Origin: a virus
DNA: 61,053 nucleotides
IMG/VR virus record: IMGVR_UViG_3300027793_000007
Direction: 5' to 3' (one strand)
Part shown: piece after piece, positions 1 through 61,053 of the stretch
Layout: each line of letters starts with the position of its first letter
Numbering within the stretch: position 1 is the first letter of the stretch
The notes under the pieces: generated by a model
What the model saw: only the letters and a program-made list of their open reading frames with translations
The model's database searches: none
What the model was told of the DNA's origin: nothing
Position numbers and translations under genes: made by a program

Positions 1-127
1 CTACTGCAAACAGGTAAATGAAGATTTCATCATCTTCTGGTCATCTGGCGAGTTGGCGGAAGAAAACACGATGATTGGATACCACCGAGGTAAGCCAATA
101 ATCGTCACACGGCACGACTGCTACGGC
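1..127. repeat. terminal overlap, copy A (identical to 60927-61053)
   Basis: ctactgcaaacagg...cacgactgctacggc is present at both contig ends. The 127-nt length equals a common assembler k-mer, which implies a circular or circularly permuted genome. Confidence 0.9.
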
Positions 128-343
128 AGTCCCGTGTTCGATGTGGAAGGGTTGCAAAATCCTTCCGTCATCGAGGATGAAGATGGGGGGATCTTCATCA
201 ACGGAGTGCATTTCACCCCTATCGATAGGGGTGAATCGGCTGTATTCAATACAGTCGAAAACTGGGCGCGTCAGTGCGCCCACGCTGCTCAAGCGTTAGT
301 TGAGCAAAATGAAAAGGAGTTGATGATTGAACAATATGCTTAA
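1..343 (+). CDS. hypothetical protein, 3' part of the junction-spanning gene that starts at 60865
   Basis: The frame of track ORF 53..343 stays open back through the duplicated 127 nt to ATG 60865, which follows GGAGA. Confidence 0.6.
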   Translation, partial: YCKQVNEDFIIFWSSGELAEENTMIGYHRGKPIIVTRHDCYGSPVFDVEGLQNPSVIEDEDGGIFINGVHFTPIDRGESAVFNTVENWARQCAHAAQALVEQNEKELMIEQYA

Positions 344-572
344 TATCTTAGAAATCTTGGAAAAAAAGCGGAACATGGAAGATTTCGCAACATTCCGCAA
401 AAACATTTACCGCATTGGCAATGCGGTAAAGATGGTAGAAGCCACTGGCGACGTTCATCACCTTCGCATCGCCCTGGCCCAATCAGGGCTAGTGCAATTA
501 GAGGATGAGATCGCCGATCCTAAGTCCTTTTGCCGCAATTGGCGGCTGGCATTTGCACTTTTAATGCGCTAA
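327..572 (+). CDS. hypothetical protein (81 aa)
   Basis: Track ORF. TTG 327 lies 7 nt after AAGGAG; ATG 336 is an alternative start. Overlaps the upstream stop. Confidence 0.5.
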   Translation: MNNMLNILEILEKKRNMEDFATFRKNIYRIGNAVKMVEATGDVHHLRIALAQSGLVQLEDEIADPKSFCRNWRLAFALLMR

Positions 573-679
573 AGCCCTGACTCCACGGGCTTAAAACAAA
601 AGGAGTCGTCTCTGCGTCTGGCAGAGCGTGGCGGTATCACAACCCGCCGCAATGCAATTTTATCAGGAATACAAAAAAA

Positions 680-1216
680 ATGTTGCCAACCAAAAAGATT
701 GTAGTTACAGACCAATACATTGTAAAGCCCAATGGCGGCTGGAAAGGTGAAGCGCAGGACTACTGCGCTTGGGCGGTAGATTCTGAAGCCCAGGCTCTTG
801 CGAGAAGGATTTTGGACGAAGCTACCCTGCACGGGGGTTACTGGTTTACCCCAGTAACCGCTAAATCGGCTGCAATTGCAGCCGGGAGTGAGCACTCTGA
901 TGCTCTTAGAAGGAGCCCATTTTTGGGTGACTATCTCCTAGAAGGAGCAATCTTTGTCGGCTCCCACTGGGAGGCAGATGAAAATGGGGACTATCCCTAT
1001 GTAGACGAAAGCCAATTACTGGAAGCAGCCCAAAAAGCTGCCGAGCTGACGGGACTTCCGTTTGCCTTGGTGGAGCCTTGTGATTTCGTTGCAAGAACTG
1101 TTGAAGAGGCTGACCAAGCCCCTTGGAGAACGAGTCACTGGAGAAGGGGGGAGGCGTTTATGCTTTTCCACATTTGGGGAAAAAGCGAGATATTCCAGTA
1201 TCAGCGAGTCCGATGA
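680..1216 (+). CDS. hypothetical protein (178 aa)
   Basis: Track ORF with an ATG start. The competing antisense ORFs look like junk. Confidence 0.6.
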   Translation: MLPTKKIVVTDQYIVKPNGGWKGEAQDYCAWAVDSEAQALARRILDEATLHGGYWFTPVTAKSAAIAAGSEHSDALRRSPFLGDYLLEGAIFVGSHWEADENGDYPYVDESQLLEAAQKAAELTGLPFALVEPCDFVARTVEEADQAPWRTSHWRRGEAFMLFHIWGKSEIFQYQRVR

Positions 1217-1223
1217 TACAAAG

Positions 1224-1259
1224 ACCTATAGCATCACCACGATGTTGTAGGTTTTTTTT
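1224..1259 (+). terminator. weak hairpin plus T8 run between convergent genes
   Basis: accta...taggt followed by tttttttt. Confidence 0.3.
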
Positions 1260-1419
1260 ATTTCAGGTCATTACAAGCTGGCACTACATCAACAGCATTG
1301 CCCATTGTGTAATCACGTTTACGCTTCTTTTCGGTATGTGACACAGGAATTACATGGTCTAAACATTGCGCTGGAAGACCACAGTAAGTACAGAAAAGTT
1401 TAGTGTTGAGTTTTGCCAT
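1258..1419 (-). CDS. small HNH endonuclease
   Basis: CTYCG...LDHVIPVSH...GNAVDVVPACNDLK fits the C-x2-C / DH / N / CNxxK HNH pattern. Start moved to the internal ATG (MAKLNTK). Confidence 0.6.
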   Translation of the reverse strand: MAKLNTKLFCTYCGLPAQCLDHVIPVSHTEKKRKRDYTMGNAVDVVPACNDLK

Positions 1420-1494
1420 CTTAAAGCCTTTAGTTTTGAATATAAATTTACTACCACCCGAATTTAGAGTTACCTTGCCTCCTACCCCCATAAA

Positions 1495-2100
1495 CTAGCC
1501 CTCTCCGTTAATGTTTGTGTTGGCTAGTGAGTTCATAAGTTTCTCTAGTACGGCTAACACCTGATTAGTTAGGTTTATGTTTATGTTGATTGAGTCTATG
1601 ACAGTGACCTTTAGTTCTCTTAGGGATAGGAGTTCATTGTTGTGGGATTCGGAGTACTTTTTGAGTTCGTAGAGGATAGCGGTCTGGGCTTGTTGTGTTT
1701 CGCCTAGGAACCTAATTGCCTCAGTGAGAGTACCTATAGTTTCGATTAGGCTAGAGGTCTGTTCGCTATTAACCTCAGCTTGGTTAAGAGTTTTGGCGAT
1801 GAAGGTGTTGAGTAATTCGCCGGTAGACTTGACCGATGACTCTTGTTGCGAAAGGAGACTACCAAAGACACGACCTTCTAGCTCTAGCCCTTGCTGACCT
1901 TCCCTTAGCTTTAAAGCACGGTCTTCCATGGCTGCCTTAAGTTGGTAGTCAGCATACGCTTTGAGTATTGCGAGTAAGGCTGCTAGTCCAACACCGTACT
2001 GTCCTACCACAGACCAGAAAGGATCGGGTTGAGATATCTGACTATTTGCTGGTATTGGCTGTATTTGTTGGGTTGACTGAGCCATGATTGGATTGGACAT
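1495..2100 (-). CDS. hypothetical membrane-anchored coiled-coil protein
   Basis: Track ORF with an N-terminal hydrophobic segment (VGLAALLAILKAY) followed by heptad-like sequence. Confidence 0.55.
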   Translation of the reverse strand: MSNPIMAQSTQQIQPIPANSQISQPDPFWSVVGQYGVGLAALLAILKAYADYQLKAAMEDRALKLREGQQGLELEGRVFGSLLSQQESSVKSTGELLNTFIAKTLNQAEVNSEQTSSLIETIGTLTEAIRFLGETQQAQTAILYELKKYSESHNNELLSLRELKVTVIDSINININLTNQVLAVLEKLMNSLANTNINGEG

Positions 2101-2272
2101 TGGTATTCAGCCTAATTGTAGCAAGTTCAGCCCTTAAGTCTTCAATTTGTTGGGTTTGGTGGCTCATTTCGATGTGTTGTTGGAAGAGTACCACCACGAT
2201 GAAGATGGGTAGTACGGCGTTGAGTAGGAAAGACAAGAGTTCATAGTGGCGGCGTAAGTGTGGACGGCTCAT
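2042..2272 (-). CDS. hypothetical small membrane protein
   Basis: Track ORF with TM segment LLSFLLNAVLPIFIVVVLF. Confidence 0.45.
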   Translation of the reverse strand: MSRPHLRRHYELLSFLLNAVLPIFIVVVLFQQHIEMSHQTQQIEDLRAELATIRLNTNVQSNHGSVNPTNTANTSK

Positions 2273-2359
2273 TGGTGTGTGGGGCTTAACGATACACTTA
2301 TGTTACTACCCTACGGGGGTTTGTAAATGTTAAGAGGATTTTGGGCGGCTTCTCTACAG

Positions 2360-2378
2360 GACGCTACGCTAAGGGGAG
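2360..2378 (+). promoter_or_regulatory. phage promoter-like motif, copy 1
   Basis: gacgctacgctaaggggag, 19 nt upstream of ATG 2398. Confidence 0.6.
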
Positions 2379-2397
2379 TAAAGAATGAGGGAAGTTT

Positions 2398-2730
2398 ATG
2401 AATGACCAAGAGCCAGATGCACCAGATTACTACTACGACTGGATTAACACAAGCAATTTAACTTGGAAACAAAGGCTACAAGTTCGCGTAATGATTGGCT
2501 ATTTGGTAGCAAGAGGCTTTTCTGAATGGGGTACAGCCGATAGTCCAGAGTCAGAAGGCTCTTTTCTGTTGGTCTTATCTCGCCAAGCTAGATTTACCAT
2601 CGACTTTGCCGAATGGCCTACTAAGCTAGTCTTAAACCTTGGAGAAGGCTTGGGGACTGACTTTACAGTTGTCGTAGATGCTAATTCCATCCATGACAGC
2701 TACGAGTCTTTGAAAAAGCTACTTCCTTAA
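2398..2730 (+). CDS. hypothetical protein (110 aa)
   Basis: Track ORF with a motif copy and GGGAAG upstream. Confidence 0.6.
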   Translation: MNDQEPDAPDYYYDWINTSNLTWKQRLQVRVMIGYLVARGFSEWGTADSPESEGSFLLVLSRQARFTIDFAEWPTKLVLNLGEGLGTDFTVVVDANSIHDSYESLKKLLP

Positions 2731-2941
2731 ATGGGTCGTTTTATGGGACATGGGTCGTTTTGTTTTAAGAGAAACGACCCATGTCTATCCACCACAGAGC
2801 TTGGGTTTAAGGGTGATTGGGTCGGATGGGTCGGGGGTCTATACCCTTTTAGGATAGGGGTGAAATATGCTTTCGTTTCACTTTGTGTTTTGACCCTTTT
2901 TATATAAAGAATAAAGAATATATAACGACCCAACGACCCAT
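2731..2941. repeat. iteron cluster (ATGGGTCGTT-type, about 7 copies in both orientations); candidate replication origin
   Basis: Direct atgggtcgtttt at 2731 and 2750. Inverted aaacgacccat at 2772, giving a 12-bp perfect hairpin with 2749-2760. tgggtcgga/tgggtcggg at 2817-2836. aacgacccaacgacccat at 2924-2941. Confidence 0.6.
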
Positions 2942-2947
2942 TTTGCT

Positions 2948-5038
2948 CTAATCCTTACTCCATATACGTCTGTCGCGATAAACAGCTAATTTACATGGCT
3001 TTGAAGAATAACCCATGTTAGTCAGAATTGCCTTGACTTCAGCCGTGAAACCTTTTGGTATGGCTTTTCCTTGCCATATCTGAGCATTAAGAGCAGGGAT
3101 GAACACAAAGTCATAGCCCGTAGTATGCATGAACGTCTCAACAGCATTTCTTACCACTTCAAAGTAATCAGACTGGCAAATGTACTGCTGATTATCCCTA
3201 GTGGTGGTAGCAATTAGTCTATCGAAAGAACCTAGAGATGGGTTGGTTAATGCTTCTTGATAAGCGCTTGCCCAAATAGCATCAACATCAATTCTTAGCT
3301 GAGGAATGTTAACTCTAGTGCCAGTTGGAATCTTGCAGACCATCCATCTACGCTGTGAATAGGTATCAGAAAGAAACTGATAGTCTGTGGTAGTACCACC
3401 TATAACAAATGGGGTAGGTTTTTGTTCATCTCTCGATACATACATTACATTGTAATTAACGCATGGTTTAGTAATGAACTCGTTGATTTTGTCCCTGTTT
3501 TCTGCCTTGAGAACTAGAACCATTTCATCCCAAAAACATAGCCAGCTCTTAGTAAGTGCAGACTCGACTCCACTGTGGAAGCTAGACATAGAGTATATCC
3601 AAGACTTGAAGAATGCACTAAATGTAGCAGTCTTGCCACAGCCTGAGTTGCCAATTAATACTAGGCAAAAGGGGAAGTCAGTAAACTCTTCTTCATTGAT
3701 TTGCCTAAGCACTGCTGCCTTCAGAAACAAAGAGAAATACTCGTCCTCTTGCTCAGTCCCACCCCAGTATTTACTAGCAATATTAGTGTGGGAAATCCCT
3801 TGTTTAACCTTGCAAGACTGCAGGTATTCAATAATAGGATTGTAACTATTCTCTAGGGCTACATGGTCAACAATTAAAGGTGCATCCCATCTAGGCATAG
3901 AAATATTAGTCTGAGTTCTAACCTTGGCAATGATTTGGTTAATAGTCTTTTTCTCACCTTTGAACTCATGCCTATTGAGAAGCTTGTTGTATCTGATAGA
4001 GCCTTTAGCCCATTCAGTTAAGGCGTTGACAGCATTGCTAAATGGGTTGTCAATAACTTCAGTAGGATCGTTGTCTAGATGATCCCATGTACCACTAGAG
4101 CTAGGTAGATACTTAGCATTAGTAGAGCGCCAGCCACAGTCATAAGCCCATCTAAAGATAGATTTGTAGGTATAGCCACCTTGATAGCCTTCACCTTGCC
4201 ATTGTGACCATCTATAGGCAAAGTTACATCTAATAGACTTAGGTGACTGCTCAGACCATCTAACCCAATCATCAAAGAGTGATTCAGATGTAGCTTTAAG
4301 AGCCATTCCCACCTTGTGCCACCCATCCTCATCGTCAAGGTACTGAGGTGAGTTAATAGCCATTAATGCTGACCTAACTTCATCTAACAACTCACTCTCA
4401 GACTTAGTTGTTTTGACCTTAGACGGCTTAGTTTTAGTTGTAGGAGTAATAGGTTGGTAGTGCCGTTCTAGCGGCTTAGCAATTTCGTCTAGTGTGTAGG
4501 TATAGCCAGTGTGTTTAGCAATGGTAGATACATAGCCCGTCTTAGGGTGGACACCACCAGCTAGCCTCATTAGCCGAGCAGGGTTAACTAGTTTTGTATC
4601 AGCTTTAAGTACATTAACTAGCATTGTCTGAACTAATACCCATTGTTCAGGGTCTACAGGTTTAGATAGGACATAGTAGGAATGAACAGATTTACCACCC
4701 GTGTCTACTTGGATGGTAGGTTCTGGCAGTCCATACTTTTGCCACATAGACATAGACTCTTCCTTAGAAATGTCATCATGCTCATAGAACAGGGCATAGC
4801 TTTGGGTAACATCTTTGTCCTTATAAGCGCGGTTAGGACAATAAAATATATTGAGTTGCTTAGCCTCTTGCTGACTAATCCCTAGGTAATCAACATCAGG
4901 ATACACAAAAGATAGCTTTCTAGATGTCTTGCCTTTGCCACCATCTATAGGTAGGCAATTAAGAAGCACCGTATCCCCTTCAACAAAACCCAACGCACTC
5001 AAGTGAGTTAACGCATCTTGTACAGTAGTTTTATCCAT
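2948..5038 (-). CDS. bifunctional AEP primase-polymerase / SF3 (D5/P4-type) helicase
   Basis: AEP motifs FYEHDD, GGKSVHSYYVL and ARLMRLAGGVHPKTG. PriCT-like DDEDGWHKVGMALK. Walker A GNSGCGKT and Walker B CFWDE. Confidence 0.9.
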   Translation of the reverse strand: MDKTTVQDALTHLSALGFVEGDTVLLNCLPIDGGKGKTSRKLSFVYPDVDYLGISQQEAKQLNIFYCPNRAYKDKDVTQSYALFYEHDDISKEESMSMWQKYGLPEPTIQVDTGGKSVHSYYVLSKPVDPEQWVLVQTMLVNVLKADTKLVNPARLMRLAGGVHPKTGYVSTIAKHTGYTYTLDEIAKPLERHYQPITPTTKTKPSKVKTTKSESELLDEVRSALMAINSPQYLDDEDGWHKVGMALKATSESLFDDWVRWSEQSPKSIRCNFAYRWSQWQGEGYQGGYTYKSIFRWAYDCGWRSTNAKYLPSSSGTWDHLDNDPTEVIDNPFSNAVNALTEWAKGSIRYNKLLNRHEFKGEKKTINQIIAKVRTQTNISMPRWDAPLIVDHVALENSYNPIIEYLQSCKVKQGISHTNIASKYWGGTEQEDEYFSLFLKAAVLRQINEEEFTDFPFCLVLIGNSGCGKTATFSAFFKSWIYSMSSFHSGVESALTKSWLCFWDEMVLVLKAENRDKINEFITKPCVNYNVMYVSRDEQKPTPFVIGGTTTDYQFLSDTYSQRRWMVCKIPTGTRVNIPQLRIDVDAIWASAYQEALTNPSLGSFDRLIATTTRDNQQYICQSDYFEVVRNAVETFMHTTGYDFVFIPALNAQIWQGKAIPKGFTAEVKAILTNMGYSSKPCKLAVYRDRRIWSKD

Positions 5039-5183
5039 TGTCCATAGCCTCGACTCTAGACATTAAATCTTCAGCTACTTTGCCTTGTGTAGTCTTAACC
5101 TCGGCATTGTACTTATCAATAATCAAACGCACTACAGGCACAAGTGGCTCTGGGATTCGTATAGCAGGATTTCCCTTGCTCAT
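5031..5183 (-). CDS. hypothetical small protein (50 aa)
   Basis: Track ORF trimmed to internal ATG (MSKGNPAIRIP). Overlaps the primase start by 8 nt. Confidence 0.45.
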   Translation of the reverse strand: MSKGNPAIRIPEPLVPVVRLIIDKYNAEVKTTQGKVAEDLMSRVEAMDNG

Positions 5184-5223
5184 ATCTACCTCTGTTACAA
5201 TACTGTTGCACCAGTGTAGCACA

Positions 5224-5244
5224 GACGCTACGCTCTCAGGTTAA
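5224..5244 (+). promoter_or_regulatory. phage promoter-like motif, copy 2 (degenerate 3' half)
   Basis: gacgctacgctctcaggttaa, 73 nt upstream of ATG 5318. Confidence 0.45.
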
Positions 5245-5283
5245 TGGAGAATACTTAACTTTTAAGTGGGCTGATTGACCGTG

Positions 5284-5319
5284 ATAGGATTAGGTTTATT
5301 AACAACGACCTAATCCTAT
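5284..5319 (+). promoter_or_regulatory. perfect 12-bp inverted repeat that includes the start codon of the 760-aa gene
   Basis: ataggattaggt (5284-5295) pairs with acctaatcctat (5308-5319). The last two bases are the AT of ATG 5318. Confidence 0.6.
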
Positions 5320-7600
5320 GTATCGTTACTTCCTTAACACCTATCGCAACTCTATACCCACTGGACTACCAGCTAGATTGGTTGACCCTACTCTAAGGAC
5401 TATAGGTGAGCAACCACAGTTCTTGCGGATAGGTGAAGGCGACCATCCTACAAATGAGTTACTAAGGAAGGTCTATCAGCAACCTAGTAAGGATGTAGTT
5501 AGAACTAAGGTGTTGGGTGAGATATACCCGCCTACTGACACAGACCCATACCTTCGTAGACCAGATAACATTGCTGCTATTAGGACTGCATCAGAACAAT
5601 TAGGTATTCCATTAGAACGGACTGGTTTAAGGATAGCTACAAATCCTTTTAGGTTAGAGGGTGAAGTATCTGATGTGAATCTACTTGCACAGATAACTAA
5701 TAGGGCTGCTGGTAATCTACAGCGCAGTGGCAAGCCTGTACTTGCTAACGCCTTAACTCGCAAAGCTAAATTCTTTAGCCAACCTACAAGCTACAGCGAA
5801 ATAGCTGTAGATGGCACTGAAGGGGTTGAAGCTATTCTTGAGGCTTATAAAAAAGCTGAACCTAGAAGGACTGCCAACTCTCAGGGGAACAGACCTATCC
5901 TCATGCAAGCAGATGGGCTAGACCCTAACATTGGCATTCCTAGTGGTAGTCCTGAAAATATACCTTGGGATAACATTGAGGGCATGAGAGGTCATAATGC
6001 TTATAAACCAGCAGATGAACTTAAGCGTCCTAGATTTATTGACCTAGGCACGGGCATCTACACAAGGTCAGGTGAACGCATCAATGCAGAGCAGAAGAAC
6101 CTACTTGATATGGGATTGGCTGACCTTGAGGATAGAAGTTTTATATTGCGTGACCCTGCTAGTGTTAATCAAGTACCTGTTAGAGCAATGGCTTCAGCAC
6201 TACCTCCAAACTATTATTCTCAGAGAGATAGGAATATCCCTGCCACCCCAGAATCAATTCCCCCTACTAGAATGACTAGGGATATTAACAATACTCCTAT
6301 CTATTACAGTGAATTGCCAGCTAACTACTATGGTGTTAAGAGAGATATCCCTGATGAAGACAGGGCTAAGTATACTCTTCAGCCAGTCAAAGGTAATTGG
6401 GCTACAGGGGTAACAGTTATTGATGAAACCAAGGCATTAACAGATGAGATTGGTAGCATCATTGGCTATAGACCTACTGCTGAAGAGTATCGTAAATCCA
6501 AGAGACTTGGCTTTGAAGTACTTGGCGTAGGGCGGCAAGATACATCAACTCTTAATATCCCAGAGAAGGTTAGCTACTCTCTAGAAGATGGTGTAACTAC
6601 AAAGAATCTATGGGGGACAGAAGTAGAAATTCCTACAGGAAGACAAGCAATCAATACCTATGTTGAGCCTAGTCAGACTAAAGAGATAACTGCTGTTACT
6701 CCTGTTAGAAGAATGTCCGATAGTATGTCAGACCGTATTCTTGCTGACCCTAATTACCTTTTACATCTTAAGCAGAATGTTGAACCATTCAAGTCTGCTA
6801 GTACACCTCAATACTACCTAGACCAGAGCAAAGACTTTGTTGGCCCTATTCGTGTTGCTAAGAACAATACCTACGGAGTTACGCAAGGGAAGACACCTTG
6901 GAGAGAATACTACTCAGATCCATTTGTGTATGAAGATAAAGGATTAGATGGTGAAGTATCTAGACTAGTCAAAGCTGTCAATGAAGCACCAGCACAGCTA
7001 GAGAATGCTTTATCTGATCAAGCTTTAGCTAACCGTAAGGTCTTTGATATTGAACAAAAGATTGCGTATGTACCTTCTTTAAATAGGATAGCTAAAGGAT
7101 CAAAGAAAGGCGATCAATCCATAACAGCTAGTCCTGAAGCTATTATAGATTGGGTTGAAGCTCGTGAAACTATTAGACCTATTGTTGCCCCATTGCAAAA
7201 AGAAAGGCGTATGGCTGAGGTTGAAGCAGCTAAAGCACAAGATAGGATAGCAGAACTTAGAGCAGCACAAGAGCTAATGGGTGTTGAGTATATGGTTAAG
7301 CCTAAGCTATGGGGTGAGGACGTGCTAAGCGGCTATCAACAAGGCAGCAGAACTATTGGGGGCATTCGTGATTCTAATGAAACGCCTATCAACAACAAAT
7401 TTACAGAAGCTATTGATGATGAGATAAAAGTATCTAGGATTGCGTCTCAACCTACTATGCCTATTGAGATGCAAAGGAAAGCTATTAGTGTTAAACCTAA
7501 TGCAGTACAAGCATGGAGAGAAGCTATTCAACAAGAAGCTTTAGATAACCGCAGAGACTATGACATAGCATCACTCTTTGGTTTCTCAGGTAATTACTAA
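5318..7600 (+). CDS. hypothetical large protein (760 aa)
   Basis: Long uninterrupted track ORF. No motif recognised. Confidence 0.7.
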   Translation: MYRYFLNTYRNSIPTGLPARLVDPTLRTIGEQPQFLRIGEGDHPTNELLRKVYQQPSKDVVRTKVLGEIYPPTDTDPYLRRPDNIAAIRTASEQLGIPLERTGLRIATNPFRLEGEVSDVNLLAQITNRAAGNLQRSGKPVLANALTRKAKFFSQPTSYSEIAVDGTEGVEAILEAYKKAEPRRTANSQGNRPILMQADGLDPNIGIPSGSPENIPWDNIEGMRGHNAYKPADELKRPRFIDLGTGIYTRSGERINAEQKNLLDMGLADLEDRSFILRDPASVNQVPVRAMASALPPNYYSQRDRNIPATPESIPPTRMTRDINNTPIYYSELPANYYGVKRDIPDEDRAKYTLQPVKGNWATGVTVIDETKALTDEIGSIIGYRPTAEEYRKSKRLGFEVLGVGRQDTSTLNIPEKVSYSLEDGVTTKNLWGTEVEIPTGRQAINTYVEPSQTKEITAVTPVRRMSDSMSDRILADPNYLLHLKQNVEPFKSASTPQYYLDQSKDFVGPIRVAKNNTYGVTQGKTPWREYYSDPFVYEDKGLDGEVSRLVKAVNEAPAQLENALSDQALANRKVFDIEQKIAYVPSLNRIAKGSKKGDQSITASPEAIIDWVEARETIRPIVAPLQKERRMAEVEAAKAQDRIAELRAAQELMGVEYMVKPKLWGEDVLSGYQQGSRTIGGIRDSNETPINNKFTEAIDDEIKVSRIASQPTMPIEMQRKAISVKPNAVQAWREAIQQEALDNRRDYDIASLFGFSGNY

Positions 7601-7620
7601 GACGCTACGCTATAGGATAA
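7601..7620 (+). promoter_or_regulatory. phage promoter-like motif, copy 3
   Basis: gacgctacgctataggataa, 18 nt upstream of ATG 7639. Confidence 0.6.
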
Positions 7621-7638
7621 CTTTACTTTGGAGTTAAC

Positions 7639-8004
7639 ATGACAGTTAATGTAGAACTATTACAAAAGACCTTGGATGCTATCAAGGCTAACCCGCAACA
7701 CTGGAAACAATCACGATGGCATTGTGGTACATCGCATTGCTTTGCTGGTTTTGCTGAGTTGATAGATAGAGGGTTACCTATTGATACGCACGAAGACATT
7801 CTAAGAGACGAGCCTGAGTTCTTCTCCCCCTATTACTCAGATTGGAACACGCCATCTCATGCTAGAGAAATCCTAGGCTTAGAAAATAATGACGCTACAG
7901 AGCTATTCTGGAGTTACAACAGTTTGAGCCGCCTTGAGTCCCTTGTCGCTCACCTTATTGAACATGGCAATTTACAAGAGTATGAAGGAGGAAGAAGACA
8001 ATGA
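7639..8004 (+). CDS. hypothetical protein (121 aa)
   Basis: Track ORF; starts MTVN like several other small genes. Confidence 0.6.
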   Translation: MTVNVELLQKTLDAIKANPQHWKQSRWHCGTSHCFAGFAELIDRGLPIDTHEDILRDEPEFFSPYYSDWNTPSHAREILGLENNDATELFWSYNSLSRLESLVAHLIEHGNLQEYEGGRRQ

Positions 8005-8177
8005 ACAGTAGATACACAATAGAACAAATCACATCCCACCACATTCATCGCTACTCAAATGTCTCGCCTAGAGATATTGGACTGTGGGTGTACATCATTG
8101 ATGGTAGAGCCTATGGGTTTTCTATTACCAAAGAGGGCGCTAGGGATAAAGCTGAATTGGCGGTAGGGGCATTATGA
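8001..8177 (+). CDS. hypothetical small protein (58 aa), paralog of 8174..8344
   Basis: Hand-translated, below the track cutoff. ATGA overlap with the upstream gene. Shares DIGLW...G..YGF..TKE with its neighbour. Confidence 0.5.
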   Translation: MNSRYTIEQITSHHIHRYSNVSPRDIGLWVYIIDGRAYGFSITKEGARDKAELAVGAL

Positions 8178-8344
8178 CAATCCCCACTGTCTTCCAAATA
8201 ACACCTGAGATGGTTGAAGCTAGTTCTACCTTGGAAAAAGGGGATATAGGGTTATGGTGCTTCCTTGTTAAAGGTTGTTATCATGGCTTTTGTTCTACCA
8301 AAGGGGAGGCTTATCTTAGGGCTAAAGCTATCTTCACAGACTAA
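8174..8344 (+). CDS. hypothetical small protein (56 aa), paralog of 8001..8177
   Basis: Hand-translated; ATGA overlap; DIGLWCFLVKGCYHGFCSTKGEA. Confidence 0.5.
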   Translation: MTIPTVFQITPEMVEASSTLEKGDIGLWCFLVKGCYHGFCSTKGEAYLRAKAIFTD

Positions 8345-8347
8345 GGT

Positions 8348-8366
8348 AAGCTACGCGATTAGATAG
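8348..8366 (+). promoter_or_regulatory. phage promoter-like motif, copy 4 (variant)
   Basis: aagctacgcgattagatag, 15 nt upstream of ATG 8382. Confidence 0.5.
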
Positions 8367-8381
8367 AGTTTGGAAAACCCT

Positions 8382-8543
8382 ATGGTCGCAATTAATCCAA
8401 TGAGAGGTAAGCGTAATATCAAACAGCTTACCCTAGACTTCTTTGTCAATCCACATCAACTAGAACTAGATGAGTGTGAAGAGATTATCAATTTAAGAAG
8501 ACTAGCTAAGTGGAGAGAGAAAGATGCTAAGTCTGACTCTTGA
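8382..8543 (+). CDS. hypothetical small protein (53 aa)
   Basis: Hand-translated ORF directly downstream of a motif copy. Confidence 0.45.
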   Translation: MVAINPMRGKRNIKQLTLDFFVNPHQLELDECEEIINLRRLAKWREKDAKSDS

Positions 8544-8561
8544 GTATCATATCTATCCCGT

Positions 8562-8581
8562 AGCGCTACGCTATTGGATAG
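8562..8581 (+). promoter_or_regulatory. phage promoter-like motif, copy 5
   Basis: agcgctacgctattggatag, 17 nt upstream of ATG 8599. A left arm ctatcc lies upstream. Confidence 0.6.
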
Positions 8582-8598
8582 AACTATGGAGAACTACC

Positions 8599-8784
8599 AT
8601 GAACGCAATGAATTTAGCTATTACATTTCTTTTAGTGTTCTATTTTCTAGCAGTAGCAGAACGATTCACTCAACCAGAACTAATCAATGATGATGGTGAG
8701 TCTGAGGGTTTAGACCAATACTATGAGCAACAATATCGTGACTATACCTTAGCTGCTGACAAAGGCTATATAGGTGACTTCTAG
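8599..8784 (+). CDS. hypothetical small membrane protein (61 aa)
   Basis: Track ORF 8524 trimmed to the ATG after the motif. TM segment LAITFLLVFYFLAV. Confidence 0.55.
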   Translation: MNAMNLAITFLLVFYFLAVAERFTQPELINDDGESEGLDQYYEQQYRDYTLAADKGYIGDF

Positions 8785-8802
8785 TGTTAAGACTAATCTG
8801 CT

Positions 8803-8822
8803 AGCGCTACGCTGGTGGATAG
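8803..8822 (+). promoter_or_regulatory. phage promoter-like motif, copy 6
   Basis: agcgctacgctggtggatag, 24 nt upstream of ATG 8847. Confidence 0.6.
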
Positions 8823-8846
8823 TTTATTAAATTGCAAAGGAACAAT

Positions 8847-9230
8847 ATGTCTATTTACAACGCTACCCCACACCAAATCAACTTCTACTCAAAAGAAGAT
8901 GTTGCGTTTGATTCATCCCAACGCAAATACATCCTTAATGAAGGTTCTGCTCCTACATTTGTGGTAGCTTCAGGTACACCTGTCAATGCGAAGACCGCTA
9001 ATGCGCCAACCCCTGAAGCTGCTTTTGAAGTACCAGTGGTAGGCGCAGTACAATTTGTCAGCGTTGACCCATTGCCCGAAGGCTTTGACTTATATATTGT
9101 TTCTAACCTCTATCGTAGTGCAGTCCAAAGTTTAGGAGGAGATACTTCTAAACTTGCCACAGTAACTGATACCGTCTATACCAATGACACTATCAAACCT
9201 TGTGGCTGCCTTGCATTAGCGGTTGGCTAA
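8847..9230 (+). CDS. hypothetical protein (127 aa)
   Basis: Track ORF trimmed to ATG after AAAGGAA. Confidence 0.6.
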   Translation: MSIYNATPHQINFYSKEDVAFDSSQRKYILNEGSAPTFVVASGTPVNAKTANAPTPEAAFEVPVVGAVQFVSVDPLPEGFDLYIVSNLYRSAVQSLGGDTSKLATVTDTVYTNDTIKPCGCLALAVG

Positions 9231-9244
9231 CAATCAACTTCTCT

Positions 9245-9265
9245 AGCGCTACGCTAGGGAGTGAT
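9245..9265 (+). promoter_or_regulatory. phage promoter-like motif, copy 7
   Basis: agcgctacgctagggagtgat. No ORF lies directly downstream; copy 8 follows. Confidence 0.45.
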
Positions 9266-9305
9266 TAGAGTGTGAAAGTCCTGTTAGGCATCTCTAGTCC
9301 TATCT

Positions 9306-9325
9306 CATCCTACGGGGTGGGATAG
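9306..9325 (+). promoter_or_regulatory. phage promoter-like motif, copy 8 (UACG-hairpin variant)
   Basis: catcctacggggtgggatag, with left arm cctatctcatcc forming a roughly 12-bp hairpin closed by UACG. Lies 26 nt upstream of ATG 9352. Confidence 0.55.
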
Positions 9326-9351
9326 TTTATTAAATACTAAGGATTAAAGCT

Positions 9352-10107
9352 ATGCAAGGCTATCGCAATATCATCATCACACTTCAGTTTGGTTCTGCTA
9401 CTACTAATAGCAATGGAACTGAGGCAACATTCTATCATCGCTTTGCCGAATGGACTGGCAGTGAACAGATTGACAAGCTATTTCCTATCAGCGTGTGGAT
9501 TCCACAGAGTGATGCTGGTAGTACAGTAGTCATCTCTCAAGCTCAGGAAGGACAGTTGTTCGATATTGATGGCGACCTAGAAATGGGTGATATCAAGGGT
9601 GATTACAATGTCTATCATCCATACATCAAGATTCGCGCACACAATGTCTATCAGCACACAGCGCACAAACATTTTAACAAGGTAACTCTCTTTGGTAAAG
9701 CTCTACCAGCTACTAAGAAAGATGGTACTCCTTTGTTTGAGGTCTATGCTTCTAAGCCTAACCGCAATGGTCAAAGCGTACATCGCATGAAGTTTGCAGT
9801 TGAAAAGACTGGCTCTAAAAAGTTAGAAGATGGTAGCTACACTCAGTCAGAGAGCGTGTTCTTCAACATCAGTGCTAATGCTGATGAGAATGGCAAGGGC
9901 AAGTCTTCTAGCTTATTCCCTTACTTAGCAGGGCAACACATCTTTGCTACTGGCTCTCTAAGTATTAGTGGCTCTAAAGGCAAGATCTATACAACAGTGT
10001 TTGTTGGTGGCGCTCACGACTTTCTTCAGGGCATCTTAGCTCAGACTGGTGTTCGTAGTGAGCCAGTTAAGGTCAAGGTCTTTGGCGCTGATAACGAAGT
10101 GTTCTAA
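9352..10107 (+). CDS. hypothetical protein (251 aa); possible OB-fold ssDNA-binding protein
   Basis: Track ORF. FNKVTLFGKAL... resembles an SSB N-terminus, and the C-terminus ends acidic plus Phe (DNEVF). The functional call is weak. Confidence 0.5.
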   Translation: MQGYRNIIITLQFGSATTNSNGTEATFYHRFAEWTGSEQIDKLFPISVWIPQSDAGSTVVISQAQEGQLFDIDGDLEMGDIKGDYNVYHPYIKIRAHNVYQHTAHKHFNKVTLFGKALPATKKDGTPLFEVYASKPNRNGQSVHRMKFAVEKTGSKKLEDGSYTQSESVFFNISANADENGKGKSSSLFPYLAGQHIFATGSLSISGSKGKIYTTVFVGGAHDFLQGILAQTGVRSEPVKVKVFGADNEVF

Positions 10108-10159
10108 TGTTATAGGGGTGTGGCTATCTAAAGCCCACTCCATAACGTAGTGACTTTAT

Positions 10160-10192
10160 GGGAGTGTTCTGTGAGGATAGCTCCCTTTTTTT
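10160..10192 (+). terminator. rho-independent terminator candidate
   Basis: gggag...ctccc followed by ttttttt, downstream of 9352..10107. Confidence 0.5.
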
Positions 10193-10209
10193 CCCAATAG
10201 CGTAGCGTC
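10193..10209 (-). promoter_or_regulatory. the only reverse-oriented copy of the promoter-like motif
   Basis: cccaatagcgtagcgtc is the reverse complement of gacgctacgctattggg. It points into the 3' end of a forward gene. Confidence 0.4.
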
Positions 10210-10288
10210 TTTACTAGCGAGTTCTGTGAAGTGAGTCCAGCGCCGCAGGCATCCCTTTGAGTCCGAATACTGGAAACAAGTCTATCTC

Positions 10289-10307
10289 TAGCTACGCTAG
10301 GGGATAG
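10289..10307 (+). promoter_or_regulatory. phage promoter-like motif, copy 9
   Basis: tagctacgctaggggatag, 30 nt upstream of ATG 10338. Confidence 0.6.
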
Positions 10308-10337
10308 ATATTAATGGAATAAGGAAGTATTAAAGTA

Positions 10338-10457
10338 ATGACACAAGGACACAAAATTGCGTTAACCGTAGGAGTAATCCTAATTCCCTTTAATCCACCA
10401 CTAGGGTTAGCTGTGATTGCATTGACTGTATATGATAGCCGTAGGGAGTGGAAGTGA
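10338..10457 (+). CDS. hypothetical tiny membrane protein (39 aa)
   Basis: Hand-translated MTQGHKIALTVGVILIPFNPPLGLAVIALTVYDSRREWK. AAGGAAG RBS; TGATG coupling to the next gene. Confidence 0.5.
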   Translation: MTQGHKIALTVGVILIPFNPPLGLAVIALTVYDSRREWK

Positions 10458-11020
10458 TGACTGAACTACACCCTCTACTGACTACACCTACCAATGTTAA
10501 ACGAGCAGGGGGTGTAATGACCTTGGGTGCTTTACTCTCAGCACACATAGAGTTTCGTACTCGCTTACCCATGGGTTGGCAGCAACAGTATCAATTCACT
10601 GAGACTCATGCTAAGAACATATACCTTTGTCAATCCATAGCTAAGGAGTACATCACTTGTCAAACCTCATGCACTTGCGGTAGTTGGACTGAGCAAGTAT
10701 CCCTTAGTGAATGGTTACTCAATGAAGGTATTGAGTACAGTCCCATATGCAAACATCAAATGATGTTAGCCATAGGTCTATCTAATCAACTACCACGTAA
10801 GCCAGCGCACTCTATCCTATGGGAATTAGACGGCGATAAGGTTAAGGTATGGGCTACGCGAGATAATAGAACTGTTACTGAGTTAAAGGATAAGACCTTT
10901 GACATCAGAGACTTTGCTACTAATAAAGTAAAGTCCATTGCTGCTGGCTGGAACTTTATTAGGAAAAATCAGAATGGATTGGAAGTACTACAAACAACAA
11001 GTAGAGGAAAGAGAAGATGA
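10457..11020 (+). CDS. SWIM zinc-finger protein
   Basis: C-T-C-G-S-W ... I-C-K-H matches the CxCxnCxH SWIM signature. Start placed at the coupled ATG. Confidence 0.6.
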   Translation: MTELHPLLTTPTNVKRAGGVMTLGALLSAHIEFRTRLPMGWQQQYQFTETHAKNIYLCQSIAKEYITCQTSCTCGSWTEQVSLSEWLLNEGIEYSPICKHQMMLAIGLSNQLPRKPAHSILWELDGDKVKVWATRDNRTVTELKDKTFDIRDFATNKVKSIAAGWNFIRKNQNGLEVLQTTSRGKRR

Positions 11021-11376
11021 AACCAACTGAAGCTATTGATACAGGCTATACACCGCAACCAGCGCCTATTAAAAGAACTACCACACCTATCCATGACTTG
11101 GTAATCATTGACCTAATTACCTACACAACTGGTAATCATCTTCTAGCTAAGGAGATTGATGATAGGAAGAAGATTGGACTAGCAGAGTACGGTACTTATC
11201 TACAGGCTTTCAATGGTCGTGATTGCGAGACTGATGCTATTGAAGAGATAGTAGACATGATTTGCTATCTCAAGCAAGGAATCATGGAAGGTAAGGACTA
11301 TCTAGAACCTATCTACCACAGGGCTATAGCATTGGCTGTAGATGCCATTAACCTACGCGCTATCAACTCACCCTAA
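11017..11376 (+). CDS. hypothetical protein; weak resemblance to small MazG-like dNTP pyrophosphohydrolases
   Basis: Track ORF with ATGA overlap. The GLAEYGT...NGRD...EEIVDMICYL pattern is only suggestive. Confidence 0.5.
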   Translation: MKPTEAIDTGYTPQPAPIKRTTTPIHDLVIIDLITYTTGNHLLAKEIDDRKKIGLAEYGTYLQAFNGRDCETDAIEEIVDMICYLKQGIMEGKDYLEPIYHRAIALAVDAINLRAINSP

Positions 11377-11397
11377 CCTTCAAGTATCTATCCTCAA

Positions 11398-11417
11398 AGC
11401 GCTACGCTAGGGGATAG
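11398..11417 (+). promoter_or_regulatory. phage promoter-like motif, copy 10 (consensus)
   Basis: agcgctacgctaggggatag, 19 nt upstream of ATG 11437. Upstream ctatcctc is complementary to ggggatag. Confidence 0.65.
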
Positions 11418-11436
11418 AACTTATGAGATTAAAGTA

Positions 11437-11703
11437 ATGACTGAAGAACAAAAGTACTGCTACCTAGTAGAGCATCCCCATCACGGGACAAAAGTATTTT
11501 ACTCTGGTGAATACTATCAAACTGATGCTGCTAAGAATGCTGTTGATTATGCAGAGAACCTATGCATTGTATTTAAGCTCCCAATGCATGATAGCCCTAT
11601 TGAGAAGGTTCAAGACCTAAGCACTCAGTTCAGTGCTATCACTAAGTCCACTGTAGAGCTACCAAACATCCCAGTTGAAGCCCTGTTATCAGGTGTAGGT
11701 TAA
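11437..11703 (+). CDS. hypothetical protein (88 aa)
   Basis: Track ORF downstream of a motif copy. Confidence 0.6.
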   Translation: MTEEQKYCYLVEHPHHGTKVFYSGEYYQTDAAKNAVDYAENLCIVFKLPMHDSPIEKVQDLSTQFSAITKSTVELPNIPVEALLSGVG

Positions 11704-11838
11704 TTAAATCAAGCCGATGTCATCTTTAGTCCGAACGATTCCTAGACTCGTGTGGCACTCGGACGCAAGGCTTGTTATGACCGTGATGATGTCCTAGCAG
11801 AGACGTGCTGTAATTAGGTATGGAGCAATCCGTACCTA

Positions 11839-11858
11839 GTCCCTACGGGGTGGGATAA
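11839..11858 (+). promoter_or_regulatory. phage promoter-like motif, copy 11 (UACG variant)
   Basis: gtccctacggggtgggataa, 8 nt upstream of ATG 11867. Confidence 0.5.
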
Positions 11859-11866
11859 CTTTAAAG

Positions 11867-12460
11867 ATGACGGTAATGCCACAATACATCCATGAACTAG
11901 CCCTAGTACGCTCTACCATTCATCAAGCCGATGAGTTGGTAGAGTTGCTAAGCGATGAAGATACAGACCAATCTCAACTCCTTAATCAAATACATTCTAT
12001 CCTTGAACAAAACCAAGCAGGAGTAGACTTACTCATTGAGTTAAGAAACAAGCTAGAAGCAAATAGCGTATTCTACAATGAGCGAGCAGAAGCCTATCGA
12101 GAGTTCTCTACTCAAATGGCTGGTGCTTTGTCCTTCGTTAATGAGTCCATCCTTGAACTCTATGAAGTTGGCGAAATCCCTAACCGATTAGAAGGTAGTG
12201 CTGAGTCATTGTGTATTCAGAACAATCCTGTTAAAGCTCAACCACTATTTGATATTTCTGACTCTGAAGAAATGGAGCGTCTATGTGCAGAGTATCCACA
12301 CATCTTTAAGAAGAAGGTGATAGTGGAATATTCCTATGACAGTGCATACGTCAAAGCTAACCAAGATAAACCAGAAGTGCACAAGTACTTTAACTTTACT
12401 CAAGGCAAACACATAAGAGTTAGGCGCTCACAGAATCCAAAGTCTTTACCCAAAGGTTAA
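11867..12460 (+). CDS. hypothetical protein (197 aa)
   Basis: Track ORF. Confidence 0.6.
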   Translation: MTVMPQYIHELALVRSTIHQADELVELLSDEDTDQSQLLNQIHSILEQNQAGVDLLIELRNKLEANSVFYNERAEAYREFSTQMAGALSFVNESILELYEVGEIPNRLEGSAESLCIQNNPVKAQPLFDISDSEEMERLCAEYPHIFKKKVIVEYSYDSAYVKANQDKPEVHKYFNFTQGKHIRVRRSQNPKSLPKG

Positions 12461-12463
12461 GCC

Positions 12464-12649
12464 ATGAAATACATTATTCAAGGTAATCCTAAGAACAGAG
12501 GTGAACATTGGGGCGACTCATGGAGTCACGAAAGTGAGCATCTATCATTAGAGTTTGCCAGAGACCAACTGGCTTCTTTAAAGAAAAGAGATCCTATCGT
12601 ACAATACAGAATCGTTACCCAAGAACTTGTGACTACTGTTATAGAATGA
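12464..12649 (+). CDS. hypothetical protein (61 aa)
   Basis: Track ORF, 3 nt after the upstream stop. Confidence 0.5.
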   Translation: MKYIIQGNPKNRGEHWGDSWSHESEHLSLEFARDQLASLKKRDPIVQYRIVTQELVTTVIE

Positions 12650-12689
12650 CTCTGCCTAAAGGCTAACCTTCTAGCGCTCTCCCCTCAAG

Positions 12690-12711
12690 GACGCTACGCT
12701 ACTAGGGGAAG
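12690..12711 (+). promoter_or_regulatory. phage promoter-like motif, copy 12, facing ORF-free sequence
   Basis: gacgctacgctactaggggaag, with left arm tcccct upstream. No ORF lies downstream before copy 13. Confidence 0.5.
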
Positions 12712-12918
12712 AAGATAGGATTGCCTTACTCAACTCCTAGTTTCTTCGCAAAGGGTTGAAAGGTTGGGTAAGCCTCTATGAGGACAACTTAGTCAGCCTA
12801 CTCCTTTGCTCTCCGTCTCACACCACATCCTTATCCTCTAATGTATAGTCCTCATAACGAGTGTGCCGTCAATGCCCCACAAGCGCATCTACTTAACAGT
12901 AGTTCGATAAGAGTCATG

Positions 12919-12938
12919 GCTACTACGTTAGGGGATAG
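12919..12938 (+). promoter_or_regulatory. phage promoter-like motif, copy 13 (variant), abutting a CRISPR-type repeat
   Basis: gctactacgttaggggatag is followed immediately by the repeat at 12939. Confidence 0.5.
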
Positions 12939-12976
12939 GGATTCAAAGCCTCTAAAACCCTTTTAGGGATTGAAAC
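12939..12976 (+). CRISPR. solitary CRISPR-type repeat unit (38 nt)
   Basis: ggattcaaagcctctaaaacccttttagggattgaaac. Identical over 41 nt to 16190-16230. Ends in the ATTGAAAC 5'-handle sequence typical of Cas6-type crRNAs. No second repeat occurs downstream. Confidence 0.6.
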
Positions 12977-13032
12977 TCAATTCAGCAGAGGACAGATTAG
13001 AGTTCTCCCTTTCTCGTAACATCATCTCCCAA

Positions 13033-13051
13033 AGCGCTACGCTAGGGAATG
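13033..13051 (+). promoter_or_regulatory. phage promoter-like motif, copy 14
   Basis: agcgctacgctagggaatg, 200 nt upstream of ATG 13252. The leader holds long inverted repeats (tcctttgcgta/tacgcaaagga; gttataca/tgtataac). Confidence 0.5.
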
Positions 13052-13251
13052 CTTAACGTTAAGCCGTGCGTCCTTTGCGTACCTCGCAGTTATCACCAGA
13101 GTCTGAGCTAGCTCGCGGCGACAGACCGTGCTATGGCGCTTGTGCTACGCAAAGGGATGCTTATAAGCCATTGTGGTGTTATACAATAGCAACGCCAATG
13201 AGTCTGGTGTATAACATCAGTTTCCAGTTCAACTAACTTAACAGTAACAGT

Positions 13252-13983
13252 ATGACCATTGTATTTACCAAGCCCAGCACTGGTGACATTAAGGTATCAG
13301 TACCACCATTTCCTTTGCGTTATAACAATAAGGAAAGATGTTTTGCTTTTCAAGCTGATGGATTTATTCGTGATGAGAACGAGAATCCTATCATGCCTGA
13401 TGCGGCTGTCGTAGGACTCTCTCACTTCTATGGTGAACTTCGTACTAGAGAAGATGAACAGACCAAAGAAGTAACTCCCATCACTGAGAAGATTTGGGTA
13501 TTGTATTGGATTGTCCTTCCCACTGCTAAGAACAAGCATGAGTTTCTCCCAGTTGGTAACCTCATCGCAACGTACCTTGTCACAAAGGCTCAACAGAACT
13601 TTGAGAAGCACATGGCAGTAGTTCAGAACTCTGGTAAAGCTCTCTATGAAGTTGTCACCACATTCAAGCCAGCTAAGTACGAAACAAAAACTCGTAAGGG
13701 TATTGACACTTTAGAGTTTGCTATTGTTGATGACGCTAAGGTTGACAAGGCTACTAAGGAATACATGAAGAAGGTAGCAGCTTGGATTGAAGGCGAAGGC
13801 AGGGATGTTGTATCTAAGATTGGTGAACAAGCTTACGATGGTAGTCTAGTTCCCATTAGTGGTAATGCAACTATTGATGCTGCTGCTATCTCTCAGTACC
13901 ATGCACTTAAGGGTAATGCACCCGTAATGCTATCTGCTGCTGTAGATGATGGCGCTGACTTTGATACTACTGTAGACGTTTAG
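13252..13983 (+). CDS. hypothetical protein (243 aa)
   Basis: Track ORF. The antisense ORF 13297..13611 looks spurious. Confidence 0.65.
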   Translation: MTIVFTKPSTGDIKVSVPPFPLRYNNKERCFAFQADGFIRDENENPIMPDAAVVGLSHFYGELRTREDEQTKEVTPITEKIWVLYWIVLPTAKNKHEFLPVGNLIATYLVTKAQQNFEKHMAVVQNSGKALYEVVTTFKPAKYETKTRKGIDTLEFAIVDDAKVDKATKEYMKKVAAWIEGEGRDVVSKIGEQAYDGSLVPISGNATIDAAAISQYHALKGNAPVMLSAAVDDGADFDTTVDV

Positions 13984-14110
13984 GATAATGAGGTTCGCAA
14001 TCCGTCAACACCATGCGCTAACAGTTTAGTGTGGTAGTCAAACGGGAGCTATAAATAATCTACCTAAGCTAACCACTTGGAGTAAGGATTTACCTCTCAA
14101 CACTCAATTA

Positions 14111-14129
14111 ATGCTACGCGATTAGATAA
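14111..14129 (+). promoter_or_regulatory. phage promoter-like motif, copy 15 (variant)
   Basis: atgctacgcgattagataa, 17 nt upstream of ATG 14147. Confidence 0.5.
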
Positions 14130-14146
14130 ACAACTAATCCGAGACC

Positions 14147-14272
14147 ATGAGAATACTTAGCATCCTTTGCGTCATAGTTGTGCTGTTGGCTAGCTGTGAC
14201 GCAAAGGATGATTCTTGTGTTCCCGGCTATCCAGACTGTCCAACTAAGCCTCAACCACGTGAATCTAAATGA
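14147..14272 (+). CDS. small putative lipoprotein (41 aa)
   Basis: Hand-translated MRILSILCVIVVLLASCDAKDD... with lipobox LLASC. ATGA overlap with the next gene. Confidence 0.55.
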   Translation: MRILSILCVIVVLLASCDAKDDSCVPGYPDCPTKPQPRESK

Positions 14273-14964
14273 CAAATCTATTTGAAACTGACCCACTACA
14301 TCCTTCCGAAGTCCACGCTGGTGCTGTAGTTTATTATGCAGACTCTCACACTCATGGTAATCAATACCTTCACGGTTTACAGACTACTAAGGTAATGGTG
14401 AGTGATGACAAGTCCTTTATCCTAGACAATGGTAAGCGTTTTAACCCTACCACAGGTAGAGAGATTACCCGTGGGAATGAAGGTTATCTATACCCCTACA
14501 CATCAGTAACTAAGGCTATGGTACTAGACGCTGAGACTAAGCTATTCCTAGTTAATGAAGTTCTATCCATTGACTTTAGCGCTCTCACAACACAGCAACT
14601 ATCCATGATCCTTGATGTAGCCCGTGGTGCATTTACCCAAATCACAGCGCCTACTCCTTGTGGTGGTGGTTGTGGTGATACGGTGAAGGTTGCTGGCATG
14701 GATGTTGAAGTAGAGCAGGCAAATACTTTACGCGCTGCTCAACGAGTAGTTACTGCTGACGAAGTCTCAGCATCTATTGCTAATGATGTAGCTAGAGTCA
14801 CTGAGTCAATGCGTGATAGACCCTTGCTTACTAACATTGCCCCTGTCGAAGTCTCAGCTACCATTGGCTTCAATGATGCTACCTATGAGTTATCTGACTC
14901 TGAGTTAGATGATATTGATGAAGATGATGAAGATGATGAAGATGATGACACTGAGCAAGATTAG
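14269..14964 (+). CDS. hypothetical protein with a poly-acidic C-terminus
   Basis: Track ORF ending DDIDEDDEDDEDDDTEQD. Confidence 0.65.
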   Translation: MTNLFETDPLHPSEVHAGAVVYYADSHTHGNQYLHGLQTTKVMVSDDKSFILDNGKRFNPTTGREITRGNEGYLYPYTSVTKAMVLDAETKLFLVNEVLSIDFSALTTQQLSMILDVARGAFTQITAPTPCGGGCGDTVKVAGMDVEVEQANTLRAAQRVVTADEVSASIANDVARVTESMRDRPLLTNIAPVEVSATIGFNDATYELSDSELDDIDEDDEDDEDDDTEQD

Positions 14965-14966
14965 AT

Positions 14967-14986
14967 AGCGCTACGCTATTAGATAG
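14967..14986 (+). promoter_or_regulatory. phage promoter-like motif, copy 16
   Basis: agcgctacgctattagatag, 27 nt upstream of ATG 15014. Confidence 0.6.
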
Positions 14987-15013
14987 AACTAAAACTATCT
15001 AATAGCTAAACGT

Positions 15014-15589
15014 ATGACACAATTCATTGCGCCCCCTACATCCCCTATTGCTCTATTGGTATTGTCTCTCCTCTCAACTGGTGGTCAACATCATGAGAAA
15101 GAGATTGAGAAATTTGCTCATACCAATAGAGCATCACACTTTATTTCTGTGCTTCGTAAAGATGGCTGGGAGATACAGACTATTAAGGGTAAGCAAGGTG
15201 AAGGCTCTAGTTACATGATGACTAATTCCGACCAAGCATCTAAAGTACAAGAGTCCCCTGACTTTGATATTACTAGCGCATTAGCAACTATGGAAAACCC
15301 ACCAGCCGAATTGACTAAGTTTGAAGACTATCAGTTTGCTGCTAGTAAAGTAGCTAGTCAGCTAAGCCTATTTACTCCTGCTAATTTAGAGCGTGACAAG
15401 CGCTTTGACATGACAGACCTTATCGAAGGTTGTGTTGATGTACTTCGCAAAGTTCAGATTGAAATCCTTGGTGGCAAAGCTCCTAGCATTAAAGAACTCA
15501 AAGCTCAAGGGAAACTCTCTAAAGCTCTAGTTGAAGTACTTGGTGCTATCGATATTCTTAATGGGAAAGAAAAGCCTGAATCTTTCTAA
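15014..15589 (+). CDS. hypothetical protein; possible winged-helix DNA-binding N-terminus
   Basis: Track ORF. LLSTGGQHHEKEIEKFAHTNRASHFISVLRKDGWEIQT is wHTH-like (weak). Confidence 0.6.
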   Translation: MTQFIAPPTSPIALLVLSLLSTGGQHHEKEIEKFAHTNRASHFISVLRKDGWEIQTIKGKQGEGSSYMMTNSDQASKVQESPDFDITSALATMENPPAELTKFEDYQFAASKVASQLSLFTPANLERDKRFDMTDLIEGCVDVLRKVQIEILGGKAPSIKELKAQGKLSKALVEVLGAIDILNGKEKPESF

Positions 15590-15612
15590 CCATCTAGTAC
15601 TCTATCCTCAAG

Positions 15613-15634
15613 GACGCTACGCTACTGGGGGACG
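15613..15634 (+). promoter_or_regulatory. phage promoter-like motif, copy 17
   Basis: gacgctacgctactgggggacg, with left arm ctatcctc upstream. Faces the 1.28-kb ORF-free region. Confidence 0.5.
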
Positions 15635-15666
15635 ATGCGGCACATTGTCCTGACCACTACCTCTAG

Positions 15667-15685
15667 CATCTACGCTAGGGGATAG
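15667..15685 (+). promoter_or_regulatory. phage promoter-like motif, copy 18
   Basis: catctacgctaggggatag, about 375 nt upstream of the tRNA-like element. Confidence 0.55.
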
Positions 15686-16059
15686 TGTTAGATAACCTCA
15701 ACCACTATCAAGAGTAGGTGCATATCAGCACTGTACGAGGAACTGCTCCGTTCTACTGTCACACTTGGATTTAGCAGTTGTTCATCCAAGCGCATACAGC
15801 AAGCAAGCTCTGGATTTAGCGGCGAAAGTGTAGAGGAGTCATGACCTTTGCTTAGTAGTGTTAGTCTATGTCTAACCTTGCCTCTTGATTAGTCTATCGA
15901 ACCATGCATCCGAACAGACTTTAAACAGGAAGGTATGGAGAGTTGTTGCTAAGCTCTTTAAACTGCAAGTGGCGCTATCCACATCCTAAACATGGCAACA
16001 GATGTTGAACTGTAAAGACAACTACGGCAAGCTATGGGCCGAGAAATATATTAGCGGTA

Positions 16060-16186
16060 AGATGAGTGGCGGAATTGGTAAACGCATAGGCTGGAACTTA
16101 ATATGTGGAATTAACCCCGTCCTCTGCTATGGCTGTATTGCCAGCTATCAGAGTGTTCCTTACAGGTTCAAATCCTGTCTCATCTA
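16060..16186 (+). tRNA. non-canonical tRNA-like element (127 nt) with an oversized anticodon-side domain
   Basis: 7/7 acceptor pairing agatgag/ctcatct. Leu-type D arm tg-gcggaattggtaaacgc. Canonical T arm acagg-ttcaaat-cctgt. The middle is about 40 nt too long. It holds the helix atag(g)ctgg/ccagctat and one anticodon-like hairpin ttaat-AUGUGGA-attaa (16098-16114, would read GUG). Confidence 0.5.
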
Positions 16187-16189
16187 TAA

Positions 16190-16272
16190 GGATTCAAAGC
16201 CTCTAAAACCCTTTTAGGGATTGAAACTCATCTATAAGGTCTAGGTGGATAACCCCTATTAGGGATTGAAAC
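16190..16272 (+). CRISPR. mini CRISPR-like array: full 38-nt repeat, 23-nt spacer-like segment, degenerate 22-nt repeat 3' half
   Basis: Repeat 16190-16227 is identical to 12939-12976. aacccctattagggattgaaac (16251-16272) matches the repeat's 3' end at 20/22. The array begins 3 nt after the tRNA-like 3' end. Confidence 0.6.
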
Positions 16273-16811
16273 AACAAAATGCTAGAAAACATCATACCCT
16301 TATCCACCAACGCCTCGGTAAGAATGCCCGTTATAACCTTAATAGAACCTTGCTTTCAGGGTAAAGCCATAACATGAAGCTGCCATAAGGAATGCAGTGT
16401 GCAGATTAAAATGGCGTCTACATAAGGGAGGGTATTAACACAGGATACTTAGGGAATAATCAATACCTAAGAAGTGGGTTCGTTCATGCTAAGCCTATCC
16501 GTTAGAACTTTAAAGTTGCAACTTTAAATCCCAATAGCCGATAGAGGTAGGACATGGCTATCCTGTGTAGATGATTTGTTGCTATATTGCACAATGCTGT
16601 GGGTATCCAAAGGCAGTGTAATAGAGATGGGGGAGTGCAAGTCGTCCCTGACTAGGAGCTAAGTGGGGTATCTAGCTAGCAATCAATCATCCATTCATTA
16701 CAGGGAAGTAATTAAAGTGGGAAGCAAAGGAATAGCTAATACTTTGCACTGACAACGGGTTAATAACCTAACTTAATAAGTGGTTTGCTTATATTCCCAC
16801 TGTCCATTCTA

Positions 16812-16870
16812 TGCTATAATCTATTCATTACTAATGACTCTTCGGAGTAGAGAGAACTGAATAGATTATG
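16812..16870 (+). promoter_or_regulatory. host-type extended -10 (TGcTATAAT) plus 9-bp inverted repeat and a UUCG hairpin before ATG 16868
   Basis: tgctataat at 16812-16820. atctattca (16819-16827) pairs with tgaatagat (16858-16866). Inner hairpin actc-ttcg-gagt. No phage motif copy here. Confidence 0.45.
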
Positions 16871-17791
16871 GCTACAACTAAGCCTAAGAAGAAAGCTGAG
16901 ACTAAACCTAAGCTTACCAACAGTGCTAGATTTTACCCTACTAAGTGGGGATTCAATGCGCCTAGCGTTACTACTATCCTAAGTGGAACTGAGTCTAGAG
17001 CAGCACAGACAAGGCTAGAGAACTGGTCTGAGAAGTGGCTAGCTGACCCAGAGAATAAGGGTAAGACAGAGCCAAAGGACAGAGGTTCATTAATAGATGA
17101 GCGCCTATCTAAGTACTTTGCCTTAGACCCAGAGTATCGCGTGCTTCCCACCACATGGGGATTACCAGAGGATGTAAAGCCATTCATGGATGCGATCCTT
17201 AAACCTATGAAGGCTACGGGTAAGTCTATCCTAGCTCAGATTACTGATGTGATGTGGAGTCAAGGGCTATTGGATTGTGTGGACATTCCTAGGAGTGAGC
17301 GTCAGTTCTACCAACCTGACATTAAGATTGCTAGGGAGCAAGAGTTCATTTCATCTAAGACTTATCGCTATGCTGGTGTCCCTGACTTTGTGGGGAATTA
17401 CACCAATGCTAAAGGTGAAACTAAACTATCCCTTATCTCTCTCAAGACTTCTGACAAGAACTATTCAAAGGTTAGCCCTGATTGGAAGGCGTTCAATGCT
17501 AGGCTAGCCGAGTGTCGTGCTCAAGGTATTGAGTTTGTACCACCCGAAGGATGGAGAGAGAACTATGGAGCTAACATGAAGTTCCGTAGAGCAGGGATGC
17601 AAGAGAGTGCTTATGACTTTGCTCTACAAGAGTCTTTAGGTATCTATGTTGAACAGTACATTGTTTTGGTAGTCACAACTAAAGGTATTCAAACTTTACC
17701 TATCGCTGGTATGGAGAAGGATTGGTTTAATCGGATGTGGCTAGAGAAGGTAGCTAAGTTCTATGAGATGTATCCACAACTAGGAGTTTAA
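16868..17791 (+). CDS. hypothetical protein; possible PD-(D/E)XK-type exonuclease
   Basis: Track ORF. GVPDFVG...LSLISLKTS loosely fits the PD...(D/E)xK pattern. The functional call is weak. Confidence 0.55.
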   Translation: MATTKPKKKAETKPKLTNSARFYPTKWGFNAPSVTTILSGTESRAAQTRLENWSEKWLADPENKGKTEPKDRGSLIDERLSKYFALDPEYRVLPTTWGLPEDVKPFMDAILKPMKATGKSILAQITDVMWSQGLLDCVDIPRSERQFYQPDIKIAREQEFISSKTYRYAGVPDFVGNYTNAKGETKLSLISLKTSDKNYSKVSPDWKAFNARLAECRAQGIEFVPPEGWRENYGANMKFRRAGMQESAYDFALQESLGIYVEQYIVLVVTTKGIQTLPIAGMEKDWFNRMWLEKVAKFYEMYPQLGV

Positions 17792-17792
17792 G

Positions 17793-18002
17793 ATGAAGAA
17801 GAAATACATTCTAAGACCAGGGTATGTGACAAGCATTAATGATGGTCAACTTCATTGGATAACAGCAGAGAAGTTAATGGCTTTGTATGGAGTAAGTAAA
17901 GATGAATGCTATACAATGGACTCTATTAGAGGTGTTGATGTAACAGGGCTAATTAACCTGCGCGCAGACCCGCTAGGCAACTACTCTCTCGCTAAACCAT
18001 AA
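17793..18002 (+). CDS. hypothetical protein (69 aa)
   Basis: Track ORF, tightly packed. Confidence 0.55.
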   Translation: MKKKYILRPGYVTSINDGQLHWITAEKLMALYGVSKDECYTMDSIRGVDVTGLINLRADPLGNYSLAKP

Positions 18003-18271
18003 TGACTAAGGGTGATATCGTACTATTCAAACCAGCTAAGACTGCCACTAAGGGTAGTGATGGATTAGCACGCATGGTCAAACAGTACGATTCGCCTTGT
18101 GTTGTGTATCAAATCATAGGCTATTGGGCATACCTTTATAGACTAATGGATGGTGGTATTCATGTAGCACCGCGAAGCGAACACTGGGCTTGTATTGATA
18201 TAGATTTGTCTGTGTATGCAGATAAGTTAGATATGGTAAGTCATTTATTAGAGGTTGGAAGTAATGAGTAA
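18002..18271 (+). CDS. hypothetical protein (89 aa)
   Basis: Track ORF. Its last 32 codons are duplicated as a remnant at 18476-18571. Confidence 0.55.
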   Translation: MTKGDIVLFKPAKTATKGSDGLARMVKQYDSPCVVYQIIGYWAYLYRLMDGGIHVAPRSEHWACIDIDLSVYADKLDMVSHLLEVGSNE

Positions 18272-18467
18272 AAGAATGTCGATTAGCCTTGATAATCAAG
18301 CAGAGGCTATGCTTAAGAAAATGGCTGAAAATATGGGAATAACTCAGAATGAAGTTATAAATAAAGCTATTAAGGTAGAACACTTTGTACAAGAAGCTAT
18401 TGCAGGAGGCGCTACTGTAGTTGTTAAGTATAAAGATGGGCAGACAACACAGATACTATTTAGATGA
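18255..18467 (+). CDS. ribbon-helix-helix (CopG/Arc-like) protein
   Basis: MSKRMSISLDNQAEAMLKKMAENMGITQNEVINKAIKVE fits the strand-helix-helix RHH pattern. Confidence 0.6.
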   Translation: MEVMSKRMSISLDNQAEAMLKKMAENMGITQNEVINKAIKVEHFVQEAIAGGATVVVKYKDGQTTQILFR

Positions 18468-18475
18468 CTCGCTGA

Positions 18476-18571
18476 CGCGGTGAACATTGGTGTTGTGTTG
18501 ATGTAGACCTTGATATGTATGCAGATAAGTTGGACTTGATAGGACATTTACTTGAAGTAGGGATAGGATGA
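18476..18571 (+). pseudogene. remnant copy of the 3' end of gene 18002..18271
   Basis: Translates RGEHWCCVDVDLDMYADKLDLIGHLLEVGIG* versus RSEHWACIDIDLSVYADKLDMVSHLLEVGSNE*. A stop lies immediately upstream (18473-18475) and there is no start codon. Confidence 0.65.
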
Positions 18572-18795
18572 TGGCAACAATGAGTAGTGACAAAGGCTTG
18601 AAGTCTGAGAGCCAAAAGTATAGCTGGATGATAGAGGCTAGGATTGAGGATGGCTCTATACATTGCATAGACAAAGGTAATGCTCATTCCTTACATCAAG
18701 CTTGTTGGGCTAGTGAATTTGCTGCTAATAATGCTCAAAGGTTATACCCAGAGATTACAATAGTGCAGATAGCTATACAAATCAGTAACAACTAA
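18568..18795 (+). CDS. hypothetical protein (75 aa)
   Basis: Track ORF. Its start overlaps the remnant's stop, just as the RHH start overlaps the intact copy. Confidence 0.55.
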   Translation: MMATMSSDKGLKSESQKYSWMIEARIEDGSIHCIDKGNAHSLHQACWASEFAANNAQRLYPEITIVQIAIQISNN

Positions 18796-19178
18796 TGGGT
18801 CAAACCCGCACGCAATTCATCCCCGATGTAACAGTTCAGTCTGACATCAAAAGATACCCTAGGTATATAGGTGAAGTGTTACCCCATCCTTTAATCCAAA
18901 ACACATTACTAGAAGTACTAGAAGTGTGGGATGGTAGTGAGGAGATATGGGGTAACTTAAATGAACCTATACCTTTCCCTTACGGTTCTGAGTCTAATCC
19001 TGCAACTAGGGACTGGAACAATCCGCCACCACGCAGAGATGAAAGTTCTAAGTACCCTATCTATAAGTGTCGTATCAATGGTGCTTATGACCAGTGGATT
19101 ATCTTTAAGTGGATATTACTTGATGAGAATATCCCTACTGACCTACTAGGTTATAGCACTGCTAGGACTGGGGGCTAG
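18795..19178 (+). CDS. hypothetical protein (127 aa)
   Basis: Track ORF with a TAATG junction. Confidence 0.55.
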   Translation: MGQTRTQFIPDVTVQSDIKRYPRYIGEVLPHPLIQNTLLEVLEVWDGSEEIWGNLNEPIPFPYGSESNPATRDWNNPPPRRDESSKYPIYKCRINGAYDQWIIFKWILLDENIPTDLLGYSTARTGG

Positions 19179-19665
19179 TCTGCAATCTAGGCTTAGATGC
19201 CTCAAACACTGAAGGAATCTTAATGCCTAGCTCAGCACGATAGAAGTACGCTTTCTTATAGTGGTAGTTCTGACGTTCAGCTAAGTAGTTGGCAATGTCA
19301 TTAGCACCACACTCTTCTGCTATAGGGAATACGCCCTTGATTAGTTCACCTAAGATATTGTGTCCACTGTAGGCTATGTGTAACATTTTCTCACCATCAT
19401 CTACCTTGGGTAGTTCCTTGATAGATGTGGATAGGGCTAGGTAGTCGCATAGTCTAGTTGGTGGTTCATAGTTGAGGGTTAGTATTTCTTCTGCGTAGGT
19501 ATCTACTGAAGCATTGACACTCTCATAGTCCTCGCCTAGGAATGGGTGTAGGTAGATGAAACCAGCACCAGTATACGTCCAGTGAAAGCCGTGTAGTTGT
19601 TGACTAAAGACAAAGGTGTTAGCTAGTAGGGTTGATAGTTGTTGAGCTAGGGGTAGTGCTGACAT
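19162..19665 (-). CDS. dps: Dps / ferritin-like DNA-protection protein
   Basis: LHGFHWTYTGAGFIYLHPFLGEDYESVNASVDTYAEEILTL matches the Dps signature HW..G..F..LH....Y......D..AE.I. Confidence 0.75.
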   Translation of the reverse strand: MSALPLAQQLSTLLANTFVFSQQLHGFHWTYTGAGFIYLHPFLGEDYESVNASVDTYAEEILTLNYEPPTRLCDYLALSTSIKELPKVDDGEKMLHIAYSGHNILGELIKGVFPIAEECGANDIANYLAERQNYHYKKAYFYRAELGIKIPSVFEASKPRLQTSPQS

Positions 19666-19697
19666 TGTGGCGGTAGTATTAGTTAAATGTATTATAG

Positions 19698-20516
19698 CTA
19701 GAAAGGAATGTCATCATAATCATCCATTGCTGAGGGTCTTGATGGGGCAGGGATGTTAGCTGTGAATGCAAATGGGCTAGGTTCTGGAGCAAAAGATTCA
19801 GGAGTTCTTTGCCTAGCTCTACTCATCCTTTCAGCCATCCTTTGCCTCATGCTTTCTTCTGCTTGTCTTGACCTCATGGTGAGGTAGTCAGGATAATTCA
19901 TCCCTAACCTTGCTGCTTCTAGTTTCTGCCCCTGCTTGACTTCTTCATCAATAATACGCAATTCTCTTTCTCTAGGAGTTTCGCTTGATGAAAATCTTCT
20001 CCCGTTTACCCAAGACTCTAAATCATACCTCCCAGTTATATTTTCTATTTGCCTAGGATTGATATTCCCTAAAGCTTTGTTCACTCCACTGGTTTGAAGT
20101 AATCCGTCTAATGCTTGGACATACGGCAAGTCTTCAGGCAGTATAATTCTTCTGTCAATTGCTTGCCCACCATTTGGCACATCTTTAAACCCAATTCTTC
20201 TATATAGTTTTGCTCTTGATTCTGAGGTTGGACTATTTGTATATATATTTGGGTACTGAGAAGTGTAGTTATTAAAATCTGACTGCAATTTCCTTAGGTC
20301 AGCCATTACTTGCGCATTAAGCCCTCCCCCACCTTTTAAGCTTCCTTGACTATCGGTAAACATCACAGAATTGTTTTCTACTCTTCCTGTAAATGAAGGG
20401 CTTTCATGCCATACGCCAAACCTAGGTTCGGGATAATACTTGCCAAACCTCTCTATAGCTTCATCTATACCTATAGGCGGCAAACCTTTAACCATTAATG
20501 CAATACGACTAGACAT
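19698..20516 (-). CDS. hypothetical protein carrying a bacterial SSB-like C-terminal tip (…AMDDYDDIPF)
   Basis: Track ORF. A Pro/Ser-rich linker is followed by DDYDDIPF (compare E. coli SSB …MDFDDDIPF). The N-terminal 200 aa are not recognisably OB-fold. Confidence 0.6.
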   Translation of the reverse strand: MSSRIALMVKGLPPIGIDEAIERFGKYYPEPRFGVWHESPSFTGRVENNSVMFTDSQGSLKGGGGLNAQVMADLRKLQSDFNNYTSQYPNIYTNSPTSESRAKLYRRIGFKDVPNGGQAIDRRIILPEDLPYVQALDGLLQTSGVNKALGNINPRQIENITGRYDLESWVNGRRFSSSETPRERELRIIDEEVKQGQKLEAARLGMNYPDYLTMRSRQAEESMRQRMAERMSRARQRTPESFAPEPSPFAFTANIPAPSRPSAMDDYDDIPF

Positions 20517-20517
20517 A

Positions 20518-20536
20518 CACTACGCTACGGGATAAC
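20518..20536 (+). promoter_or_regulatory. phage promoter-like motif, copy 19
   Basis: cactacgctacgggataac, 20 nt upstream of ATG 20557. Starts 2 nt from the divergent start codon at 20516. Confidence 0.55.
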
Positions 20537-20556
20537 AATAATAGGTTAAGTATACT

Positions 20557-20838
20557 ATGTCAGAACAAGTAGTTGAGTATGATGCACTTGAGGCTAGCTA
20601 TCGTAGAGACAACGCAGCACCTTTAGTAATGGACAAGCCTAAGTTTGGTATAGGTGACTTGCTCAAGGATAGTGATGGTGACTTAGTACAAGTCATTGGT
20701 ATGGAGTGGGATATTCTTGATAAGTATAGAGAACCCTACTGGAAGTACGTGATATGGGATATAGCGCTAGGTTGTGTACTAGATATAGATGACCTGTTAC
20801 TCAACTCCTATACCCTATCTAAAGACGCTACGCTATAG
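20557..20838 (+). CDS. hypothetical protein (93 aa)
   Basis: Track ORF. Its last codons (DATL*) are encoded by motif copy 20. Confidence 0.6.
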   Translation: MSEQVVEYDALEASYRRDNAAPLVMDKPKFGIGDLLKDSDGDLVQVIGMEWDILDKYREPYWKYVIWDIALGCVLDIDDLLLNSYTLSKDATL

Positions 20839-20844
20839 GGTAAC
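20824..20844 (+). promoter_or_regulatory. phage promoter-like motif, copy 20
   Basis: gacgctacgctatagggtaac, 19 nt upstream of ATG 20864. Confidence 0.6.
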
Positions 20845-20863
20845 AGTATACATAAGGATAACA

Positions 20864-21199
20864 ATGACCGATAGACAAGATTATTTAAACAAACTGATTG
20901 ACTACAAAACTTACTATGCCCGCATAGCTCATCACTATAACTATGAAGAACTAGAGAAGTTAGTCAGTGAGTGGCTAGGGACTAAGTTTAGTTCTGTCAC
21001 AAAGGAACTGAAGCAATCACTTAAGAATGATGCTCTGCTCAATAACATCAGTGGTTGGGTTGACCTAGTACCTCTAATTAACTCTAAGCAAATGAGTACC
21101 GCTTTCCGAAAAGCTGGTGGTGTTATGGCTAGGGGTGAAGTTGTGTGCGTGTTGAAGGAAGTGGCTCGTTCCATTGCAGAGCCTAAGACGCTACGCTGA
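20864..21199 (+). CDS. hypothetical protein (111 aa)
   Basis: Track ORF 20789 trimmed to the ATG after the motif (MTDRQDYLNK). Confidence 0.6.
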   Translation: MTDRQDYLNKLIDYKTYYARIAHHYNYEELEKLVSEWLGTKFSSVTKELKQSLKNDALLNNISGWVDLVPLINSKQMSTAFRKAGGVMARGEVVCVLKEVARSIAEPKTLR

Positions 21200-21206
21200 T
21201 AGATAA
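21187..21206 (+). promoter_or_regulatory. phage promoter-like motif, copy 21
   Basis: gacgctacgctgatagataa, only 4 nt upstream of ATG 21211 (would give a near-leaderless mRNA). Confidence 0.5.
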
Positions 21207-21210
21207 AACT

Positions 21211-21660
21211 ATGAGTAAGGCTATGGACAACATTAAATACCCTAGAGTATTTCTAGGGACTTCTATTGAAGGAAAACGCATATACTTAACACCGCCAAAC
21301 TGGTCTTGTAGCTGGTATTGGAGTTGGGGATGGATTGGTAACCATCATTGCCATTACCACTTAGACTCTCTATTCAGAGATACTAATATGCATGATGGTA
21401 TTAAAGCCCACTTTAAGACTTTTGCTATTACCAATGACAATGACTTATGGACATTCTGTGAGCTAGTAAGAACTTTCTACCATCTTAGAGACGCATCTGA
21501 TGTGCTAACTAGAGGTAGTAGTAACTACACCACTAACCCATGTCGAGAGCTAATCAAAGATGCTGACTATGCTAACCACATTAATACTGTGTTAATGCCA
21601 GCTATCTTTGCTGAGACATATAAACTATTTGAGAAGAAGAATAATGCCAAAGATATTTAA
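21211..21660 (+). CDS. hypothetical Trp-rich protein (149 aa)
   Basis: Track ORF; WSCSWYWSWGWIGNHHCHYH. Confidence 0.6.
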   Translation: MSKAMDNIKYPRVFLGTSIEGKRIYLTPPNWSCSWYWSWGWIGNHHCHYHLDSLFRDTNMHDGIKAHFKTFAITNDNDLWTFCELVRTFYHLRDASDVLTRGSSNYTTNPCRELIKDADYANHINTVLMPAIFAETYKLFEKKNNAKDI

Positions 21661-22375
21661 AGGATGTGATGTACTAGATGCATCAAAGCTAACTAATGAT
21701 GAGTTCCTACCACAAGTAGGACGCACATCTACTTACTATCCATTGCCTCATATTGGATTCTACATGAATGCTGCTACTGTCCTTACAGAGCTTGGCATTG
21801 GTATAGTATCTAACTCCTTTGGGCTTACTCCTAAGAGAGATAGAATGTTCATGTGGTTGGAGACTGATGCTAAGATCAACGATATGCCATTGTGTATCGG
21901 TGGACGCAACTCATACGATAAGTCTATGAGTGCTGGATTGTGTGTAGGAACTAAGATACTAGTCTGTTCTAATAAGGTGCTTGCGTCTTATGAGAATGGT
22001 GGTGTTGTGTCTAGGAAACATACCAGTGCTGAGAATATAGATGAGTTGAGTAGGGAGTTTTCTGAGTTAGTTAAAGTTCAACAACTACCTAATCGCAAAA
22101 CTCTATTTGAAGGGCTGTCTGTAGCTAAAGAGACTGGGCTTAGTGACAGGGCTGCAAAGGAGTTATTAGTAGACCTTGTTCTATCTAACGTCATTGCTCC
22201 CACAGACATCCCCCTTATCTGGAAAGAGTTCTATGAGCCTAGCTACTCAGAGTTTAAGTCTACTAGCAGAACATGGCGTATGTTGATGGCTTGCACAGAA
22301 GTATTTAAACTCCACAAAGGAGTTGATTACCAAATCAAGGCTTATGATGGTGTGGCTAGGGCGCTAGGACTCTAA
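21644..22375 (+). CDS. DUF932-like phage/plasmid protein
   Basis: GGRNSYDKSMSAGLCVGTKILVCSN resembles the conserved DUF932 core (NSHDKS...G..VFVCSN), recalled from memory. Confidence 0.55.
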   Translation: MPKIFKGCDVLDASKLTNDEFLPQVGRTSTYYPLPHIGFYMNAATVLTELGIGIVSNSFGLTPKRDRMFMWLETDAKINDMPLCIGGRNSYDKSMSAGLCVGTKILVCSNKVLASYENGGVVSRKHTSAENIDELSREFSELVKVQQLPNRKTLFEGLSVAKETGLSDRAAKELLVDLVLSNVIAPTDIPLIWKEFYEPSYSEFKSTSRTWRMLMACTEVFKLHKGVDYQIKAYDGVARALGL

Positions 22376-22390
22376 CCCGCAACTATCTAT

Positions 22391-22409
22391 CTCCTACGGG
22401 GATGGATAG
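22391..22409 (+). promoter_or_regulatory. phage promoter-like motif, copy 22 (UACG variant)
   Basis: ctcctacggggatggatag, 17 nt upstream of ATG 22427. Confidence 0.5.
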
Positions 22410-22426
22410 TATATAGAGGATTGAGA

Positions 22427-22741
22427 ATGGAATACGATGAGTACAAAAGATTGAAAGAAGACCTTGAAATGAAGTTAAGAGATTTAAGGACTTACTACAT
22501 TAACACCAATGGACTGCCTATAGGAACTCCTGTCATTCCTCTTCAAAGAAATGATGGTTATTCTTGCCAATTTACGGGTCAGTTATGTCATGTATTTGAC
22601 AGACAGATTGGCCGTGACGGGCGCATTGACCACACTATCATTAAAGCCAGAAAAGATGGCACTATGGCAAGAGGCGGAAGACAAGAAATTCTGTTTGACA
22701 AAAAAGACTTGCAAGTGGTTGAGGAAGCGAATGAACTTTAA
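22427..22741 (+). CDS. hypothetical protein (104 aa)
   Basis: Track ORF; ATG 6 nt after AGAGGA. Confidence 0.6.
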   Translation: MEYDEYKRLKEDLEMKLRDLRTYYINTNGLPIGTPVIPLQRNDGYSCQFTGQLCHVFDRQIGRDGRIDHTIIKARKDGTMARGGRQEILFDKKDLQVVEEANEL

Positions 22742-23063
22742 AGAATATCAAGAACAAGCATTTCGCACTGATGGCGGTAATCTAACTGCACACTTTCTAG
22801 GGTTAGGTGGTGAAGCTGGCGAAGTGATGGAACTGTACAAAAAACACATAGCACATGGACATCCGCTAGAACCCCATAAACTATACAAGGAACTAGGTGA
22901 TGTGCTTTGGTATATCAGTGCTATTGCTACTGGGCTTAACCTATCTCTAGAAGACATTGCCATTGCTAATATTGACAAGCTCAAAGCTAGATATCCCGAC
23001 AAGTTTAGTGCTGAGAGGAGTATTAATAGGGTTGAGGATGATGACATACTAGGAGAGGACTAG
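22731..23063 (+). CDS. mazG: MazG-family nucleoside triphosphate pyrophosphohydrolase
   Basis: EAGEVMELYKKH...ELGDVLWYISAIA...NIDKLKARYPDKF. Start moved to ATG 22731 after GAGGAAG. Confidence 0.85.
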   Translation: MNFKEYQEQAFRTDGGNLTAHFLGLGGEAGEVMELYKKHIAHGHPLEPHKLYKELGDVLWYISAIATGLNLSLEDIAIANIDKLKARYPDKFSAERSINRVEDDDILGED

Positions 23064-23323
23064 TGACTTGGAAAGACAAGGCTTTAGAAGTAATCATTCC
23101 AGTTCTTGCTCAACACAGGCAATTTTGCAGGGATGGACTAATGAATCGCTCTGAACTTAGAAGAGAGTTAAACAAAGTCTATCCCTTTGGTCAGCGCGTC
23201 AATCACCCTTATAAAGTATGGTGTGCTGTAGTTAATGAAGCAATAGAAGACGTGTTTGGAGTTGAGCAGACTGAGATAGAGGAATTGCCATTATTAAATC
23301 AATCAAATTACTCAATTCTTTGA
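23063..23323 (+). CDS. hypothetical protein (86 aa)
   Basis: Track ORF; GTG start overlapping the TAG stop. Confidence 0.5.
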   Translation: MTWKDKALEVIIPVLAQHRQFCRDGLMNRSELRRELNKVYPFGQRVNHPYKVWCAVVNEAIEDVFGVEQTEIEELPLLNQSNYSIL

Positions 23324-23362
23324 ACTAATGGATTTGTAGAACCTAATACAGAGTTCTAAATA

Positions 23363-23381
23363 ATGCTACGCAATTAGATAA
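23363..23381 (+). promoter_or_regulatory. phage promoter-like motif, copy 23 (variant)
   Basis: atgctacgcaattagataa, 21 nt upstream of ATG 23403. Confidence 0.5.
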
Positions 23382-23402
23382 CACATTATTTTAATTGCAC
23401 GC

Positions 23403-23642
23403 ATGAACTTAAGAACACAAGTAGCTCAACTGATTAGGGAGTTGAGGATAGAAGCTGGAATGACTCAATCTGATTTAGCTCGTAAGCTAGGATGCGGTCA
23501 TTCTAGAATTTCTTTAATAGAAGACGCAAAAAGAGGCATTGGCTTAGAAGATATTGAACAGATAGCGGAAGCATTAAACCTTGATATTCAAATTACTGTT
23601 ACTTGGAAAAAGGAACCAGTAGTGAGGAAGATTGATGTTTAA
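23403..23642 (+). CDS. XRE-family helix-turn-helix transcriptional regulator
   Basis: LRIEAGMTQSDLARKLGCGHSRISLIEDAKRGIGLEDIEQIAEAL is a textbook HTH_XRE pattern. Confidence 0.85.
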   Translation: MNLRTQVAQLIRELRIEAGMTQSDLARKLGCGHSRISLIEDAKRGIGLEDIEQIAEALNLDIQITVTWKKEPVVRKIDV

Positions 23643-24540
23643 TATGCTTGACCACATTGACTTACTTACTCATAGGTTAGTCAAAGAGTCTCCAAGTGAG
23701 TATCGTTATCTATGCCCTGTATGTGATAACGATACTTTAACAGTTAAGAAGCATACTAGCCCTACCTTTACTGCAGGAGCTTACCAATGTTGGGCTGGCT
23801 GTCAATGCCATGAGATACGAGAGGCTATGGGTGTTAGAACTTACAACTCTAACACCGTATCTCTTAATAAGTGGAAAGCATCTAAACCTAAAGAATACCC
23901 ACCTGTAATACCACCACAACATTTGAGCTTTATCCCAGTAGAGCCTAGAGCGCCTAGCTTTAGGTGGGATGGTCGCAAGAGAGTGATGAGATATAACTAT
24001 AGCCCCACTCAATACACAGAGCGCATAGAGTCTATGCAAGTATCGGATGATGGTGAGTTAGTTAGAGATAAGACTTTTAGGCAGTACTCCAATGGGCGAA
24101 TAGGCAAAGGTAATGAGCCTTGGGATATGTATTTATGGAACAAGATCCCTTTGGACGAGGGTAATCTAGTTGTAGTTCCAGAGGGTGAGAAGTCAGTACA
24201 AGCATGGTGGTTACATGGCATAGCAGCTACTTGCCCTCAAGGTTCATGTTGGACTTCCACAGACCTTAAGAGATATGCACAACAGTTCAAAGACAAAAGC
24301 CTCTATCCTTTACTTATTCCTGATACTGACCTTGCGGGTGAGCGTAAGAGAGATAAGTGGCTAGAGGCTTGTCGTGAAGTTGGTCTTTGGTCTATGGTAC
24401 TTGACCTTAGAGAGTTGGTCTATTGGCAGGAAGGATGGGATAGCTATGAGTTGTTGATGCTACACACTACCTATACTTTGGGCTTTGTCAAAGACTTGTG
24501 TAACATCCAAACCCAAAGCCCCAGACAAGCTAACTACTAA
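23635..24540 (+). CDS. zinc-finger / Toprim domain protein (DnaG-like primase relative)
   Basis: CPVCDN...CWAGCQCHE zinc-binding pattern, then Toprim VVVPEGEKSV...LIPDTDLAGER. Confidence 0.65.
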   Translation: MFNMLDHIDLLTHRLVKESPSEYRYLCPVCDNDTLTVKKHTSPTFTAGAYQCWAGCQCHEIREAMGVRTYNSNTVSLNKWKASKPKEYPPVIPPQHLSFIPVEPRAPSFRWDGRKRVMRYNYSPTQYTERIESMQVSDDGELVRDKTFRQYSNGRIGKGNEPWDMYLWNKIPLDEGNLVVVPEGEKSVQAWWLHGIAATCPQGSCWTSTDLKRYAQQFKDKSLYPLLIPDTDLAGERKRDKWLEACREVGLWSMVLDLRELVYWQEGWDSYELLMLHTTYTLGFVKDLCNIQTQSPRQANY

Positions 24541-24918
24541 AGGATAATCTTCTCTAATAATTGTTGCGTACTCCCAATCTATCTGGGCTGCCTTTGGGAG
24601 ATTAGATAATGCTAACTCAACCGTATCTAGCAGCCCTAACTCTAGTAATGCAAGCCTAAGCCTACGAGCATCAATTTCTCTGATAGGCTTAGGCGTTTCA
24701 TTGATTATGGTGTTGTCCACAATTACAGCGCCATTGCTAATTCTCCATTGATTGCGATATTGCCTATCTGGTAATTCGGAATCATCAATAATTAAATATT
24801 CTTTTCCATCAGGGACATCCTTTGCGGCGACTTCTTCAATAGAAAGTCCGCAGTCGGGAATAGGGATAAGAATTGATGCACCACCATCTTCATTTTCAAA
24901 AACAATTACTTGAGACAT
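24460..24918 (-). CDS. hypothetical protein; possible tail-fibre assembly/chaperone-like
   Basis: Track ORF, last gene of the reverse-strand structural block. Its 3' end overlaps the convergent gene by 81 nt. Confidence 0.5.
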   Translation of the reverse strand: MSQVIVFENEDGGASILIPIPDCGLSIEEVAAKDVPDGKEYLIIDDSELPDRQYRNQWRISNGAVIVDNTIINETPKPIREIDARRLRLALLELGLLDTVELALSNLPKAAQIDWEYATIIREDYPLVVSLSGALGLDVTQVFDKAQSIGSV

Positions 24919-24920
24919 GG

Positions 24921-25301
24921 TTAACCAAAGATAGCGACGTTTACAAAATCCATATCAACATTTGTTAAAGCATCAAAAGCAAGGCAATTAAACCTTAAAG
25001 CAGTAGTAGTAGGATCGGCTGTTGAATACCCGAGAAGTGCCCCTTGAGCAGGATTTCCTGTACGCTTGGCAGGAGTAATGACAGCCGCGTAATTTACATT
25101 AGGCATTGCTGTAGTGAAATTTACTGTGTAATCACCTAAACCATTATCAGTAATGCTGCTTACATTGCCACTTCCTCGGATTGTAACAGTACCACCACCG
25201 TTGAAATTTACCCAAGCTCGACAAGCATAAGCAGGGGCAGATCCAGATTGCCCACCATCTAGTTGAACGGCTGATACACGATTCTCTAGAAGTGTTGCCA
25301 T
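24921..25301 (-). CDS. putative tail fibre / structural protein
   Basis: AWVNFNGGGTVTIRGSGNVSSITDNGLGDYTVNFTTAMP is a sequence type common in phage fibre proteins (from memory). Confidence 0.5.
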   Translation of the reverse strand: MATLLENRVSAVQLDGGQSGSAPAYACRAWVNFNGGGTVTIRGSGNVSSITDNGLGDYTVNFTTAMPNVNYAAVITPAKRTGNPAQGALLGYSTADPTTTALRFNCLAFDALTNVDMDFVNVAIFG

Positions 25302-25660
25302 TATGTACCTTCCTCTATTCTCATAAAGCCATTAGCACTAGCCCATATAGCACTAACAACTCCAGTGTAATCATCAAAGTAGAGATAGCCTTGTGGTTGT
25401 AGTAGATACACAGATGAGGTAGTTGCAGTACCACTCTTAGCTATGTACGCAACCGATGTGCTGTCATTTCTAAAGGATGCCCATTTACGAGATGTATTCA
25501 AGGCTAGCAAAGTTACTGATGTCGCACTACTAGCTACTGATGTGGTAGGGGCAGACGTGGCTTGGGGAGCAGCACCACCAGGGACTACTTGCCCAGTGCT
25601 TGGGTTTACATTTGTTACTAGGAGATATCTTTGCCCATTAGAGCCTACAATATCGCTCAT
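25301..25660 (-). CDS. hypothetical structural protein
   Basis: Track ORF coupled to its neighbours. Confidence 0.5.
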   Translation of the reverse strand: MSDIVGSNGQRYLLVTNVNPSTGQVVPGGAAPQATSAPTTSVASSATSVTLLALNTSRKWASFRNDSTSVAYIAKSGTATTSSVYLLQPQGYLYFDDYTGVVSAIWASANGFMRIEEGT

Positions 25661-25667
25661 GATTCAC

Positions 25668-26003
25668 CTATGGCTTTAGAACTAAGATATTGAATACTAA
25701 AGCACCTGGGGTAATACCAGCAGCAGTTGCATTACCAATACGAACAGTTACAGTGTTAGCAGCGCTTACAAAAGCAGTTAACTCTAAACCAGCTACTAAG
25801 GCAGTAGTAGGAGTTGCTAGTACAAAGTCTCCTAGAGAAGCGCCCGATACTGTAGCCGTTTGGTCATTGGTTACGTTGGTAGCAATTAAGGGAAAAGTTA
25901 GGGTTGTTTGAAGTGGGAGAAGAGAACCAAGGATTAAACCTCTTTGAGTCCCAGACAATTCATTGGTATTAGAGAGGGCGCGTTGTCCACCAGTAAAGCT
26001 CAT
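25668..26003 (-). CDS. hypothetical structural protein
   Basis: Track ORF trimmed to internal ATG (MSFTGGQRAL). The track start is a GTG inside motif copy 24. Confidence 0.5.
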   Translation of the reverse strand: MSFTGGQRALSNTNELSGTQRGLILGSLLPLQTTLTFPLIATNVTNDQTATVSGASLGDFVLATPTTALVAGLELTAFVSAANTVTVRIGNATAAGITPGALVFNILVLKP

Positions 26004-26039
26004 AAGTTTAGGGCAATAGTTGTAATTCCAATATACTAT

Positions 26040-26059
26040 CACGCTACGCTATGGGGTAG
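26040..26059 (+). promoter_or_regulatory. phage promoter-like motif, copy 24
   Basis: cacgctacgctatggggtag, 17 nt upstream of ATG 26077. Confidence 0.55.
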
Positions 26060-26076
26060 AAATATGTGAGGATGAT

Positions 26077-26181
26077 ATGGATATCGACTTAATCCTAAAG
26101 CTAGTTATCATTGGATATACAGCATTAGGTTTCCTAATTTGCTTAGGAATGTTTATTCTTATTCTAGTAGGTGAACTATGA
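26077..26181 (+). CDS. tiny membrane protein (34 aa)
   Basis: Hand-translated MDIDLILKLVIIGYTALGFLICLGMFILILVGEL, downstream of a motif copy. Confidence 0.45.
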   Translation: MDIDLILKLVIIGYTALGFLICLGMFILILVGEL

Positions 26182-26264
26182 CCTTATTCGTTTGGATTGT
26201 TATGGCTGGTAGTTTCGTAGTTGCGGGCTGGTACGCTAGAGGTTTATGGGACTTCTATAATTGA
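26178..26264 (+). CDS. tiny membrane protein (28 aa)
   Basis: Hand-translated MTLFVWIVMAGSFVVAGWYARGLWDFYN; ATGA coupling. Confidence 0.4.
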   Translation: MTLFVWIVMAGSFVVAGWYARGLWDFYN

Positions 26265-26297
26265 TGAGTCTAAGTTGGATGGTAAGGAGAAGTGGGA

Positions 26298-27089
26298 TTA
26301 AACCCATTTAACTCTACCCTTGCCACCACGATTAGACACTTCCTTAACACCTGTCCAATTGACCTTTCTATTGGACTCAGGTTCTAGAGTTGGAGGTGCT
26401 TGTGGCACTGATACTACATCACCTCTGATTAGCCTTACAGACATCACGTGTTTGCATATACCCCTAGAGCCTAGTACACCAAATACCTTTTGTTGTTCAC
26501 CTAAGAGTGTGGGGAGAAGGTCGGCTTGTTGTCCTAGGTAGTCAGGGCAAGTGCATCTATAGCCTAGCGCCCTACCAGTAGCTATAGACTGAGTTACTGT
26601 CTCTGGTGTGCCTATCGGTACAATCTCACCTACTGTGGTGACTAGCGCTATGGATTGCCCTTGGTCATTTAGGACAGTATATTGTCCATCTATACCTTTG
26701 CCTTGCGCTTCTAGTAGTTGTTCTGGTGTTAGTGGTTGATTATTCGGTATCGTATAAAAGTATCGCCCTAGTGACTTAACAGTACGCCCTTCGACCTTAA
26801 CAGCATAGGTAGTTGATTGTAGGGCTACCGTTGAGCTATCAATTACTCTAGCGGTTACTCGATAGTCAAAGGATTCGGCATTGGCAGTAAATTGTTGAGA
26901 GTCGGGTCTAATGAATCTAGCATCTAGAGTTAGCCCACTATCAGGGTCAGGCTTCTCAAACTTAACAGAGTCACTAGTATACTCAAGCGCTTTCATGTAA
27001 CGCTTGTACTGGTTAGATATGGTCTGTTGTTGGTCTGGGCTAAGGACAACCTTAGAGCCAAGGGAATAGTCGTTAGTACGATAGGTCAT
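26298..27089 (-). CDS. SWIM zinc-finger protein in the structural block
   Basis: YRCTCPDY...GICKHVMSV matches CxCxnCxH. Confidence 0.6.
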   Translation of the reverse strand: MTYRTNDYSLGSKVVLSPDQQQTISNQYKRYMKALEYTSDSVKFEKPDPDSGLTLDARFIRPDSQQFTANAESFDYRVTARVIDSSTVALQSTTYAVKVEGRTVKSLGRYFYTIPNNQPLTPEQLLEAQGKGIDGQYTVLNDQGQSIALVTTVGEIVPIGTPETVTQSIATGRALGYRCTCPDYLGQQADLLPTLLGEQQKVFGVLGSRGICKHVMSVRLIRGDVVSVPQAPPTLEPESNRKVNWTGVKEVSNRGGKGRVKWV

Positions 27090-27163
27090 TGCAAATACCT
27101 TACAAGTAGAACACTGAATCGAAGACTAGGACTCTTTGTACGCATGGCTTTAAGTCTTACAAG

Positions 27164-28666
27164 CTACGGACAGGAAGAAGAAACAGATATACTAACAGCG
27201 CCTTGACCAATCATAGAACAACTTACTCCATCAAAGCAAGTTACCCCCTGATCTACTCTATTGCCAAGCGAATCGACTACGATCACCGTATATCGTCCTC
27301 CGCAAATTCCATCTAAATATGTATAGACTGGGGTAAATGGAGCAACAGCTGAAGGGCTTAAAGTAAAAGTGTAAGTTTCTGGGGAACAATTAGCACATCC
27401 ACAAATGGGATTCCAAAAGTTTGCAGAAAGAGTAATAGTGCGGACAAGCGCCGCTTCACATTGTGCTTGCGAACTGTATGAGCCGAAAGCATCAATTACG
27501 CAGACACCTCCACTGCATGAATACCTGTTAAGAGAAGAACACCCTAGATTGTTAGGTGGGAATGTAGCAGGAGTGCAACAAAGGACAAACGAGCCAGCAG
27601 TCTCAAAATCGACCACCCCTCTAGCTATGGTTCCCGCAGGACATAGGTTGGTTCCCCCATTGAGGTTCATATCTACCTGTGCTGATTGAGCGCTAGTCAC
27701 GGTGTGCCAAGTACAGTTTTGGATAGGGGTACATCCACCAGCAGTAGGAGGTGGGACACTGTCACTAGGACTTGGGCTAGGCGCTGTAGGTGAGGATGGA
27801 CTACTAGGGTTAGGCGATCCCGGGTTAGGGTCTGGACTAGGAGAACTTGTGCCCGTGGGCGGTGTTGGTAATGGGGTAGGAGGAGGCGGAGTTACAGTGA
27901 AATCTGCTACTCCTTTCTTCCAAGTGGCAGAAGCAAAAGAGATGGGTAACACAAATTGTGTATCGACAGGAGTATTTGGATTTTCTTCAATCAAATCATT
28001 ACCACTACTAACAGTGGGCGATCCTCCTATAGATGCTGATACGCCACTACCGACTAGAGTGTTGGCTTGTAAATCCCACATCTCAAAGCTGCAAGTATAG
28101 GGTTGTGGTATTGCTAGTCCTAGATAAAGGTTCTGTGCTGGTGGGACATATACTCCTGCTTTGACAGGGAAGCTTCTAGGTATATCAGCCCTAGTAAGTG
28201 CGGGTATAGATATCTCAGCTAGGAGTGTGTAGGTATTGCGAACATTGGCTCTACCAGTGCCATCTTCTCTATATCCCTTCTGCCCGCCCGCAAAGATGCG
28301 TAGTGTATTAGCGATGAAGGATTGTGGTTCGGTTTGCTCAATGAATTCGTCAAGGGCATGAAGTGTTATTGTATCTATCCACTTACCAGCAAAATCTTGC
28401 TGCTCTGTGAGTTGAGGTATTGAATTAGCTATGTTTGATAGATTAGCGCTACTAAGAGATGGGGCTATAGCAGCATCTTGGTTGGCAGGAGTGAAAGCAT
28501 ATCCACCGCTAGAATCTCCATACCCCGTTAGCCTTAGATTACCATTACCAAACCTATCGCACTGAGTACCACGCAAGTCATAGCCAAGGAAAGAGCGCCC
28601 CTGTGGTTGAAAGGGTGTGACAAATTCTTTATAGTACTGGGATTCTTGAGGGGAGATTGTACTCAT
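27164..28666 (-). CDS. putative tail fibre / receptor-binding protein with a Pro-rich linker and Cys-rich C-terminal domain
   Basis: PPPPTPLPTPPTGTSSPSPDPNPGSPNPSSPSSPTAPSPSPS linker; about 20 Cys in the last 180 aa. Confidence 0.5.
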   Translation of the reverse strand: MSTISPQESQYYKEFVTPFQPQGRSFLGYDLRGTQCDRFGNGNLRLTGYGDSSGGYAFTPANQDAAIAPSLSSANLSNIANSIPQLTEQQDFAGKWIDTITLHALDEFIEQTEPQSFIANTLRIFAGGQKGYREDGTGRANVRNTYTLLAEISIPALTRADIPRSFPVKAGVYVPPAQNLYLGLAIPQPYTCSFEMWDLQANTLVGSGVSASIGGSPTVSSGNDLIEENPNTPVDTQFVLPISFASATWKKGVADFTVTPPPPTPLPTPPTGTSSPSPDPNPGSPNPSSPSSPTAPSPSPSDSVPPPTAGGCTPIQNCTWHTVTSAQSAQVDMNLNGGTNLCPAGTIARGVVDFETAGSFVLCCTPATFPPNNLGCSSLNRYSCSGGVCVIDAFGSYSSQAQCEAALVRTITLSANFWNPICGCANCSPETYTFTLSPSAVAPFTPVYTYLDGICGGRYTVIVVDSLGNRVDQGVTCFDGVSCSMIGQGAVSISVSSSCP

Positions 28667-28667
28667 G

Positions 28668-28689
28668 GACGCTACGCTATGGGGGAAAG
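28668..28689 (+). promoter_or_regulatory. phage promoter-like motif, copy 25
   Basis: gacgctacgctatgggggaaag. Starts 1 nt from the divergent start codon (28666) and ends 17 nt upstream of ATG 28707. Confidence 0.6.
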
Positions 28690-28706
28690 ATTAAGAGGGT
28701 CGGATT

Positions 28707-28877
28707 ATGACTGATAGAGAGAAAGCTTTATTTATCCTAGGGTACTCTCAAGGCAATCAAGAAACAGTAATGAAGTTAATGTTGTTACTAGGTATCAGTA
28801 TTGACTTGCTTGAATCTTGGCATGATGAAATAGCTGAATTAAAGAAAATAATCTTTACTAGGATAGAGAATAAGTAG
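28707..28877 (+). CDS. hypothetical small protein (56 aa)
   Basis: Hand-translated; motif copy upstream. Confidence 0.45.
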   Translation: MTDREKALFILGYSQGNQETVMKLMLLLGISIDLLESWHDEIAELKKIIFTRIENK

Positions 28878-29703
28878 CAGTACTGAAACTAATAGGCATC
28901 GTAAAGCCAAGTTGTGCTTGAGGTATTACTACAGGTTCAGTCTGGGTTACTAAAGTAGTAGAGCCATTGGTAGTACCTAGAATGTCTGTACCGCTATCTC
29001 CAATTATGATTCCGCTAGATTCTTGGATTGAGCGTAAACCTGATGTCGGGTCAGTGCCAGTGTGTCTAAAGTTACGTGCATCTATAATACCAGAACTCTG
29101 TGCCCACAAAGTAGCAGTTAACCAGTTCAAAGCACCTGTAGCTGTTACTTGCCTATTCTGAAGTACTATCTTCCCAGAGCTTCTAGCAAAGGCTAAGGTA
29201 GGTAGTACACCAGTTGTATAGGTAAGGGCAAAGTCATTCATTACCCTAATCACACCATCTAGCTCTGATACTAGGAGTGCTGGCGATGTAGCTTGAGTAA
29301 TGTTGTAGGTGATACCTTCGGCTAGTTCTATGTATCCATTGACAGCAGATACAGCAAAGGTGTTTTCAGGGGCAAACGTTAAGTTCTTGAGGATATATCT
29401 AGTGCGTCTTTGATTGACTTGGATGTTACCCTTGATAATAGTGCCTGCCCCATTCCCAGTAATTGTAATGCTACCACCACCAGTTACTTCAGTTAACGTA
29501 GCACCGTTATAGTATCCATCAGCTAGTTTAATAGTGTGGTCATAGCCTCCAGTATCATACTTAGTACTAAAGGCTAGTATTGCTGCTTGTATAGTTTGAA
29601 AAGCTGTTTGTGGTGCTAGTCCATTATTAGTATCCGAACCCCACCAGTTGACGTAGAGCGTTAGGGATGAGGTAAGAAGTTGCCTGCAAGGGATGATGGA
29701 CAT
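28858..29703 (-). CDS. putative right-handed beta-helix tailspike-like protein
   Basis: The N-terminus LYVNWWGSDTNNGLAPQTAFQTIQAAI resembles pectate-lyase-fold proteins. Gly/Thr/Asn-rich repeats follow. Confidence 0.45.
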   Translation of the reverse strand: MSIIPCRQLLTSSLTLYVNWWGSDTNNGLAPQTAFQTIQAAILAFSTKYDTGGYDHTIKLADGYYNGATLTEVTGGGSITITGNGAGTIIKGNIQVNQRRTRYILKNLTFAPENTFAVSAVNGYIELAEGITYNITQATSPALLVSELDGVIRVMNDFALTYTTGVLPTLAFARSSGKIVLQNRQVTATGALNWLTATLWAQSSGIIDARNFRHTGTDPTSGLRSIQESSGIIIGDSGTDILGTTNGSTTLVTQTEPVVIPQAQLGFTMPISFSTATYSLS

Positions 29704-29705
29704 AA

Positions 29706-29725
29706 GACGCTACGCTAGGGGATAG
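29706..29725 (+). promoter_or_regulatory. phage promoter-like motif, copy 26 (consensus)
   Basis: gacgctacgctaggggatag, 2 nt from divergent start 29703 and 18 nt upstream of ATG 29744. Confidence 0.65.
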
Positions 29726-29743
29726 TTTAAATATACTGTGAAC

Positions 29744-29905
29744 ATGGAAGTATCGCTAGAATTTCTTTACCACTACAACTGCGACAGTTGCAGCAAATGG
29801 TGGACGTGTGCTGATATTAAGCCACAAGAGGGGAGCCTTGTGTTTTGCCCTCATTGCGGTTATGTCAACGAAGTTGAATCAATTACAGAATATACAGTGA
29901 ACTAA
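29744..29905 (+). CDS. small zinc-ribbon protein (53 aa)
   Basis: Hand-translated; CDSC...CPHC. Confidence 0.5.
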   Translation: MEVSLEFLYHYNCDSCSKWWTCADIKPQEGSLVFCPHCGYVNEVESITEYTVN

Positions 29906-30184
29906 ATGCTACAAGTTAAAGACCCGCATGACATGAAAATTAAAACAGTTGACGAAGCATTCAAAGATGGAATTTTACATCAAGTGCCAGTCCCATCTGG
30001 CGAAGAAGCAAAGGAGAGCTATATTAAGGTCATGAAATTTAATCGTGCTTTGTTTCTCATGGCATACCGTCTTGGAGTTGCAACAGTGCTGCTAAATCAA
30101 TCAACAGAAACACTTGAAAGCCTATTGGCTGACCAGTGGATTAAAGACAATCTAATTACAGAGGACTCCAATGCTACAAGTTAA
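29906..30184 (+). CDS. hypothetical protein, MLQVKDP family member 1
   Basis: Track ORF. Its first 21 nt are repeated at 30171. Confidence 0.55.
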   Translation: MLQVKDPHDMKIKTVDEAFKDGILHQVPVPSGEEAKESYIKVMKFNRALFLMAYRLGVATVLLNQSTETLESLLADQWIKDNLITEDSNATS

Positions 30185-30503
30185 AGACCCACAAGAAGTG
30201 TTTGATGAAAATATCAAACCTCTATTGCTAGAAGAAGGCGCTGCACAAGATATTGAGCTAACAGATGAGATGCTTAACACTCCCTACTCCATCTTTGTCC
30301 TAGGCGAGATGTATGGAAGTATCAGCACTTGCCTAGCCCAGAACATTCCTATCCCTAAGGAAATGTGGGATATGCCTGTAGTTCAGAGCTTTGTTAGAGG
30401 TGATGTTGATGATGTGGTTGTGGTAGATGGGGTTGAGGCGTTAACCAATGATGATGTTATAGCCAAGATGCAATCCTCTGAACAATCTATCATCATCCTT
30501 TAA
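30171..30503 (+). CDS. hypothetical protein, MLQVKDP family member 2
   Basis: Track ORF. Confidence 0.55.
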   Translation: MLQVKDPQEVFDENIKPLLLEEGAAQDIELTDEMLNTPYSIFVLGEMYGSISTCLAQNIPIPKEMWDMPVVQSFVRGDVDDVVVVDGVEALTNDDVIAKMQSSEQSIIIL

Positions 30504-30956
30504 TTACTGCCCTAGGAATATAGCCCCAGCCGTATTCCACACAAAGGTAAATGTAGCAGGACTTGGGCTAGGCGATGTAGGAGGTGTGTAGGCTGGTACT
30601 AGTTCAACAAAGCCTAGTGCAATGTCAGTGCTAGCCGAAGTCCCTACAGTCCCCTTGAAGATAACACCACCAACAATGGGGGCAGCAGTAGCAGCCCATA
30701 GTGCTGTCCATACGGTGTTATCAAATCTCAGGGATGAGGCATTAGAAAGATAGGTGTTGGGATTAGTACCACTAGATTTAACTAGGTCTTTCCGCACATA
30801 GGAACCGCCACTAACCTCGTTAGTCAAATCAGCCCTTGTTGATACTGATGTTGAGGGCAGTGCGGTTACTAGTGCGATGTAGAAAGAGTCTGAGAGTAAG
30901 TTGACATTGACTCTAGCAATGTCGTTAGGAAATCGATTAAAGCGGTAGGAAGCCAT
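30504..30956 (-). CDS. hypothetical structural protein
   Basis: Track ORF trimmed from TTG 31007 to ATG 30956 (MASYRFNRF). Confidence 0.5.
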   Translation of the reverse strand: MASYRFNRFPNDIARVNVNLLSDSFYIALVTALPSTSVSTRADLTNEVSGGSYVRKDLVKSSGTNPNTYLSNASSLRFDNTVWTALWAATAAPIVGGVIFKGTVGTSASTDIALGFVELVPAYTPPTSPSPSPATFTFVWNTAGAIFLGQ

Positions 30957-31188
30957 GATAGTAGATAAGTTAAAAGGTAAGGTTGTTAAATCTGCAAAGT
31001 TTACCAATGAACATAGCGGGTATTACCCTGATATGGCTGGTGAAGTATCAATACTATTTGAGGATGGCAGTGAGTTAATCATTGAACCATTTGATTGCAA
31101 CTATGTAGATACAACCCTAATAGAACCCACCCTGAACAGTGATGTTATACCCATTGGGACTAACACTTTGGGAGAGGGCAGCGTATAA
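30955..31188 (+). CDS. hypothetical protein (77 aa), uncertain
   Basis: Track ORF with a plausible sequence but no motif copy upstream. Overlaps the 3' end of 31117..31581. Confidence 0.3.
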   Translation: MIVDKLKGKVVKSAKFTNEHSGYYPDMAGEVSILFEDGSELIIEPFDCNYVDTTLIEPTLNSDVIPIGTNTLGEGSV

Positions 31189-31581
31189 GGATTCGTTAGG
31201 GCCAAGTAGTAATGCTTTGGTTCCTAACACTCCTTGTATTGAGTCAGGTAAAGGGACGTTGATGGTTACTAGGGCAGTAGCGTCATTAACTGATGCACTA
31301 TCAATAGATACTAACTGTACTTCTGGTAGAGCTAGGGTTAATCGTGTACTGTTAGCCCCTTTCTTAAATAGTCTAAGTACAGTGGTAGGTACAGTGCCAC
31401 TAGTAGCTACAGGTATTGCTTGAATAGATTCTATGATGAGTCCATTCTCACCAGCTTGGACTAAGAGCAATGCAGAGCTAGTTGTGTCACCACCATTACG
31501 AGGGATGACTTGATTACTCAAAGATACTACTGCTTTAAAGGGTATCTTCTTAAAGATTGGCTCAGTGTTGGGGGATGCCAT
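31117..31581 (-). CDS. hypothetical structural protein
   Basis: Track ORF. Confidence 0.55.
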   Translation of the reverse strand: MASPNTEPIFKKIPFKAVVSLSNQVIPRNGGDTTSSALLLVQAGENGLIIESIQAIPVATSGTVPTTVLRLFKKGANSTRLTLALPEVQLVSIDSASVNDATALVTINVPLPDSIQGVLGTKALLLGPNESLYAALSQSVSPNGYNITVQGGFY

Positions 31582-31589
31582 GAGGGATG

Positions 31590-31609
31590 GACGCTACGCT
31601 AGGGGATAA
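31590..31609 (+). promoter_or_regulatory. phage promoter-like motif, copy 27
   Basis: gacgctacgctaggggataa, 21 nt upstream of ATG 31631. Confidence 0.65.
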
Positions 31610-31630
31610 TATCTATAGTACCTTACTTAA

Positions 31631-31849
31631 ATGACTGACAAAGAAATTACGCTAGCTTTATTTGGCTTGCTTGGTGATGACACAAAAACTGTGTTAGAGG
31701 CATTAGTCTTTTTAAGGCGAGAAATTCCCTTAGAGACTATTACTGAATGCCGCAAAGAAATGATGCAAATGATTAATAATCTAAGCGCACTTCTTGAGCC
31801 TAAGATGAAAGTTGCAATTAAAGATTTACTTGATAAGTTAGGGCTTTAA
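31631..31849 (+). CDS. hypothetical protein (72 aa)
   Basis: Track ORF. Confidence 0.55.
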   Translation: MTDKEITLALFGLLGDDTKTVLEALVFLRREIPLETITECRKEMMQMINNLSALLEPKMKVAIKDLLDKLGL

Positions 31850-31920
31850 CATGGACGCACGACTACTACTCATAGTCCTAATATGGATTGCAAAAGCTTT
31901 ATTTTGGGAGAAACACAAAG

Positions 31921-32256
31921 ATGACTAGAGCACAAGTACTTTATGATGCAATTCATAAGCAACAAGCTAAACAAGATGAATTGATTATCGCTAATGTTGA
32001 AGACAATCAATTATCTCTCCATCACGACTTGCACACATTCCTATCTAAGCTAGACCCAGATCTTTGCTACTACAGTGGCATTAGATATAAGTCAGAGCTA
32101 GATGATTGTGGTGTTAGTGTTGATGGTCATACCAAAGGTAATGGTTGGAAGCTAAGGATATCTTGGGATAATGACACTACTGTTCTATGGAGTCCTAACC
32201 TTAAGGCTTTACTGAATGGCGCATTGGACTTTCTTAAGGAGAGGGTGACACCGTGA
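31921..32256 (+). CDS. hypothetical protein (111 aa)
   Basis: Track ORF trimmed to the ATG after GGGAG. Confidence 0.55.
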   Translation: MTRAQVLYDAIHKQQAKQDELIIANVEDNQLSLHHDLHTFLSKLDPDLCYYSGIRYKSELDDCGVSVDGHTKGNGWKLRISWDNDTTVLWSPNLKALLNGALDFLKERVTP

Positions 32257-32513
32257 AATGGCATTTATCAATTGATGATTGGCAAACATCCGAAGACTGG
32301 TTAAATGCAAGTGACTGTGACCTTGTTATTCTTGATATCAGAACTCTTGGCTATAACACCAATATTGTTTTATCATTTCAACCTATCTGTAATTGGCTAT
32401 GGCAATGGGATGTAGATGTATTTAACCCTAGACCTTTTGGCGAAATAATACGGGTCAACCACAAGTTCCCGTCTTTTGATTTTGGGATAGTAGTTAAGAA
32501 GGTGAAAGTATGA
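32253..32513 (+). CDS. Trp-rich small protein, tandem family member 1
   Basis: MKWHLSIDDW...FQPICNWLWQWDVDVF; GTGA coupling. Confidence 0.55.
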   Translation: MKWHLSIDDWQTSEDWLNASDCDLVILDIRTLGYNTNIVLSFQPICNWLWQWDVDVFNPRPFGEIIRVNHKFPSFDFGIVVKKVKV

Positions 32514-32773
32514 GATGGCATTTATCCATTACTGATTGGCGAAAAGATGAGGAAGAAATGTTGTTTACTATTGCCGATTTTGACCTTGTTATTCTTGTTC
32601 TTTGGGCTTGGGGCTATAGAGTTATCTTCCAATGGTCATTTCAACCTATATATAATTGGCTATGGCAATGGGAGGTACAAGTATTTGGCTCTAGACCTGT
32701 TAATGAGTTAATTAGGATTTATCATAAACTGCCATCGTTAAACTTTCTTGTCATTGTTCACGGAGAAGACTGA
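32510..32773 (+). CDS. Trp-rich small protein, tandem family member 2
   Basis: MRWHLSITDW...FQPIYNWLWQWEVQVF; ATGA coupling. Confidence 0.55.
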   Translation: MRWHLSITDWRKDEEEMLFTIADFDLVILVLWAWGYRVIFQWSFQPIYNWLWQWEVQVFGSRPVNELIRIYHKLPSLNFLVIVHGED

Positions 32774-33060
32774 TGGAACTTAGAACATCCATTATTGGTT
32801 TCGATCCAACTAACCCTTATTCAGGGTCAGATGATGCTGACTGTATTGAGCTTTATCTAGGGTTAAGTCAATGGCTGCATATAACAATTCAGATGTATTT
32901 CTTCCCCTTATCTTTATGGAATATGACCAACAATGAGTTCAAGTCTTATAAAACGCAACTTAGTTTTGGATTATCAGTTAATCTACCTACTTTCTGGTTT
33001 AGGTTTAACTGTCTGATGTTTCCAAAACATCCAAGGAGGAACATTAACTTTGAAGATTGA
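32773..33060 (+). CDS. Trp-rich small protein, diverged family member 3
   Basis: Track ORF of the same size with a similar hydrophobic/Trp pattern. Confidence 0.45.
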   Translation: MELRTSIIGFDPTNPYSGSDDADCIELYLGLSQWLHITIQMYFFPLSLWNMTNNEFKSYKTQLSFGLSVNLPTFWFRFNCLMFPKHPRRNINFED

Positions 33061-33265
33061 ACTAACAAAAGACTGGGATTCCAGAGGAATAAAGCTAGTT
33101 ACCAAAACCTTTGCTATTGAACTTATGTTTCATCAGCTTAGTAGTTGGGCTTGGGAATGGAGAATAGAACCAGAGCAGCCTTTAGACAATATCCCTTTAT
33201 ATATTTGCTTGCCAACTATGAGCATATATTTATGGGCTAATGTCAAGCTAAATAAGAGTGCATAA
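33050..33265 (+). CDS. Trp-rich small protein, diverged family member 4
   Basis: HQLSSWAWEWRIEPEQP resembles the NWLWQWDV motif. Confidence 0.45.
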   Translation: MKIELTKDWDSRGIKLVTKTFAIELMFHQLSSWAWEWRIEPEQPLDNIPLYICLPTMSIYLWANVKLNKSA

Positions 33266-33707
33266 AGATACGCGATCCTATGTTTGGCACTGCCATACCC
33301 GGGACTGCGTTGATATAGGCGCTACCACTCCTAGAGAATCTATAGGCGTAGTCTTTGTTCCTAAAGTTTGTGACAAATAGAGTGTTAGCTAACTCATCAC
33401 AGTACTGACGATAAATCTCACCCCATTGCTTCATTGTGGTAATGGGGGATTTGTCAGTGCGGGTACGGTTGATATCACCAGCAAAGAGTTGTATCTGAGT
33501 AAAGCTATCAGGGTTAGTAGGATCTTTAGCTAGGAATATTGCATCTAAAGTATCTAAGTAACTACGGATATAGGTAAGTACTACCTCATCCCTGATAGTA
33601 GACATAGCCATTTCTAGCTGCTCGCACTCCCCCGCTTGGATACCAGCATAGTCTGCATAACCTAGATGAAATCTGGTTCTTGATTTATCACGTTCTGACA
33701 ATTCCAT
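33243..33707 (-). CDS. hypothetical structural protein
   Basis: Track ORF. Its first 13 codons are duplicated at 33940-33996. Confidence 0.55.
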   Translation of the reverse strand: MELSERDKSRTRFHLGYADYAGIQAGECEQLEMAMSTIRDEVVLTYIRSYLDTLDAIFLAKDPTNPDSFTQIQLFAGDINRTRTDKSPITTMKQWGEIYRQYCDELANTLFVTNFRNKDYAYRFSRSGSAYINAVPGMAVPNIGSRIFMHSYLA

Positions 33708-33718
33708 TAATTACTACC

Positions 33719-33943
33719 ATGAAAGAATATTTAATACAGTCTAAGTATATAAGAACTGAATCCTATAAGGGTGAGGATAGATGGTACACAGTCATGACTA
33801 CTAGCGCACAAGACGATGATAGCTTTACTGGTGCTTACAGTAGATTACTAGCAGAGTTCTTGTCTACTAGAGACGAGTTTGTTCATGCTGAGTTTAGAGG
33901 CATTAGAAGAGAAACTATCACTACTGATACAGTCCTTGTCTAG
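33719..33943 (+). CDS. hypothetical small protein (74 aa)
   Basis: Track ORF trimmed to ATG 33719 (MKEYLIQSKY). Flanked by the duplicated gene start. Confidence 0.45.
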   Translation: MKEYLIQSKYIRTESYKGEDRWYTVMTTSAQDDDSFTGAYSRLLAEFLSTRDEFVHAEFRGIRRETITTDTVLV

Positions 33944-33996
33944 TATTGCCTACGGCAGAAGCGTACCCTAGATTTATCACGTTCAGAAAGTTCCAT
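33940..33996 (-). pseudogene. truncated duplicate of the 5' end of gene 33243..33707
   Basis: The reverse strand reads MELSERDKSRVRFCRRQY* versus MELSERDKSRTRF... for the intact gene. Confidence 0.6.
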
Positions 33997-34005
33997 GAGG
34001 TTATT

Positions 34006-34203
34006 ATGTCCTATCGTTTAGATGAATCAATATTTTATAGAAACCTACATGGAATATTTGACCATAGACGTGTAGGTAGAGTTAAAAGAGTTGTCTGGGT
34101 AGAGCCTGTTATTGATGGTGTTTGCACAGAACGTTATAAGCAAATTGATTTAGCGGCTACTCTGAAACTACATTCCCAAACACAAGAGAATTATCAGCTT
34201 TGA
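34006..34203 (+). CDS. hypothetical small protein (65 aa)
   Basis: Track ORF trimmed to the ATG after GAGG. Confidence 0.4.
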   Translation: MSYRLDESIFYRNLHGIFDHRRVGRVKRVVWVEPVIDGVCTERYKQIDLAATLKLHSQTQENYQL

Positions 34204-34594
34204 TAGCATCAATAGTAGCTTGGTTGAAGTTGACTTTAGCTAAGGTTAGTACTTCAACTAAGTGTTCAATACTTGTATACCCACCACTAGGGCGGTTGTT
34301 TACAATACCCTTAGCAATAGCACGCCCTATTCCTCTAACTAACTCAGCTAAGTCAGTTGCAGTTAAGGACTCATCATTAATGTTGACCTGTACTTGTGCA
34401 GGGCTACCAGCAATAGTGGGTGTAGGTGTGACTATGACGGGTGTGGTTGAGGTAAAGGTTTGGATGATATCACCTAAGCCTGATTCAAACCTATTACCAC
34501 TAGAGTCTTGTAGATACACGTAGGTGCTGAACTCATTGAGTAAGGTACATAGTCCTCTAGTGCGATGTTGTACGGTTGGTGGATTCATTGTCAT
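34157..34594 (-). CDS. virion-module protein with a ComEA-like helix-hairpin-helix motif, paralog A
   Basis: TATDLAELVRGIGRAIAKGIVNNRPSGGYTSIEHLVEV resembles the ComEA HhH (L..LPGIG...A..I...R...G.F.S.EDL). Confidence 0.5.
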   Translation of the reverse strand: MTMNPPTVQHRTRGLCTLLNEFSTYVYLQDSSGNRFESGLGDIIQTFTSTTPVIVTPTPTIAGSPAQVQVNINDESLTATDLAELVRGIGRAIAKGIVNNRPSGGYTSIEHLVEVLTLAKVNFNQATIDAIKADNSLVFGNVVSE

Positions 34595-34624
34595 TAATAG
34601 TAATTTGCTTATCTAATCTTACTC

Positions 34625-35062
34625 TTAATACAACTCTTCAACACCACCAAACACCACCAATTGCAGAGACTTGAAATGCTCTAAAGTTTTGTGGTCTAGG
34701 TGTACGCCATTAGTAGTGAGGATAGTAGTTAGATGTGGGTAGTCTAGATAGCCTTGATTGGGGCGATTCATGACTATCACTCTAGCTACATCCTCATCTA
34801 CTCCTAGAGCTTTAACTACATCCTCAGTAATGATGGATAGGTCATTGATATCTATAGGATATCTTTGTACGTCAGCTTTAAAGCATGACTCTAGGAAAGA
34901 TAGATTAGGCGATACTTCAGTAGCATTAACATCTATAGGTCTTGTGAACTCATGAGCTTGTGCTTGGAACTTCTTGCCATTAGCATCTACCAGTACGAAA
35001 TAGTCATAGAACTCTGACCAAATACTACATAGTCCTTTTGTTTTGTGGATAACTTTTTCCAT
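34625..35062 (-). CDS. paralog B of 34157..34594 (145 aa each)
   Basis: Shares TKGLCSIWSEF / TRGLCTLLNEF and the HhH-like C-terminus VVKALGVDEDVARVIVMNRPNQGYLDYPHL. Confidence 0.5.
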   Translation of the reverse strand: MEKVIHKTKGLCSIWSEFYDYFVLVDANGKKFQAQAHEFTRPIDVNATEVSPNLSFLESCFKADVQRYPIDINDLSIITEDVVKALGVDEDVARVIVMNRPNQGYLDYPHLTTILTTNGVHLDHKTLEHFKSLQLVVFGGVEELY

Positions 35063-35103
35063 ATCGGGATCGGGTCAATAATAGTGATGTTCTAATGATA
35101 CCC

Positions 35104-35123
35104 TACGCTACGCTATGGGGGAG
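35104..35123 (+). promoter_or_regulatory. phage promoter-like motif, copy 28
   Basis: tacgctacgctatgggggag, 15 nt upstream of ATG 35139. Confidence 0.6.
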
Positions 35124-35138
35124 ATTTAGGGTTAAGAG

Positions 35139-35372
35139 ATGAGTGAGACTAAAGTTTTTTTATACGTTGTTGAAGTTTGCTTTAAGGATGATAGATGGCT
35201 GCTAAGTGATTACAGTTTAAACACTCCAAGAATAGATAATATTCACGATGCTAGGCTGCTTCTTCAAAAGGCAAGGCGTGAGAATGAAAGTGCTGTTTGT
35301 CTTAATAGTCGGGCTGTTGCAAAATATCGAATTATGAAAGCTACAACTACATTTGAGGTACTAGACTTTTAA
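35139..35372 (+). CDS. hypothetical protein (77 aa)
   Basis: Track ORF. Confidence 0.55.
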   Translation: MSETKVFLYVVEVCFKDDRWLLSDYSLNTPRIDNIHDARLLLQKARRENESAVCLNSRAVAKYRIMKATTTFEVLDF

Positions 35373-35441
35373 AGTCTATACAGAGAAGCCCCATCCATAA
35401 TAGATAGGGCTTTCTGAAATCTTCTTGACCTAAGAGGCGAT

Positions 35442-36143
35442 CTAGATAATTTGACCACGGATGTAGGACAGTGCATCCACAGTAGGAGCTAACCAGTACT
35501 TGATTTGGATAGGGATGTCTACCCATTGTGGGAAGCCAAAACCTACAGGGATGTTAGCTACAGAGATACCACTACCAACTGATGTACCAGCAGTAACCGT
35601 AGAGTATAAGTTAACAGTACGGTCAGCATCAGTACCAGTGTAAGCACCTAAGCCAGTTACCGCCACTGCTTCATTAGCAAATGGGTTAATCACTTTACCT
35701 AGTACGCTGAAGTGGTCAGCAGCTAGGAAGTTGCCATTAGCTTGAACTTGTGCTGATAGACCGCCAAGTGAGTTAGCAACAGTACTAGCAACACCTTGTG
35801 CAGCCGTAGCCACCTTGAGTGTGTTAGTAGAAGTACCAGTCAGCACGTTGAATACAAAGGATTGTTGATTAGGGCTAAATGCACTACCAGGGAGCATCCA
35901 AGACACTTCAGTAACGTAAGCGTTAAGAGGGATGATTAAGTTAGGGGAGATTGTGAGGAGTTCAGAACCCGCTACTTGGTCAGTGCCTAGAGGGTTCGCG
36001 GGGATACGAGCAGTAATGACGGTCTGAGGTGTGGTGGTTACTCGGAATACTCCATCAATAGCGCCTATTACGCCACTGATAGGAGAGTTAACGAGGTTAC
36101 CAGCATTCTCAGAACCAATATAGTTTCCAAATGTTGCAGACAT
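35442..36143 (-). CDS. hypothetical structural protein (233 aa)
   Basis: Track ORF downstream of the capsid gene. Ala/Gly/Thr/Val-rich. Confidence 0.55.
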   Translation of the reverse strand: MSATFGNYIGSENAGNLVNSPISGVIGAIDGVFRVTTTPQTVITARIPANPLGTDQVAGSELLTISPNLIIPLNAYVTEVSWMLPGSAFSPNQQSFVFNVLTGTSTNTLKVATAAQGVASTVANSLGGLSAQVQANGNFLAADHFSVLGKVINPFANEAVAVTGLGAYTGTDADRTVNLYSTVTAGTSVGSGISVANIPVGFGFPQWVDIPIQIKYWLAPTVDALSYIRGQII

Positions 36144-36180
36144 AGTTCTTTAGGGTTAGGGAGGTGATGGGAAGGATGAG

Positions 36181-36474
36181 CTATAGTTTGCCCACAAGTT
36201 TGTTTTGAAGGAGATAACCTTCTAGTTGCCACAACTGGTTTTCAGCTTGTTCTCGCGCTACTTGTCTGCCAATCTCAATATTAAAGTTAGCAGGGTCAAC
36301 ACAAGCGCCTCTACCAAGCAGGGTAAAGCCTGAAGATAGTTTATAGGACACCACGACTTCTTTATCCCAAAACACTGCTTCTTGGGTTTCAGCAGTGTCA
36401 AGCAATTCCTTGATTTGGGTAAGAGTTACTCGGTTAGAGTTGTGACTAGAATAGTCAATATTGCAGTCTGGCAT
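36181..36474 (-). CDS. N4 gp49 / Sf6 gp66-family protein
   Basis: FTLLGRGACVDPANFNIEIGRQVAREQAENQLWQLEGYLL matches my recollection of that family's conserved core. Confidence 0.55.
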   Translation of the reverse strand: MPDCNIDYSSHNSNRVTLTQIKELLDTAETQEAVFWDKEVVVSYKLSSGFTLLGRGACVDPANFNIEIGRQVAREQAENQLWQLEGYLLQNKLVGKL

Positions 36475-36547
36475 AAGTGTTTAAGCAAAAATTATAGTCA
36501 AGAGTTTTAAGGTTCTCGCAAAACTAGAGAACCTTAATTAAGTGAGT

Positions 36548-37774
36548 TTAGAAGGGTTGGAAGGTACGCATAACAGTGATGTTATTAGAGTTGAGTAGTG
36601 AGTAACCACCGTACTCCTGCCAGATAGCCATTAGGAAGCGGTCATAGTCAGTGTTGTTGTTAAGCTTGACTCTTGGCCCTTCACCCCAGATAGCTTCACC
36701 AATGGCATTAGTACCAATGATGATTGCACATTCTGCTTGACGTACTACAGAAGTACCATCAGCATAACCTTGTGAGGCTAGACCAGAGGTAGTTAGGGTA
36801 ACTGGGATAGTAGGTAGGTTAGTTGCTTCAAACCAACGTACACCACCCATGATGAACCCTAGTGGCATAACCATAGAGTGCATGAATCCAGTTTGACCAT
36901 AGAAGCCACCACTCTTGACAAGGTCATTAGGTGACATTGTCCAGTCTTGTAGAGGCATCATCTGAGGTAGGGTTGCAGATTGTGCGCTCATGGGAAGCAT
37001 GGATACTGGAACACCTGGGTACTGTGTTACCTGTAAGAAGCGTGAGTCTTGTTGTAGTTGCAACATGAACCCGGGGCTAGCCAATCCATGATACACATCA
37101 CCGAAGTTAGATTGGAAAGGAGGGACTAAACGAGAGCGCATATCAGCGACTACCTTAAGTACATCTCTAGTGAAGTCTAGTCGAGGTGCACCTGTAGCTG
37201 TGTTATAAGTACCACCATTAACTATACCTGCGGGGTTATAGTATCCACCCACTAGGTTGTTAGCAACTTGTCCAGTGGTTGCTGTTGCGGGGTTAGCAGA
37301 TAGAGCTAGACCGATGTAGACGCTATCCTTCCAACGGCGATAGTCTTCAAATAGGGTTTCACTACCGATGGATTGATGGAACTGGTCAGCGCGGCTCATG
37401 TCATACAGGTTACGCTGCATGGTCATGAGGTCGAACATATTAATCTTTAACACCCCGGGTTCATTGGGGTTGGTGCTATTACCAGTGGATGGGCCAGTAA
37501 ACTCTTGAAGAGTAATGGTGACTGCTTCTTCTGGCAAGCCACGACCACCACCAGTACCGATGACTTGTGATTTATCGCGTGCACGGGCAGAGAGTGTGTA
37601 TGACCCTGGATCGTTCCAGAAGCCAAAGCGCTTCATACGTGCAGTAGAACCCGGTTGAGCAGCCCAGTCATGTACGATTTGGGGTTGTACAACATACCGA
37701 GCAATGTACTGCGGGCGGGGGCGATATAGCTCCACACCCATAATGATTTCTAACTGAGAACTAAATGTTGCCAT
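36548..37774 (-). CDS. major capsid protein (probable HK97 fold)
   Basis: 408 aa, in the portal-scaffold-capsid order. A stable hairpin lies just downstream (36509-36535). Confidence 0.6.
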   Translation of the reverse strand: MATFSSQLEIIMGVELYRPRPQYIARYVVQPQIVHDWAAQPGSTARMKRFGFWNDPGSYTLSARARDKSQVIGTGGGRGLPEEAVTITLQEFTGPSTGNSTNPNEPGVLKINMFDLMTMQRNLYDMSRADQFHQSIGSETLFEDYRRWKDSVYIGLALSANPATATTGQVANNLVGGYYNPAGIVNGGTYNTATGAPRLDFTRDVLKVVADMRSRLVPPFQSNFGDVYHGLASPGFMLQLQQDSRFLQVTQYPGVPVSMLPMSAQSATLPQMMPLQDWTMSPNDLVKSGGFYGQTGFMHSMVMPLGFIMGGVRWFEATNLPTIPVTLTTSGLASQGYADGTSVVRQAECAIIIGTNAIGEAIWGEGPRVKLNNNTDYDRFLMAIWQEYGGYSLLNSNNITVMRTFQPF

Positions 37775-37803
37775 TTCTTAGGAGTGGGTAAGGTGTAAGC
37801 GGA

Positions 37804-37823
37804 GTCCCTACGGTAAGGGATGA
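37804..37823 (+). promoter_or_regulatory. phage promoter-like motif, copy 29 (UACG variant)
   Basis: gtccctacggtaagggatga, 18 nt upstream of ATG 37842. Confidence 0.45.
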
Positions 37824-37841
37824 TGTTATGAGAAATGAGCT

Positions 37842-38126
37842 ATGTTCAATCATGCCGAAGCAATGATGATTATCGAAAGGCAAAAGGCTGAGATGGAAAG
37901 GCTAGGAGAAAACAACGAATATCTAAAGGCTCTTGTTAAAGATATGTCAGACAAGGTTGCCTTCACAGGACTAACCACTGAGGAACTACAAGGTATTCAT
38001 GGATTGATTCAAGGTCAGATTGCTTTAATATCTAGCCTTCAAACGTCTGATGATGTACTCAAGGTTCACTCAGCAGTAACGCCTTTAGCTCTCCTTGTCT
38101 CTCTAGTCTCTAAGCCAACTGACTAA
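37842..38126 (+). CDS. hypothetical coiled-coil protein (94 aa)
   Basis: Track ORF. Confidence 0.5.
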   Translation: MFNHAEAMMIIERQKAEMERLGENNEYLKALVKDMSDKVAFTGLTTEELQGIHGLIQGQIALISSLQTSDDVLKVHSAVTPLALLVSLVSKPTD

Positions 38127-39012
38127 CGAGCTGACCAAAGTGACCTGAATCAAGTTGGCGTAGTACATCAGTCATACGTCCACGACCACTACCTTGAGTA
38201 GCACCTTGACCCAAGCCCATATTCATTTGATTGAATGTGGGTCGTTGTGGTTCAGGAGCATACTCATAGCCTAAAGGTGCGGGAGGACGTTCTTGAACTT
38301 GTCCTTGTGGTTGATTAGAGCGTACTAGGTAGTCGTAGTATTGCTCAAAGGTTGCTTTAGGGTAAGCAGTGCGGAAGTTAATTACTTCAGGTAGTTGAGC
38401 AAGATGGAACTCTTGGTATTGGAGCCAATAACCAGTGTTTTCAGGGCTAGATAGAATCTGACCCATTTGAATAGCTTCCTTCTCAAGAGCTTGAGTATAG
38501 GCAACTACTTCACCTAATTGGTCTTCACGATGGATGAGTTGTTGATGGATGCGTGCAATGGCTAGCTCAGGCGATCCATTGCCAAAGCTATTGATTAGTT
38601 CGATTACCGAGGCGAGAGGATTACCCTGACTATCCTTTCCGCTTGGGGCGTTTAGGTCTAGCTTGGGGCTGTACTGTCTCGTTGGCGAGGTGACTTGGGG
38701 GGAGTACTGTGGTTGTACTGAAGTTGGGTTTGGTAAATAGCTGTTGGGAACCAAGCCGTTCAGGGTCAGGTAATCCGTAACTGGATTCGCTTGCTGAGTA
38801 GGAGCTACCACTGACTGAGGGGTTGTTTGTATCCAACCGCCCGTTGTCGGTGCGAATTGCTGAGGATGGGAGTACTGGGGGGTTAGCCCAGTCGAAGGGT
38901 AAGGGCTCACCAGTTGAGGTGCTGACTGCCACTGTGGGGCTACCGTTTGAGGAGCTACCTGTGGTGATGGGGCTTGTTGAACCTGATAGTTCTGAGGGAG
39001 TGCTTGTACCAT
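38110..39012 (-). CDS. putative scaffolding protein (Q/P-rich N-terminus, helical C-terminus)
   Basis: Lies between the portal and capsid genes. Its first 127 codons overlap the portal ORF in another frame. Confidence 0.4.
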   Translation of the reverse strand: MVQALPQNYQVQQAPSPQVAPQTVAPQWQSAPQLVSPYPSTGLTPQYSHPQQFAPTTGGWIQTTPQSVVAPTQQANPVTDYLTLNGLVPNSYLPNPTSVQPQYSPQVTSPTRQYSPKLDLNAPSGKDSQGNPLASVIELINSFGNGSPELAIARIHQQLIHREDQLGEVVAYTQALEKEAIQMGQILSSPENTGYWLQYQEFHLAQLPEVINFRTAYPKATFEQYYDYLVRSNQPQGQVQERPPAPLGYEYAPEPQRPTFNQMNMGLGQGATQGSGRGRMTDVLRQLDSGHFGQLVSQLA

Positions 39013-40735
39013 TAGTTAAGGGATTATCCTTGTTGTCAGCTTCATCATAGGATGCGCCGTAGGAGAACTCACGTTTCAGTACCGTGTACACTGAGTCCAT
39101 TAGATAAGTCATATCATAGCGCAAACTTAGAGCTTTACCCGGATTATATGGATCTTCTACCTGAGAAAGTTGCATATGTTGTTGTAAAAGATTATTGAAC
39201 AACCCTAAGTACTCACCTCCAATCCTAAAAGGAATGCCTGATAACTTAGCCTTCTTTTCTTTGAGGGATAGGTCAGGGAATACAGCATCAAGGGCTTCTA
39301 GACTTCCTACTCCTAGCTCTTGAAGGTTACGAGTATAGATAGTGCGGTCTAGTTTGTCTTGGGGTGAGTCCTCAAATACATCACCGTTATAGCGATAGTA
39401 GACATTGACTTCACCAAAGGGTTGTAGTCCTACGCTAATGGGTGCTTCGATACCGTCTTGCCAGATTAGTTGTTCAATCTGTTGTTGGGTAACTTGAGTG
39501 ATGTCAATCTTAGGGTCTTCCGATAGGAGCCACTGCTTGAATTGATCCATATATAGACGTTCTTCATGCATGATGCACAACTCAAGGACTCGGGATAGTC
39601 CATGTTGCCATAGGGTCAGGGACTTCATGTTGGCAGTAGCAGCCACTTTCCCATAGAGAGATTTGACCTCACCAAAGGTACTGAAAGACTGGTCATTCGG
39701 GTCAATGCCTCCTAAAGCTCCATGAAGCGCAGTGCGGTAAGTGTCAGCAAATCTAGCTTGGTCAGGAGATACGGGGTCAGGCACTACATAGCCAAATCTT
39801 TCATCAGCGTTTACATTTCCAATGACGGGAACAATCTTTTCGTGTTGACGCGCTGCCCATCCGCCATCATTACGTCTACCGCCAATACGCACAGAAGTTA
39901 GATCTTTGAAACCTTGTGAAGCAGCCCATGACTGAGTACCTATCTCAGTAGTCTTTTGCATCACTTCTTCACGGGAACGAGTAGTGATAAGGGTAGGATT
40001 GCCAAAGGTGAAGATATTTTGCATGATAGCGCCCCTTACCGTATCTTCGGCTTCTATCTGGTCACTAACCATAGCAAAGTCAGACCTACCACTATCCCCG
40101 GGGAAGTATGGGAGGTTGGGTGATTCTACACAAGGGATGTAGCCTAGTGTGTTGATGAAGGAGTTGACCTGAAGTGGGGGGGCGTAGTTAGAGCTAGTTG
40201 AGTAGATGTCTAGTGGTGGCTCGGCATTGAAGAACTCTTGGGTTACCGTGTCAGTCTTTACTCGTAGACGCACCCATCTCTCAGAACCTAGAGATGATTG
40301 AGCGTAGTACATTTGACTGGGTGAACGGTCATAGTACTTATATCTAATGATCACTTCTTGCATCTCCCTGCCATTGGGAGAGTAGAAGACCATGTATTGA
40401 GACTTAACATCATCTATTGAGTTATTCTCTTTACCGCTATGGAACCAATAGATTGAGTATCCGTCTAAGGTAGGTTGCATTAACCATAGAACACCACCAG
40501 TAGCTATGAAGAGTGAGGCGATCCCTTGGTAGTACATATCTAGCTTGTTAGCTTTGATAATCTTGTCTATGAATTTACGTCTTCGCTCATCAGGAGTATC
40601 TTGGTCTACAAGGAACTCTAAGCCCTGCCTAGTCATAAATAAGACAATCTGTTTGATATGGTTAGGTACTACCATACTTTCAGAGCCGCTATTCTTCCTG
40701 TCGATAAACGCCTGAACTACGCTACCTGTTTCCAT
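38630..40735 (-). CDS. putative portal protein (701 aa)
   Basis: Called from size and position next to the terminase and scaffold. The last ~130 aa are low-complexity S/T/P-rich. Confidence 0.6.
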   Translation of the reverse strand: METGSVVQAFIDRKNSGSESMVVPNHIKQIVLFMTRQGLEFLVDQDTPDERRRKFIDKIIKANKLDMYYQGIASLFIATGGVLWLMQPTLDGYSIYWFHSGKENNSIDDVKSQYMVFYSPNGREMQEVIIRYKYYDRSPSQMYYAQSSLGSERWVRLRVKTDTVTQEFFNAEPPLDIYSTSSNYAPPLQVNSFINTLGYIPCVESPNLPYFPGDSGRSDFAMVSDQIEAEDTVRGAIMQNIFTFGNPTLITTRSREEVMQKTTEIGTQSWAASQGFKDLTSVRIGGRRNDGGWAARQHEKIVPVIGNVNADERFGYVVPDPVSPDQARFADTYRTALHGALGGIDPNDQSFSTFGEVKSLYGKVAATANMKSLTLWQHGLSRVLELCIMHEERLYMDQFKQWLLSEDPKIDITQVTQQQIEQLIWQDGIEAPISVGLQPFGEVNVYYRYNGDVFEDSPQDKLDRTIYTRNLQELGVGSLEALDAVFPDLSLKEKKAKLSGIPFRIGGEYLGLFNNLLQQHMQLSQVEDPYNPGKALSLRYDMTYLMDSVYTVLKREFSYGASYDEADNKDNPLTNGTSTPSELSGSTSPITTGSSSNGSPTVAVSTSTGEPLPFDWANPPVLPSSAIRTDNGRLDTNNPSVSGSSYSASESSYGLPDPERLGSQQLFTKPNFSTTTVLPPSHLANETVQPQARPKRPKRKG

Positions 40736-40769
40736 GTATATCTCTATCTAATATTAGTTACTCTTACTA

Positions 40770-40789
40770 TACGCTACGCTAGGAGAAAG
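40770..40789 (+). promoter_or_regulatory. phage promoter-like motif, copy 30
   Basis: tacgctacgctaggagaaag, 14 nt upstream of ATG 40804. Confidence 0.55.
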
Positions 40790-40803
40790 AGTTAATAACA
40801 ACT

Positions 40804-41562
40804 ATGTATCAAAAGCCTTGGCTAATCCCTAACAACATTTATAGCAAAAGCCCTGACGTGTTTCTTCAGGCTCTTACTAATCCCACTCTAAGAGCTTCTA
40901 AACTAAAGAGACAATATCCAGTTGAGTACGCAGGGTATAACTTTGCTGATGCTGACAGTGCATTCTTTGGGTTAAGAGAGATGTTGCCTGAAACGTCTAA
41001 CCTAATGCTGTTGTCAGACATTAATGCTGCTAAGTTTATGCAACATCCTAGACTTATGGATGAGCTGTACAAAAGGGCTGGTCAAGGCGAAGTATCTAGT
41101 TATCTGAATACTTTAACTCATCGCACTGGCAAGGGTAGTCCTAAGTGGGAAGGCGATGGTCTACAGTCTAGAGCTATCCAAGCTTTGAATACTGGGTTTA
41201 AACAAGCTGCTCAAGTAGGTAAGTTAAGCATGGAGGATGAGATAGGTGATCTGCTATCCAGTGGATACAACCCTTTAACTTCTAACAGCCTAATTCGTTA
41301 TGCATCTCAACTGCGTAGACCTATAGATAGTATGGGTAGACGCATGGCTATAGACTTATCACAACCTCAAGTAGCACCTAACCCACAGCCTTCAATGAGT
41401 GCTATGGCAAGTGATGTACTAGAGCCATTAGGGGAGAGGCTACCACGGGGGATAAGCGATGACTTAGGGCAACAGTACTTAGCTATGCAAGAAACCATGA
41501 AAGCTAGACAGGCTCTACAGTCTCTAGCTGCCTTTGCTAATCAGTATGACATTCCCTACTAA
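40804..41562 (+). CDS. hypothetical protein; very weak NADAR (YbiA/DUF1768)-like pattern
   Basis: Track ORF. YPVEYAGYNFADADSAFFGL...AAKFMQHPRLMDELYKRAG...KWEGDG loosely recalls NADAR motifs. Confidence 0.5.
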   Translation: MYQKPWLIPNNIYSKSPDVFLQALTNPTLRASKLKRQYPVEYAGYNFADADSAFFGLREMLPETSNLMLLSDINAAKFMQHPRLMDELYKRAGQGEVSSYLNTLTHRTGKGSPKWEGDGLQSRAIQALNTGFKQAAQVGKLSMEDEIGDLLSSGYNPLTSNSLIRYASQLRRPIDSMGRRMAIDLSQPQVAPNPQPSMSAMASDVLEPLGERLPRGISDDLGQQYLAMQETMKARQALQSLAAFANQYDIPY

Positions 41563-41717
41563 GGCATGAGTAGCTAGGGCATATGGCTATAGACTTAGAA
41601 CCTTTGTATGGGTATGGATTAAACAATATGACTAGTGCATATTACCCATAGATTCTCCCCCTACAGTGTACCCTATCCTTAAGACGGCTGAGTTTGATGT
41701 TGAGTACGGTACTGAGC

Positions 41718-43382
41718 CTAAGATAGAGGCAAGCGATAACCCAATCCAATAACACCACAAGTAAGTGAATCAACAAAGTCATCGTGTAGAGTACTGCCGA
41801 AGAACAGCAACTCCTTAATAGTGGACTGAGAGGGACTGTACTTAAACTTATTGAAAGTGATGTTGCCAACTTGCAATGCACCTGATATAGCCATAAGTCT
41901 TTCCCTCTTATCTCCTTTGAGCTTAAGTGGTCGAGGGTGTATAGAGTGGATGCCCATAGCTACTTTGATTAGTGCATTGAAGTCAGCCATGATGCTCAAC
42001 TGTTGTGATACGTCCTCTAGATATAGGTCAATGTATACGTTAGGACGAGACTTATACTTGATGGGAAACTGTTGCGCTACAGGGTCATCTGGATTAGTCC
42101 AGCCTTCTTCATCTATGTCTAGAAGGTCATGGTCATAGAGGAGCATTAGTAGTTGGTTGAGTTTAGCTATGTTCCCAGAAGCCTTAAACCTTGCACTACC
42201 AAGTAGGTCAATACGTCCATTGGATGTACTACCATAACGCCCCATTAGAGTGAATACAGTGAAGTCAGCTTTCTTTTTAACACTATCGGCAAGGTCAGTA
42301 CCAATGGCGAAGCGGGAGTAAGCACTTACCTTCTCTGGGTAATCGTACTTAATCCACTCGGGAGGTATAGCTAGTCCACCAATTGAGACAATCTTATTTT
42401 GATACTGGAAACTAAAGGAGATAGGGTCGCCACCTTTATCTGGGTCTCGCAAGGTGAGTAGGTGCTTGAGTGGTATGAACTCTTCCCAGTAGCTTATCTC
42501 CTTACCATCATCACTTTCGACTATGGCTTGTTGTTCAATTACCTTCCAGCGCTTCTCAGTGTTGAACTCAGTTGCGTATAGGTCATCAGCACTCATTCGA
42601 GTACCAATACATATTTGTCTACCACCAGGGAACATAGTAGGTTTAATAGCGTTGTGGTAAGTACTAGCCATCTTCTCTCTAACTGTGGGATTCTCGATAT
42701 CCGCAGGTGATTTGATAAGGTCATCAAAGAGAATGATGTGCGCTCTACGAGAGGTGACACTACCAACAATGCCAGCACAGGCTAGGGTATATGGCTCACC
42801 TAGTGCTTGTAGTCCTGCCTTACGCTTATCTATTTCCCATACCTCATCAGACCATCTCTTACCCTTAGAGACGTTAGGGAATACTTGTTGGAATCTATCA
42901 GACTCAATGATTTGTTTTATCTCTATGGACTTTTGAGTACTAATGGTGATTGAGTAAGAGATAACCAGTACTTTGATAGGAATACCAGCCTCAGTCTGCA
43001 CACCTATCTGATGCGCGATCCACTCGGTCATGAATCTAGACTTAGCGCTTAGTCGTGGAGCTAGGATTAGAGTGTTAGAACCACCAATACCTTTAAGACA
43101 ACGCGAGTCTTCTCCTGTGAATAGCTCATCCATCCACTCAGAGTGGTGCTTAGGTCTTGCATACTTATGTGCTGCTAAGTCATTGATGTCCTCTACACCT
43201 TCTTCATTAGCAGATATTTGAGGGAAGCACACATACTCCCTGAAGGCTGTGAACCCTTCCTTGGTATTTTGTCTAGCCTTGAGGACTAAGGGCTGAGTAG
43301 CTTGTGTTGCAGCCTTGGCATGGTAAGTGACATCAGCTTGTATCTGAAGTCCAAGGGATGTGGATGGTCTGAATCGAGCCAT
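41718..43382 (-). CDS. terL: terminase large subunit
   Basis: Walker A-like LILAPRLSAKSRF, Walker B AHIILFDDLI, nuclease-domain GTDLADS, 554 aa. Confidence 0.85.
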   Translation of the reverse strand: MARFRPSTSLGLQIQADVTYHAKAATQATQPLVLKARQNTKEGFTAFREYVCFPQISANEEGVEDINDLAAHKYARPKHHSEWMDELFTGEDSRCLKGIGGSNTLILAPRLSAKSRFMTEWIAHQIGVQTEAGIPIKVLVISYSITISTQKSIEIKQIIESDRFQQVFPNVSKGKRWSDEVWEIDKRKAGLQALGEPYTLACAGIVGSVTSRRAHIILFDDLIKSPADIENPTVREKMASTYHNAIKPTMFPGGRQICIGTRMSADDLYATEFNTEKRWKVIEQQAIVESDDGKEISYWEEFIPLKHLLTLRDPDKGGDPISFSFQYQNKIVSIGGLAIPPEWIKYDYPEKVSAYSRFAIGTDLADSVKKKADFTVFTLMGRYGSTSNGRIDLLGSARFKASGNIAKLNQLLMLLYDHDLLDIDEEGWTNPDDPVAQQFPIKYKSRPNVYIDLYLEDVSQQLSIMADFNALIKVAMGIHSIHPRPLKLKGDKRERLMAISGALQVGNITFNKFKYSPSQSTIKELLFFGSTLHDDFVDSLTCGVIGLGYRLPLS

Positions 43383-43387
43383 AGGGG

Positions 43388-43407
43388 AACGCTACGCTAG
43401 GGGAGGA
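43388..43407 (+). promoter_or_regulatory. phage promoter-like motif, copy 31
   Basis: aacgctacgctaggggagga, 18 nt upstream of ATG 43426. Confidence 0.6.
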
Positions 43408-43425
43408 TTAATAACTGAGGGACTA

Positions 43426-43599
43426 ATGAAACTATACATGATTCTTTACAGGTCGCACTATTCTAAAAACTGGTCTGTTATTGGTGAATACTTTGAGAGC
43501 CTAGATGCTGTTAAAACACATATTGCCCTATGTAGAAAAGCTTATAAAGGGACTGAATACAAATTAGTGGCAGGAGAGGTTGAGGTATTAGATGATTAA
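43426..43599 (+). CDS. hypothetical small protein (57 aa)
   Basis: Track ORF 43360 trimmed to the ATG after the motif. Confidence 0.5.
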   Translation: MKLYMILYRSHYSKNWSVIGEYFESLDAVKTHIALCRKAYKGTEYKLVAGEVEVLDD

Positions 43600-43792
43600 C
43601 TACACCCTAGAGCGTTGCATCACCAATGATGATAACTGGGAGCATTACTGTGACCTTGGATGTGATGAGACTACAGCTATTGAGATGTGGCATTACTGGC
43701 AAGAGAAACAACCTAACTATGCATTTAGGATGTATAAGGTCACCAAACAACTAGTAGCTATGATTGGGCATCCTAATGGAGGTGGACGATGA
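43592..43792 (+). CDS. hypothetical small protein (66 aa)
   Basis: Track ORF with overlapping start. Confidence 0.5.
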   Translation: MINYTLERCITNDDNWEHYCDLGCDETTAIEMWHYWQEKQPNYAFRMYKVTKQLVAMIGHPNGGGR

Positions 43793-43959
43793 CAGTTAAT
43801 GAATTGTACTTACAACTTGAAGCACTCATTAATGAGGGGTATGAAGGATTAGAAGTAGGAGTTGTTGATACTGTTAACAACAAACTTACCTTTAGCCTTT
43901 CACTAACCTTGCTTCAACAAGGAGATGAGATGTTTATAGGAGTTAAGCATGACAGTTAA
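43789..43959 (+). CDS. MTVNEL-family small protein (56 aa)
   Basis: Hand-translated; ATGA coupling; MTVNELYLQLEALINEGYEG. Confidence 0.45.
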   Translation: MTVNELYLQLEALINEGYEGLEVGVVDTVNNKLTFSLSLTLLQQGDEMFIGVKHDS

Positions 43960-44179
43960 TGAAGCTATTGAAACAACGACTTATCACATTGAGTATTGCC
44001 CTAAAACTAATAGCGAATACAGTCAGCACAAAGTAGGTGACTGGAAGACTGATTCTTCCTGCAAAGACTTAGATGAGGCTTCAGCCAAGTCTGCTTTAGA
44101 GTGGAGTCGTGAGAACTTTCATTACAACAACTACAGGGTTGTTAAGACCGTAAGTACACAAACTATATTGGATTGGTGA
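43949..44179 (+). CDS. MTVNE-family small protein (76 aa)
   Basis: Track ORF. The 5' sequence atgacagttaatgaa is shared with 43789, 44182 and 7639. Confidence 0.5.
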   Translation: MTVNEAIETTTYHIEYCPKTNSEYSQHKVGDWKTDSSCKDLDEASAKSALEWSRENFHYNNYRVVKTVSTQTILDW

Positions 44180-44181
44180 TT

Positions 44182-44442
44182 ATGACAGTTAATGAATTGA
44201 TTGCTAGATTGCAGTCATTAGCGGAGCAAGGCTATGGCGAGTCAAGCGTACATTTATATTTAGAGGGAAAGAAAGATGTGTCTGCAGTCATTTGCTATCC
44301 AGCTAAAGTTACTGAGACAGGGCTAAGTGGATGGGATGGGACTATACCTCCCTATATCCTCTTGAGAGAACCTGACAAATCTAATAAATGGCTAGAATAT
44401 GGGCTGACGATCCCTAAACCTCTTCCGCGATCCTTTGAATAG
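44182..44442 (+). CDS. MTVNEL-family small protein (86 aa)
   Basis: MTVNELIARLQSLAEQGYGE. 53459..53671 has a related N-terminus. Confidence 0.5.
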   Translation: MTVNELIARLQSLAEQGYGESSVHLYLEGKKDVSAVICYPAKVTETGLSGWDGTIPPYILLREPDKSNKWLEYGLTIPKPLPRSFE

Positions 44443-45052
44443 CAGCTTGAAAATACTGCTCAAGTGCTGGTCTAAAGGGTGAGTTCTTCTCAAGCATATT
44501 GAGTACTAAAGACTTCACCCTATCAGCACCAGCTAGTAGTAGCTCCCTCTCTCCTGTACGTTCCTTTACTTGTGCTAGGGCTTGTAGTATCTGCTTAGTC
44601 TGTCCTACCACTGCTGGATACTGAGCGATGATTGATTGCATCTGAGAGTCAGTTATCTCTCCCCCGTCTAACTTGTTTTGGATTAGACCACCATAATCGA
44701 ATGCTAGGTTAGCAGTCCTAACGGCTAATGATTCAAGACCCCCTACTACATCAATGCCCGCGTACTCTTCTAGCTTACGGTTAAGGGTATCAGCTTCAGT
44801 ACCAGCCTTAATGCCCTTGACCTTTAGCCATGCCTTGATTTGAGGTATTGAACACACACATCCATTCTTGACCAACCAAGCTAGTTGTTGACCGTACTCA
44901 GTAGGGTTGCGTCTACAAAGTAGGGTGAATTGAGACTCTAGCTCAGAGTCAAGCTGTTGATTGAAGAACCCTTGGATTACCTGATGTGCTGGTATAGCAT
45001 CGGGATACTTCTTAGGTCTATTAGCGGGATTCCGCATTGATGATGATGCCAT
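44414..45052 (-). CDS. hypothetical protein; candidate small terminase subunit by position
   Basis: 212 aa, upstream of terL on the same strand (separated by a forward island). No motif support. Confidence 0.5.
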   Translation of the reverse strand: MASSSMRNPANRPKKYPDAIPAHQVIQGFFNQQLDSELESQFTLLCRRNPTEYGQQLAWLVKNGCVCSIPQIKAWLKVKGIKAGTEADTLNRKLEEYAGIDVVGGLESLAVRTANLAFDYGGLIQNKLDGGEITDSQMQSIIAQYPAVVGQTKQILQALAQVKERTGERELLLAGADRVKSLVLNMLEKNSPFRPALEQYFQAAIQRIAEEV

Positions 45053-45061
45053 TTCATCTCC

Positions 45062-45508
45062 TTACTTCCTAGGCAATACTGATAGCGCACGTTTCAAGTC
45101 AGCATCTCTAGTTTGACCAGTGGTATTGACTTGAACTTGTCCTCTATTCTTTTCTTCAGCAATGTTCTGAGTTGACTGTAATCGCATACGGTCTTTAGTT
45201 AGGTTAGAGTTTTGTTCTCTAGCTCTAGTATCAATACCCTCTGTGCGACCAGCAGCCTCGGTATCAAAGTCTTGATAGATACGTGATTGGAATGGCAAGT
45301 CTTCTCTAAAGCGTCTTTGGTCGTTTTGAGCTTTTGTTTCAGCTATGTTGCCTAGAGAGGTGAATACATTTTGAAGATCACCACTAAAGCCAGAGTTAAC
45401 GCTAGAAGTTGAAGTACTAGAGCTACCATTTTGGCTAAAAGATGATTGATCAAAGGATGAAATGGGTTTGTTCATCCAAGAGCTATTAACAGGCAAAGAA
45501 AAAGACAT
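45062..45508 (-). CDS. hypothetical S/N/Q-rich virion-module protein
   Basis: Track ORF in a tightly packed operon. Confidence 0.55.
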   Translation of the reverse strand: MSFSLPVNSSWMNKPISSFDQSSFSQNGSSSTSTSSVNSGFSGDLQNVFTSLGNIAETKAQNDQRRFREDLPFQSRIYQDFDTEAAGRTEGIDTRAREQNSNLTKDRMRLQSTQNIAEEKNRGQVQVNTTGQTRDADLKRALSVLPRK

Positions 45509-45510
45509 GG

Positions 45511-46086
45511 CTATCTATTGAATGAAGGACGATATTGTTGTGAGTTAAGAGTAGCAGTGCCAGCACCAAGCAGTGCAGAGAACCTATTAGCGTCAGCACT
45601 AATACGAGCCACATCTACGCCTCTATCAGCACTGTATTTAGAACCTTCTAATCCTCTGTCAGCACCATATCTATTAGCATCAGCACCAATCTGAGTAGAC
45701 TTAACACCAGCATCAGCATTGTATCTAACACCTGATAGTAAGTTGTCTGATTGATAACGTAGGGTTGATTGCTCGTTAGCTTTAACGCCTAAGCCAGCAT
45801 TAAATCTACGCTGGTCTTCAGTAAAGTTGCGGCTATCGTTAAGTTGTGTTTGCTTAAACATAGGATTGTTAGCTAAGGCTTCATTAGCATTAGCATAACC
45901 TTGTCGCTCTGCTTGACTTGCGTTATTAGTAGCGTTACTAGTGAAAGTATTAACTGATGGAGTTTTAGATGTATCTCCTAGCCCCATCCTCTGAGTAACA
46001 GTATTTGTGTTGGATGCTCTACCACTTAAAGAAGCAGCAGCATTCTTAAAGGCATCAGAGGCAAAGGTCATTTTTGCTTGTGTCAT
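45511..46086 (-). CDS. hypothetical protein with about five 11-aa tandem repeats (x-Y-x-A-D-x-G)
   Basis: VRYNADAGVKS TQIGADANRYG ADRGLEGSKYS ADRGVDVARIS ADANRFSALLG. Confidence 0.55.
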   Translation of the reverse strand: MTQAKMTFASDAFKNAAASLSGRASNTNTVTQRMGLGDTSKTPSVNTFTSNATNNASQAERQGYANANEALANNPMFKQTQLNDSRNFTEDQRRFNAGLGVKANEQSTLRYQSDNLLSGVRYNADAGVKSTQIGADANRYGADRGLEGSKYSADRGVDVARISADANRFSALLGAGTATLNSQQYRPSFNR

Positions 46087-46088
46087 AG

Positions 46089-46679
46089 TTATAGGCTCAT
46101 AGATACTGGATTGAGCTTAGATACAGAACTATTGTAAGCTCCTGAGATGGAGTTAGTCATGTTAGCTGCATTAACACCAGCTTGTCTCATTGAAGTAAGG
46201 TTTTGCTCGAAGGAGGCATAGGGTAGTCTAGTTGCTAGTTCCATGCCCAAGGCACGATTAGCTTCATTGTTAGCTAGAGTATTGACTTCCTTGATCTTAC
46301 GTTTGGATAGGTCAATGTCTTGGTTGCCATATAGACCACGATATTTGTAGTCAATATCATAAGCACCTTTGAGCCTATCTAAATCACTTGGCTCAGTCTT
46401 CGCTGGTTGAGATGATTTAGCTGTAGTTCCTATTGATTGAACGCCAGACTTAGCTACATCACTTAAAGGCAAAGCCATTCTAGACTGAGTAGCATTTGAA
46501 CTCAAGGTACGCAATCCTAACCCTGAAGCAGCTTTGACAGATCCAAATGTTTTGTCTGCGTTAAAGGGTTTAGGTTTATTGTCCCTAGCTGCGGCTCTCC
46601 CAGCTTCGGTATAGTTGATGTACCCTGGAGTGTCAGGGCGTAATTGCATAAAGTCTTCAGGTGTCATTATCCTAACCAA
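46089..46679 (-). CDS. hypothetical virion-module protein
   Basis: Track ORF. Confidence 0.55.
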   Translation of the reverse strand: MVRIMTPEDFMQLRPDTPGYINYTEAGRAAARDNKPKPFNADKTFGSVKAASGLGLRTLSSNATQSRMALPLSDVAKSGVQSIGTTAKSSQPAKTEPSDLDRLKGAYDIDYKYRGLYGNQDIDLSKRKIKEVNTLANNEANRALGMELATRLPYASFEQNLTSMRQAGVNAANMTNSISGAYNSSVSKLNPVSMSL

Positions 46680-47197
46680 TTGATAGGTGTACCAATGCGC
46701 TTAGATGCCGCATCAAACATAGACTGTCTTAGGTTAAGTTTACCTTGTTGTTCAGCTAATTCCTTATTCCCTTGCAAAGACTTGTCAGCCATCTTAGAGC
46801 CAAAGTCAAATTGCATTTGAGCTTGGTCACGTTGGAGGTCTTGCTGCCTATCAATTTGGTATTGCTGTAGTTTAAACTGTCTATCCTCGACAGCTTTAGC
46901 CATTGGCAGTTCAAGTTGTGCGGCACGTTCTCTAGGCTTGATTGCGTCTAAGGCTTTCCACTTGCCAAAAGAAAAGAAGTCTAGGTCAGTAATAGCTCCT
47001 GTATCGATACCTAGTTGTGCTGCTTTAAGCCTGTCTTCTGGGGATAAGCTACTACCACCAAACCTGAGACCAAATAGATTAAGGTTAGGAGCAGCATCGT
47101 ATAGCCTTTGCCTAAAGCCAGCATCATTAGCAGTATTTAGTAGACTTTCTCTATACTCGTCTTTAGGTGGGCTAGGAAATCCTTGCTGATATTCCAT
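46667..47197 (-). CDS. hypothetical virion-module protein
   Basis: Track ORF. Confidence 0.55.
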   Translation of the reverse strand: MEYQQGFPSPPKDEYRESLLNTANDAGFRQRLYDAAPNLNLFGLRFGGSSLSPEDRLKAAQLGIDTGAITDLDFFSFGKWKALDAIKPRERAAQLELPMAKAVEDRQFKLQQYQIDRQQDLQRDQAQMQFDFGSKMADKSLQGNKELAEQQGKLNLRQSMFDAASKRIGTPINWLG

Positions 47198-47787
47198 TAC
47201 AATCCTCCTGTCATTTGCATATATCTAGTAACTGGACTAGGTGATTGACCTTGCAGCATTTGAGTCTCAAAGTCAGTAGGTTTAGGTTTATTCATCCCAG
47301 AGGTTAGAGTGTACAGCCCAGTGTCAGCAGCAAATCCTATGGGCATATTGTATCCTTGACGGGAAGTCTGAGGATTACTCAATAGGTCTTTCTCTCTACT
47401 TCCCAGCCTTTCATTCACATAAGCTTTTCTTAGGGATTTAGGCTGGCTAGAGGATAAAGTGTTAAAGGTATCTCTAGAGTTTCTTAGTCTAGACTCTCCT
47501 ACTTTATTTAACTCTCTACCACCAAACTTAGTTCCTAACATCGTCCCACCAAAGGAACTGAAGGACTTTAAGCCAACATCATTGTTAGCTATGTCCATTG
47601 CTAGAGGGATAGCATCCATACCCAAGTTCATTAAGCCCATAGCATTAGGAGTGTAGGCTTGCTTAAGGAGGTTCAATGCACCAGCACCAGCACGAGCAGC
47701 ACCAACGGGAGCGCCCCCCATAAGTCCTAGCCCAGTAGCGCCTAACTTAAATCCTTTCATTAATGCGGCAACAAGTGGAAATGCCAT
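47197..47787 (-). CDS. glycine-zipper-rich protein 1 (putative internal/ejection protein)
   Basis: GATGLGLMGGAPVGAARAGAGA. Confidence 0.55.
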   Translation of the reverse strand: MAFPLVAALMKGFKLGATGLGLMGGAPVGAARAGAGALNLLKQAYTPNAMGLMNLGMDAIPLAMDIANNDVGLKSFSSFGGTMLGTKFGGRELNKVGESRLRNSRDTFNTLSSSQPKSLRKAYVNERLGSREKDLLSNPQTSRQGYNMPIGFAADTGLYTLTSGMNKPKPTDFETQMLQGQSPSPVTRYMQMTGGL

Positions 47788-49103
47788 TAGTTATCTCCTT
47801 GTTTAGCTATTCTCATAGGTCTTTTGCTTACGCTGTAGTCTTTGTTGTATTGGGGGTAATATGTTTGTTTAGGGATAGATGGTGCTGTGGGAGTATAAGC
47901 ACCTATGCCTGTCAACCCTAAAGCATCTAAGTAAAGGTCATTCTGTTCCACAGTATCCAATGGCTTCATGTTGTTTAAGTTAACAGCAATTCTACCACCC
48001 CTATCTTTGACCATAGAGCTTATTTCTTCTGGGTTTAGGGACTGCTCCCATTGCCAAGTATTGTTATCAGCTTTGTTGTAATAACCTAATGGATTCATAG
48101 CACTAGGGGATGTGCTAGAACCCTTGGCTAATTCATTGATAGTTTCAATACCATAGGCTCTGACGTTAGGATGTGGTTGACCAGCTTTAGCCAGTCCTTG
48201 CTTGACTAGTTCAGAATGACCAGCATCTAATGTAGATGGTGTTATTTGAACTACTGGTTGATTAAGTAAGTCAGTCCTATTCTCAAGTAATCGCCTATCT
48301 ACTAACATCCCGCTAGGATTAATTACCACTGTGTTTAGCCCATAGCTCTTGAATAAGTCTTCAGGGTCTACAAGGTTATCAAAGTAATCAGTAGGACTGT
48401 CATAAGATAATTGAGCCTTCCTTTGAGGTGTCTCATTAGCATAGTTACCTAGGTTTTCTATACCTTTCTTGGATAACTTAGATGACATCACGCCTAAGTT
48501 GCGGGCTAGATACATTCTGCTTTGGTCAGGTACTACCACTGATGGCTGACCTGTACTTGGATTGTTAGGCACTTCATCAGCAGGCTTAGCACCCCTAGGC
48601 TTAGGTGTAGGTCTATTAGGTTTGGTAGGTGGCGGTGGGGCAGCTACTACATCATCGATAGGTGTAGTAGCACTAGGCTTTCCCAAGTCTTGAGCCATCC
48701 GTCCTACAGGGAATCCAGCTTCAGGATAAGTTAGTACACCTCTCCTCAATGCTTCCCTCAACCCTAAAGTACCAGCACCAATGCCCATAGCAATTAGGGG
48801 TGATGCTTCAGTATCACTAGAGTTAGTGAATGCATTGTTAAGGTATCTAGCACCCTCTAATCCTAGTGCGCCAATACCAGCATAGTTATAGGGTGTACGT
48901 CCTTGTGTGCCTAGAGCTAGACCACTACCAACCGCTAAGCCGATAGGGTCAACATCTAAAGGTGCTACAACATTATAGGCAAGTGCGCCTAGACCAGTAG
49001 TAGCGCCAATAGCGGCTGGCAGGGCTAATCTAAGTGCTGTCTCATTATTAGCTAACTCTGGGATGAGTTCAGCTAAACGTCTGCGTAGTGGGGAGTAGGT
49101 CAT
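47787..49103 (-). CDS. glycine-zipper-rich protein 2
   Basis: AAIGATTGLGALAYN, GLAVGSGLALG, AMGIGAGTLGL; Pro-rich linker PPPPTKPNRPTPKPRG. Confidence 0.55.
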   Translation of the reverse strand: MTYSPLRRRLAELIPELANNETALRLALPAAIGATTGLGALAYNVVAPLDVDPIGLAVGSGLALGTQGRTPYNYAGIGALGLEGARYLNNAFTNSSDTEASPLIAMGIGAGTLGLREALRRGVLTYPEAGFPVGRMAQDLGKPSATTPIDDVVAAPPPPTKPNRPTPKPRGAKPADEVPNNPSTGQPSVVVPDQSRMYLARNLGVMSSKLSKKGIENLGNYANETPQRKAQLSYDSPTDYFDNLVDPEDLFKSYGLNTVVINPSGMLVDRRLLENRTDLLNQPVVQITPSTLDAGHSELVKQGLAKAGQPHPNVRAYGIETINELAKGSSTSPSAMNPLGYYNKADNNTWQWEQSLNPEEISSMVKDRGGRIAVNLNNMKPLDTVEQNDLYLDALGLTGIGAYTPTAPSIPKQTYYPQYNKDYSVSKRPMRIAKQGDN

Positions 49104-49105
49104 GT

Positions 49106-50050
49106 TTAACGCATCCTAGGAGAGTTTGCATATAATCCAGCCAGCCCTGCTTCTAACGGGAACTCTTTGCCGACATTCCATCCTCTACCTCTAGTAGTAT
49201 TTAAGGCTAACTCGTTTATCGTCAAAGGCGGCACTACAACTCTACTTGTAGTAGGCAAGTTAGGGTCGCGCACAGCTAAATCACCACCACGCTGATAGGG
49301 TAAAGCACCCATCACTGAAGGGCGAGCTACTGGTTCAGTCGATACATTGACTACACGAAAAGGGGTTGTTGGATCGGGTCTATTAGCTTGATACGTGTTA
49401 TCAGGATTAGCACTTGCTCTAGGGTAGCCAGAAGGAACACCATGATATTCGTCAGTACGATATCTACCTGTAGAGTTTTCTGGAATATTGTATACAGCTT
49501 TAGCGCTGTTAGCTACGTCAGCATTTCTACCCCTCAACATTGAGTATGCGATAGGTGCAAAACCGCCCAACGCTGCTAGCCCAACAGATGTAGCAGTAGC
49601 ATCATTATCAAATACACGACCTGACAAACCGCCAACAGTAGCAGCAGCACTACCAGCTAATGCAGCTTGCATATAAGGATTTTGCAATTGTCTTTCTGCA
49701 TAGCCTTGATTAGCTATTTGAACAGCAGCAGCTTTAAAACGGTTTAGGAACTTCTGATTCATCTCTGCTTCATTCAAACCTTCATACACGCCTCTAGCTG
49801 TACTAGCTCCTGTTCTATCAATGTATTGTTGACCAGCAAAACTCCTACCTTGTCTTAGAAGATTAGCTGCTAAAGGAGCGCTTAACACCCCCTGTAGCAA
49901 TACATTCTGGTCAGCACCATCCCCTAAATTGCCTACAGCAGTTAGACCGCCAACACCTAGAGCGCCTAGTCCGTAGTCAAGAGCTTCTTGCGCATACTGA
50001 TTGTCACCTACGCCAGCAAGGTAGCGTTTTGCGAGACTCATTGGATTCAT
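49106..50050 (-). CDS. glycine-zipper-rich protein 3
   Basis: YGLGALGVGGLTAVGNLG, AALAGSAAATVGGLSG. Confidence 0.55.
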   Translation of the reverse strand: MNPMSLAKRYLAGVGDNQYAQEALDYGLGALGVGGLTAVGNLGDGADQNVLLQGVLSAPLAANLLRQGRSFAGQQYIDRTGASTARGVYEGLNEAEMNQKFLNRFKAAAVQIANQGYAERQLQNPYMQAALAGSAAATVGGLSGRVFDNDATATSVGLAALGGFAPIAYSMLRGRNADVANSAKAVYNIPENSTGRYRTDEYHGVPSGYPRASANPDNTYQANRPDPTTPFRVVNVSTEPVARPSVMGALPYQRGGDLAVRDPNLPTTSRVVVPPLTINELALNTTRGRGWNVGKEFPLEAGLAGLYANSPRMR

Positions 50051-50058
50051 TGTTTTAC

Positions 50059-50532
50059 CTACTCAATAATAATTCTTTCTTTAGCAGCAGTCACAGGGAA
50101 TACATCAGCCCATATCTTCTTAGCTAGTGGCATAGCTTGACCGTAGTATCCCACAGAGCCAATCATGTTAGTGTCAATATCTTTACCACCAGTGATAGCG
50201 TTGCCAACATTGCCAAGTACACCACTATATAGTGATGCTTCACTACCACTTTCTAACATCTTGACGTATTCATTTCTAGCCCTTAGTTGATTAAGAGCAT
50301 CAGTGTTGATGATACGAGATACGCCTTGCCCTCCAAGGAGAGGAGCCATTTGTAATCCAGTAATTAAAGGATTAGCATTGTTAGTACCAGTAACAGCATT
50401 GTAGCCAGCTTGTCCAATAGCACCAATACCAGCACCTAATCCATAGTTAATACCTAGCTGAGTGTAGGGATTATCAATAAACTGGGGGATTACATTCTTT
50501 AACCCAGTAGGGTCAATACGAATAGGATTCAT
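50059..50532 (-). CDS. glycine-zipper-rich protein 4
   Basis: NYGLGAGIGAIGQAGYNAVTG. Confidence 0.55.
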   Translation of the reverse strand: MNPIRIDPTGLKNVIPQFIDNPYTQLGINYGLGAGIGAIGQAGYNAVTGTNNANPLITGLQMAPLLGGQGVSRIINTDALNQLRARNEYVKMLESGSEASLYSGVLGNVGNAITGGKDIDTNMIGSVGYYGQAMPLAKKIWADVFPVTAAKERIIIE

Positions 50533-50535
50533 GTC

Positions 50536-50922
50536 TTAGTTAAGATATTGTTGTCTCAAAGCTTCAGCTTGAAGTGCCATCAGTTGACCTTCAATCTCAG
50601 CATCACGTATAGCCTTCTCTTTCTTCTCAGGGAATTTATAGAGATTCCCTGATAACTTAGCTGCTTGTTGTAAAGCTTCCATGTCACTTAAAGGGTCGCC
50701 ATACACTTGTCTCCTCAAAGCTAAGTTAACGTTATCGCCAACCATAGCCATCTCATTAGCATTAGCTTGACCCGTTGCTTGAGTAGCTTGAATGGCTGGT
50801 TGTTGTGGATTACCCATCAATGCCATAGCTCCTAACCCTAGTCCAGCTACACCAACAGCAGGGATACCGTACTGTGCGTAGACAGGTAATGCATCCCACC
50901 TATCTCTTATTCCTTGCATCAT
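50536..50922 (-). CDS. glycine-zipper-rich protein 5
   Basis: GIPAVGVAGLGLGAMALMG. Confidence 0.55.
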   Translation of the reverse strand: MMQGIRDRWDALPVYAQYGIPAVGVAGLGLGAMALMGNPQQPAIQATQATGQANANEMAMVGDNVNLALRRQVYGDPLSDMEALQQAAKLSGNLYKFPEKKEKAIRDAEIEGQLMALQAEALRQQYLN

Positions 50923-50960
50923 AAGTTAATACCTTGTCTTTGCTTTAATCATACTATGTA

Positions 50961-52169
50961 TTACTTAAAGGATTGCGTATCAACATAATCCCATCCTTTG
51001 GTATTTGGGTTGTACCTGACATTAAGCCCTTTAACCGAATCTTGAGTGTCATGCCTCTTAGTTTGGAATTGATCAATGGCAGCTTCAACATCTTCAGTAT
51101 TAAAGTCATTAGGCTTAAAGTGTTTTCTAGCCCAATAGTTAAGACCAACACCAGCCCCAGTAGTTAATAATGCTGCACTCATAGGTACTTCATATCCTAA
51201 GAGGCTTATCGAATCTTCACCACTTAAACTCTTTTGTGTTTTAATAGCGCCTAACTCGGCTAGGCTAGGAACTACAGCACCTACAAGCCCCCCTATAGCA
51301 CCCCCTTTGAGCGCACCAGCTACTAAGTCCTCAGGTCTACCCATCTCAACCCTTTTAGGCGAATCAACCCAGAACCTACCTATAGCCTCAATATCAGCAG
51401 CTACAGGTTGTTTCTCATCAGTCCACTTAGATATAGGTATGTTCTCAGGATCAGTTACTACCCTAGGCTCTACCTTAATCTTACCGTCAGCGCCCCTTGA
51501 GTACTTACCTCTACGACTATAAGCCCCAAGTAAAGCACCCGCACCTAATCCAAGTGCTATTGACTTAGTAGGGTCATCTTGTAATCCAAAGAAGTCTTTA
51601 CTCATGAACCCACTACTCTGAACAGCAGCAGCATACTTCTCAGGTGTAACGTCAGGTCTTTCTTTGACTAGCTCCTCATAAGGCAAGATATTACCTTTCC
51701 TACCAATGAAGTACCTACCAGCAAACTCGCCCAATGGATTAGTAGTCTTAGTCTTATCAGTAGGGTCAGCAAATAGAGCCTGATATCCTTTAGGTCTACC
51801 AAACTCTCCTAGGTTACTTATATCTAAATTACCCGATGCTATAGGCATAACACCTAATGCTAAAGCAGCACCACCCAAAGCTTGATAACCCACAGGCATA
51901 CCAGTCACCTTTAGTGCATCACTACCAGCAAATGACGATACTGCCAAAGGATGGTTGTATCGCCAATAGGTATTTCTAGTCTCATCTCCTATAACATCAG
52001 ACGCTACCCTACCCGCAAAGCCTCCTATGTTCTGAGCAGCAGTTCTACCTTCACTCTTACCTAAGTTCTCATAAGCAGCTTTCCTATCTAATCGCGCTGT
52101 ATTAAAGTCACTCTTAAACCCATCTATCAGGTCATCTAGTATTGAAGCTGTACGGTTGGGAGTTGCCAT
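50961..52169 (-). CDS. glycine-zipper-rich protein 6
   Basis: LGGAALALGVMPIASG, ALGLGAGALLGAY, GALKGGAIGGLVGAVV. Confidence 0.55.
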   Translation of the reverse strand: MATPNRTASILDDLIDGFKSDFNTARLDRKAAYENLGKSEGRTAAQNIGGFAGRVASDVIGDETRNTYWRYNHPLAVSSFAGSDALKVTGMPVGYQALGGAALALGVMPIASGNLDISNLGEFGRPKGYQALFADPTDKTKTTNPLGEFAGRYFIGRKGNILPYEELVKERPDVTPEKYAAAVQSSGFMSKDFFGLQDDPTKSIALGLGAGALLGAYSRRGKYSRGADGKIKVEPRVVTDPENIPISKWTDEKQPVAADIEAIGRFWVDSPKRVEMGRPEDLVAGALKGGAIGGLVGAVVPSLAELGAIKTQKSLSGEDSISLLGYEVPMSAALLTTGAGVGLNYWARKHFKPNDFNTEDVEAAIDQFQTKRHDTQDSVKGLNVRYNPNTKGWDYVDTQSFK

Positions 52170-52173
52170 AGTT

Positions 52174-52590
52174 TTAATCAGTTAAAGTAGAACCTAAGAG
52201 TGACGCAGTAATTGGGAGTCCTGCCATATAAAGTAACTTAGCAGCATTAGCGTAAGGTATTGCTCTTTGGGCGGCATTGTTCATTTTGTCATAAATAGCG
52301 TTCCTTCTTGCCCTAGCAGCTTCCATCTCTGTATACCTAGGGTGTTGCTTGTCGCTAAATGAGATGCCCTCTCTTTTTGCTTTAGCTGCCGCACTAGCTA
52401 CATCTTGCCTAGAGTCAACATAAGCATTTTCATATGCATCAAACTCTTTAGCGTACTTATCTGCATTAGAGAATCTGTTTAAAGCAAAGCCCTCTACAGC
52501 GTTCCTACCAAAGTAAGCTCCCGCACCTCCTAACCCTAATCCAATGCCACCACCTATCAGTCCATTACCTTGACTATCTTGAGTATTCAT
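52174..52590 (-). CDS. glycine-zipper-rich protein 7
   Basis: GNGLIGGGIGLGLGGAGAYFG. Confidence 0.55.
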   Translation of the reverse strand: MNTQDSQGNGLIGGGIGLGLGGAGAYFGRNAVEGFALNRFSNADKYAKEFDAYENAYVDSRQDVASAAAKAKREGISFSDKQHPRYTEMEAARARRNAIYDKMNNAAQRAIPYANAAKLLYMAGLPITASLLGSTLTD

Positions 52591-52597
52591 ATAAAAA

Positions 52598-52617
52598 GAC
52601 GCTACGCTATGGGGAAG
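52598..52617 (+). promoter_or_regulatory. phage promoter-like motif, copy 32
   Basis: gacgctacgctatggggaag, 28 nt upstream of ATG 52646. Confidence 0.6.
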
Positions 52618-52645
52618 AATAAACTAAGTATATCTCTAAACTTCT

Positions 52646-53455
52646 ATGACAAACGCACTAGACTTAGCACTTGCCAATGCAGCATCTAATATGCCTAAAG
52701 GTGAAGAACTACATCTCGAAAACCTAGATTCAATTGCTGACCCTACTATTGATAAACCTCTCCCAATTTTAGGCGACCATGTTGATAGTATTGGAGCATC
52801 CGTACTCCCCAAACCATTTGCTGACAAATACAATGAGTTCATGCAAGAGCAATACCAAAACGTAAGCACTGGGTTTAAAGGTGCATATTTAGTCAACGAC
52901 CCTGAGCAAGATGGTTTATTGCTATCAAGCATCAAAGTTGCTATTGCTAAAGTTGACCTAGCCAACATTCGTCTCGACGCTCTAGCCGACATGATTACCG
53001 CAATCTCTAATACCAATACAGCTATTTGCCTTACTATTGAAAAAGCAGCATCTATGTCCTCAGAACCAAACCACAAACATCGCTCTCTCCACGAATGGGA
53101 TGACTCAGCCCTCCTCAACGAACTGGTAGAACGTGAGAACGACCTTATGCCTTTCTACTACGAACTACTCAAGCGTATTGGATCGCCTGAACTACAATCC
53201 CTTGTCATGTCTTCCATGCAAGGAAAGAACGCATCTATGGTAACTCTAGCCCAATTGTGTTCTGCATTAGCTCCTAAGCCTATCAACGCCCAATCCAGCT
53301 ATCAATCAAGTAGTTTGGCTGAAGATCAAATGGCTAAACTACAGCAAATGAGCGCTGAAGAAGCAAATCATTTTGCACAACAAATGAACACTGTAGTCCC
53401 AAAAGCCCCTTATCCTACTCGTTCACAACCCTACAATCCATACAGCGCGTCATAA
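52646..53455 (+). CDS. hypothetical protein (269 aa)
   Basis: Track ORF, preferred over the antisense 52636..53118, which is S/R/C-rich junk. Confidence 0.6.
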   Translation: MTNALDLALANAASNMPKGEELHLENLDSIADPTIDKPLPILGDHVDSIGASVLPKPFADKYNEFMQEQYQNVSTGFKGAYLVNDPEQDGLLLSSIKVAIAKVDLANIRLDALADMITAISNTNTAICLTIEKAASMSSEPNHKHRSLHEWDDSALLNELVERENDLMPFYYELLKRIGSPELQSLVMSSMQGKNASMVTLAQLCSALAPKPINAQSSYQSSSLAEDQMAKLQQMSAEEANHFAQQMNTVVPKAPYPTRSQPYNPYSAS

Positions 53456-53458
53456 ACT

Positions 53459-53671
53459 ATGAAAATCTCTGAACTCATTGCAGAACTAACTAAACATTTA
53501 GAACAACATGGCGATGTACCAGTAGCCCTTGCTGATTGGCAAGAACAATGGGCAAGTCCTAACCTAGATATTGTCAATAAGGACAGTATATATGTTGACC
53601 ATCGTTTTCAACGATGGGAGAACAGAGGTACTGACAAAGTAGAATCTGTTTTAATCATTGGCTGGGTCTAA
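53459..53671 (+). CDS. hypothetical small protein related to the MTVNEL family
   Basis: MKISELIAELTKHLEQHGDVPV. Confidence 0.5.
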   Translation: MKISELIAELTKHLEQHGDVPVALADWQEQWASPNLDIVNKDSIYVDHRFQRWENRGTDKVESVLIIGWV

Positions 53672-53847
53672 GGTAGTATTCTCTGATTAAGTTGAGCTAA
53701 CTTAATCCTAACCATTTGCTCATTGACTTCCCTCAAACCCATACTCGAAAGTAGAGGTACTGTAGTCCTATCTCCCCTTAGATAAGATTCCAATACCTCT
53801 ATCTTTCTCTTAGCCATTCTTCTTTGTTGTGCCGCCCGACCTGCCAT
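53668..53847 (-). CDS. hypothetical small basic protein (59 aa)
   Basis: Track ORF trimmed to MAGRAAQQRRMAKRK, so it no longer overlaps the upstream gene. Confidence 0.45.
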   Translation of the reverse strand: MAGRAAQQRRMAKRKIEVLESYLRGDRTTVPLLSSMGLREVNEQMVRIKLAQLNQRILP

Positions 53848-53848
53848 C

Positions 53849-54388
53849 TTATCTACTACCCATAAATCTAGACACCATCTCACTTATAGGCGATCTATTC
53901 ATCTCTATCATATTGCCTATCTGTTCAGGGCTATACTGCTTCATTCTACTATGCAATACAGGAGCAGATGCCATTGCCAATACATCAGTAGGTATTCCTA
54001 GCCGATGCCCTATACCATAGCTAGTGCCTTCAGCTTGTATTTCCTGAAGTGCTGTTGGCAAATCACTCCCACTATGATTGAAACCTATATGCGCTAGTTC
54101 ATGATTAAGTATCTTTTGCTGATAAGGTAAATCATCCTTCAGCCACACATTCTTGTCCCATGCTAACCCTCTAGTCGTAGGGCTACTCTCAACTATTCTC
54201 AACTGGCTAGGATATTGTATCAAGTCTTTAACTATATTCACCCCTAACTCATCAAGCATCCTTGAGTTAACATCACTATACCTATCAGCATACTTAGCCA
54301 TTCCTTGAGTCATAGCTTCTCTATAGTTGACTTTACCAACATCATCAAGAGTCCGTATTAACTGTATCTCTCGCGCTATCCTACTCAT
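53849..54388 (-). CDS. HExxH zinc metallopeptidase (ImmA/IrrE- or SprT-like)
   Basis: ILNHELAHIGFNH. Start moved to ATG 54388 (MSRIAREIQ); the track start is a GTG inside hairpin element H0. Confidence 0.55.
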   Translation of the reverse strand: MSRIAREIQLIRTLDDVGKVNYREAMTQGMAKYADRYSDVNSRMLDELGVNIVKDLIQYPSQLRIVESSPTTRGLAWDKNVWLKDDLPYQQKILNHELAHIGFNHSGSDLPTALQEIQAEGTSYGIGHRLGIPTDVLAMASAPVLHSRMKQYSPEQIGNMIEMNRSPISEMVSRFMGSR

Positions 54389-54389
54389 T

Positions 54390-54418
54390 ACAGGGGACAC
54401 CCCTGTACGACCCCGCAC
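54390..54418 (+). repeat. hairpin element H0 (diverged member of the H family)
   Basis: acagggg-aca-cccctgt-acgaccccgcac. Aligns with acgggg-aga-ccccgt-gacaccccc of H1-H3. Confidence 0.5.
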
Positions 54419-54450
54419 AGGTGATAACTTTACATCAAGAGTCTACCACA

Positions 54451-54470
54451 CAGCGCCTCGGAAGAGGTGA
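54451..54470 (+). repeat. R element copy 1 (cagcgcctcggaagaggtga)
   Basis: Identical 20-mer at 54701. Contains the cctc-ggaa-gagg hairpin. Confidence 0.7.
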
Positions 54471-54522
54471 ATGTTTTAGTATCAGCGCTATTATCCTAGC
54501 AACGGTCATTGTATCCTCACAC

Positions 54523-54542
54523 CAGTGCCTCGAAAGAGGTGA
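54523..54542 (+). repeat. R element copy 2 (cagtgcctcgaaagaggtga)
   Basis: 18/20 match to R1. A half copy (cagcgcccc) sits at 54574-54582. Confidence 0.6.
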
Positions 54543-54700
54543 GTATTTGCAGATACTACGTCTATACCAACAACAGCGCCCCTTAATACCTGAAATACTC
54601 TGGAATAATGGGGCGATATCACTATATTAGACCCTATCCCCCACACTTCAGCGCATCGTAGATGCAAGAGTTTTGAGATAGACTTATCTACTGCGCTCAA

Positions 54701-54720
54701 CAGCGCCTCGGAAGAGGTGA
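54701..54720 (+). repeat. R element copy 3 (cagcgcctcggaagaggtga)
   Basis: Identical to 54451-54470. Confidence 0.7.
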
Positions 54721-54767
54721 GATTCTTTGGATAGGCTCTATTTACTCTTTCTTCCATTCCATTTGAA

Positions 54768-54806
54768 CCACGACGGGGAGACCCCGTGACACCCCCTTAC
54801 TTGATT
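54768..54806 (+). repeat. hairpin element H1
   Basis: ccacgacggggagaccccgtgacacccccttacttgatt, nearly identical to H3. Confidence 0.7.
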
Positions 54807-54834
54807 TTATACTTTCGCTTAAACCAAATTACTT

Positions 54835-54913
54835 CTGTCTTATTCATTGTCTTCTCTAATCTCTGTTCTATTCATTATCTTCTCTAATTACTGTAGTTCT
54901 ATCCATTATAACT
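54835..54913 (+). repeat. tandem repeat of about 27 bp, 2.5 copies
   Basis: ctgtcttattcattgtcttctctaat / ctctgttctattcattatcttctctaat / tactgtagttctatccattataact. Confidence 0.65.
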
Positions 54914-55047
54914 TACCTACGGCTCTGATATAGCTTCCTTTTTGGCTGTACTGGCTTTATATTTTTACTAAATGGAAGTACTTTATACAGGTTTTTGTTT
55001 ATCTGTTATACTCTACCCCACAACAACCTAAACCGCAGAACAAAAAA

Positions 55048-55080
55048 GGTACGGGGAGACTCCGTGACACTCCCTAAGAC
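55048..55080 (+). repeat. hairpin element H2
   Basis: ggtacggggagactccgtgacactccctaagac. Confidence 0.6.
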
Positions 55081-55132
55081 CAGCGCGTCTTACGCAAGTG
55101 TAGTCTTTCGTTCCACGCGCTGATGCTCATCA

Positions 55133-55170
55133 CACCACGGGGAGACCCCGTGACACCCCCTTACTTGATT
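55133..55170 (+). repeat. hairpin element H3
   Basis: caccacggggagaccccgtgacacccccttacttgatt; 7-bp GC stem with a 3-nt AGA loop. Confidence 0.7.
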
Positions 55171-55354
55171 ATACGTTTCCGTATGATACTCATTTGTACT
55201 AGTTGAGGGTGCGGTTGTTACATTGGCACATACATCGGCACATACATCGCACTACTTTGTAGCACATACACACTGCACGCAGAGGCTCTAGCACACCAGT
55301 TAGCTCTCACCTATCTACACAGTTGCCGACACATAGTGACTTGCATTCCATGCT

Positions 55355-55514
55355 CTGAGTTACTAGCACAGCACAGGTATATCGCCCTCAACAGTTGTAT
55401 CGTGTGTGAATTCCTTACCTTTCAGGCGCTGAGATGCTAGCACAGCACGGGTATCTGCTCCTCAACAGATATGTCTTCTACGAATTTCCTTGCCTAAAGG
55501 CGCTGGGATACTAG
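55355..55514 (+). repeat. 74-bp tandem repeat, 2.2 copies (about 70 percent identity)
   Basis: Units start ctgagttactagcacagcacagg (55355), ctgagatgctagcacagcacggg (55429) and ctgggatactag (55503). Confidence 0.65.
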
Positions 55515-55624
55515 TTATAGCCTAGAGCAGGGGGCGTTGCGGGGGGCGGCTAGCCATCCCGCACAGTGACTTAACTTTTTTACCTTCGGTCTGTGGGAGG
55601 CATACTTTATTTGGGATTAATCCT

Positions 55625-55951
55625 ATGTCTACTTTATTCTCTCTTGTTGGTTTCTGCGTTCAGTTGGTTGTTATCTTCTCCTCTATTGCACTCATCATTG
55701 ATACGCATGAGTATCTCTGCTCTCAAGACACTGCCGATGAGTCTGACGCTACGCTACCTATGACCACAAGCCACTGTGCTAAGTCAATGACAACTCCCGC
55801 TATTGTGACTACCATCAGTGAGTTTGAGCTTTACCCCGATATTAACTCTATGACTGTTAAGCAACTCAAGTCCTATGCCAAGGCTTCTGGCTTTACAGGA
55901 TACAGCGCACTCCGCAAGGCTGAGTTAATCAGCTTACTCTCAGAATTCTAG
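55625..55951 (+). CDS. membrane-anchored protein with a Rho-N/SAP-like C-terminal domain
   Basis: N-terminal TM segment LVGFCVQLVVIFSSIALII. The C-terminus MTVKQLKSYAKASGFTGYSALRKAELISLL fits the Rho_N/SAP pattern. Confidence 0.55.
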   Translation: MSTLFSLVGFCVQLVVIFSSIALIIDTHEYLCSQDTADESDATLPMTTSHCAKSMTTPAIVTTISEFELYPDINSMTVKQLKSYAKASGFTGYSALRKAELISLLSEF

Positions 55952-56046
55952 CCTATCTCGACAGCCACTTGTGATAAGCATGAGTGGCTTAACTCTCTTA
56001 ACTTCGTTTTGTTAATCATTGTATTTTATTAATTTGGAGATTAACC

Positions 56047-56592
56047 ATGTCTATTACTGCTAAGTCTAACAAGTCTGACATTTATGCTGCATACCTCGCC
56101 TCTCAAGAACGTATTGCACAGTTGGAGCGCAATGCTGAGGATGACCGCCGCAGAATTGGCGTGATGATGTATGAGCAGAATGTAGCTGCTCAACGCATTG
56201 TCGAATTAGAAGCTGAGGTTGAGCGCCTTAGCGATGAGCTTGCTGAAGCCAATGATGATGCTGACGCTCTTGACGATGCTCGTGATGTCATTAAGACGCA
56301 AGCCGCACGTATTAAATTGCTGTCTCAGAAGGTTGCGGCTCAGTCTAAGACAGCACCTCCTGCACAATCCAAGAAGCCAGCGCTTAAGCCAGAAGTGCCT
56401 GCGTCAGAACTTGAGTCCCAGCCCGTAGTTCAAGTCACCGATACTGACCGCCGCATCTGGTCAGCATTCAAAGCTCTCCCCCGCGAGAAGCGTCAGTCCT
56501 ATTACGACTTTGCCCGTGCAACCGTAGGTCATCTCGGTATCCACAATATCGTAGCTGTGCGCGAAGCTTACCTAGCTCAGCAAGCAGCGTAA
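56047..56592 (+). CDS. hypothetical coiled-coil protein (181 aa)
   Basis: Track ORF; GGAGA RBS. Confidence 0.6.
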   Translation: MSITAKSNKSDIYAAYLASQERIAQLERNAEDDRRRIGVMMYEQNVAAQRIVELEAEVERLSDELAEANDDADALDDARDVIKTQAARIKLLSQKVAAQSKTAPPAQSKKPALKPEVPASELESQPVVQVTDTDRRIWSAFKALPREKRQSYYDFARATVGHLGIHNIVAVREAYLAQQAA

Positions 56593-56600
56593 CCACCACA

Positions 56601-56649
56601 GCATCAGATGTCTAGCTCCTTAGTTAGATGTCTGATGCATTTTTTTTTC
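56601..56649 (+). terminator. rho-independent terminator
   Basis: 14-bp stem gcatcagatgtcta/tagatgtctgatgc (2 G-U pairs) followed by a T9 run. Confidence 0.8.
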
Positions 56650-56658
56650 TTATTCGCA

Positions 56659-56747
56659 GTCATGACCCTATGCAAATCTTGCATTATACACCTTCGTATA
56701 ATCAGGCTGTCAATTATACGCTTTCGTATAATCCTTTGCGTCATGAC
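56659..56747. promoter_or_regulatory. symmetric operator/promoter array: gtcatgac, 2 x (attatac-N6-gtataat), gtcatgac
   Basis: Palindromes at 56659-56666 and 56740-56747 bracket two 20-bp palindromes at 56683-56702 and 56713-56732. Each 20-bp palindrome ends in TATAAT. Confidence 0.6.
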
Positions 56748-56852
56748 GATAATGATGACGATGATGAAGGTTAAGTTGCTTAGTTCTAGGTAACTTAACT
56801 TTCTTAGCTACGCTTTGATGATTGTGTAAATTGTTTAGTTTTGGAGATTGCT

Positions 56853-57077
56853 ATGTATTCATATTGGAATCAATTTCGTTCAGTTCAATACTCACCTGAG
56901 TTTATTCAAGAACTTGAGCGTAGAGCTAATGCACCTCAAGTTTACATCAATACTACCACGATGAAGAAGATTGTAGTTTCTGCTAATCAGTTAGCTTTGC
57001 GTAAAGAGAGTCGTGACTTTAGGAACTACATTCCTTACGCCACGAGATTTTCTTCTTCTTCCTATATCGGTGATTAA
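56853..57077 (+). CDS. hypothetical protein (74 aa)
   Basis: Track ORF trimmed to the ATG 6 nt after GGAG. Confidence 0.55.
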   Translation: MYSYWNQFRSVQYSPEFIQELERRANAPQVYINTTTMKKIVVSANQLALRKESRDFRNYIPYATRFSSSSYIGD

Positions 57078-57142
57078 TCCCGCAGTCCTAAGCATGACTC
57101 TAAACTGCTTCCCTCATAGACCCTGCGTTACCCGAAAGGTAT

Positions 57143-57164
57143 GACGCTACGCTATGAGGGTGAC
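57143..57164 (+). promoter_or_regulatory. phage promoter-like motif, copy 33, upstream of the RNA polymerase gene
   Basis: gacgctacgctatgagggtga, 40 nt upstream of ATG 57205. Confidence 0.55.
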
Positions 57165-57204
57165 TTCTGATGTTTAGTTCATATCTAGTAAGGAGATATT
57201 GGTG

Positions 57205-60054
57205 ATGAATGTAGCCAAGTACGAGTTTATTGACGGGCAGTTTAAGCGCACGATGGAAGTTCCATTGCGAATGACTCTCTTAGAGCAAGTGTGCGTCAAC
57301 TTGGGGGTTTCGCCAACCTCTATTGTCATTCTTGAGTTGGGCGGTATCGCGCCCAAAGAGCTAAGGAAGGACGGCGATAAAGGCAAGGAACTTCTTGCTC
57401 AACAGATGGAAGTCCTTGCTTCTGCAAGTCAATCTCTAGCTGACAATGGTATTACCTTGGATGGTGTGCATTACTCACTTCTCCAAGCAACTAGTGGTGC
57501 TAAGACCTCTGCTTCTATGTTGCTGTCGAGTGACATTCGTCTTATTGAATACTTTAGAGGTAATGACCAACACAAAGGTTTGATGTGTCATCCCAGCAAG
57601 TCATACGAGCAGCTAATGATGGGATACCAGCTTCCACTCACTCCCAACAAGGCTGTTGTTACAGCCAAGTTACGGGTTCTCATTGTGGATGATGAGTTTG
57701 ATAACTATCAGGTACACGCTGGTTCTATCAGCCAGTGTGTTGGCGCAAACCCTGATGGCAGCCCCAAGTGGGAGGTTATCTCGTCTTGGCAGGATGAGAC
57801 TATTCGCCATTATGATACCCGTCAGTCCGTTGCTGGTGTGGGCGACTGTCACATCAAAATCTCTCAAGGCTTGGCTAACTATCTCAGCACTAAAGTCACG
57901 GGCTTCAACAGCACGACTGGACAACCCATGACATTCCTTGACAGCGCTAATCAAGGCTGTCAATTCAGGCTAATGGTGGGTGAATGCCCTGCAATGGCTA
58001 AGGGAACATTCGTGGTAGAGCCTAGCCTTGCAGAGGATTACCACATGGTAATCCCTAAATCATGCTTTAAGTTGGGCTATCCTAACTTGTTAACTCTTGA
58101 TGGTGTATTGACTATCACGCTAGGAGCAACCATGCAGGCTGTGGATGGCAAGGCAGCATTTGGCTCTCAGTTTGCTCGCTCCATGAGTAAGTCAGTGCTG
58201 GAAGTTCGCAAACCTTACATTGCAGAACAGATGGCTCGCCTTAATACTGCTGGTTCTTCTATTCAAGAAGCGGCTAAGTTCTTCAATGCAGAAGCCAACT
58301 CTAAGGTTATCTGGTTTGAGGAGAACGAAGATGGTGAAGAAGTGGAGCAGTCCCGTGACGACTGGTTCTACAAGGCTATGCACTCCATAGCAACTAGTGA
58401 GCATCTAAGTTGGGCGCTCAAAGACCCAACCATCATTCAACGCATCCTCTCTAGCATTAGCAAGAGGAAGATGAAGTTAGCTCTAGGCATGGGCTTTGAG
58501 GGTAGAGTTCGTACTGCATTACCTGATGATACCCTTCCACTCCATGTAATCAGTGCATCTGATGCAAGAGTTCTTAAGTGGAAGGATGGGAAGTGGTTCA
58601 ACGGCAAGAAGGCACTACCACATGGTGCTGTTGGTATGGTTGAGTCTAATGGAACTCAACACATTGGCTTGTTAGTGGTTAGGGGCAAAGCGCCTATCAT
58701 GAACCATGCCGAGCAATGCTTGGGCGTTCTTGTCCATCGTCCTGATGGTATTGGATCGGGTTGCGAGTTTATGAGCCATCAATCAGCATCGGTCTGCACT
58801 ATGGACTTTGATGGTGATAGGAATAGTACTCTAGTCTGGAAGGATGAAGTTGGCTATCTCGAAGCTATCAATCACTTTGTCAAGATTCAGAGACATTGCC
58901 CAATTACTCCTGTTATCAAGGAGAAGTCCAAGGTTAATCGTGGATGGGGTGAGTTAACTCGCTTAGTCTATGAAAGCGCCTTCGAGATGGGTTGTAGTGG
59001 CATTACCTCTATGTATTGCCAAGCGACAGAAGCTAGTGGTGTTAAGGGATTCAACTCTTGGTTGGAGTCTATTGCGACATTGACTGGTGCTACTCAACTA
59101 TACCTTGACTGTCAGAAGTATGCACCTCAGAACCCTGATGAGTTGAAGTCTATCATTGATGGTGCTATGGAGTACTTTCAAGCATGGCAGACTGACCAAC
59201 GCTCTAGTGATTTAAGGTCTATGCCTTATATCCATCGTGGGCTTAACACATGGAAGATGGCTGGGTTTTGTGACAATGCTAAACCCAAGCATGATGTTGG
59301 TACTATTGCTGCTTGCATCAACTATGTCAATGGATTGCATGAAGTGCCAGCGTTGTTAGATGGTATGAAGCCTCTAACTCACCTTCGTGGTATCTGGGGT
59401 GATTACTCAGCCCATGATAAGCAAGTGGCTATCGACTTTAAGGCTTCACTTAGAGCTTTTGATGCACTATGCAAGGAAGGTGATGCTGATACTAAGAAGG
59501 TATCGGCTCTCATTGACGATGCTAGAGTGCGTTGTGAGTCATTCACCGATGCTCAGTTCAGTGCGTTCTGGGATTTGTCCTATAACAAAGACTGTCTCAT
59601 TGAGGTTGGGCAAGACAAGAAAGAGTACATTCCCACAGCTAACAAGCCTTGGATGCTGTTCACACAGCGCATTCTTGAGAACACTCCTGAGTTGTTGCTT
59701 AAGAAAGAGACTGTGTTATTTAAGCATGGTGGTAAATCCCCTCACGCTATTGATGCAGTAACTCGTACTCAACTGTTGGAGAAACTCACTAAGGAGTCTT
59801 TTAAGACAGTGTGTGAGGTATCTCCTGAGTTCGTAGTCTTCCATGAGAAGAACAAGACTCTTGAGATGTTTCCAGTCATCAGTGTCAAGCGTGGCATTGT
59901 GATTGGTTACGTTGGTACTCATGTAGTGCCAGATACCTATGAGGTCGAACTATCTGCTATCCGTAAGCAGAAGATTGACAAGCCAACTGGACTTACCTAT
60001 ATGGAAGTCTATGAGTCTGGCTTTATGATGCGTATCATCGACATTGACTTTTAA
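57205..60054 (+). CDS. single-subunit two-double-psi-beta-barrel RNA polymerase (YonO / RdRP-like)
   Basis: VVRGKAPIMNHAEQCLGVLV...MSHQSASVCTMDFDGDRNSTLVW parallels beta-prime LLNRAPTLHRLGIQAF...NADFDGDQMAVHV. QFRLMVGECPAMAKGTFVVEP parallels the Lys-bearing barrel. GVGDCHIKISQGLANYL resembles the RdRP DGxGxIS..LA motif. ATG lies 8 nt after AAGGAGA. Confidence 0.8.
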   Translation: MNVAKYEFIDGQFKRTMEVPLRMTLLEQVCVNLGVSPTSIVILELGGIAPKELRKDGDKGKELLAQQMEVLASASQSLADNGITLDGVHYSLLQATSGAKTSASMLLSSDIRLIEYFRGNDQHKGLMCHPSKSYEQLMMGYQLPLTPNKAVVTAKLRVLIVDDEFDNYQVHAGSISQCVGANPDGSPKWEVISSWQDETIRHYDTRQSVAGVGDCHIKISQGLANYLSTKVTGFNSTTGQPMTFLDSANQGCQFRLMVGECPAMAKGTFVVEPSLAEDYHMVIPKSCFKLGYPNLLTLDGVLTITLGATMQAVDGKAAFGSQFARSMSKSVLEVRKPYIAEQMARLNTAGSSIQEAAKFFNAEANSKVIWFEENEDGEEVEQSRDDWFYKAMHSIATSEHLSWALKDPTIIQRILSSISKRKMKLALGMGFEGRVRTALPDDTLPLHVISASDARVLKWKDGKWFNGKKALPHGAVGMVESNGTQHIGLLVVRGKAPIMNHAEQCLGVLVHRPDGIGSGCEFMSHQSASVCTMDFDGDRNSTLVWKDEVGYLEAINHFVKIQRHCPITPVIKEKSKVNRGWGELTRLVYESAFEMGCSGITSMYCQATEASGVKGFNSWLESIATLTGATQLYLDCQKYAPQNPDELKSIIDGAMEYFQAWQTDQRSSDLRSMPYIHRGLNTWKMAGFCDNAKPKHDVGTIAACINYVNGLHEVPALLDGMKPLTHLRGIWGDYSAHDKQVAIDFKASLRAFDALCKEGDADTKKVSALIDDARVRCESFTDAQFSAFWDLSYNKDCLIEVGQDKKEYIPTANKPWMLFTQRILENTPELLLKKETVLFKHGGKSPHAIDAVTRTQLLEKLTKESFKTVCEVSPEFVVFHEKNKTLEMFPVISVKRGIVIGYVGTHVVPDTYEVELSAIRKQKIDKPTGLTYMEVYESGFMMRIIDIDF

Positions 60055-60064
60055 GAGCGACTCG

Positions 60065-60110
60065 GAAGATGTAAGTATTTAGGGAGTTATCTTTGAGTAC
60101 TTACATCTTC
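60065..60110 (+). terminator. 13-bp perfect hairpin after the RNAP gene (no strong T run)
   Basis: gaagatgtaagta / tacttacatcttc, then tctt. Confidence 0.4.
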
Positions 60111-60190
60111 TCTTATCTACTAGTTTGTCCCTTGATGGACTAGGCTTTGACGCTTCGCTATTTGATAATAATATTTGTTTGGAGTTAAAT

Positions 60191-60325
60191 ATGTGCTTCC
60201 AGTTTAACAGAGAACAGTGGCTCTCTGATTGTTGGGAAATGGCTAGATATCAAGACTTAATGGAGTATGAAGCTCAGGAAGTTTTGAATGGTGCTGACCC
60301 GTTAGACTTCCATAGACATTGCTAG
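60191..60325 (+). CDS. hypothetical small protein (44 aa)
   Basis: Track ORF trimmed to the ATG after GGAG. Confidence 0.4.
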   Translation: MCFQFNREQWLSDCWEMARYQDLMEYEAQEVLNGADPLDFHRHC

Positions 60326-60328
60326 ATA

Positions 60329-60377
60329 GGCTGTATAGGTTAGGGGGTTATCCTCTAGTCTATACAGCCTTTTTTTT
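60329..60377 (+). terminator. rho-independent terminator
   Basis: ggctgtatag / ctatacagcc 10-bp stem followed by T8. Confidence 0.8.
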
Positions 60378-60403
60378 GCTTTGTCCTCTACGTTCTAAGT
60401 TAG

Positions 60404-60423
60404 GACGCTACGCTAGTAAGTAA
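60404..60423 (+). promoter_or_regulatory. phage promoter-like motif, copy 34 (first of a tandem pair)
   Basis: gacgctacgctagtaagtaa, part of a duplicated ~47-bp unit tctacgtt..aag.taggacgctacgcta. Confidence 0.5.
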
Positions 60424-60451
60424 TAGCCTATCTGTCTACGTTTGAAGGTAG

Positions 60452-60471
60452 GACGCTACGCTATTAGATAA
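60452..60471 (+). promoter_or_regulatory. phage promoter-like motif, copy 35 (second of the tandem pair)
   Basis: gacgctacgctattagataa. No ORF for about 150 nt downstream. Confidence 0.55.
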
Positions 60472-60581
60472 CTCAAGGGTTTTGATGCTTTTACCTGAGT
60501 TCTATGACAAAGCATCCTAAAGTTCTCAGCGCTCACTTGAGTAGTGCTACCGTTTGTGTTAACAACATAATTATCCTTTTG

Positions 60582-60600
60582 CTGCTACGCAATGGGATAA
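60582..60600 (+). promoter_or_regulatory. phage promoter-like motif, copy 36 (variant)
   Basis: ctgctacgcaatgggataa, 28 nt upstream of ATG 60629. Confidence 0.5.
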
Positions 60601-60628
60601 GTTATCTATTCTATTTGTGAGTTCTATT

Positions 60629-60817
60629 ATGTCATTCTTTAATCATTACATGGCTACATACAGTGCATACATTAGCTCTCCTGAGTTGTATGTATTTGCT
60701 ATTCCAGCAGTTATTCTATGGGCATATCTGTTTTCTAATGGAAAGTATGCTCAATCAATTGGCTTGTCTTTTATCTCATCTGCATTTGCAACAGTTCTAT
60801 TCTGGTCTAAGTGGTAG
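60629..60817 (+). CDS. hypothetical small membrane protein (62 aa)
   Basis: Two hydrophobic segments (VFAIPAVILWAYLF; LSFISSAFATVLFW). Confidence 0.55.
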   Translation: MSFFNHYMATYSAYISSPELYVFAIPAVILWAYLFSNGKYAQSIGLSFISSAFATVLFWSKW

Positions 60818-60864
60818 ATGACGCTATCCATCACCCCACACATACATCTACACATGGAGAAAAT

Positions 60865-61053
60865 ATGCTAACTCTTAGATATCCCTGCGACTATCGTTTT
60901 TCAAGCAATGGTGGGGACTACGCCCACTACTGCAAACAGGTAAATGAAGATTTCATCATCTTCTGGTCATCTGGCGAGTTGGCGGAAGAAAACACGATGA
61001 TTGGATACCACCGAGGTAAGCCAATAATCGTCACACGGCACGACTGCTACGGC
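60865..61053 (+). CDS. 5' part of the junction-spanning hypothetical gene (continues at 128..343)
   Basis: ATG 4 nt after GGAGA. MLTLRYPCDYRFSSNGGDYAHYCKQVNEDF... reads in frame into the track ORF 53..343. Confidence 0.6.
   Translation, partial: MLTLRYPCDYRFSSNGGDYAHYCKQVNEDFIIFWSSGELAEENTMIGYHRGKPIIVTRHDCYG
60927..61053. repeat. terminal overlap, copy B (identical to 1-127)
   Basis: See copy A. Confidence 0.9.

Follow-up and report, generated by a model that had tools for sequence, protein, structure and literature searches.

Along the complete 61-kb genome of a freshwater cyanophage, analysed here as one window of 61,053 nucleotides, a signal of 19 bases recurs on the + strand in about 40 copies in front of genes, which raises the question of what this signal does and, if it is a promoter, which RNA polymerase reads it. 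Its consensus is (A/G)CGCTACGCTA-N0-3-GGGGATAR. With an iterated weight matrix of 26 columns, 36 sites on the + strand and one on the - strand were counted at ≥12 bits after peak merging (raw positions before merging 35 and 1; at ≥10 bits 39 and 3), while Markov simulations gave 0.4 expected matches at 12 bits; the strand split of 36 vs 1 has a binomial p = 1e-9. The core ACGCTACGCTA with at most one mismatch occurred 28 times on the + strand and once on the - strand (10198-10208), in comparison to 0.65 in shuffles. The strand bias and the count of about 36 forward copies and one reverse copy, made by eye in a sequence-only reading of this DNA, thus hold in the scan of both strands. All 11 core positions are conserved, and the nucleus CTACG is invariant except for one copy (CTTCG at 60150). 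Four further weak copies of the CCTACGG type are likewise on the + strand; the copies recognised earlier as this subclass are all present, at 9307, 11840, 22391 and 37805. No - strand ORF of at least 60 aa follows the single - copy, in agreement with the earlier observation that reverse-strand genes lack the motif in their own orientation.

The following copies were found; further ones are given below with the polymerase gene and the hairpins.

2361..2379 (+), copy ACGCTACGCTAaggggagt, 23.7 bits; ATG at 2398, 26 nt on
5225..5243 (+), copy, 19.4 bits; - start 5222 at 2 nt; 760-aa ORF 82 nt on
7602..7620 (+), copy, 29.4 bits; ATG at 7639, 26 nt on
8348..8366 (+), variant AAGCTACGCGAttagatag, 20.3 bits
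10190..10208 (-), only strong reverse copy, 29.5 bits; adjoins a + strand terminator-like hairpin
11840..11858 (+), subclass copy TCCCTACGGGGtgggataa; ATG at 11867, 16 nt on
12691..12709 (+), copy heading a non-coding stretch, 26.4 bits
12920..12938 (+), weak variant CTACTACGTTAggggatag, 11.6 bits; CRISPR-repeat-like unit directly after
13034..13052 (+), G-class copy inside the non-coding stretch, 24.3 bits
13142..13160 (+), variant GTGCTACGCAAagggatg, 18.0 bits
14111..14129 (+), variant ATGCTACGCGAttagataa, 21.2 bits
14968..14986 (+), G-class copy, 28.1 bits; ATG at 15014, 35 nt on
15614..15632 (+), copy heading a 1.25-kb non-coding region, 27.1 bits
20517..20535 (+), copy abutting - start codon 20516 (0 nt); ATG at 20557, 29 nt on
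20825..20843 (+), copy overlapping the final codons of the upstream + gene, 27.7 bits
21188..21206 (+), copy, 26.1 bits; ATG at 21211, 12 nt on
23363..23381 (+), variant ATGCTACGCAAttagataa, 23.5 bits; precedes an HTH gene at 23403 (Pfam HTH_3)
26041..26059 (+), island copy overlapping - start 26042, 31.0 bits
28669..28687 (+), island copy, - start at 2 nt, 30.2 bits
29707..29725 (+), island copy, - start at 3 nt, 32.8 bits
31591..31609 (+), island copy, - start at 9 nt, 31.6 bits; head of operon 31631-33265
35105..35123 (+), island copy, 26.2 bits
37805..37823 (+), subclass island copy TCCCTACGGTAagggatga, 12.0 bits
39427..39445 (+), variant, antisense within - gene 38630-40735, 16.5 bits; function doubtful
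40771..40789 (+), island copy, 24.7 bits
43389..43407 (+), island copy, terminase start codon at 6 nt, 26.8 bits
52599..52617 (+), island copy, - start at 8 nt, 30.2 bits; syntenic site in relatives keeps lineage-specific forms (alignment)
55746..55764 (+), core-only copy within a 108-aa gene, without G box, 14.7 bits; kept in relatives

Thirty of the 36 copies are fully intergenic, as compared to an intergenic share of 18% of the genome (p = 3e-17), which bears out the impression that nearly all of them lie between genes. For 24 of 39 copies, the first ATG opening an ORF of at least 30 codons lay 22-40 nt after the core end; the mode of the distances was 26. Less the 8-nt G box, this is the spacing of 14-30 nt described earlier; the narrower band of 14-21 nt, for which at least 20 cases had been claimed, holds about 17. 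At eight divergent junctions the spacing between the core and the start codon of the - strand gene is -2 to 9 nt, as close as had been noted by eye, and no space for another promoter exists upstream of the motif, which fits the motif being the promoter itself. Nine of the ten forward islands of the late block open with a copy; the rule that every island with a left intergenic gap does so has one exception at 33719, where the gap is just 11 nt. Operon heads carry copies and the translationally coupled genes downstream do not. In 14 of 28 cases an SD-like sequence follows the motif and precedes the ATG, so that the respective mRNAs probably start at or near the motif. Copies also precede several non-coding RNAs, which speaks against a translation signal. 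Units of the + strand without any copy are 16868-19178, 33719 and 55625-57077; late and replication genes have no motif, and the - strand genes lacking it include structural genes and the primase-helicase.

This placement would suit any promoter. The motif could be used by the host RNA polymerase, with TACGCT as -10 element and the GGG as discriminator, or by a sigma-like or MotA-like phage factor on the tandem ACGCT pentamers. Promoters of the sigma-70 type show a TAnnnT pattern at -10 and a G-run discriminator; TACGCT within the core fits this pattern, and the G run after it resembles an optimal discriminator. We nevertheless regard this explanation as rather unlikely, because the would-be -7 T is replaced in eight copies of the window (by G at 8348, 14111, 9307, 11840 and 22391; by A at 13142, 23363 and 60582) and also in the CCCTACGGG form of L006, the conservation of 11 of 11 core positions goes far beyond the need of sigma-70, and a -35 element is absent. 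Moreover, the genes called on near-identical or related contigs showed neither a sigma domain nor a second RNA polymerase domain.

It is likely, judging from the sequence comparisons and a structural model, that the signal serves as promoter for an RNA polymerase which the phage itself encodes, a single-subunit two-barrel protein of 951 aa. Weighing against it are the + strand units without a copy, the late and replication genes that lack the motif, the fit of TACGCT to a host -10 element and the low confidence of the modelled catalytic loop. As the sequence-only reading had stated, the gene of this candidate bears its own copy:

57083..57113 (+), 30-nt block with TAAACT (TAnnnT), candidate host-polymerase promoter; alignment, single copy
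57144..57162 (+), copy in front of the polymerase gene, 25.4 bits; kept in relatives
57199..60054 (+), 951-aa candidate two-barrel single-subunit RNA polymerase; DFDGD at residues 536-540
60150..60168 (+), copy ACGCTTCGCTAtttgataa, 23.4 bits
60405..60423 (+), copy, polymerase gene lies upstream, 26.0 bits
60453..60471 (+), copy, kept together with its leader in relatives, 30.5 bits

The 951-aa ORF had no sequence match in Pfam, PHROG or PDB. Foldseek analysis of its model against PDB yielded RDR2 (7w82, 2e-11), QDE-1 (7y7p, 5e-8) and the gp64 RNA polymerase of phage P32 (8f72, 3e-5), as well as 8f5m (9e-4), and the best BFVD match was a phage protein labelled 'RdRP' (3e-12). RDR2 and QDE-1 (Pfam RdRP, PF05183) are the best structural neighbours and share the DxDGD catalytic loop, but with TM-scores of just ~0.4 and 10% identity. 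All phage homologues keep DFDGD unchanged, and it aligned with the GGDFDGD catalytic loop of remote RdRP-like relatives, which touch PF05183; with one of them hhalign gave a probability of 98.7% with DFDGD aligned, and this relative scored 23.6 bits against Pfam RdRP (cut-off 23.8). In the model the catalytic loop has low confidence (pLDDT <50 at residues 491-542). By its predicted fold, the ORF is a two-barrel polymerase of the QDE-1/RDR/gp64 type, and the best reading of it is a new, previously unrecognised two-barrel phage RNA polymerase candidate. According to Foldseek, the earlier designation 'YonO-like' is valid as far as the fold superfamily goes; YonO itself was absent among the matches.

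Every locus whose polymerase is at least 64% identical has the motif, and on the same strand as the polymerase. Its form drifts to GCTACGCA in a 56%-identity relative, in which tGCTACGCA-ttGGGAT is in use and also precedes the polymerase gene, and to CCCTACGGG in a 51%-identity relative, in which copies of CCCTACGGG(G/T)AT are spread over the two strands and each points the same way as the gene that follows it. The 30-nt block at 57083..57113 is kept even in the latter. In IMG/VR, multi-copy matches were found in relatives of this phage only. No motif accompanies the chromosomal SFDEG homologues, in which DFDGD is lost; no copies were detected in the examined cyanobacterial chromosome fragments of 13-24 kb; and S-EIV1 possesses neither the enzyme nor, within its first 50 kb, the motif. 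The motif hence appears to track the polymerase across lineages and to be missing where the polymerase is absent or DFDGD is lost; this, like the chromosome fragments without copies, argues against the host polymerase. The proposal of a promoter regulon of a phage RNAP is supported by this co-occurrence and drift together with the fold match and the promoter-like placement.

The relatives also bear on a DNA site outside transcription, for example a sequence with polarity for replication or packaging, the boundary at which mobile gene cassettes recombine, or an operator for a repressor. Such sites would be in line with the genome-wide strand exclusivity, which resembles that of polar sequences, with small accessory gene cassettes of the late block flanked by the motif, and with the palindromic nature of part of the copies. 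This interpretation is very improbable, as the motif of the 51% relative follows gene orientation and not genome polarity, the start-codon distance is fixed, and compensatory changes indicate that the arms pair with each other instead of being recognised by a protein.

About one third of the copies lie within covarying palindromic hairpins, mostly downstream of co-oriented genes:

8563..8581 (+), G-class copy within a palindromic hairpin, 28.8 bits; -18.8 kcal/mol, fold z = -5.3, covariation
8804..8822 (+), G-class copy, 11-bp hairpin then TTTATT; weight matrix, fold, covariation
9246..9264 (+), G-class copy within a hairpin; -15.5 kcal/mol, covariation
9307..9325 (+), subclass copy ATCCTACGGGGtgggatag, 10.0 bits; 11-bp hairpin, UACG loop, T-rich tail
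10289..10307 (+), copy TAGCTACGCTAggggatag within a hairpin; -14.5 kcal/mol
11399..11417 (+), G-class copy within a hairpin, 30.6 bits; -18.3 kcal/mol; ATG at 11437, 27 nt on
15667..15685 (+), half-core copy CATCTACGCTAggggatag within a hairpin, 19.5 bits; -22.3 kcal/mol
22391..22409 (+), subclass copy CTCCTACGGGGatggatag within a hairpin; -17.7 kcal/mol
60582..60600 (+), variant CTGCTACGCAAtgggataa within a hairpin, 20.8 bits

A left arm complementary to the motif, formerly ascribed to many copies, is confined to a subset (at least six contiguous arm pairs in 15 of 36 copies vs 8.7 +/- 2.2 in permutations), and the symmetry axis of the arms falls within the core rather than around it. About 10-12 hairpins are strong (z -3 to -5.7), and two of them, which end in T-rich tails, were classed as terminator-like. 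As the arms of this class covary, the suggested combination of terminator and promoter fits the hairpin class. The same features could point to an RNA-level element on a polycistronic + mRNA, for instance a hairpin for processing, stability or termination, or an operator of translation. This is distinctly improbable: most copies, including nearly all at divergent junctions, are without significant structure (dG <= -10 in just 2 of 14 junction copies); sequence is conserved and structure is not; at the eight junctions an upstream + transcript would need to start inside the divergent gene; and the copies preceding non-coding RNAs, as well as the operon-internal genes without motif, also argue against it. 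Since most copies have no hairpin, recognition by the polymerase cannot require one. In the promoter-plus-stem-loop cassettes (PeSL) of T4-type phages, a stem-loop is combined with an early promoter where small accessory gene cassettes have their borders, and the N4 virion polymerase uses promoters with a short hairpin whose loop is 3 nt long. The G-class hairpin (TAGCG-CTA-CGCTA) with its extended covarying arms is similar to both; unlike in these systems, however, the hairpin top is formed by the promoter core itself and most copies lack any hairpin, and the N4 enzyme is T7-like, unlike the two-barrel candidate.

If the 951-aa polymerase uses the motif as its promoter, the enzyme would recognise the 11-bp upstream box with its nucleus CTACG, and the RNA would start within the G-rich box right after the core (CTA|GGGGATAG), resulting in leaders of about 22-40 nt. 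The regulon would comprise the early/accessory arm of the + strand, the forward islands of the late block, several non-coding RNAs and the polymerase gene itself, which would imply positive autoregulation. The first polymerase mRNA is probably synthesized by the host polymerase at the conserved upstream block. The - strand may be read by another polymerase, presumably that of the host, as suggested by the missing - strand motif and the lack of a sigma or second RNAP domain. At about one third of the promoters, those with a co-oriented gene upstream, a hairpin in the read-through RNA may end or insulate the upstream transcript.

Among phage enzymes, gp66 of the crAss-like phage phi14:2 is a QDE-1-like DNA-dependent RNA polymerase of the virion; it has >2000 aa and is virion-packaged, whereas the candidate has 951 aa. 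A precedent is Thermus phage P23-45, where gp64 and gp96 are served by separate promoter motifs and the non-virion gp64 transcribes the early genes while the host polymerase takes the late genes (PMC10770324). Like gp64 (gp62) of P23-45, P74-26 and P32, a direct Foldseek match with GC-rich promoters, the candidate would be a single-subunit two-barrel phage enzyme that has a promoter motif of its own, serves early genes and leaves the late ones to the host polymerase. However, gp64 (~590 aa) has no detectable sequence similarity to the 951-aa protein, and the P23-45 motif is described as 'less conserved' and lies upstream of seven mapped start sites, in comparison to about 40 highly conserved copies here; a virion polymerase, which makes the gp64 mRNA in P23-45, was not found. 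YonO of the Bacillus prophage SPbeta is likewise a single-peptide two-barrel DNA-dependent phage RNA polymerase, and YonO-like genes were reported in cyanobacterial chromosomes (PMC5467207). SFDEG homologues of the 951-aa protein were found in such chromosomes, too. The likeness to YonO is one of fold superfamily, and the present set differs in counting about 40 sites and in leaving out the late genes.

The T7 family possesses a single-chain polymerase and promoters about 20 bp long with the ending ...TA|GGG, whose specificity drifts with the polymerase, as in T7, T3 and SP6. Unlike the right-hand Pol I-like T7 enzyme, the candidate has a two-barrel (DPBB) fold, and its proposed regulon consists of the early/accessory arm and island genes instead of late structural genes; late and replication genes without the motif set it apart from T7 and YonO. 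The candidate resembles the T7 family in being one phage-encoded single-chain polymerase, in the dozens of co-oriented copies of a probable promoter that is similarly long, high in information and has the same ending, in the drift of specificity as the polymerase diverges, and in a polymerase gene probably first transcribed by the host polymerase.

Scans with an iterated weight matrix on both strands reproduced the copy number and strand bias that the sequence-only reading had reported for the repeated signal (36 forward copies and one reverse). At ≥ 12 bits, 36 sites on the + strand and one on the - strand were detected (39 and 3 at ≥ 10 bits), and Markov simulations gave a chance level of 0.4 hits at 12 bits. 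The pattern ACGCTACGCTA with ≤ 1 mismatch occurred 28 times on the + strand and once on the - strand (shuffled sequences 0.65). A k-mer search, which included a search specific for the - strand, revealed no second family of similar copy number or strand bias on either strand. The nucleus CTACG, which occupies positions 4–8 of the 11-nt core, is invariant in all copies but one. The commonest form is gACGCTACGCTA, with a G run and ATA(G/A) beginning 0–3 nt further on; less frequent variants are taGCGCTACGCTA (G-class), xTGCTACGC(A/G)A-TTAGATAA and CCCTACGG(G/T). All four copies of the CCTACGG type noted earlier were found as well (9307, 11840, 22391 and 37805). Beside these, a core-only copy (55746–55756, +) without a G box is located within a 108-aa gene, where its nucleotides are conserved in relatives, and a variant copy (39427–39445, +) lies antisense within the gene of a 701-aa virion protein.

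The copies are predominantly intergenic, as had been claimed: 30 of the 36 sites lie wholly between genes, although intergenic sequence makes up only 18% of the genome (p = 3e-17). The distance from the end of the core to the first ATG of an ORF is 22–40 nt in 24 of 39 copies (mode 26). The clustering ahead of start codons was thus confirmed, but the narrow band said to hold at least 20 copies contains about 17; this is the sole correction to an observation that is otherwise real. Nine of the ten forward islands in the late block, i.e. the groups of + strand genes embedded among - strand genes, open with a motif copy, where every island with a left gap had been described as doing so, and at 8 divergent junctions the core and the start codon of the - strand gene are -2 to 9 nt apart (often 1–9 nt in the earlier description). 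Motif copies stand at operon heads, and genes that overlap or abut the preceding gene have none, even in long operons (e.g. 31631–33265). Several copies are followed by non-coding sequence: those at 12691, 12920, 13034 and 13142 share a 600-nt gap, and a 1.25-kb gap containing a tRNA-like element begins with those at 15614 and 15667. Furthermore, a Shine-Dalgarno (SD)-like sequence is present between motif and ATG in 14 of 28 motif-proximal genes. For this half of the genes, leaderless transcription from a motif acting as a -35-like box was rejected, because the SD-like sequence separates the motif from the ATG. The position at operon heads, the non-coding units and the SD-like sequences together argue for a transcription start signal and not for a translation signal of individual genes. 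The motif is therefore a repeated, conserved element of about 20 bp that has the orientation of the transcription units and lies shortly before them.

The enzyme that comes into question as the reader of this signal is encoded near the right end of the window:

57199–60054, + strand, ORF of 951 aa, candidate two-barrel RNA polymerase

By sequence, this protein belongs to no curated family (Pfam RdRP PF05183 or a PHROG); searches of Pfam, PHROG and PDB (phmmer and profile) and tblastn on 50,697 phage records gave no match, and among 1.84 billion representative proteins the profile hit only two full-length clusters. In contrast, an AlphaFold model built with 21 homologues (pLDDT 69, pTM 0.67) matched in Foldseek the plant RDR2 (7w82, E = 2e-11), QDE-1 (7y7p, 5e-8) and the Thermus phage RNA polymerases P32 gp64 (8f72) and P74 gp62 (3e-5 to 9e-4), with a probability of 1.00 over 880–1010 columns to 7w82, 7y7p and 8f72. 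The best match among viral models was a phage 'RNA dependent RNA polymerase' (3e-12). The protein is accordingly predicted by the model to possess the fold with two double-psi beta-barrels (DPBB). A putative catalytic DxDGD loop is recognizable in the sequence, as MDFDGDRN is invariant among all phage homologues down to 51% identity, and the DFDGD loop falls in a low-confidence region of the model. Remote relatives found by profiles carry GGDFDGD, and two of them score 22.5–23.6 bits on Pfam RdRP (cut-off 23.8). In hhalign, the family was linked to one such relative (P0048) at 98.7% probability, with DFDGD aligned to its GGDFDGDY. Due to the fold matches and this alignment, the 951-aa protein most probably belongs, as a highly divergent member, to the superfamily of two-barrel polymerases, which includes YonO, crAss gp66 and P23-45 gp64; judged from model and profiles, the genome would encode its own RNA polymerase. 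The earlier designation 'YonO-like' is appropriate at the superfamily level only, since YonO itself did not appear in any of the sequence or structure matches. A 760-aa ORF (5318–7600, +) downstream of a motif copy, with 43–84% identity in relatives, was considered as a second polymerase and rejected; it showed no family match, and its AlphaFold model (pLDDT 44) was too poor for a fold search.

The motif follows this polymerase through related genomes. All contigs with a 64–89% identical polymerase carry it, with 5–15 copies per 10 kb and always on the polymerase strand. In a 56% relative the motif reads tGCTACGCA-ttGGGAT and is also found directly before the polymerase gene, and in a 51% relative (contig L006) it reads CCCTACGGG(G/T)AT, with six copies on the + strand and four on the - strand. 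Eight of these ten copies precede a co-oriented gene by ≤ ~40 nt, and two lie at a greater distance upstream of such a gene. Since the 51% relative uses the motif on both strands, the signal follows gene orientation and not genome polarity. At one syntenic divergent junction, the three motif forms substitute for one another between flanks that have diverged. In homologues with 40–45% identity from Pseudanabaena and other cyanobacteria (contigs L007/L008, L021 and L022), SFDEG replaces DFDGD. Those with visible neighbours (L007/L008 and L022) lie among ordinary cyanobacterial chromosomal genes and HIP1 repeats, and no motif copy was found on the contigs examined; they look like inactivated or repurposed copies. 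The nearest isolate, Synechococcus phage S-EIV1 (terminase identity only 37%), lacks the enzyme, and the first 50 kb of its genome lack the motif. Among 2.9 million IMG/VR contigs, the exact 16-nt pattern occurred in nine stretches, and the five stretches with several motif copies all derive from relatives of the window phage. In the genomes compared, the motif is confined to those that bear the polymerase and changes with it.

It is improbable that the host RNA polymerase reads the motif, even if the core contains TACGCT, a TAnnnT hexamer, with a G run behind it. In sigma-70 promoters the -10 hexamer TAnnnT has an invariant A-11 and T-7 and is usually accompanied by a -35 or TGn element. However, eight window copies and the CCCTACGGG form have a base other than T at the would-be position -7, conservation extends over all eleven core positions, and the motif has neither a -35 nor a TGn element. 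Moreover, no sigma or RNA polymerase Pfam domain was present among the genes called on near-identical and related contigs. The motif thus does not have the features of a host sigma-70-type promoter. The best-supported explanation is the one proposed from the sequence, namely that the motif copies probably represent the promoter regulon of the phage's own 951-aa polymerase, which would initiate at them; placement, polymerase fold and co-variation of motif and enzyme agree in this respect. A single-subunit two-barrel phage polymerase with its own promoters is a known kind of system; unusual here are the number and sharpness of the promoters, the orphan sequence of the enzyme and the composites of promoter and hairpin.

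About 10–12 copies lie within long palindromes (dG -12 to -22 kcal/mol; z -3 to -5.7), whose axis is CTA or TACG inside the core. A dG ≤ -10 was calculated for 12 of 26 copies behind a co-oriented gene, in contrast to 2 of 14 at divergent junctions. The arms of the G-class were compared in 14 distinct copies (four genomes): 75% of the cells pair, compared to 67 ± 2% after shuffling (0/500) and 34–46% when the partner was slid. Double-sided changes occurred at ten pairs of these arms, although the sequences were picked by class, which entails some ascertainment bias. These compensatory changes indicate that the arms are maintained for base pairing and not for recognition by a protein. A T-rich tail follows the hairpin in two copies only (8804 and 9307). 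It is likely that the motif hairpins end or insulate read-through transcripts where the next unit begins. This agrees with the combination of terminator and promoter suggested earlier for many copies; at the hairpin copies, termination may take place. Independently of the motif, three very long hairpins of 17–20 bp were detected on the + strand (56601–56638, 60065–60110 and 60328–60370), two of them followed by T7–T9 runs and one situated directly 3' of the polymerase stop codon. These are likely terminators of the early arm.

Two further regions are relevant for the order of transcription:

57083–57113, + strand, 30-nt block AGTCCTAAGCATGACT(A/C)TAAACTGCTTCCCT with TAAACT, 30 nt upstream of the motif copy of the polymerase gene
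54419–55624, non-coding region of 1.2 kb between the two divergent arms

The 30-nt block is single in the genome and is kept even in the 51% relative, whose site has no motif; it could function as a host-type promoter or in some other kind of control. The host polymerase might read this block and thereby prime synthesis of the phage polymerase, which would then transcribe from its own motif copy and from the other promoters of the regulon. No motif is associated with the - strand genes (structural proteins, primase-helicase). Eight of the - strand gene starts (5222, 20516, 26042, 28666, 29703, 31581, 43382 and 52590) are located -2 to 9 nt past a reverse-complement motif, and none of these eight is preceded by an SD-like sequence. 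For these reasons, the - strand promoters would have to be located within the forward units or past them, unless the genes are transcribed by read-through from the 54.4–55.6 kb region. The reverse core TAGCGTAGCGT contains two TAnnnT hexamers whose spacing would suit leaderless - strand starts, and TAGCGT in the reverse-complement core was considered as a -10 element of such genes. The spacing is compatible, but the test does not discriminate, as 8 of 10 possible spacings would fit, and the proposal is only an idea. Scans of the window with sigma-70 and terminator consensus sequences gave sites no commoner than in shuffles and are therefore uninformative on - strand promoters.

The non-coding region contains three ACGGGGAGACCCCGT hairpins, each followed by GTGACA, and repeated CGCCTCGGAAGAGGTG hairpins. 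The first ACGGGGAGACCCCGT copy (54786–54813) is part of a sigma-70-like arrangement GTGACA-N16-TATACT. In the third copy, TATAC follows GTGACA at a similar distance, and the second (55053) lacks a hexamer of this kind. The first hairpin with its GTGACA element is common only to the window and the related contigs L004/L005, and the repeats at 54.8–55.2 kb were consequently discarded as conserved host promoters and represent a weak lead. The equivalent non-coding region of the 51% relative (7678–8010 of L006) harbours clustered hairpins of the type TCAGCGCCC-ttt-GGGCG; exact copies of TCAGCGCCC number seven on the + strand and one on the - strand. In phage P23-45, the later RNA classes are reportedly made by the host polymerase. 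The division of genes between phage and host polymerases that we infer for the window would resemble this phage, in which pre-early and early RNA are made by phage enzymes (PMC10770324).

Some motif copies are located beside putative non-coding RNAs. Two identical 36-nt units (12941–12976 and 16192–16227, +) resemble Rfam CRISPR-DR5 (31 bits, gathering score 40; E = 0.05 for either unit), and a third, partial unit (16253–16272, +) ends with TAGGGATTGAAAC. The unit at 12941–12976 is flanked by a weak motif copy (12920) on one side and a terminator-like hairpin (12988–13007) on the other and thus has the layout of solitary-repeat RNA anti-CRISPRs (PMC10651486). Additionally, a 127-nt element with two insertions (16060–16186, +) within the 1.25-kb non-coding stretch headed by two motif copies was assigned to Rfam tRNA (40 bits); ARAGORN found nothing there.

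A more far-reaching interpretation, which we put forward only tentatively, is that the 951-aa protein founds a sequence-orphan two-barrel clade in freshwater cyanophages, that it recognizes a 19-bp duplex promoter (CTACG and G start) unaided, that one third of the promoters lie in insulating covarying hairpins, and that CRISPR-repeat decoy RNAs are driven as well. If all this were true, cyanobacteria would have a native, orthogonal transcription system in the style of T7. To our knowledge, only a few phage RNA polymerases of the single-subunit, two-barrel type have been described (YonO, crAss gp66, P23-45 gp64 and gp96), little is understood of how they recognize promoters, and no promoter is known for YonO. 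The window provides about 40 natural promoter variants together with graded relatives in which the motif drifts with the enzyme, so that the recognition rules of the polymerase are directly testable. The 951-aa polymerase and its 19-bp promoter could also serve as an orthogonal expression tool for cyanobacteria.

Since no current profile library recognizes the enzyme, phage annotation pipelines miss transcription machinery of this type. The overlooked class occurs in a phage whose proteins recur as exact copies in > 130 blocks of the public assembly index, which indicates a phage widespread in fresh water and uncultivated. Near-identical contigs came from lakes (JGI 3300031963 and 3300008262). 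No near-DNA match to the window was found among the 50,697 phage records, and scans for extra relatives added only one locus from IMG/VR, eight from JGI metagenomes and two from GTDB. The distant homologues of the 951-aa ORF in Pseudanabaena chromosomes, adjoining HIP1 repeats, point to a cyanobacterial host, which probably resembles Pseudanabaena or Synechococcus. Terminase, major head and portal-like proteins encoded in the window identify a tailed phage, and the exact terminal repeat of 127 nt (1–127 = 60927–61053) shows that the record was assembled as a complete circle of 60,926 bp.

Follow-up and report, generated by a model that had tools for sequence, protein, structure and literature searches.

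A phage genome that contains a CRISPR-type repeat directly behind a promoter-like motif raises the question of what the phage could do with such a unit. The DNA analysed here (the window, 61,053 nucleotides, IMG/VR virus record IMGVR_UViG_3300027793_000007) was a complete, circularly closed phage genome, the first 60 nt of which recurred at 60927. Genes for the large terminase, a portal-like virion protein, the major head protein and a primase-helicase were identified, and no cas gene was found among the roughly 40 ORFs scanned. Close DNA or protein relatives among the deposited phages in INPHARED were absent, including any kinship with N-1 or A-1. Ten ORFs neighbouring the repeat gave no informative match in Pfam or PHROG, and no guilt-by-association with acr genes was obtained from them.

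Repeat units in the phage genome

The 38-nt string reported in the original prediction as a repeat directly after the motif was recovered as an exact match at 12939-12976 on the plus strand, with no match in 100 dinucleotide-preserving shuffles. Its limits had to be redrawn by comparison with host arrays, which gave a unit of 37 nt (GATTCAAAGCCTCTAAAACCCTTTTAGGGATTGAAAC, 12940-12976) starting one base past the motif copy at 12923-12938. This unit, named SRU1, represents the type I-D CRISPR repeat at its full length of 37 nt and lies on the plus strand in crRNA sense, with a hairpin core (CCCTTTTAGGG, 12958-12968) followed by an 8-nt handle (ATTGAAAC, 12969-12976). The last 8 nt had thus been recognised correctly as the crRNA handle of a genuine repeat.

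A second 37-nt type I-D repeat, SRU2 (16191-16227, plus strand), was identical to SRU1, and the two taken with their flanks formed a 45-nt unit of 98% identity. It was followed by a pseudo-spacer of 21 nt (16228-16248, plus strand) and then by a half repeat (ATAACCCCTATTAGGGATTGAAAC, 16249-16272, plus strand), which consisted of a hairpin (CCCTATTAGGG) and the same handle and corresponded to positions 14-37 of the DR5 model in Rfam (22.6 bits). SRU2 and the half repeat agreed at 24/37 positions overall and at 21/22 in the 3' part. No further copies were revealed by an Rfam scan of the whole window. The earlier statement that there is no second repeat was right within 100 nt of SRU1, where no partial repeat was present (best local alignment 18/37), but wrong for the genome.

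Each full copy scored 31.1 bits against CRISPR-DR5 (RF01318), and all copies, full or half, stayed below its gathering score of 40 bits; one U of the DR5 stem is missing from this repeat family. An 8-bp stem (CUCUAAAA/UUUUAGGG) proposed by RNAfold was rejected as the relevant hairpin, as it does not exist in the half repeats. Only the CCCU/AGGG stem was kept by the half repeats, in accordance with the DR5 model. The phage units did not constitute a regular array, which is made of at least two regularly spaced repeats with spacers of normal length. The ORFs overlapping the units were all doubtful (41 aa at SRU1; 71, 33 and 35 aa at SRU2), and the 60 nt past SRU1 contained no credible ORF before the next motif copy began at 13037, which agrees with the ORF-free stretch noticed originally.

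At the second locus, a tRNA-like gene with large insertions (16060-16186, plus strand, Rfam tRNA 40.4 bits) ended 4 nt ahead of SRU2. ARAGORN was negative for it by default, and with introns allowed it gave tRNA-Ser(GGA) with a 46-nt insertion. The same slot was occupied by ordinary tRNAs in relatives. The first 12 nt of the pseudo-spacer (TCATCTATAAGG) duplicated 16180-16191 at the 3' end of the tRNA-like gene, and this site was preceded by GTC. A small ORF (16279-16377) had its ATG 6 nt downstream of the half repeat, and the first 21 nt of this ORF were conserved in the relative L039.

The host CRISPR system and its spacers against the phage

The worry that no CRISPR array anywhere might use this repeat was removed by the database search, in which it was identical over 37/37 positions to 664 array repeats in 22 freshwater metagenome contigs; the median spacer in these arrays was 35 nt. 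When the 3' 33 nt were searched against 185,579 species genomes, 29 loci were found, nearly all of them in Pseudanabaena, where the arrays reached 110 repeats within 8 kb. Identity to 708 Pseudanabaena repeats was 36/37, the one differing base being G15. The idea that A at position 15 was specific to the phage (G occurred in all of the ~950 Pseudanabaena genome repeats) was dropped, as 915 metagenome array repeats also carry A. From these matches, a Pseudanabaena-like cyanobacterium is the best explanation for the phage host.

The arrays were preceded by cas6-cas4-cas1-cas2, with Cas3', Cas10d (Csc3), Csc2 and Csc1 encoded further upstream, and Cas1 scored 432-437 bits against the type I-D model TIGR04093 (cut-off 385). 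By its gene content, the system whose repeat the phage copies can be assigned to type I-D. An association with type III arrays, stated in the original prediction, was given up, since the genes adjoining the arrays (Cas10d, Csc2, Csc1, Cas6, Cas4, Cas1d and Cas2) are those of type I-D. The identical module of Cas6, adaptation genes and array also occurred behind an unclassified effector cassette. Going from cas2 toward the degenerate terminal repeat, the array repeat reads GATTC...GAAAC, and because the phage copies have this same orientation, they are in crRNA sense.

Four of the 1717 array spacers matched the window with 79-91% identity, and comparable matches did not occur in five shuffled windows. 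The first protospacer (608-642, plus strand, 32/35) had the 5' flank GTC, and its spacer came from an array with the identical repeat. The second (685-718, plus strand, 27/34) was flanked by GTT and matched a host spacer, and the third (36278-36311, minus strand, 30/34) was flanked by GTA and matched a spacer in the array of a Lake Mendota Pseudanabaena MAG. The fourth (58-92, plus strand, 30/35), again matched by a host spacer, had the flank GGC, which is not a PAM; this site was also matched at 30/37 by a second spacer of 37 nt (L059_+_7), and it recurs at 60984 because the ends of the window overlap. Three of the four flanks were therefore GTN, and GTN is the PAM of type I-D (PMC10212523). 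These matches indicate that a host type I-D system targets this phage lineage.

Transcription context and distribution among relatives

The motif copy ahead of SRU1 (CTACGTTAGGGGATAG, 12923-12938, plus strand) has the form CTACGTTA-GGGG-ATAG and is atypical, with CGTTA in place of CGCTA and without the 'gacg' prefix; the CGTTA variant was kept at the homologous place in L039 and L064. Transcription is presumed to start at 12931-12934, and a start in this G run would leave 6-9 nt of RNA ahead of the repeat, close to the approximately 8 nt predicted originally. The next motif copy (CTACGCTAGGGAATGC, 13037-13052, plus strand) has an upstream arm, TCTCCC, which is able to pair with GGGA. With at most one mismatch, GCTACGCTA was present in 43 copies on the plus strand and 7 copies on the minus strand, with the consensus gACGCTACGCTA-N-GGGGATA, and most plus-strand copies were located 12-40 nt before an ATG-initiated ORF on the same strand. 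The ORFs preceded by the motif include small plus-strand genes amid structural genes on the minus strand.

A candidate single-subunit RNA polymerase of the two-barrel type, with 951 aa and a DFDGD motif, was encoded at 57199-60054 on the plus strand. The segment MDFDGDRNS was invariant in the family of this ORF, including F537, D538, R541 and N542. Sequence searches in Pfam, PHROG and PDB returned nothing for the 951-aa ORF or for a 760-aa ORF, and the 951-aa protein was identified by structure prediction alone (AlphaFold model, pLDDT 70). With this model, Foldseek returned plant RDR2 (E 1e-10), Neurospora QDE-1 (1.5e-7) and the Thermus phage P32 gp64 RNAP (1.4e-3), as well as the RNA polymerase of Thermus phage P74. 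The candidate polymerase is likely to be the reader of the motif driving SRU1. A role of the motif as a phage-specific promoter is plausible because of its placement and strand bias together with the two-barrel polymerase candidate, the activity of the deviant copy at SRU1 being assumed.

Relatives were recovered through the neighbouring proteins and through the repeat itself. L064 (77% aa identity in the neighbouring 243-aa ORF) carried a half repeat in the SRU1 slot, behind the same deviant motif. In L039 (92% aa) a half repeat stood directly behind another motif copy, at a place homologous to 15670 of the window; the SRU1 slot was empty there, and two ordinary tRNAs replaced the tRNA-like gene with its repeats. 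L002, whose exonuclease was 90% identical at the aa level, had a full repeat past the exonuclease gene, inside the operon and without an upstream motif. In L065, L066, L067 and L068 (69-90% aa) no unit was present in the stretches compared, where the contigs of L066, L067 and L068 cover one of the two main slots and L065 alone covers both. In two further cyanobacterial viral contigs, L003 and L008, a promoter was followed by two half repeats about 30 nt apart and then by a terminator, and the two 'spacers' of L005 were alike.

Across the phage and its relatives, full or half copies occupied four different intergenic slots, and only AA.CC.T.TTAGGGATTGAAAC, which is the CCCU/AGGG hairpin plus the 8-nt handle, was invariant in all six phage copies. 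Units that were gained repeatedly, lost from some relatives and worn down in their 5' half would fit an accessory element of counter-defence on which selection acts through the RNA.

Function of the repeat units

Solitary repeat units and the RNA anti-CRISPRs called Racrs have been described before (Faure et al. 2019; Camara-Wilpert et al. 2023, Nature 623:601, PMC10651486), and in the latter article nine tested solitary-repeat candidates inhibit CRISPR-Cas as Racrs. A non-targeting crRNA likewise lowers interference (PMC10651486). The supplement of the same article lists TTCAAAGCCTCTAAAACCCTTTTAGGGATTGAAAC, the 35-nt core of the repeat, twice in IMGVR_UViG_3300008105_000050 (12172-12206 and 15248-15282) as type I-D (PMC10651486). 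That contig is evidently a sibling of the present phage. Both of its copies, about 3.1 kb apart, stand in the published table as solitary repeats, and the repeat is already catalogued in this way as a candidate.

We hold it somewhat more probable than the reverse that the units are type I-D solitary-repeat RNA anti-CRISPR decoys of the Racr type, carried by a phage of a Pseudanabaena-like host. A decoy, RNA anti-CRISPR or solitary repeat unit was one of the two readings offered originally, and it became the best supported one, also by the type I-D listing of the sibling unit (PMC10651486). The observations on which it builds are the identity with the host repeat, the orientation, the placement behind the motif, the recurrence in relatives and the host spacers against the phage.

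SRUFinder asks for an intergenic viral or plasmid sequence that matches a known repeat at high identity over 90% or more of its length (PMC10651486). SRU1 was intergenic, was 100% identical over 37 nt to a host repeat, was located in a phage and had no other repeat within 100 bp. The host subtype also agreed, as the arrays with the identical repeat adjoin type I-D genes and carry spacers against the phage. SRU2 has the half repeat 21 nt downstream, and SRUFinder takes a partial repeat within 100 bp as a mini-array only at an identity of at least 90% (PMC10651486), so with 24/37 in this pair SRU2 would probably be counted neither as solitary nor as a mini-array. By function, a Racr is a small RNA which the cognate Cas6 binds and cuts and which inhibits interference. 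A candidate context for expression and processing of a Racr, read from the sequence, would consist of the motif 1 nt upstream, the polymerase candidate and the terminator-like hairpin 12 nt downstream.

Like the Racrs, the phage had a single intergenic viral repeat which matched the host subtype and lay directly downstream of a promoter, here a promoter-like motif, in a genome with no cas genes among the ORFs scanned. Unlike in the Racrs, the promoter here appears to serve the phage two-barrel RNA polymerase and not sigma-70, and one of the copies is joined to a tRNA-like element on one side and has a half repeat on the other. The tested Racrs belong to I-C, I-E, I-F and V-A, with none of type I-D (PMC10651486).

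Transcription, binding and cleavage by Cas6d, sequestration of Cas proteins and an effect on immunity are the steps that we infer for a decoy. SRU1 would be transcribed by the phage RNA polymerase in crRNA sense, with a leader of 6-9 nt before the repeat, while SRU2 and the half repeat would be transcribed as the trailer of a tRNA-like precursor. Host Cas6d would then bind the CCCU/AGGG hairpin and cut ahead of the last 8 nt of the repeat. The 5' product would retain the hairpin and keep Cas6d bound. The 3' product would have an authentic handle (AUUGAAAC) joined to non-targeting sequence, and could nucleate useless complexes of Cas5d, Cas10d and Cas7d. Both products would compete with the host crRNAs, some of which are directed against this phage lineage, and interference could be lowered in this way.

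The details of this mechanism are opposed by the comparison with RacrIF1, which acts through the 70-76 nt that Cas6 cleavage leaves on the upstream side, coated with a Cas7 filament, and for which the handle is dispensable (PMC10651486). Here the 5' product would extend only 6-9 nt ahead of the repeat, and the handle was strictly conserved, being the best-conserved part. If the units are decoys, the details must therefore differ from those of RacrIF1.

The strict conservation of the handle leads to another reading, the chief competitor of the decoy, which we regard as doubtful, namely that the units are crRNA-like guides or regulators, as in a mini-array or a Cracr, whose handle-bearing 3' products direct the host type I-D Cascade to a target. 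Such RNAs could be aimed at a competing phage, at the DNA of the phage itself or, through partial complementarity, at the promoter of a host cas or toxin gene. For such a guide speaks the 8-nt handle, which was the same in all six copies, including those that have lost their 5' half. The SRU1 tail (12977-13017, plus strand) also suits it, as its first 11 nt lead to a weak hairpin of terminator type (12988-13007) with a T-rich run behind it, and cleavage by Cas6 would leave the handle with about 35-40 nt, which is the size of a crRNA. A second repeat may not be needed, since type I-D crRNAs in their native host, Synechocystis, are shortened from the 3' side to a length of 39-45 nt (PMC10212523). 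The original argument that one repeat plus a guide could be enough is reasonable on this ground.

Searches for a target counted against a guide. A protospacer for the SRU1 tail was found neither in IMG/VR (with a pattern tolerating every sixth base) nor in INPHARED or PLSDB, and the tails matched none of the 1717 sampled host spacers, so no origin from a host spacer was seen. Tail matches of 10-14 nt to host spacers or loci were rejected as targets, being at chance level. No GTN-flanked match of at least 10/12 existed in L016, L029, L032, L034, L036, L044, L062, L063, L070 or L071; this negative is a weak one, as the host targets were sought by a direct scan of Pseudanabaena cas loci, without the region upstream of cas3' or whole genomes. 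The tail was also not conserved in L064, where, in the same slot, the next motif follows the handle after only 14 nt. A guide against competing phages, as suggested originally, was set aside for want of a protospacer in IMG/VR, INPHARED, PLSDB, the sampled host spacers or the host cas loci scanned.

The only PAM-plus-seed match obtained for the tails S1, S2 and S3 in all these collections was the self-match at 16180, where GTC stands ahead of the 12 nt shared with the pseudo-spacer. This would agree with a guide to the phage's own DNA. The duplication is explained equally well if the 45-nt unit was copied into the tRNA trailer by a microhomology-mediated event.

The arrangement of locus 2, with a full repeat, 21 nt and a half repeat, resembles the short pseudo-spacers of CreA and Cracr, and the paired half repeats of L003 and L008 and the similar 'spacers' of L005 would also agree with guide-like units. 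As in Cracr, CreA and CreR (Liu et al., 10.1101/2024.10.29.618823), the partial repeats keep hairpin and handle, the pseudo-spacers are short and several units occur in one phage. For a Cracr, at least 9 PAM-proximal positions have to match the spacer of a host CreA/CreR RNA targeting a cas or toxin promoter, and the study reports V-A, I-F, I-E, I-C and I-B, neither I-D nor cyanobacteria being among its cases (10.1101/2024.10.29.618823). Unlike in Cracr, no such CreA/CreR-type match was found for the phage tails in the host loci scanned, and Cracr-type targets with a PAM and a seed of at least 10/12 were likewise not found in these host cas loci.

The cyanophage N-1 offers another comparison (Chenard et al. 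2016, mBio; PMC4916379), since it has no cas genes and carries host-like repeats of the DR5 family (type I-D). Its array adjoins an exonuclease gene and is transcribed during infection (PMC4916379), and a position near an exonuclease gene is shared by the full repeat of L002 among the relatives here. N-1 possesses a regular array with five 37-bp repeats, four spacers of 29-37 bp and a leader, whereas isolated units and one pair of full plus half repeat with a 21-nt gap were found here. N-1 also differs from this phage in host genus and lineage, with no DNA or protein match in INPHARED.

Virus-borne mini-CRISPR arrays are reportedly involved in interviral conflict, as Medvedeva et al. are said to have described in 2019, and their spacers have the normal length and match viruses related to the carrier. 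The present units are like them in being viral repeats without cas genes, which would rely on host Cas proteins. They are unlike them in that no related or competing virus matched the SRU1 tail in IMG/VR, INPHARED or PLSDB.

A more elaborate form of the guide reading, which we consider unlikely, is that the units go beyond passive Cas6 sponges and that crRNA-like RNAs of the phage are loaded into the host type I-D Cascade, one unit being matured jointly by tRNA-processing enzymes and Cas6d. The conserved handle and the tails of crRNA size would be read in this sense. Under the same unlikely reading, the precursor would be the tRNA-like, repeat and half-repeat RNA, transcribed by the two-barrel RNA polymerase of the phage. 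If true, such loading of Cascade would be the first type I-D and the first cyanobacterial case of viral crRNA-like reprogramming.

It is very unlikely that the units are recombination substrates or relics, that is, leftovers of exchange between phage and array, or homology for integration into or rearrangement of a host array. The perfect 37-nt identity with host repeats would provide homology, and the distribution among relatives is patchy. Against a relic, the units were gained independently in four slots, hairpin and handle were retained while the 5' half decayed, and two units sit directly behind promoter motifs, all of which argues for selection at the RNA level. Against recombination, no integrase was found among the roughly 40 ORFs scanned, and the flanks of the units matched no sampled host spacer.

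To our knowledge, processing of phage transcripts by host Cas6d as punctuation is without precedent. The reading that the phage uses Cas6d in this manner, with hairpin and handle as cleavage sites which release or stabilise downstream RNAs, is the least probable of all, for although the half repeat close before the conserved start of the ORF at 16279, the tRNA processing context of SRU2, the motif-free position of the L002 unit within an operon and the reported higher stability of Cas6-made 5'-OH ends (PMC10651486) would suit it, no gene follows SRU1, the same genes are expressed by L067, L065 and L066 without any unit, and the process would fail in hosts without the system.

The decoy reading adds an increment to what is known, since both the class of solitary repeat units and Racrs and the sequence in the sibling contig had already been catalogued. 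We know of no characterised anti-CRISPR of a cyanophage. The units in this phage are linked to an unusual phage transcription system. The phage family provides a clean natural test, as it combines the exact host repeat, host spacers against the phage, and relatives in which a given slot holds a complete unit, half a unit or none. Comparison of these relatives could show which part of the repeat a phage requires in order to disarm a hybrid of type I and type III with 3'-trimmed crRNAs.

Genome organisation and transcription

The two ends of the window overlapped (1-127 and 60927-61053), and therefore the sequence represents a complete genome of 60,926 bp, which is circular or terminally redundant. 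The promoter-like motif gACGCTACGCTA-N-GGGGATA was present in 43 copies on the + strand versus 7 on the - strand over the whole window, with four copies clustered within 450 nt (60153-60597) near the genome 'start'. Copies located between structural genes of the - strand preceded small ORFs of the + strand. A subset of the copies contained the palindrome TAGCG-CTA-CGCTA, lengthened by the flanking bases to give hairpins with energies of -14 to -22 kcal/mol.

An ORF of 951 aa (57199-60054, + strand) was without match in sequence searches of Pfam, PHROG and PDB; the predicted structure of its product matched the fold of the two-barrel RNA polymerases RDR2, QDE-1 and Thermus phage gp64, and an invariant DFDGD-type segment was present. 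The product is probably a single-subunit RNA polymerase belonging to the phage itself. Phage contigs with lengths up to about 64 kb contained about 40 homologues.

The ORF at 19162-19665 (- strand) aligned with genes of two phage relatives (L064 and L067), whose products carried the Pfam Ferritin domain (PF00210), and it is possibly an auxiliary gene for an iron-storage or Dps-like protein.

Host cas loci

Among the host CRISPR-cas loci, L070 contained a type I-D effector cassette followed by a module of Cas6 and cas4-cas1-cas2, and in two other host loci examined (L029 and L044) the same repeat array adjoined this module. L071 encoded a Cas6 identical to that of L070 together with the same cas4-cas1-cas2 module, but behind an unclassified cassette. 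The same arrangement was revealed in L063, with a homologous Cas6 (P0003, 90% amino acid identity to the Cas6 of L044). The unclassified cassette of L071 and L063 encoded proteins of 818, 291 and 278 aa and a Cas3 of about 890 aa, of which Cas3 alone was recognised by NCBIfam.

Between csc1 and cas6, Pseudanabaena type I-D loci additionally carried from one to three small ORFs (140-172 aa) paralogous to one another (- strand; L032 1613-3060 and L070 8510-9980). The translated examples from L016, L029 and L032 shared the segment '...STIDDPVETR.LL.D.EANLPI...', and no family was matched by these ORFs.

Repeat units in other cyanobacterial viral contigs

Promoter/half-repeat units were also identified in three other cyanobacterial viral contigs (L003 10940-11110, L008 1510-1680 and L005 6180-6330), in which a clear TTGACA-17-TAGTAT promoter preceded two half repeats spaced about 30 nt apart, with a terminator about 20 nt beyond the second one. 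The two units of L005 had similar 'spacers', as described for the arrays of Cracr, the viral crRNA-like regulatory RNA.

Non-coding islands

A tRNA-like gene (16060-16186) had an insertion of 43-46 nt in the anticodon region and additional bases before the T arm, and the corresponding slot of relatives was occupied by ordinary tRNAs (Tyr, Met, Ser, Gln). The repeat unit SRU2 was flanked on each side by one copy of a 12-nt exact direct duplication, TCATCTATAAGG (16180-16191 and 16228-16239), the first copy directly preceded by GTC, a type I-D PAM.

In two islands (12650-13250 and 15590-16867) no ORF was substantial, those present being short (30-71 aa) and doubtful. The islands contained several motif copies, every copy followed by short non-coding cargo, which varied among relatives except for the start of the 12694 unit, kept in the relative L039. 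The islands look like cassettes for small RNAs besides the repeat units.

What the first reader, a model, noticed from the sequence alone, without database searches (positions are those of the whole stretch)
16060..16330. tRNA-like element fused to a CRISPR repeat and a degenerate second repeat
tRNA-like element (16060-16186):
- It has a perfect 7-bp acceptor stem, a Leu-type D arm and a canonical GTTCAAATC T arm.
- Its middle is about 40 nt too long. It folds as an extended helix (atag-g-ctgg/ccagctat) enclosing a hairpin with a perfect 7-nt anticodon-style loop AUGUGGA (16103-16109).

Repeats:
- Three nucleotides after the discriminator base, the same 38-nt CRISPR-type repeat as at 12939 begins (41 nt identical).
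- It is followed by 23 nt and then a 22-nt degenerate repeat 3' half (20/22), which keeps AGGGATTGAAAC. Then comes more ORF-free sequence (aacaaaatgctagaaaacatcatacc...).
- The 12 nt tcatctataagg spanning the tRNA 3' end and repeat start (16180-16191) recur right after the repeat (16228-16239). The tRNA-end-plus-repeat unit was therefore tandemly duplicated.

RNase P and RNase Z processing of the tRNA-like part would release a defined repeat 5' end. I am not aware of a described natural version of this tRNA-guide arrangement. Motif copies 17 and 18 lie upstream and could drive the whole roughly 1.2-kb non-coding transcript.
Basis: partly seen in the sequence, partly recalled or inferred. Interest (0 to 1): 0.85.

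Follow-up and report, generated by a model that had tools for sequence, protein, structure and literature searches.

The report
Phage-borne host CRISPR repeats beside tRNA-like gene
A roughly 61-kb virus of the cyanobacterium Pseudanabaena carries copies of its host's CRISPR repeat next to a tRNA-shaped RNA gene; these are a known kind of viral counter-defence element, and sitting beside the tRNA-like gene looks accidental rather than designed.

Summary
Window 16060-16186 is a 127-nt tRNA-like gene (Rfam tRNA, 40.4 bits). Its acceptor, D and T arms are intact, but it has no canonical anticodon arm.

Four nt later comes a 37-nt repeat (16191-16227). It matches the Pseudanabaena type I-D CRISPR repeat at 36/37 positions and is identical to the copy at 12940-12976. 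A "half repeat" follows at 16249-16272, keeping only the Cas6 hairpin and the AUUGAAAC handle.

Host spacers with GTA PAMs hit this phage. The same lineage's two full repeats are already listed as type I-D solitary repeat units (Racr candidates) in Camara-Wilpert et al. 2023.

The tRNA-repeat fusion is not a conserved design:
- In 2 of 6 otherwise identical assemblies, exactly one 48-nt unit is missing (the 12-nt direct repeat plus the full repeat).
- In five relatives (L004, L005, L013, L014, L089) the repeat units sit elsewhere: beside a tRNA-like gene only in L014 (34 nt upstream), and never fused to a tRNA 3' end.

One new lead came out of the comparison. In 4 of 4 testable junctions, the DNA after the repeat handle is preceded by a GTN PAM in genomes that lack that junction. 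This suggests either origin by recombination with host arrays or use as guides against sibling phages.

Best reading: Racr or mini-array-type hijack elements, with the tRNA adjacency incidental.

The parts
16060..16186 (+). tRNA-like RNA gene, 127 nt. Acceptor 16060-16066 / 16179-16185, discriminator A at 16186, Leu-type D arm 16069-16085, T arm 16162-16178. No canonical anticodon arm.
   Evidence: Rfam tRNA 40.4 bits. Default ARAGORN finds none, and intron mode forces a 46-nt insert. Across six related phage tRNA-likes the top-half stems are 92.7% paired, and 12 of 16 pairs show compensatory changes.
16093..16159 (+). Extended arm that replaces the anticodon domain. Closing helix GGAAC (16093-16097) / GUUCC (16155-16159). 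Conserved internal segment 16098-16121 (..GUGGAAUUAACCCCGUCC). Variable hairpin 16122-16153.
   Evidence: Cloverleaf-constrained MFE. Homologous elements L005 3366-3547 and L079 1088-1217 keep the closing helix through 3 double-sided changes, and each carries a different terminal hairpin.
16180..16191 (+). First copy of the 12-nt direct repeat TCATCTATAAGG. It covers the tRNA-like 3' end plus 5 nt and is preceded by GTC (16177-16179).
   Evidence: Sequence. It bounds the 48-nt indel seen in L083 and L084.
16191..16227 (+). Full solitary CRISPR repeat (SRU-B): GATTCAAAGCCTCTAAAACCCTTTTAGGGATTGAAAC.
   Evidence: Matches the commonest Pseudanabaena repeat at 36/37 (708 copies). Matches 35/35 to the array of the ABRG5-3 type I-D plasmid. 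Rfam CRISPR-DR5 31.1 bits. Absent in L083 and L084. Listed as a type I-D SRU in the supplement of PMC10651486.
16228..16239 (+). Second copy of the 12-nt direct repeat, and the start of the 21-23-nt stretch between the two repeat units.
16246..16272 (+). Half repeat: flank GTGGATAA plus the hairpin CCCCUAUUAGGG and the 8-nt handle AUUGAAAC.
   Evidence: Rfam DR5 model positions 14-37, 22.6 bits. 89% identical over 28 nt to the L004 half repeat at 4329-4356. 17 nt identical to the second repeat of the L089 mini-array. Present in all six strain-level assemblies.
16273..16320 (+). Remnant of a small ORF (ATGCTAGAAAACATCATAC...) directly after the handle. It is deleted in L086, which places the handle next to AGAATGCCCG (preceded by GTA at 16318-16320 in the window).
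   Evidence: The ORF is intact in L004, L005, L007 and L079. The L086 junction was verified.
12940..12976 (+). Full solitary CRISPR repeat (SRU-A), identical to SRU-B. It lies 2 nt after a motif copy (12923-12937) and is followed by a terminator-like hairpin at 12988-13007.
   Evidence: Present in 4 of 5 strain-level contigs. In L095 a different ~145-nt cassette, ending in GTT, replaces it.
15670..15684 (+). Copy of the genome-wide motif CTACGCTAnnGGRnA at the head of the non-coding island. A second copy lies at 15617-15631.
   Evidence: In L004 the half repeat sits 9 nt after the homologous motif copy.
50904..50951 (-). Protospacer matched 46/48 by a spacer of Pseudanabaena biceps PCC 7429 (L069), with 5' GTA.
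36278..36309 (-). Protospacer matched 29/32 by a Pseudanabaena MAG spacer (L052), with 5' GTA.
18080..18117 (+). Site in small gene 18002-18271 that matches the spacer of the L089 viral mini-array: 27/38 overall, first 11 nt perfect, 5' GTC.

Best explanation
The window is a complete genome, about 60.9 kb, of a phage that infects Pseudanabaena.

Positions 15590-16867 form a plastic non-coding island. In relatives this island holds tRNA and tRNA-like genes and small ORFs. In this phage it contains two kinds of element.

(a) A structurally maintained, non-decoding tRNA-like RNA.

(b) Directly 3' of it, host-derived CRISPR repeat material:
- a full type I-D repeat, which is a recent and still polymorphic 48-nt insertion identical to the older copy at 12940;
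- an older 'half repeat' that keeps only the Cas6 hairpin and the 8-nt 5' handle.

Proposed mechanism (inferred, not shown):
- These are virus-borne solitary repeat units.
- When transcribed, host Cas6 binds and cuts them.
- The resulting handle-bearing phage RNAs occupy Cas6 and the Cas5/Cas7 backbone of the type I-D complex, and of any type III complex that shares the repeat.
- This dilutes the phage-targeting crRNAs, which is an RNA anti-CRISPR (Racr-type) decoy effect.

Their exact handle-to-protospacer junctions suggest they entered by recombination with host arrays whose spacers match the phage.

The tRNA-like gene is a neighbour, not a component. Its 3' end merely happened to supply the GTC-flanked site at which the full repeat landed.
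For: Shown:
- Repeat identity to host type I-D arrays that sit next to cas6-cas4-cas1d-cas2, and to a full annotated I-D operon.
- The hairpin and handle are retained in both units.
- No cas gene was found among the 73 ORFs of 80 aa or more that were scanned (73 of the 99 listed).
- Host spacers with GTA PAMs hit the phage.
- There are two identical full copies plus a half copy, all on the + strand.
- Repeat units recur at different junctions in five relatives, always on the + strand.
- The full copy beside the tRNA-like gene is a 48-nt presence/absence polymorphism among otherwise identical genomes.
- The same two repeats are catalogued as type I-D SRUs in the supplement of PMC10651486.
- That paper shows experimentally, for types I-F, I-C, I-E and V-A, that SRUs inhibit CRISPR in a dose-dependent way by forming aberrant Cas complexes.

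Support for a recombination origin:
- In 4 of 4 testable junctions the sequence after the handle is preceded by GTN in alleles that lack the junction.
- The GT dinucleotide frequency is 0.06.
Against: - There are no expression or processing data, and no type I-D Racr has been tested experimentally.
- A pure decoy does not predict the PAM adjacency.
- None of the 1,783 host spacers sampled equals a post-handle sequence.
- The half repeats of the window, L004 and L089 share a 5' flank that is not part of the repeat. At least some of them therefore moved between phage sites rather than coming independently from host arrays.
- The promoter is unidentified: there is no sigma-70-like site near the element, and the motif is strand-fixed regardless of gene orientation.
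Confidence: 0.5

Rival explanations
1. Guide generator against sibling phages. The repeat handle turns the native DNA that follows it into a crRNA spacer. Genomes lacking that junction carry the same sequence behind a GTN PAM. The host type I-D system would therefore be steered against un-inserted relatives during co-infection, which is mini-array logic with the phage's own flank serving as the spacer.
For: - 4 of 4 junctions are PAM-adjacent in the alternative allele: GTC in L083/L084, GTT in L095, GTT in L007/L008/window, and GTA in the window versus L086.
- Target alleles co-exist as otherwise identical genomes.
- The L004 post-handle sequence matches L008 at 37/38 behind GTT.
- Relative L089 carries a true mini-array. 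Its 38-nt spacer matches the neighbouring gene of relatives (26-31/38, perfect 11-nt seed, GTT or GTC PAM). Its own copy has AGC in place of the PAM, plus a seed mismatch.
Against: - In the window the guide between the two units is only about 23-25 nt before the next hairpin, whereas host spacers are 33-38 nt.
- There is no second repeat after 12976 or 16272.
- The PAM statistics are post hoc and rest on four junctions.
- The precise 48-nt deletion in L086 is explained more easily by recombination than by selection on random deletions.
- There is no functional evidence.
Confidence: 0.25
2. Recombination scars that give escape only. A phage targeted at a GTN-flanked protospacer recombined with the targeting host array. 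The PAM side was replaced by the repeat end, so the site became 'self'-flanked. Under this reading the repeats have no further function.
For: - It accounts for the exact handle-to-protospacer junctions and the PAM adjacency.
- It accounts for the precise L086 deletion, by homology to the repeat on one side and to a spacer on the other.
- Both junctions are polymorphic, as expected for recent events.
Against: - A point mutation in the PAM would be enough for escape from type I-D.
- Repeat units recur, and the hairpin plus handle are kept intact in five relatives, always in the + orientation.
- Two identical full copies exist.
- No matching host spacer was found.
Confidence: 0.15
3. One reading: a designed tRNA-guide module. 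RNase P and RNase Z cut out the tRNA-like part and so define the 5' end of the repeat RNA. This would be a natural counterpart of engineered tRNA-gRNA arrays.
For: - The acceptor stem, T arm and D-loop GG are intact, there is no encoded CCA, and the discriminator is A, so RNase P/Z recognition is plausible.
- The half repeat lies about 10 nt after the tRNA-like gene in the L083 form, and it is fixed in all six strain-level assemblies.
- In L014 a half repeat lies 34 nt upstream of a tRNA-like gene. That is the typical host spacer length, so RNase P could define a crRNA-like 3' end.
Against: - The adjacency of the full repeat is polymorphic.
- L007 has the same tRNA-like 3' end without any repeat.
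- The other repeat units are not next to tRNAs.
- Cas6 defines the relevant ends itself.
- The arrangement in L014 is the reverse of the one in the window.
Confidence: 0.1

Closest known systems
Viral solitary repeat units / RNA anti-CRISPRs (Racr; Camara-Wilpert et al. 2023, PMC10651486)
   Same: - A single host-type CRISPR repeat in an intergenic region of a phage that has no cas genes.
- The host carries the matching subtype.
- The identical 35-nt sequence is listed twice, typed I-D, on an IMG/VR contig from sample 3300008105 (Ga0114338_1003244).
   Different: - No type I-D Racr has been tested.
- Here a half unit (hairpin plus handle only) accompanies the full units.
- One unit abuts a tRNA-like gene. 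tRNA is not mentioned in the main text of that paper.
- The junctions are PAM-adjacent in alternative alleles, which the decoy model does not predict.
Virus-borne mini-CRISPR arrays used in interviral conflict (Medvedeva et al. 2019, recalled from memory; summarised in PMC11656645)
   Same: - Host-type repeats on a virus, with a guide that matches close relatives.
- L089 in this clade fits fully.
   Different: - In the window there is no host-length spacer between two repeats.
- The candidate 'spacer' is the phage's own flanking DNA.
Viral crRNA-like regulatory RNAs (Cracr; bioRxiv 10.1101/2024.10.29.618823)
   Same: - Degenerate repeats flank a short spacer-like stretch on a phage.
- Pseudanabaena chromosomes do carry a stand-alone mini-array with half repeats that resembles a host crlRNA.
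   Different: - The window's post-handle sequences share no seed with the host mini-array spacers.
- That survey reports types V-A, I-F, I-E, I-C and I-B, not I-D.
Engineered tRNA-flanked guides: icrRNA with t-elements (Maier et al., PMC4326828) and polycistronic tRNA-gRNA arrays (the latter recalled from memory)
   Same: A tRNA-shaped element sits directly beside a repeat or guide, so RNase P/Z could define an RNA end.
   Different: - Those constructs are artificial and replace Cas6.
- Here the Cas6 hairpin is intact, and the adjacency is polymorphic.
Phage tRNA islands containing aberrant tRNAs and tRNA-like stable RNAs (for example T4 species 1 and 2 RNAs, recalled from memory)
   Same: A co-located cluster of tRNA and tRNA-like genes in a non-coding island, with canonical acceptor and T arms.
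   Different: - The anticodon domain is replaced by a 67-nt arm with a conserved internal segment and a hairpin that varies between genomes.
- It is the only tRNA-type gene in this genome.

Membership tests
tRNA (Rfam RF00005) | Covariance-model score at or above the gathering score | tested here: met
   40.4 bits against 29, covering the full model 1-71 but with a 43-nt and a 26-nt insertion.
tRNA (Rfam RF00005) | 7-bp acceptor stem, D arm with G18 G19, and T arm with the GTTCRANYC loop | tested here: met
   All pairs are standard. Compensatory changes occur across six related elements.
tRNA (Rfam RF00005) | 5-bp anticodon stem with a 7-nt loop (U33, anticodon, purine 37) at the canonical distance, and total length about 72-95 nt | tested here: not met
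   The element is 127 nt. Default ARAGORN finds no gene. Only a forced 46-nt 'intron' gives an anticodon. The best fold has no anticodon arm.
Solitary repeat unit / Racr candidate | High sequence and structure similarity to the CRISPR repeat of the host | tested here: met
   36/37 and 35/35 matches to Pseudanabaena type I-D repeats. The hairpin and handle align to CRISPR-DR5.
Solitary repeat unit / Racr candidate | [quoted passage not shown] | tested here: met
   No cas family was found among the 73 ORFs of 80 aa or more that were scanned. Only three repeat-core matches exist in 61 kb. Caveat: the unit at 16191 has a partial repeat 21 nt downstream.
Solitary repeat unit / Racr candidate | Host encodes the matching CRISPR-Cas subtype | tested here: met
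   Type I-D operons lie beside arrays with this repeat. Host spacers with GTA PAMs hit the phage.
Solitary repeat unit / Racr candidate | Own promoter within about 250 bp, and expression as a small RNA | tested here: inconclusive
   A motif copy lies 2 nt upstream of the 12940 unit, and a terminator-like hairpin lies 12 nt downstream. The motif's function is unknown. No sigma-70-like site lies near 16191.
Solitary repeat unit / Racr candidate | Inhibits CRISPR-Cas interference by sequestering Cas proteins | not testable with these tools
   This needs infection or plasmid-targeting assays and pull-downs.
Viral mini-CRISPR array | At least two repeats enclosing a spacer of host-typical length | tested here: not met
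   21-23 nt lie between the units, against 33-38 nt in 1,629 host spacers. The feature is met in relative L089, which has a 38-nt spacer.
Viral mini-CRISPR array | Spacer matches related viruses next to the system's PAM | tested here: inconclusive
   The post-handle sequences equal the alternative alleles behind GTN at 4 of 4 junctions. However, this identity comes from common descent, not from spacer acquisition.
Viral crRNA-like regulator (Cracr) | At least 9 PAM-proximal nt shared with a host CreA/CreR-type spacer or a cas promoter | tested here: not met
   The post-handle sequences do not match the spacers of the host stand-alone mini-array. The cas10d promoter regions were not searched for seed matches.

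The most novel reading that the evidence does not exclude
A single Cas6 hairpin plus handle, inserted right after a GTN in the phage's own genome, would convert the adjacent native DNA into a guide. That guide would make the host type I-D system destroy sibling phages lacking the insertion, while the carrier is protected because the repeat end replaces the PAM. This would be an allele-specific, drive-like form of interviral conflict. The same junctions could equally be the footprints of recombination with the host array that was targeting the phage.
Probability: 0.25. Interest if true: 0.8.

Novelty: new member of a known kind. Interest (0 to 1): 0.5.

Why it matters
Solitary CRISPR repeats in viruses are numerous: 2,103 were catalogued in PMC10651486. 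They have been tested for only a few subtypes, and their origin is unknown.

This abundant freshwater cyanophage offers a natural experiment.
- Its exact exonuclease protein is indexed in 245 blocks of the assembly collection.
- Co-circulating genomes are identical except for the presence or absence of one repeat unit, or of the 48 nt behind another.
- At every junction that could be examined, the alternative allele carries the type I-D PAM.

This makes three questions directly testable by competition assays and small-RNA sequencing:
1. Do such repeats arise by recombination with the targeting host array?
2. Do they act as decoys?
3. Do they act as weapons against sibling phages?

The tRNA-repeat fusion that drew attention is probably not a natural tRNA-guide processing device.

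Tried and rejected
- Intron-containing tRNA: the 46-nt insert has no known bacterial splicing route, no group I or other Rfam match exists, and the ARAGORN call is forced.
- tmRNA: none found.
- Host tRNA captured with a host repeat: no host locus in hand has a tRNA next to a solitary repeat.
- Protospacer search for the post-repeat segments: INPHARED shows nothing beyond repeat-like hits in Nostoc and Microcystis phages. Among session loci only self and allelic matches appear.
- Cracr reading: no seed match to host mini-array spacers.
- Interviral targeting by the half repeat's flank: it matches the small ORF of L007 and L004 over 21 nt, but 3 of the first 4 seed positions mismatch. This is homology by descent.
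- Phage RNA polymerase that might read the motif: not found by Pfam, PHROGs or PDB sequence search.
- Distant relatives (exonuclease 60-64% identical; L080-L082) have no non-coding island.
Full report
**What the window is.**
- The 61,053-nt window ends in a 127-nt copy of its own start, so it is a complete genome of about 60.9 kb.
- It encodes a large terminase, virion and tail-fibre proteins, a primase/helicase, an exonuclease and MazG. No cas gene, integrase or recognisable RNA polymerase was found among the 73 ORFs scanned.
- It has no close relative among deposited phages.
- It is abundant in metagenomes: its exact exonuclease protein is indexed in 245 blocks of the assembly collection.

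**The observation.**
- Rfam's tRNA model matches 16060-16186 (+) at 40.4 bits (gathering score 29). This is the only Rfam hit in the genome.
- The acceptor stem (7 bp), the Leu-type D arm and the T arm are canonical. The D arm differs at 1 of 20 positions from a host tRNA-Leu in L063.
- The element is 127 nt long. Default ARAGORN rejects it, and intron mode forces a 46-nt insert.
- Four nt after the discriminator a 37-nt repeat begins (16191-16227). It is identical to 12940-12976.
- 23 nt further lies a 22-nt half repeat (20/22). Rfam's CRISPR-DR5 model aligns it to model positions 14-37, that is the hairpin plus the 8-nt handle.
- The 12-mer TCATCTATAAGG flanks the full repeat on both sides.

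**Whose repeat it is.**
- The repeat core occurs in 64 genomic stretches, nearly all in CRISPR arrays of Pseudanabaena.
- The commonest 37-mer is GATTCAAAGCCTCTGAAACCCTTTTAGGGATTGAAAC (708 copies). It differs from the phage copy at one position.
- The array on plasmid ABRG53e of Pseudanabaena sp. ABRG5-3 has the phage's A15 variant.
- These arrays sit beside cas6-cas4-cas1d-cas2 and full annotated type I-D operons.
- Two host spacers hit the window: 46/48 at 50904-50951 and 29/32 at 36278-36309. Both protospacers are preceded by GTA, which fits the GTN PAM of type I-D (my knowledge of the family).
- The host is thus Pseudanabaena, and its type I-D system targets this phage.

**The repeats are already catalogued.**
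- Supplementary data of Camara-Wilpert et al. 2023 list an IMG/VR contig from sample 3300008105 (Ga0114338_1003244). It has two solitary repeat units of exactly this sequence, typed I-D, 3,076 nt apart. In the window the two are 3,251 nt apart.
- That paper shows that such units act as RNA anti-CRISPRs for types I-F, I-C, I-E and V-A.
- tRNA is not mentioned in its main text.

**The fusion to the tRNA-like gene is recent and polymorphic.**
- Six assemblies with the identical exonuclease have an island identical to the window's 1,278 nt, apart from two 48-nt indels.
- L083 and L084 lack exactly one 12-mer plus the full repeat. This leaves the tRNA-like gene, then TAAGGTCTAGGTGGATAA, then the half repeat.
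- L086 lacks the 48 nt directly after the half repeat's handle.
- The 12940 copy is present in four of five strain-level contigs. In L095 a different ~145-nt cassette replaces it.
- The 45 nt shared by the two copies include short flanks (ATA-GG and TCA). The 16191 copy may therefore have been copied from 12940 by microhomology. This is an inference.

**Relatives.**
- Related phages carry ordinary-looking or aberrant tRNAs, a tRNA-Tyr and small ORFs in the same island.
- L007 is the closest relative (exonuclease 95% identical). At the same site it has a tRNA-like gene with the same acceptor stem and T arm but a different interior, and no repeat. It runs straight into the small ORF, of which the window keeps only a remnant at 16277-16320.
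- Repeat units occur elsewhere in the relatives:
  - a half repeat 9 nt after a motif copy in L004;
  - a full unit downstream of the exonuclease in L005;
  - a unit after the small ORFs in L013;
  - a half repeat 34 nt upstream of a tRNA-like gene in L014;
  - a two-unit mini-array in L089.
- All are on the + strand.
- Adjacency to a tRNA-like 3' end is unique to the window lineage.

**The tRNA-like RNA.**
- Across six related elements the acceptor, D and T stems are 92.7% paired. Twelve of 16 pairs show changes on both sides.
- The window's element is homologous along its length to L005 3366-3547 and L079 1088-1217.
- These homologues keep a closing helix: GGAAC/GUUCC in the window against GCGG/CCGC in the others, with three double-sided changes. 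They also keep a conserved internal segment (..AACCC(C)GUCC) and carry three different terminal hairpins.
- This looks like a maintained structured RNA rather than a decaying pseudogene. It cannot decode as a normal tRNA, and its function is unknown.
- RNase P/Z processing is plausible from the intact top half. This is an inference.

**An unexpected regularity.** Wherever an allele without a given repeat junction is available, the DNA that follows the AUUGAAAC handle is preceded by GTN in that allele:

| Junction | Sequence after the handle | Alternative allele | Preceding 3 nt |
|---|---|---|---|
| Window full repeat at 16191 | TCATCTATAAGG | L083/L084 | GTC (the tRNA-like T stem) |
| Window full repeat at 12940 | TCAATTCAGCAG | L095 | GTT |
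| L004 half repeat | AGATAAC | L007, L008, window | GTT |
| L086 deletion junction | AGAATGCCCG | window | GTA |

- L008 matches the L004 post-handle sequence at 37/38.
- With a GT frequency of 0.06, four of four is about 1e-5 by chance. It is about 2e-4 if the first case is set aside as the one that generated the hypothesis.
- L089 carries a genuine mini-array. Its 38-nt spacer matches the adjacent small gene of relatives, including window 18080-18117 (27/38, perfect 11-nt seed, GTC PAM). L089's own copy has AGC in place of the PAM, plus a seed mismatch.
- A pure decoy does not predict this pattern. Two models do: recombination with a host array whose spacer matches the phage, and selection for guides against siblings.
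- No matching host spacer was found among 1,783 sampled.

**Verdict.**
- The locus is a tRNA-like RNA gene followed by virus-borne CRISPR solitary repeat units of the host's type I-D family. This is a known kind of element, and this lineage's full repeats are already listed.
- The most likely mechanism is hijacking of host Cas6 and the crRNA-binding proteins by repeat-bearing phage RNA (confidence 0.5).
- Use as guides against sibling phages is a serious rival (0.25). Functionless escape scars (0.15) and a designed tRNA-processing module (0.10) are less likely.
- Only engineered tRNA-guide fusions were found in the literature. The evidence here argues that this natural adjacency is incidental.

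Noticed in passing
window, whole genome (e.g. 7605-7619, 26044-26058, 28672-28686, 43392-43406, 52602-52616): The motif CTACGCTAnnGGRnA has 44 matches at up to 2 mismatches, 38 of them on the + strand. They sit in nearly every intergenic gap. This holds even where all long genes are on the - strand, and there the motif lies 1-46 nt from the start codon in inverted orientation. That is odd for a promoter. It could be a strand-specific DNA signal such as a nick, replication or packaging site.
   Followed up: partly
L089 1640-1725 (Logan SRR27489460_161553); window 18080-18117: A relative carries a two-unit mini-array. Its 38-nt spacer matches the neighbouring small gene of other clade members behind GTT or GTC. 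Its own copy has the PAM changed to AGC (a Val-to-Ser change) plus a seed mismatch. This is a signature of interviral targeting combined with self-protection.
   Followed up: yes
L018, L031, L037, L038, L077 (Pseudanabaena chromosomes); L059: A conserved stand-alone host mini-array: promoter, half repeat, ~32-nt spacer, half repeat, then a terminator-like tail. The first spacer has a second 18/19 match about 450 nt upstream in the same locus. It resembles a CreA/CreR-type crRNA-like regulator for the type I-D repeat family.
   Followed up: partly
L002 10940-11060, L003 1510-1630 (IMG/VR contigs 3300012346_000677 and 2830716703_000001): Unrelated viral contigs carry a sigma-70-like promoter, a half repeat, a 35-nt spacer, a full DR5-type repeat and a terminator. 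This is a compact viral mini-array.
   Followed up: no
L095 1080-1225 (ENA ERZ25039512 contig_111693), equivalent to window 12938-12976: In one strain the 12940 repeat is replaced by an unrelated ~145-nt non-coding cassette between the same motif copy and the same downstream sequence. The site behaves as a cassette slot.
   Followed up: partly
L014 225-330: A motif variant, then a half repeat (GCCCTTTCAGGGATTGAAAC), then 34 nt (typical host spacer length), then a tRNA-like gene with the AGATGAG acceptor. Cas6 and RNase P together could release a crRNA-sized RNA.
   Followed up: no
L005 3366-3547, L079 1088-1217, window 16060-16186: A small family of long tRNA-like RNAs (127-182 nt). They share a conserved internal segment, and the terminal hairpin differs in every genome. 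In L005 and L079 the element lies just upstream of the exonuclease promoter rather than in the first tRNA slot.
   Followed up: partly
window 15890-15945, 16018-16058, 16438-16502, 16545-16567, 16810-16867: Blocks of the non-coding island are conserved at 85-95% in relatives whose surrounding sequence is unalignable. The last block contains a conserved TATAAT-type box upstream of the exonuclease gene. The others may be small RNAs or regulatory sites.
   Followed up: no
L212 2501-2539 (Pseudanabaena galeata plasmid pPg_02, NZ_CP112876.1): A solitary full type I-D repeat on a host plasmid, about 100 nt downstream of a Tn3-family transposase gene and away from any array.
   Followed up: no
window 18179-18258 / 18482-18561 and 32373-32483 / 32636-32746: Diverged tandem duplications (74% identity). 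The first pair lies in and after the small gene that the L089 spacer matches.
   Followed up: no
window 15798-15887: The only similarity to a deposited phage is an 89-nt non-coding stretch, 81% identical to an unannotated region of Pseudanabaena phage PA-SR01.
   Followed up: no
window 1-127 and 60927-61053: An exact 127-nt terminal direct repeat. The window is therefore a complete genome, either circularly assembled or terminally redundant.
   Followed up: no
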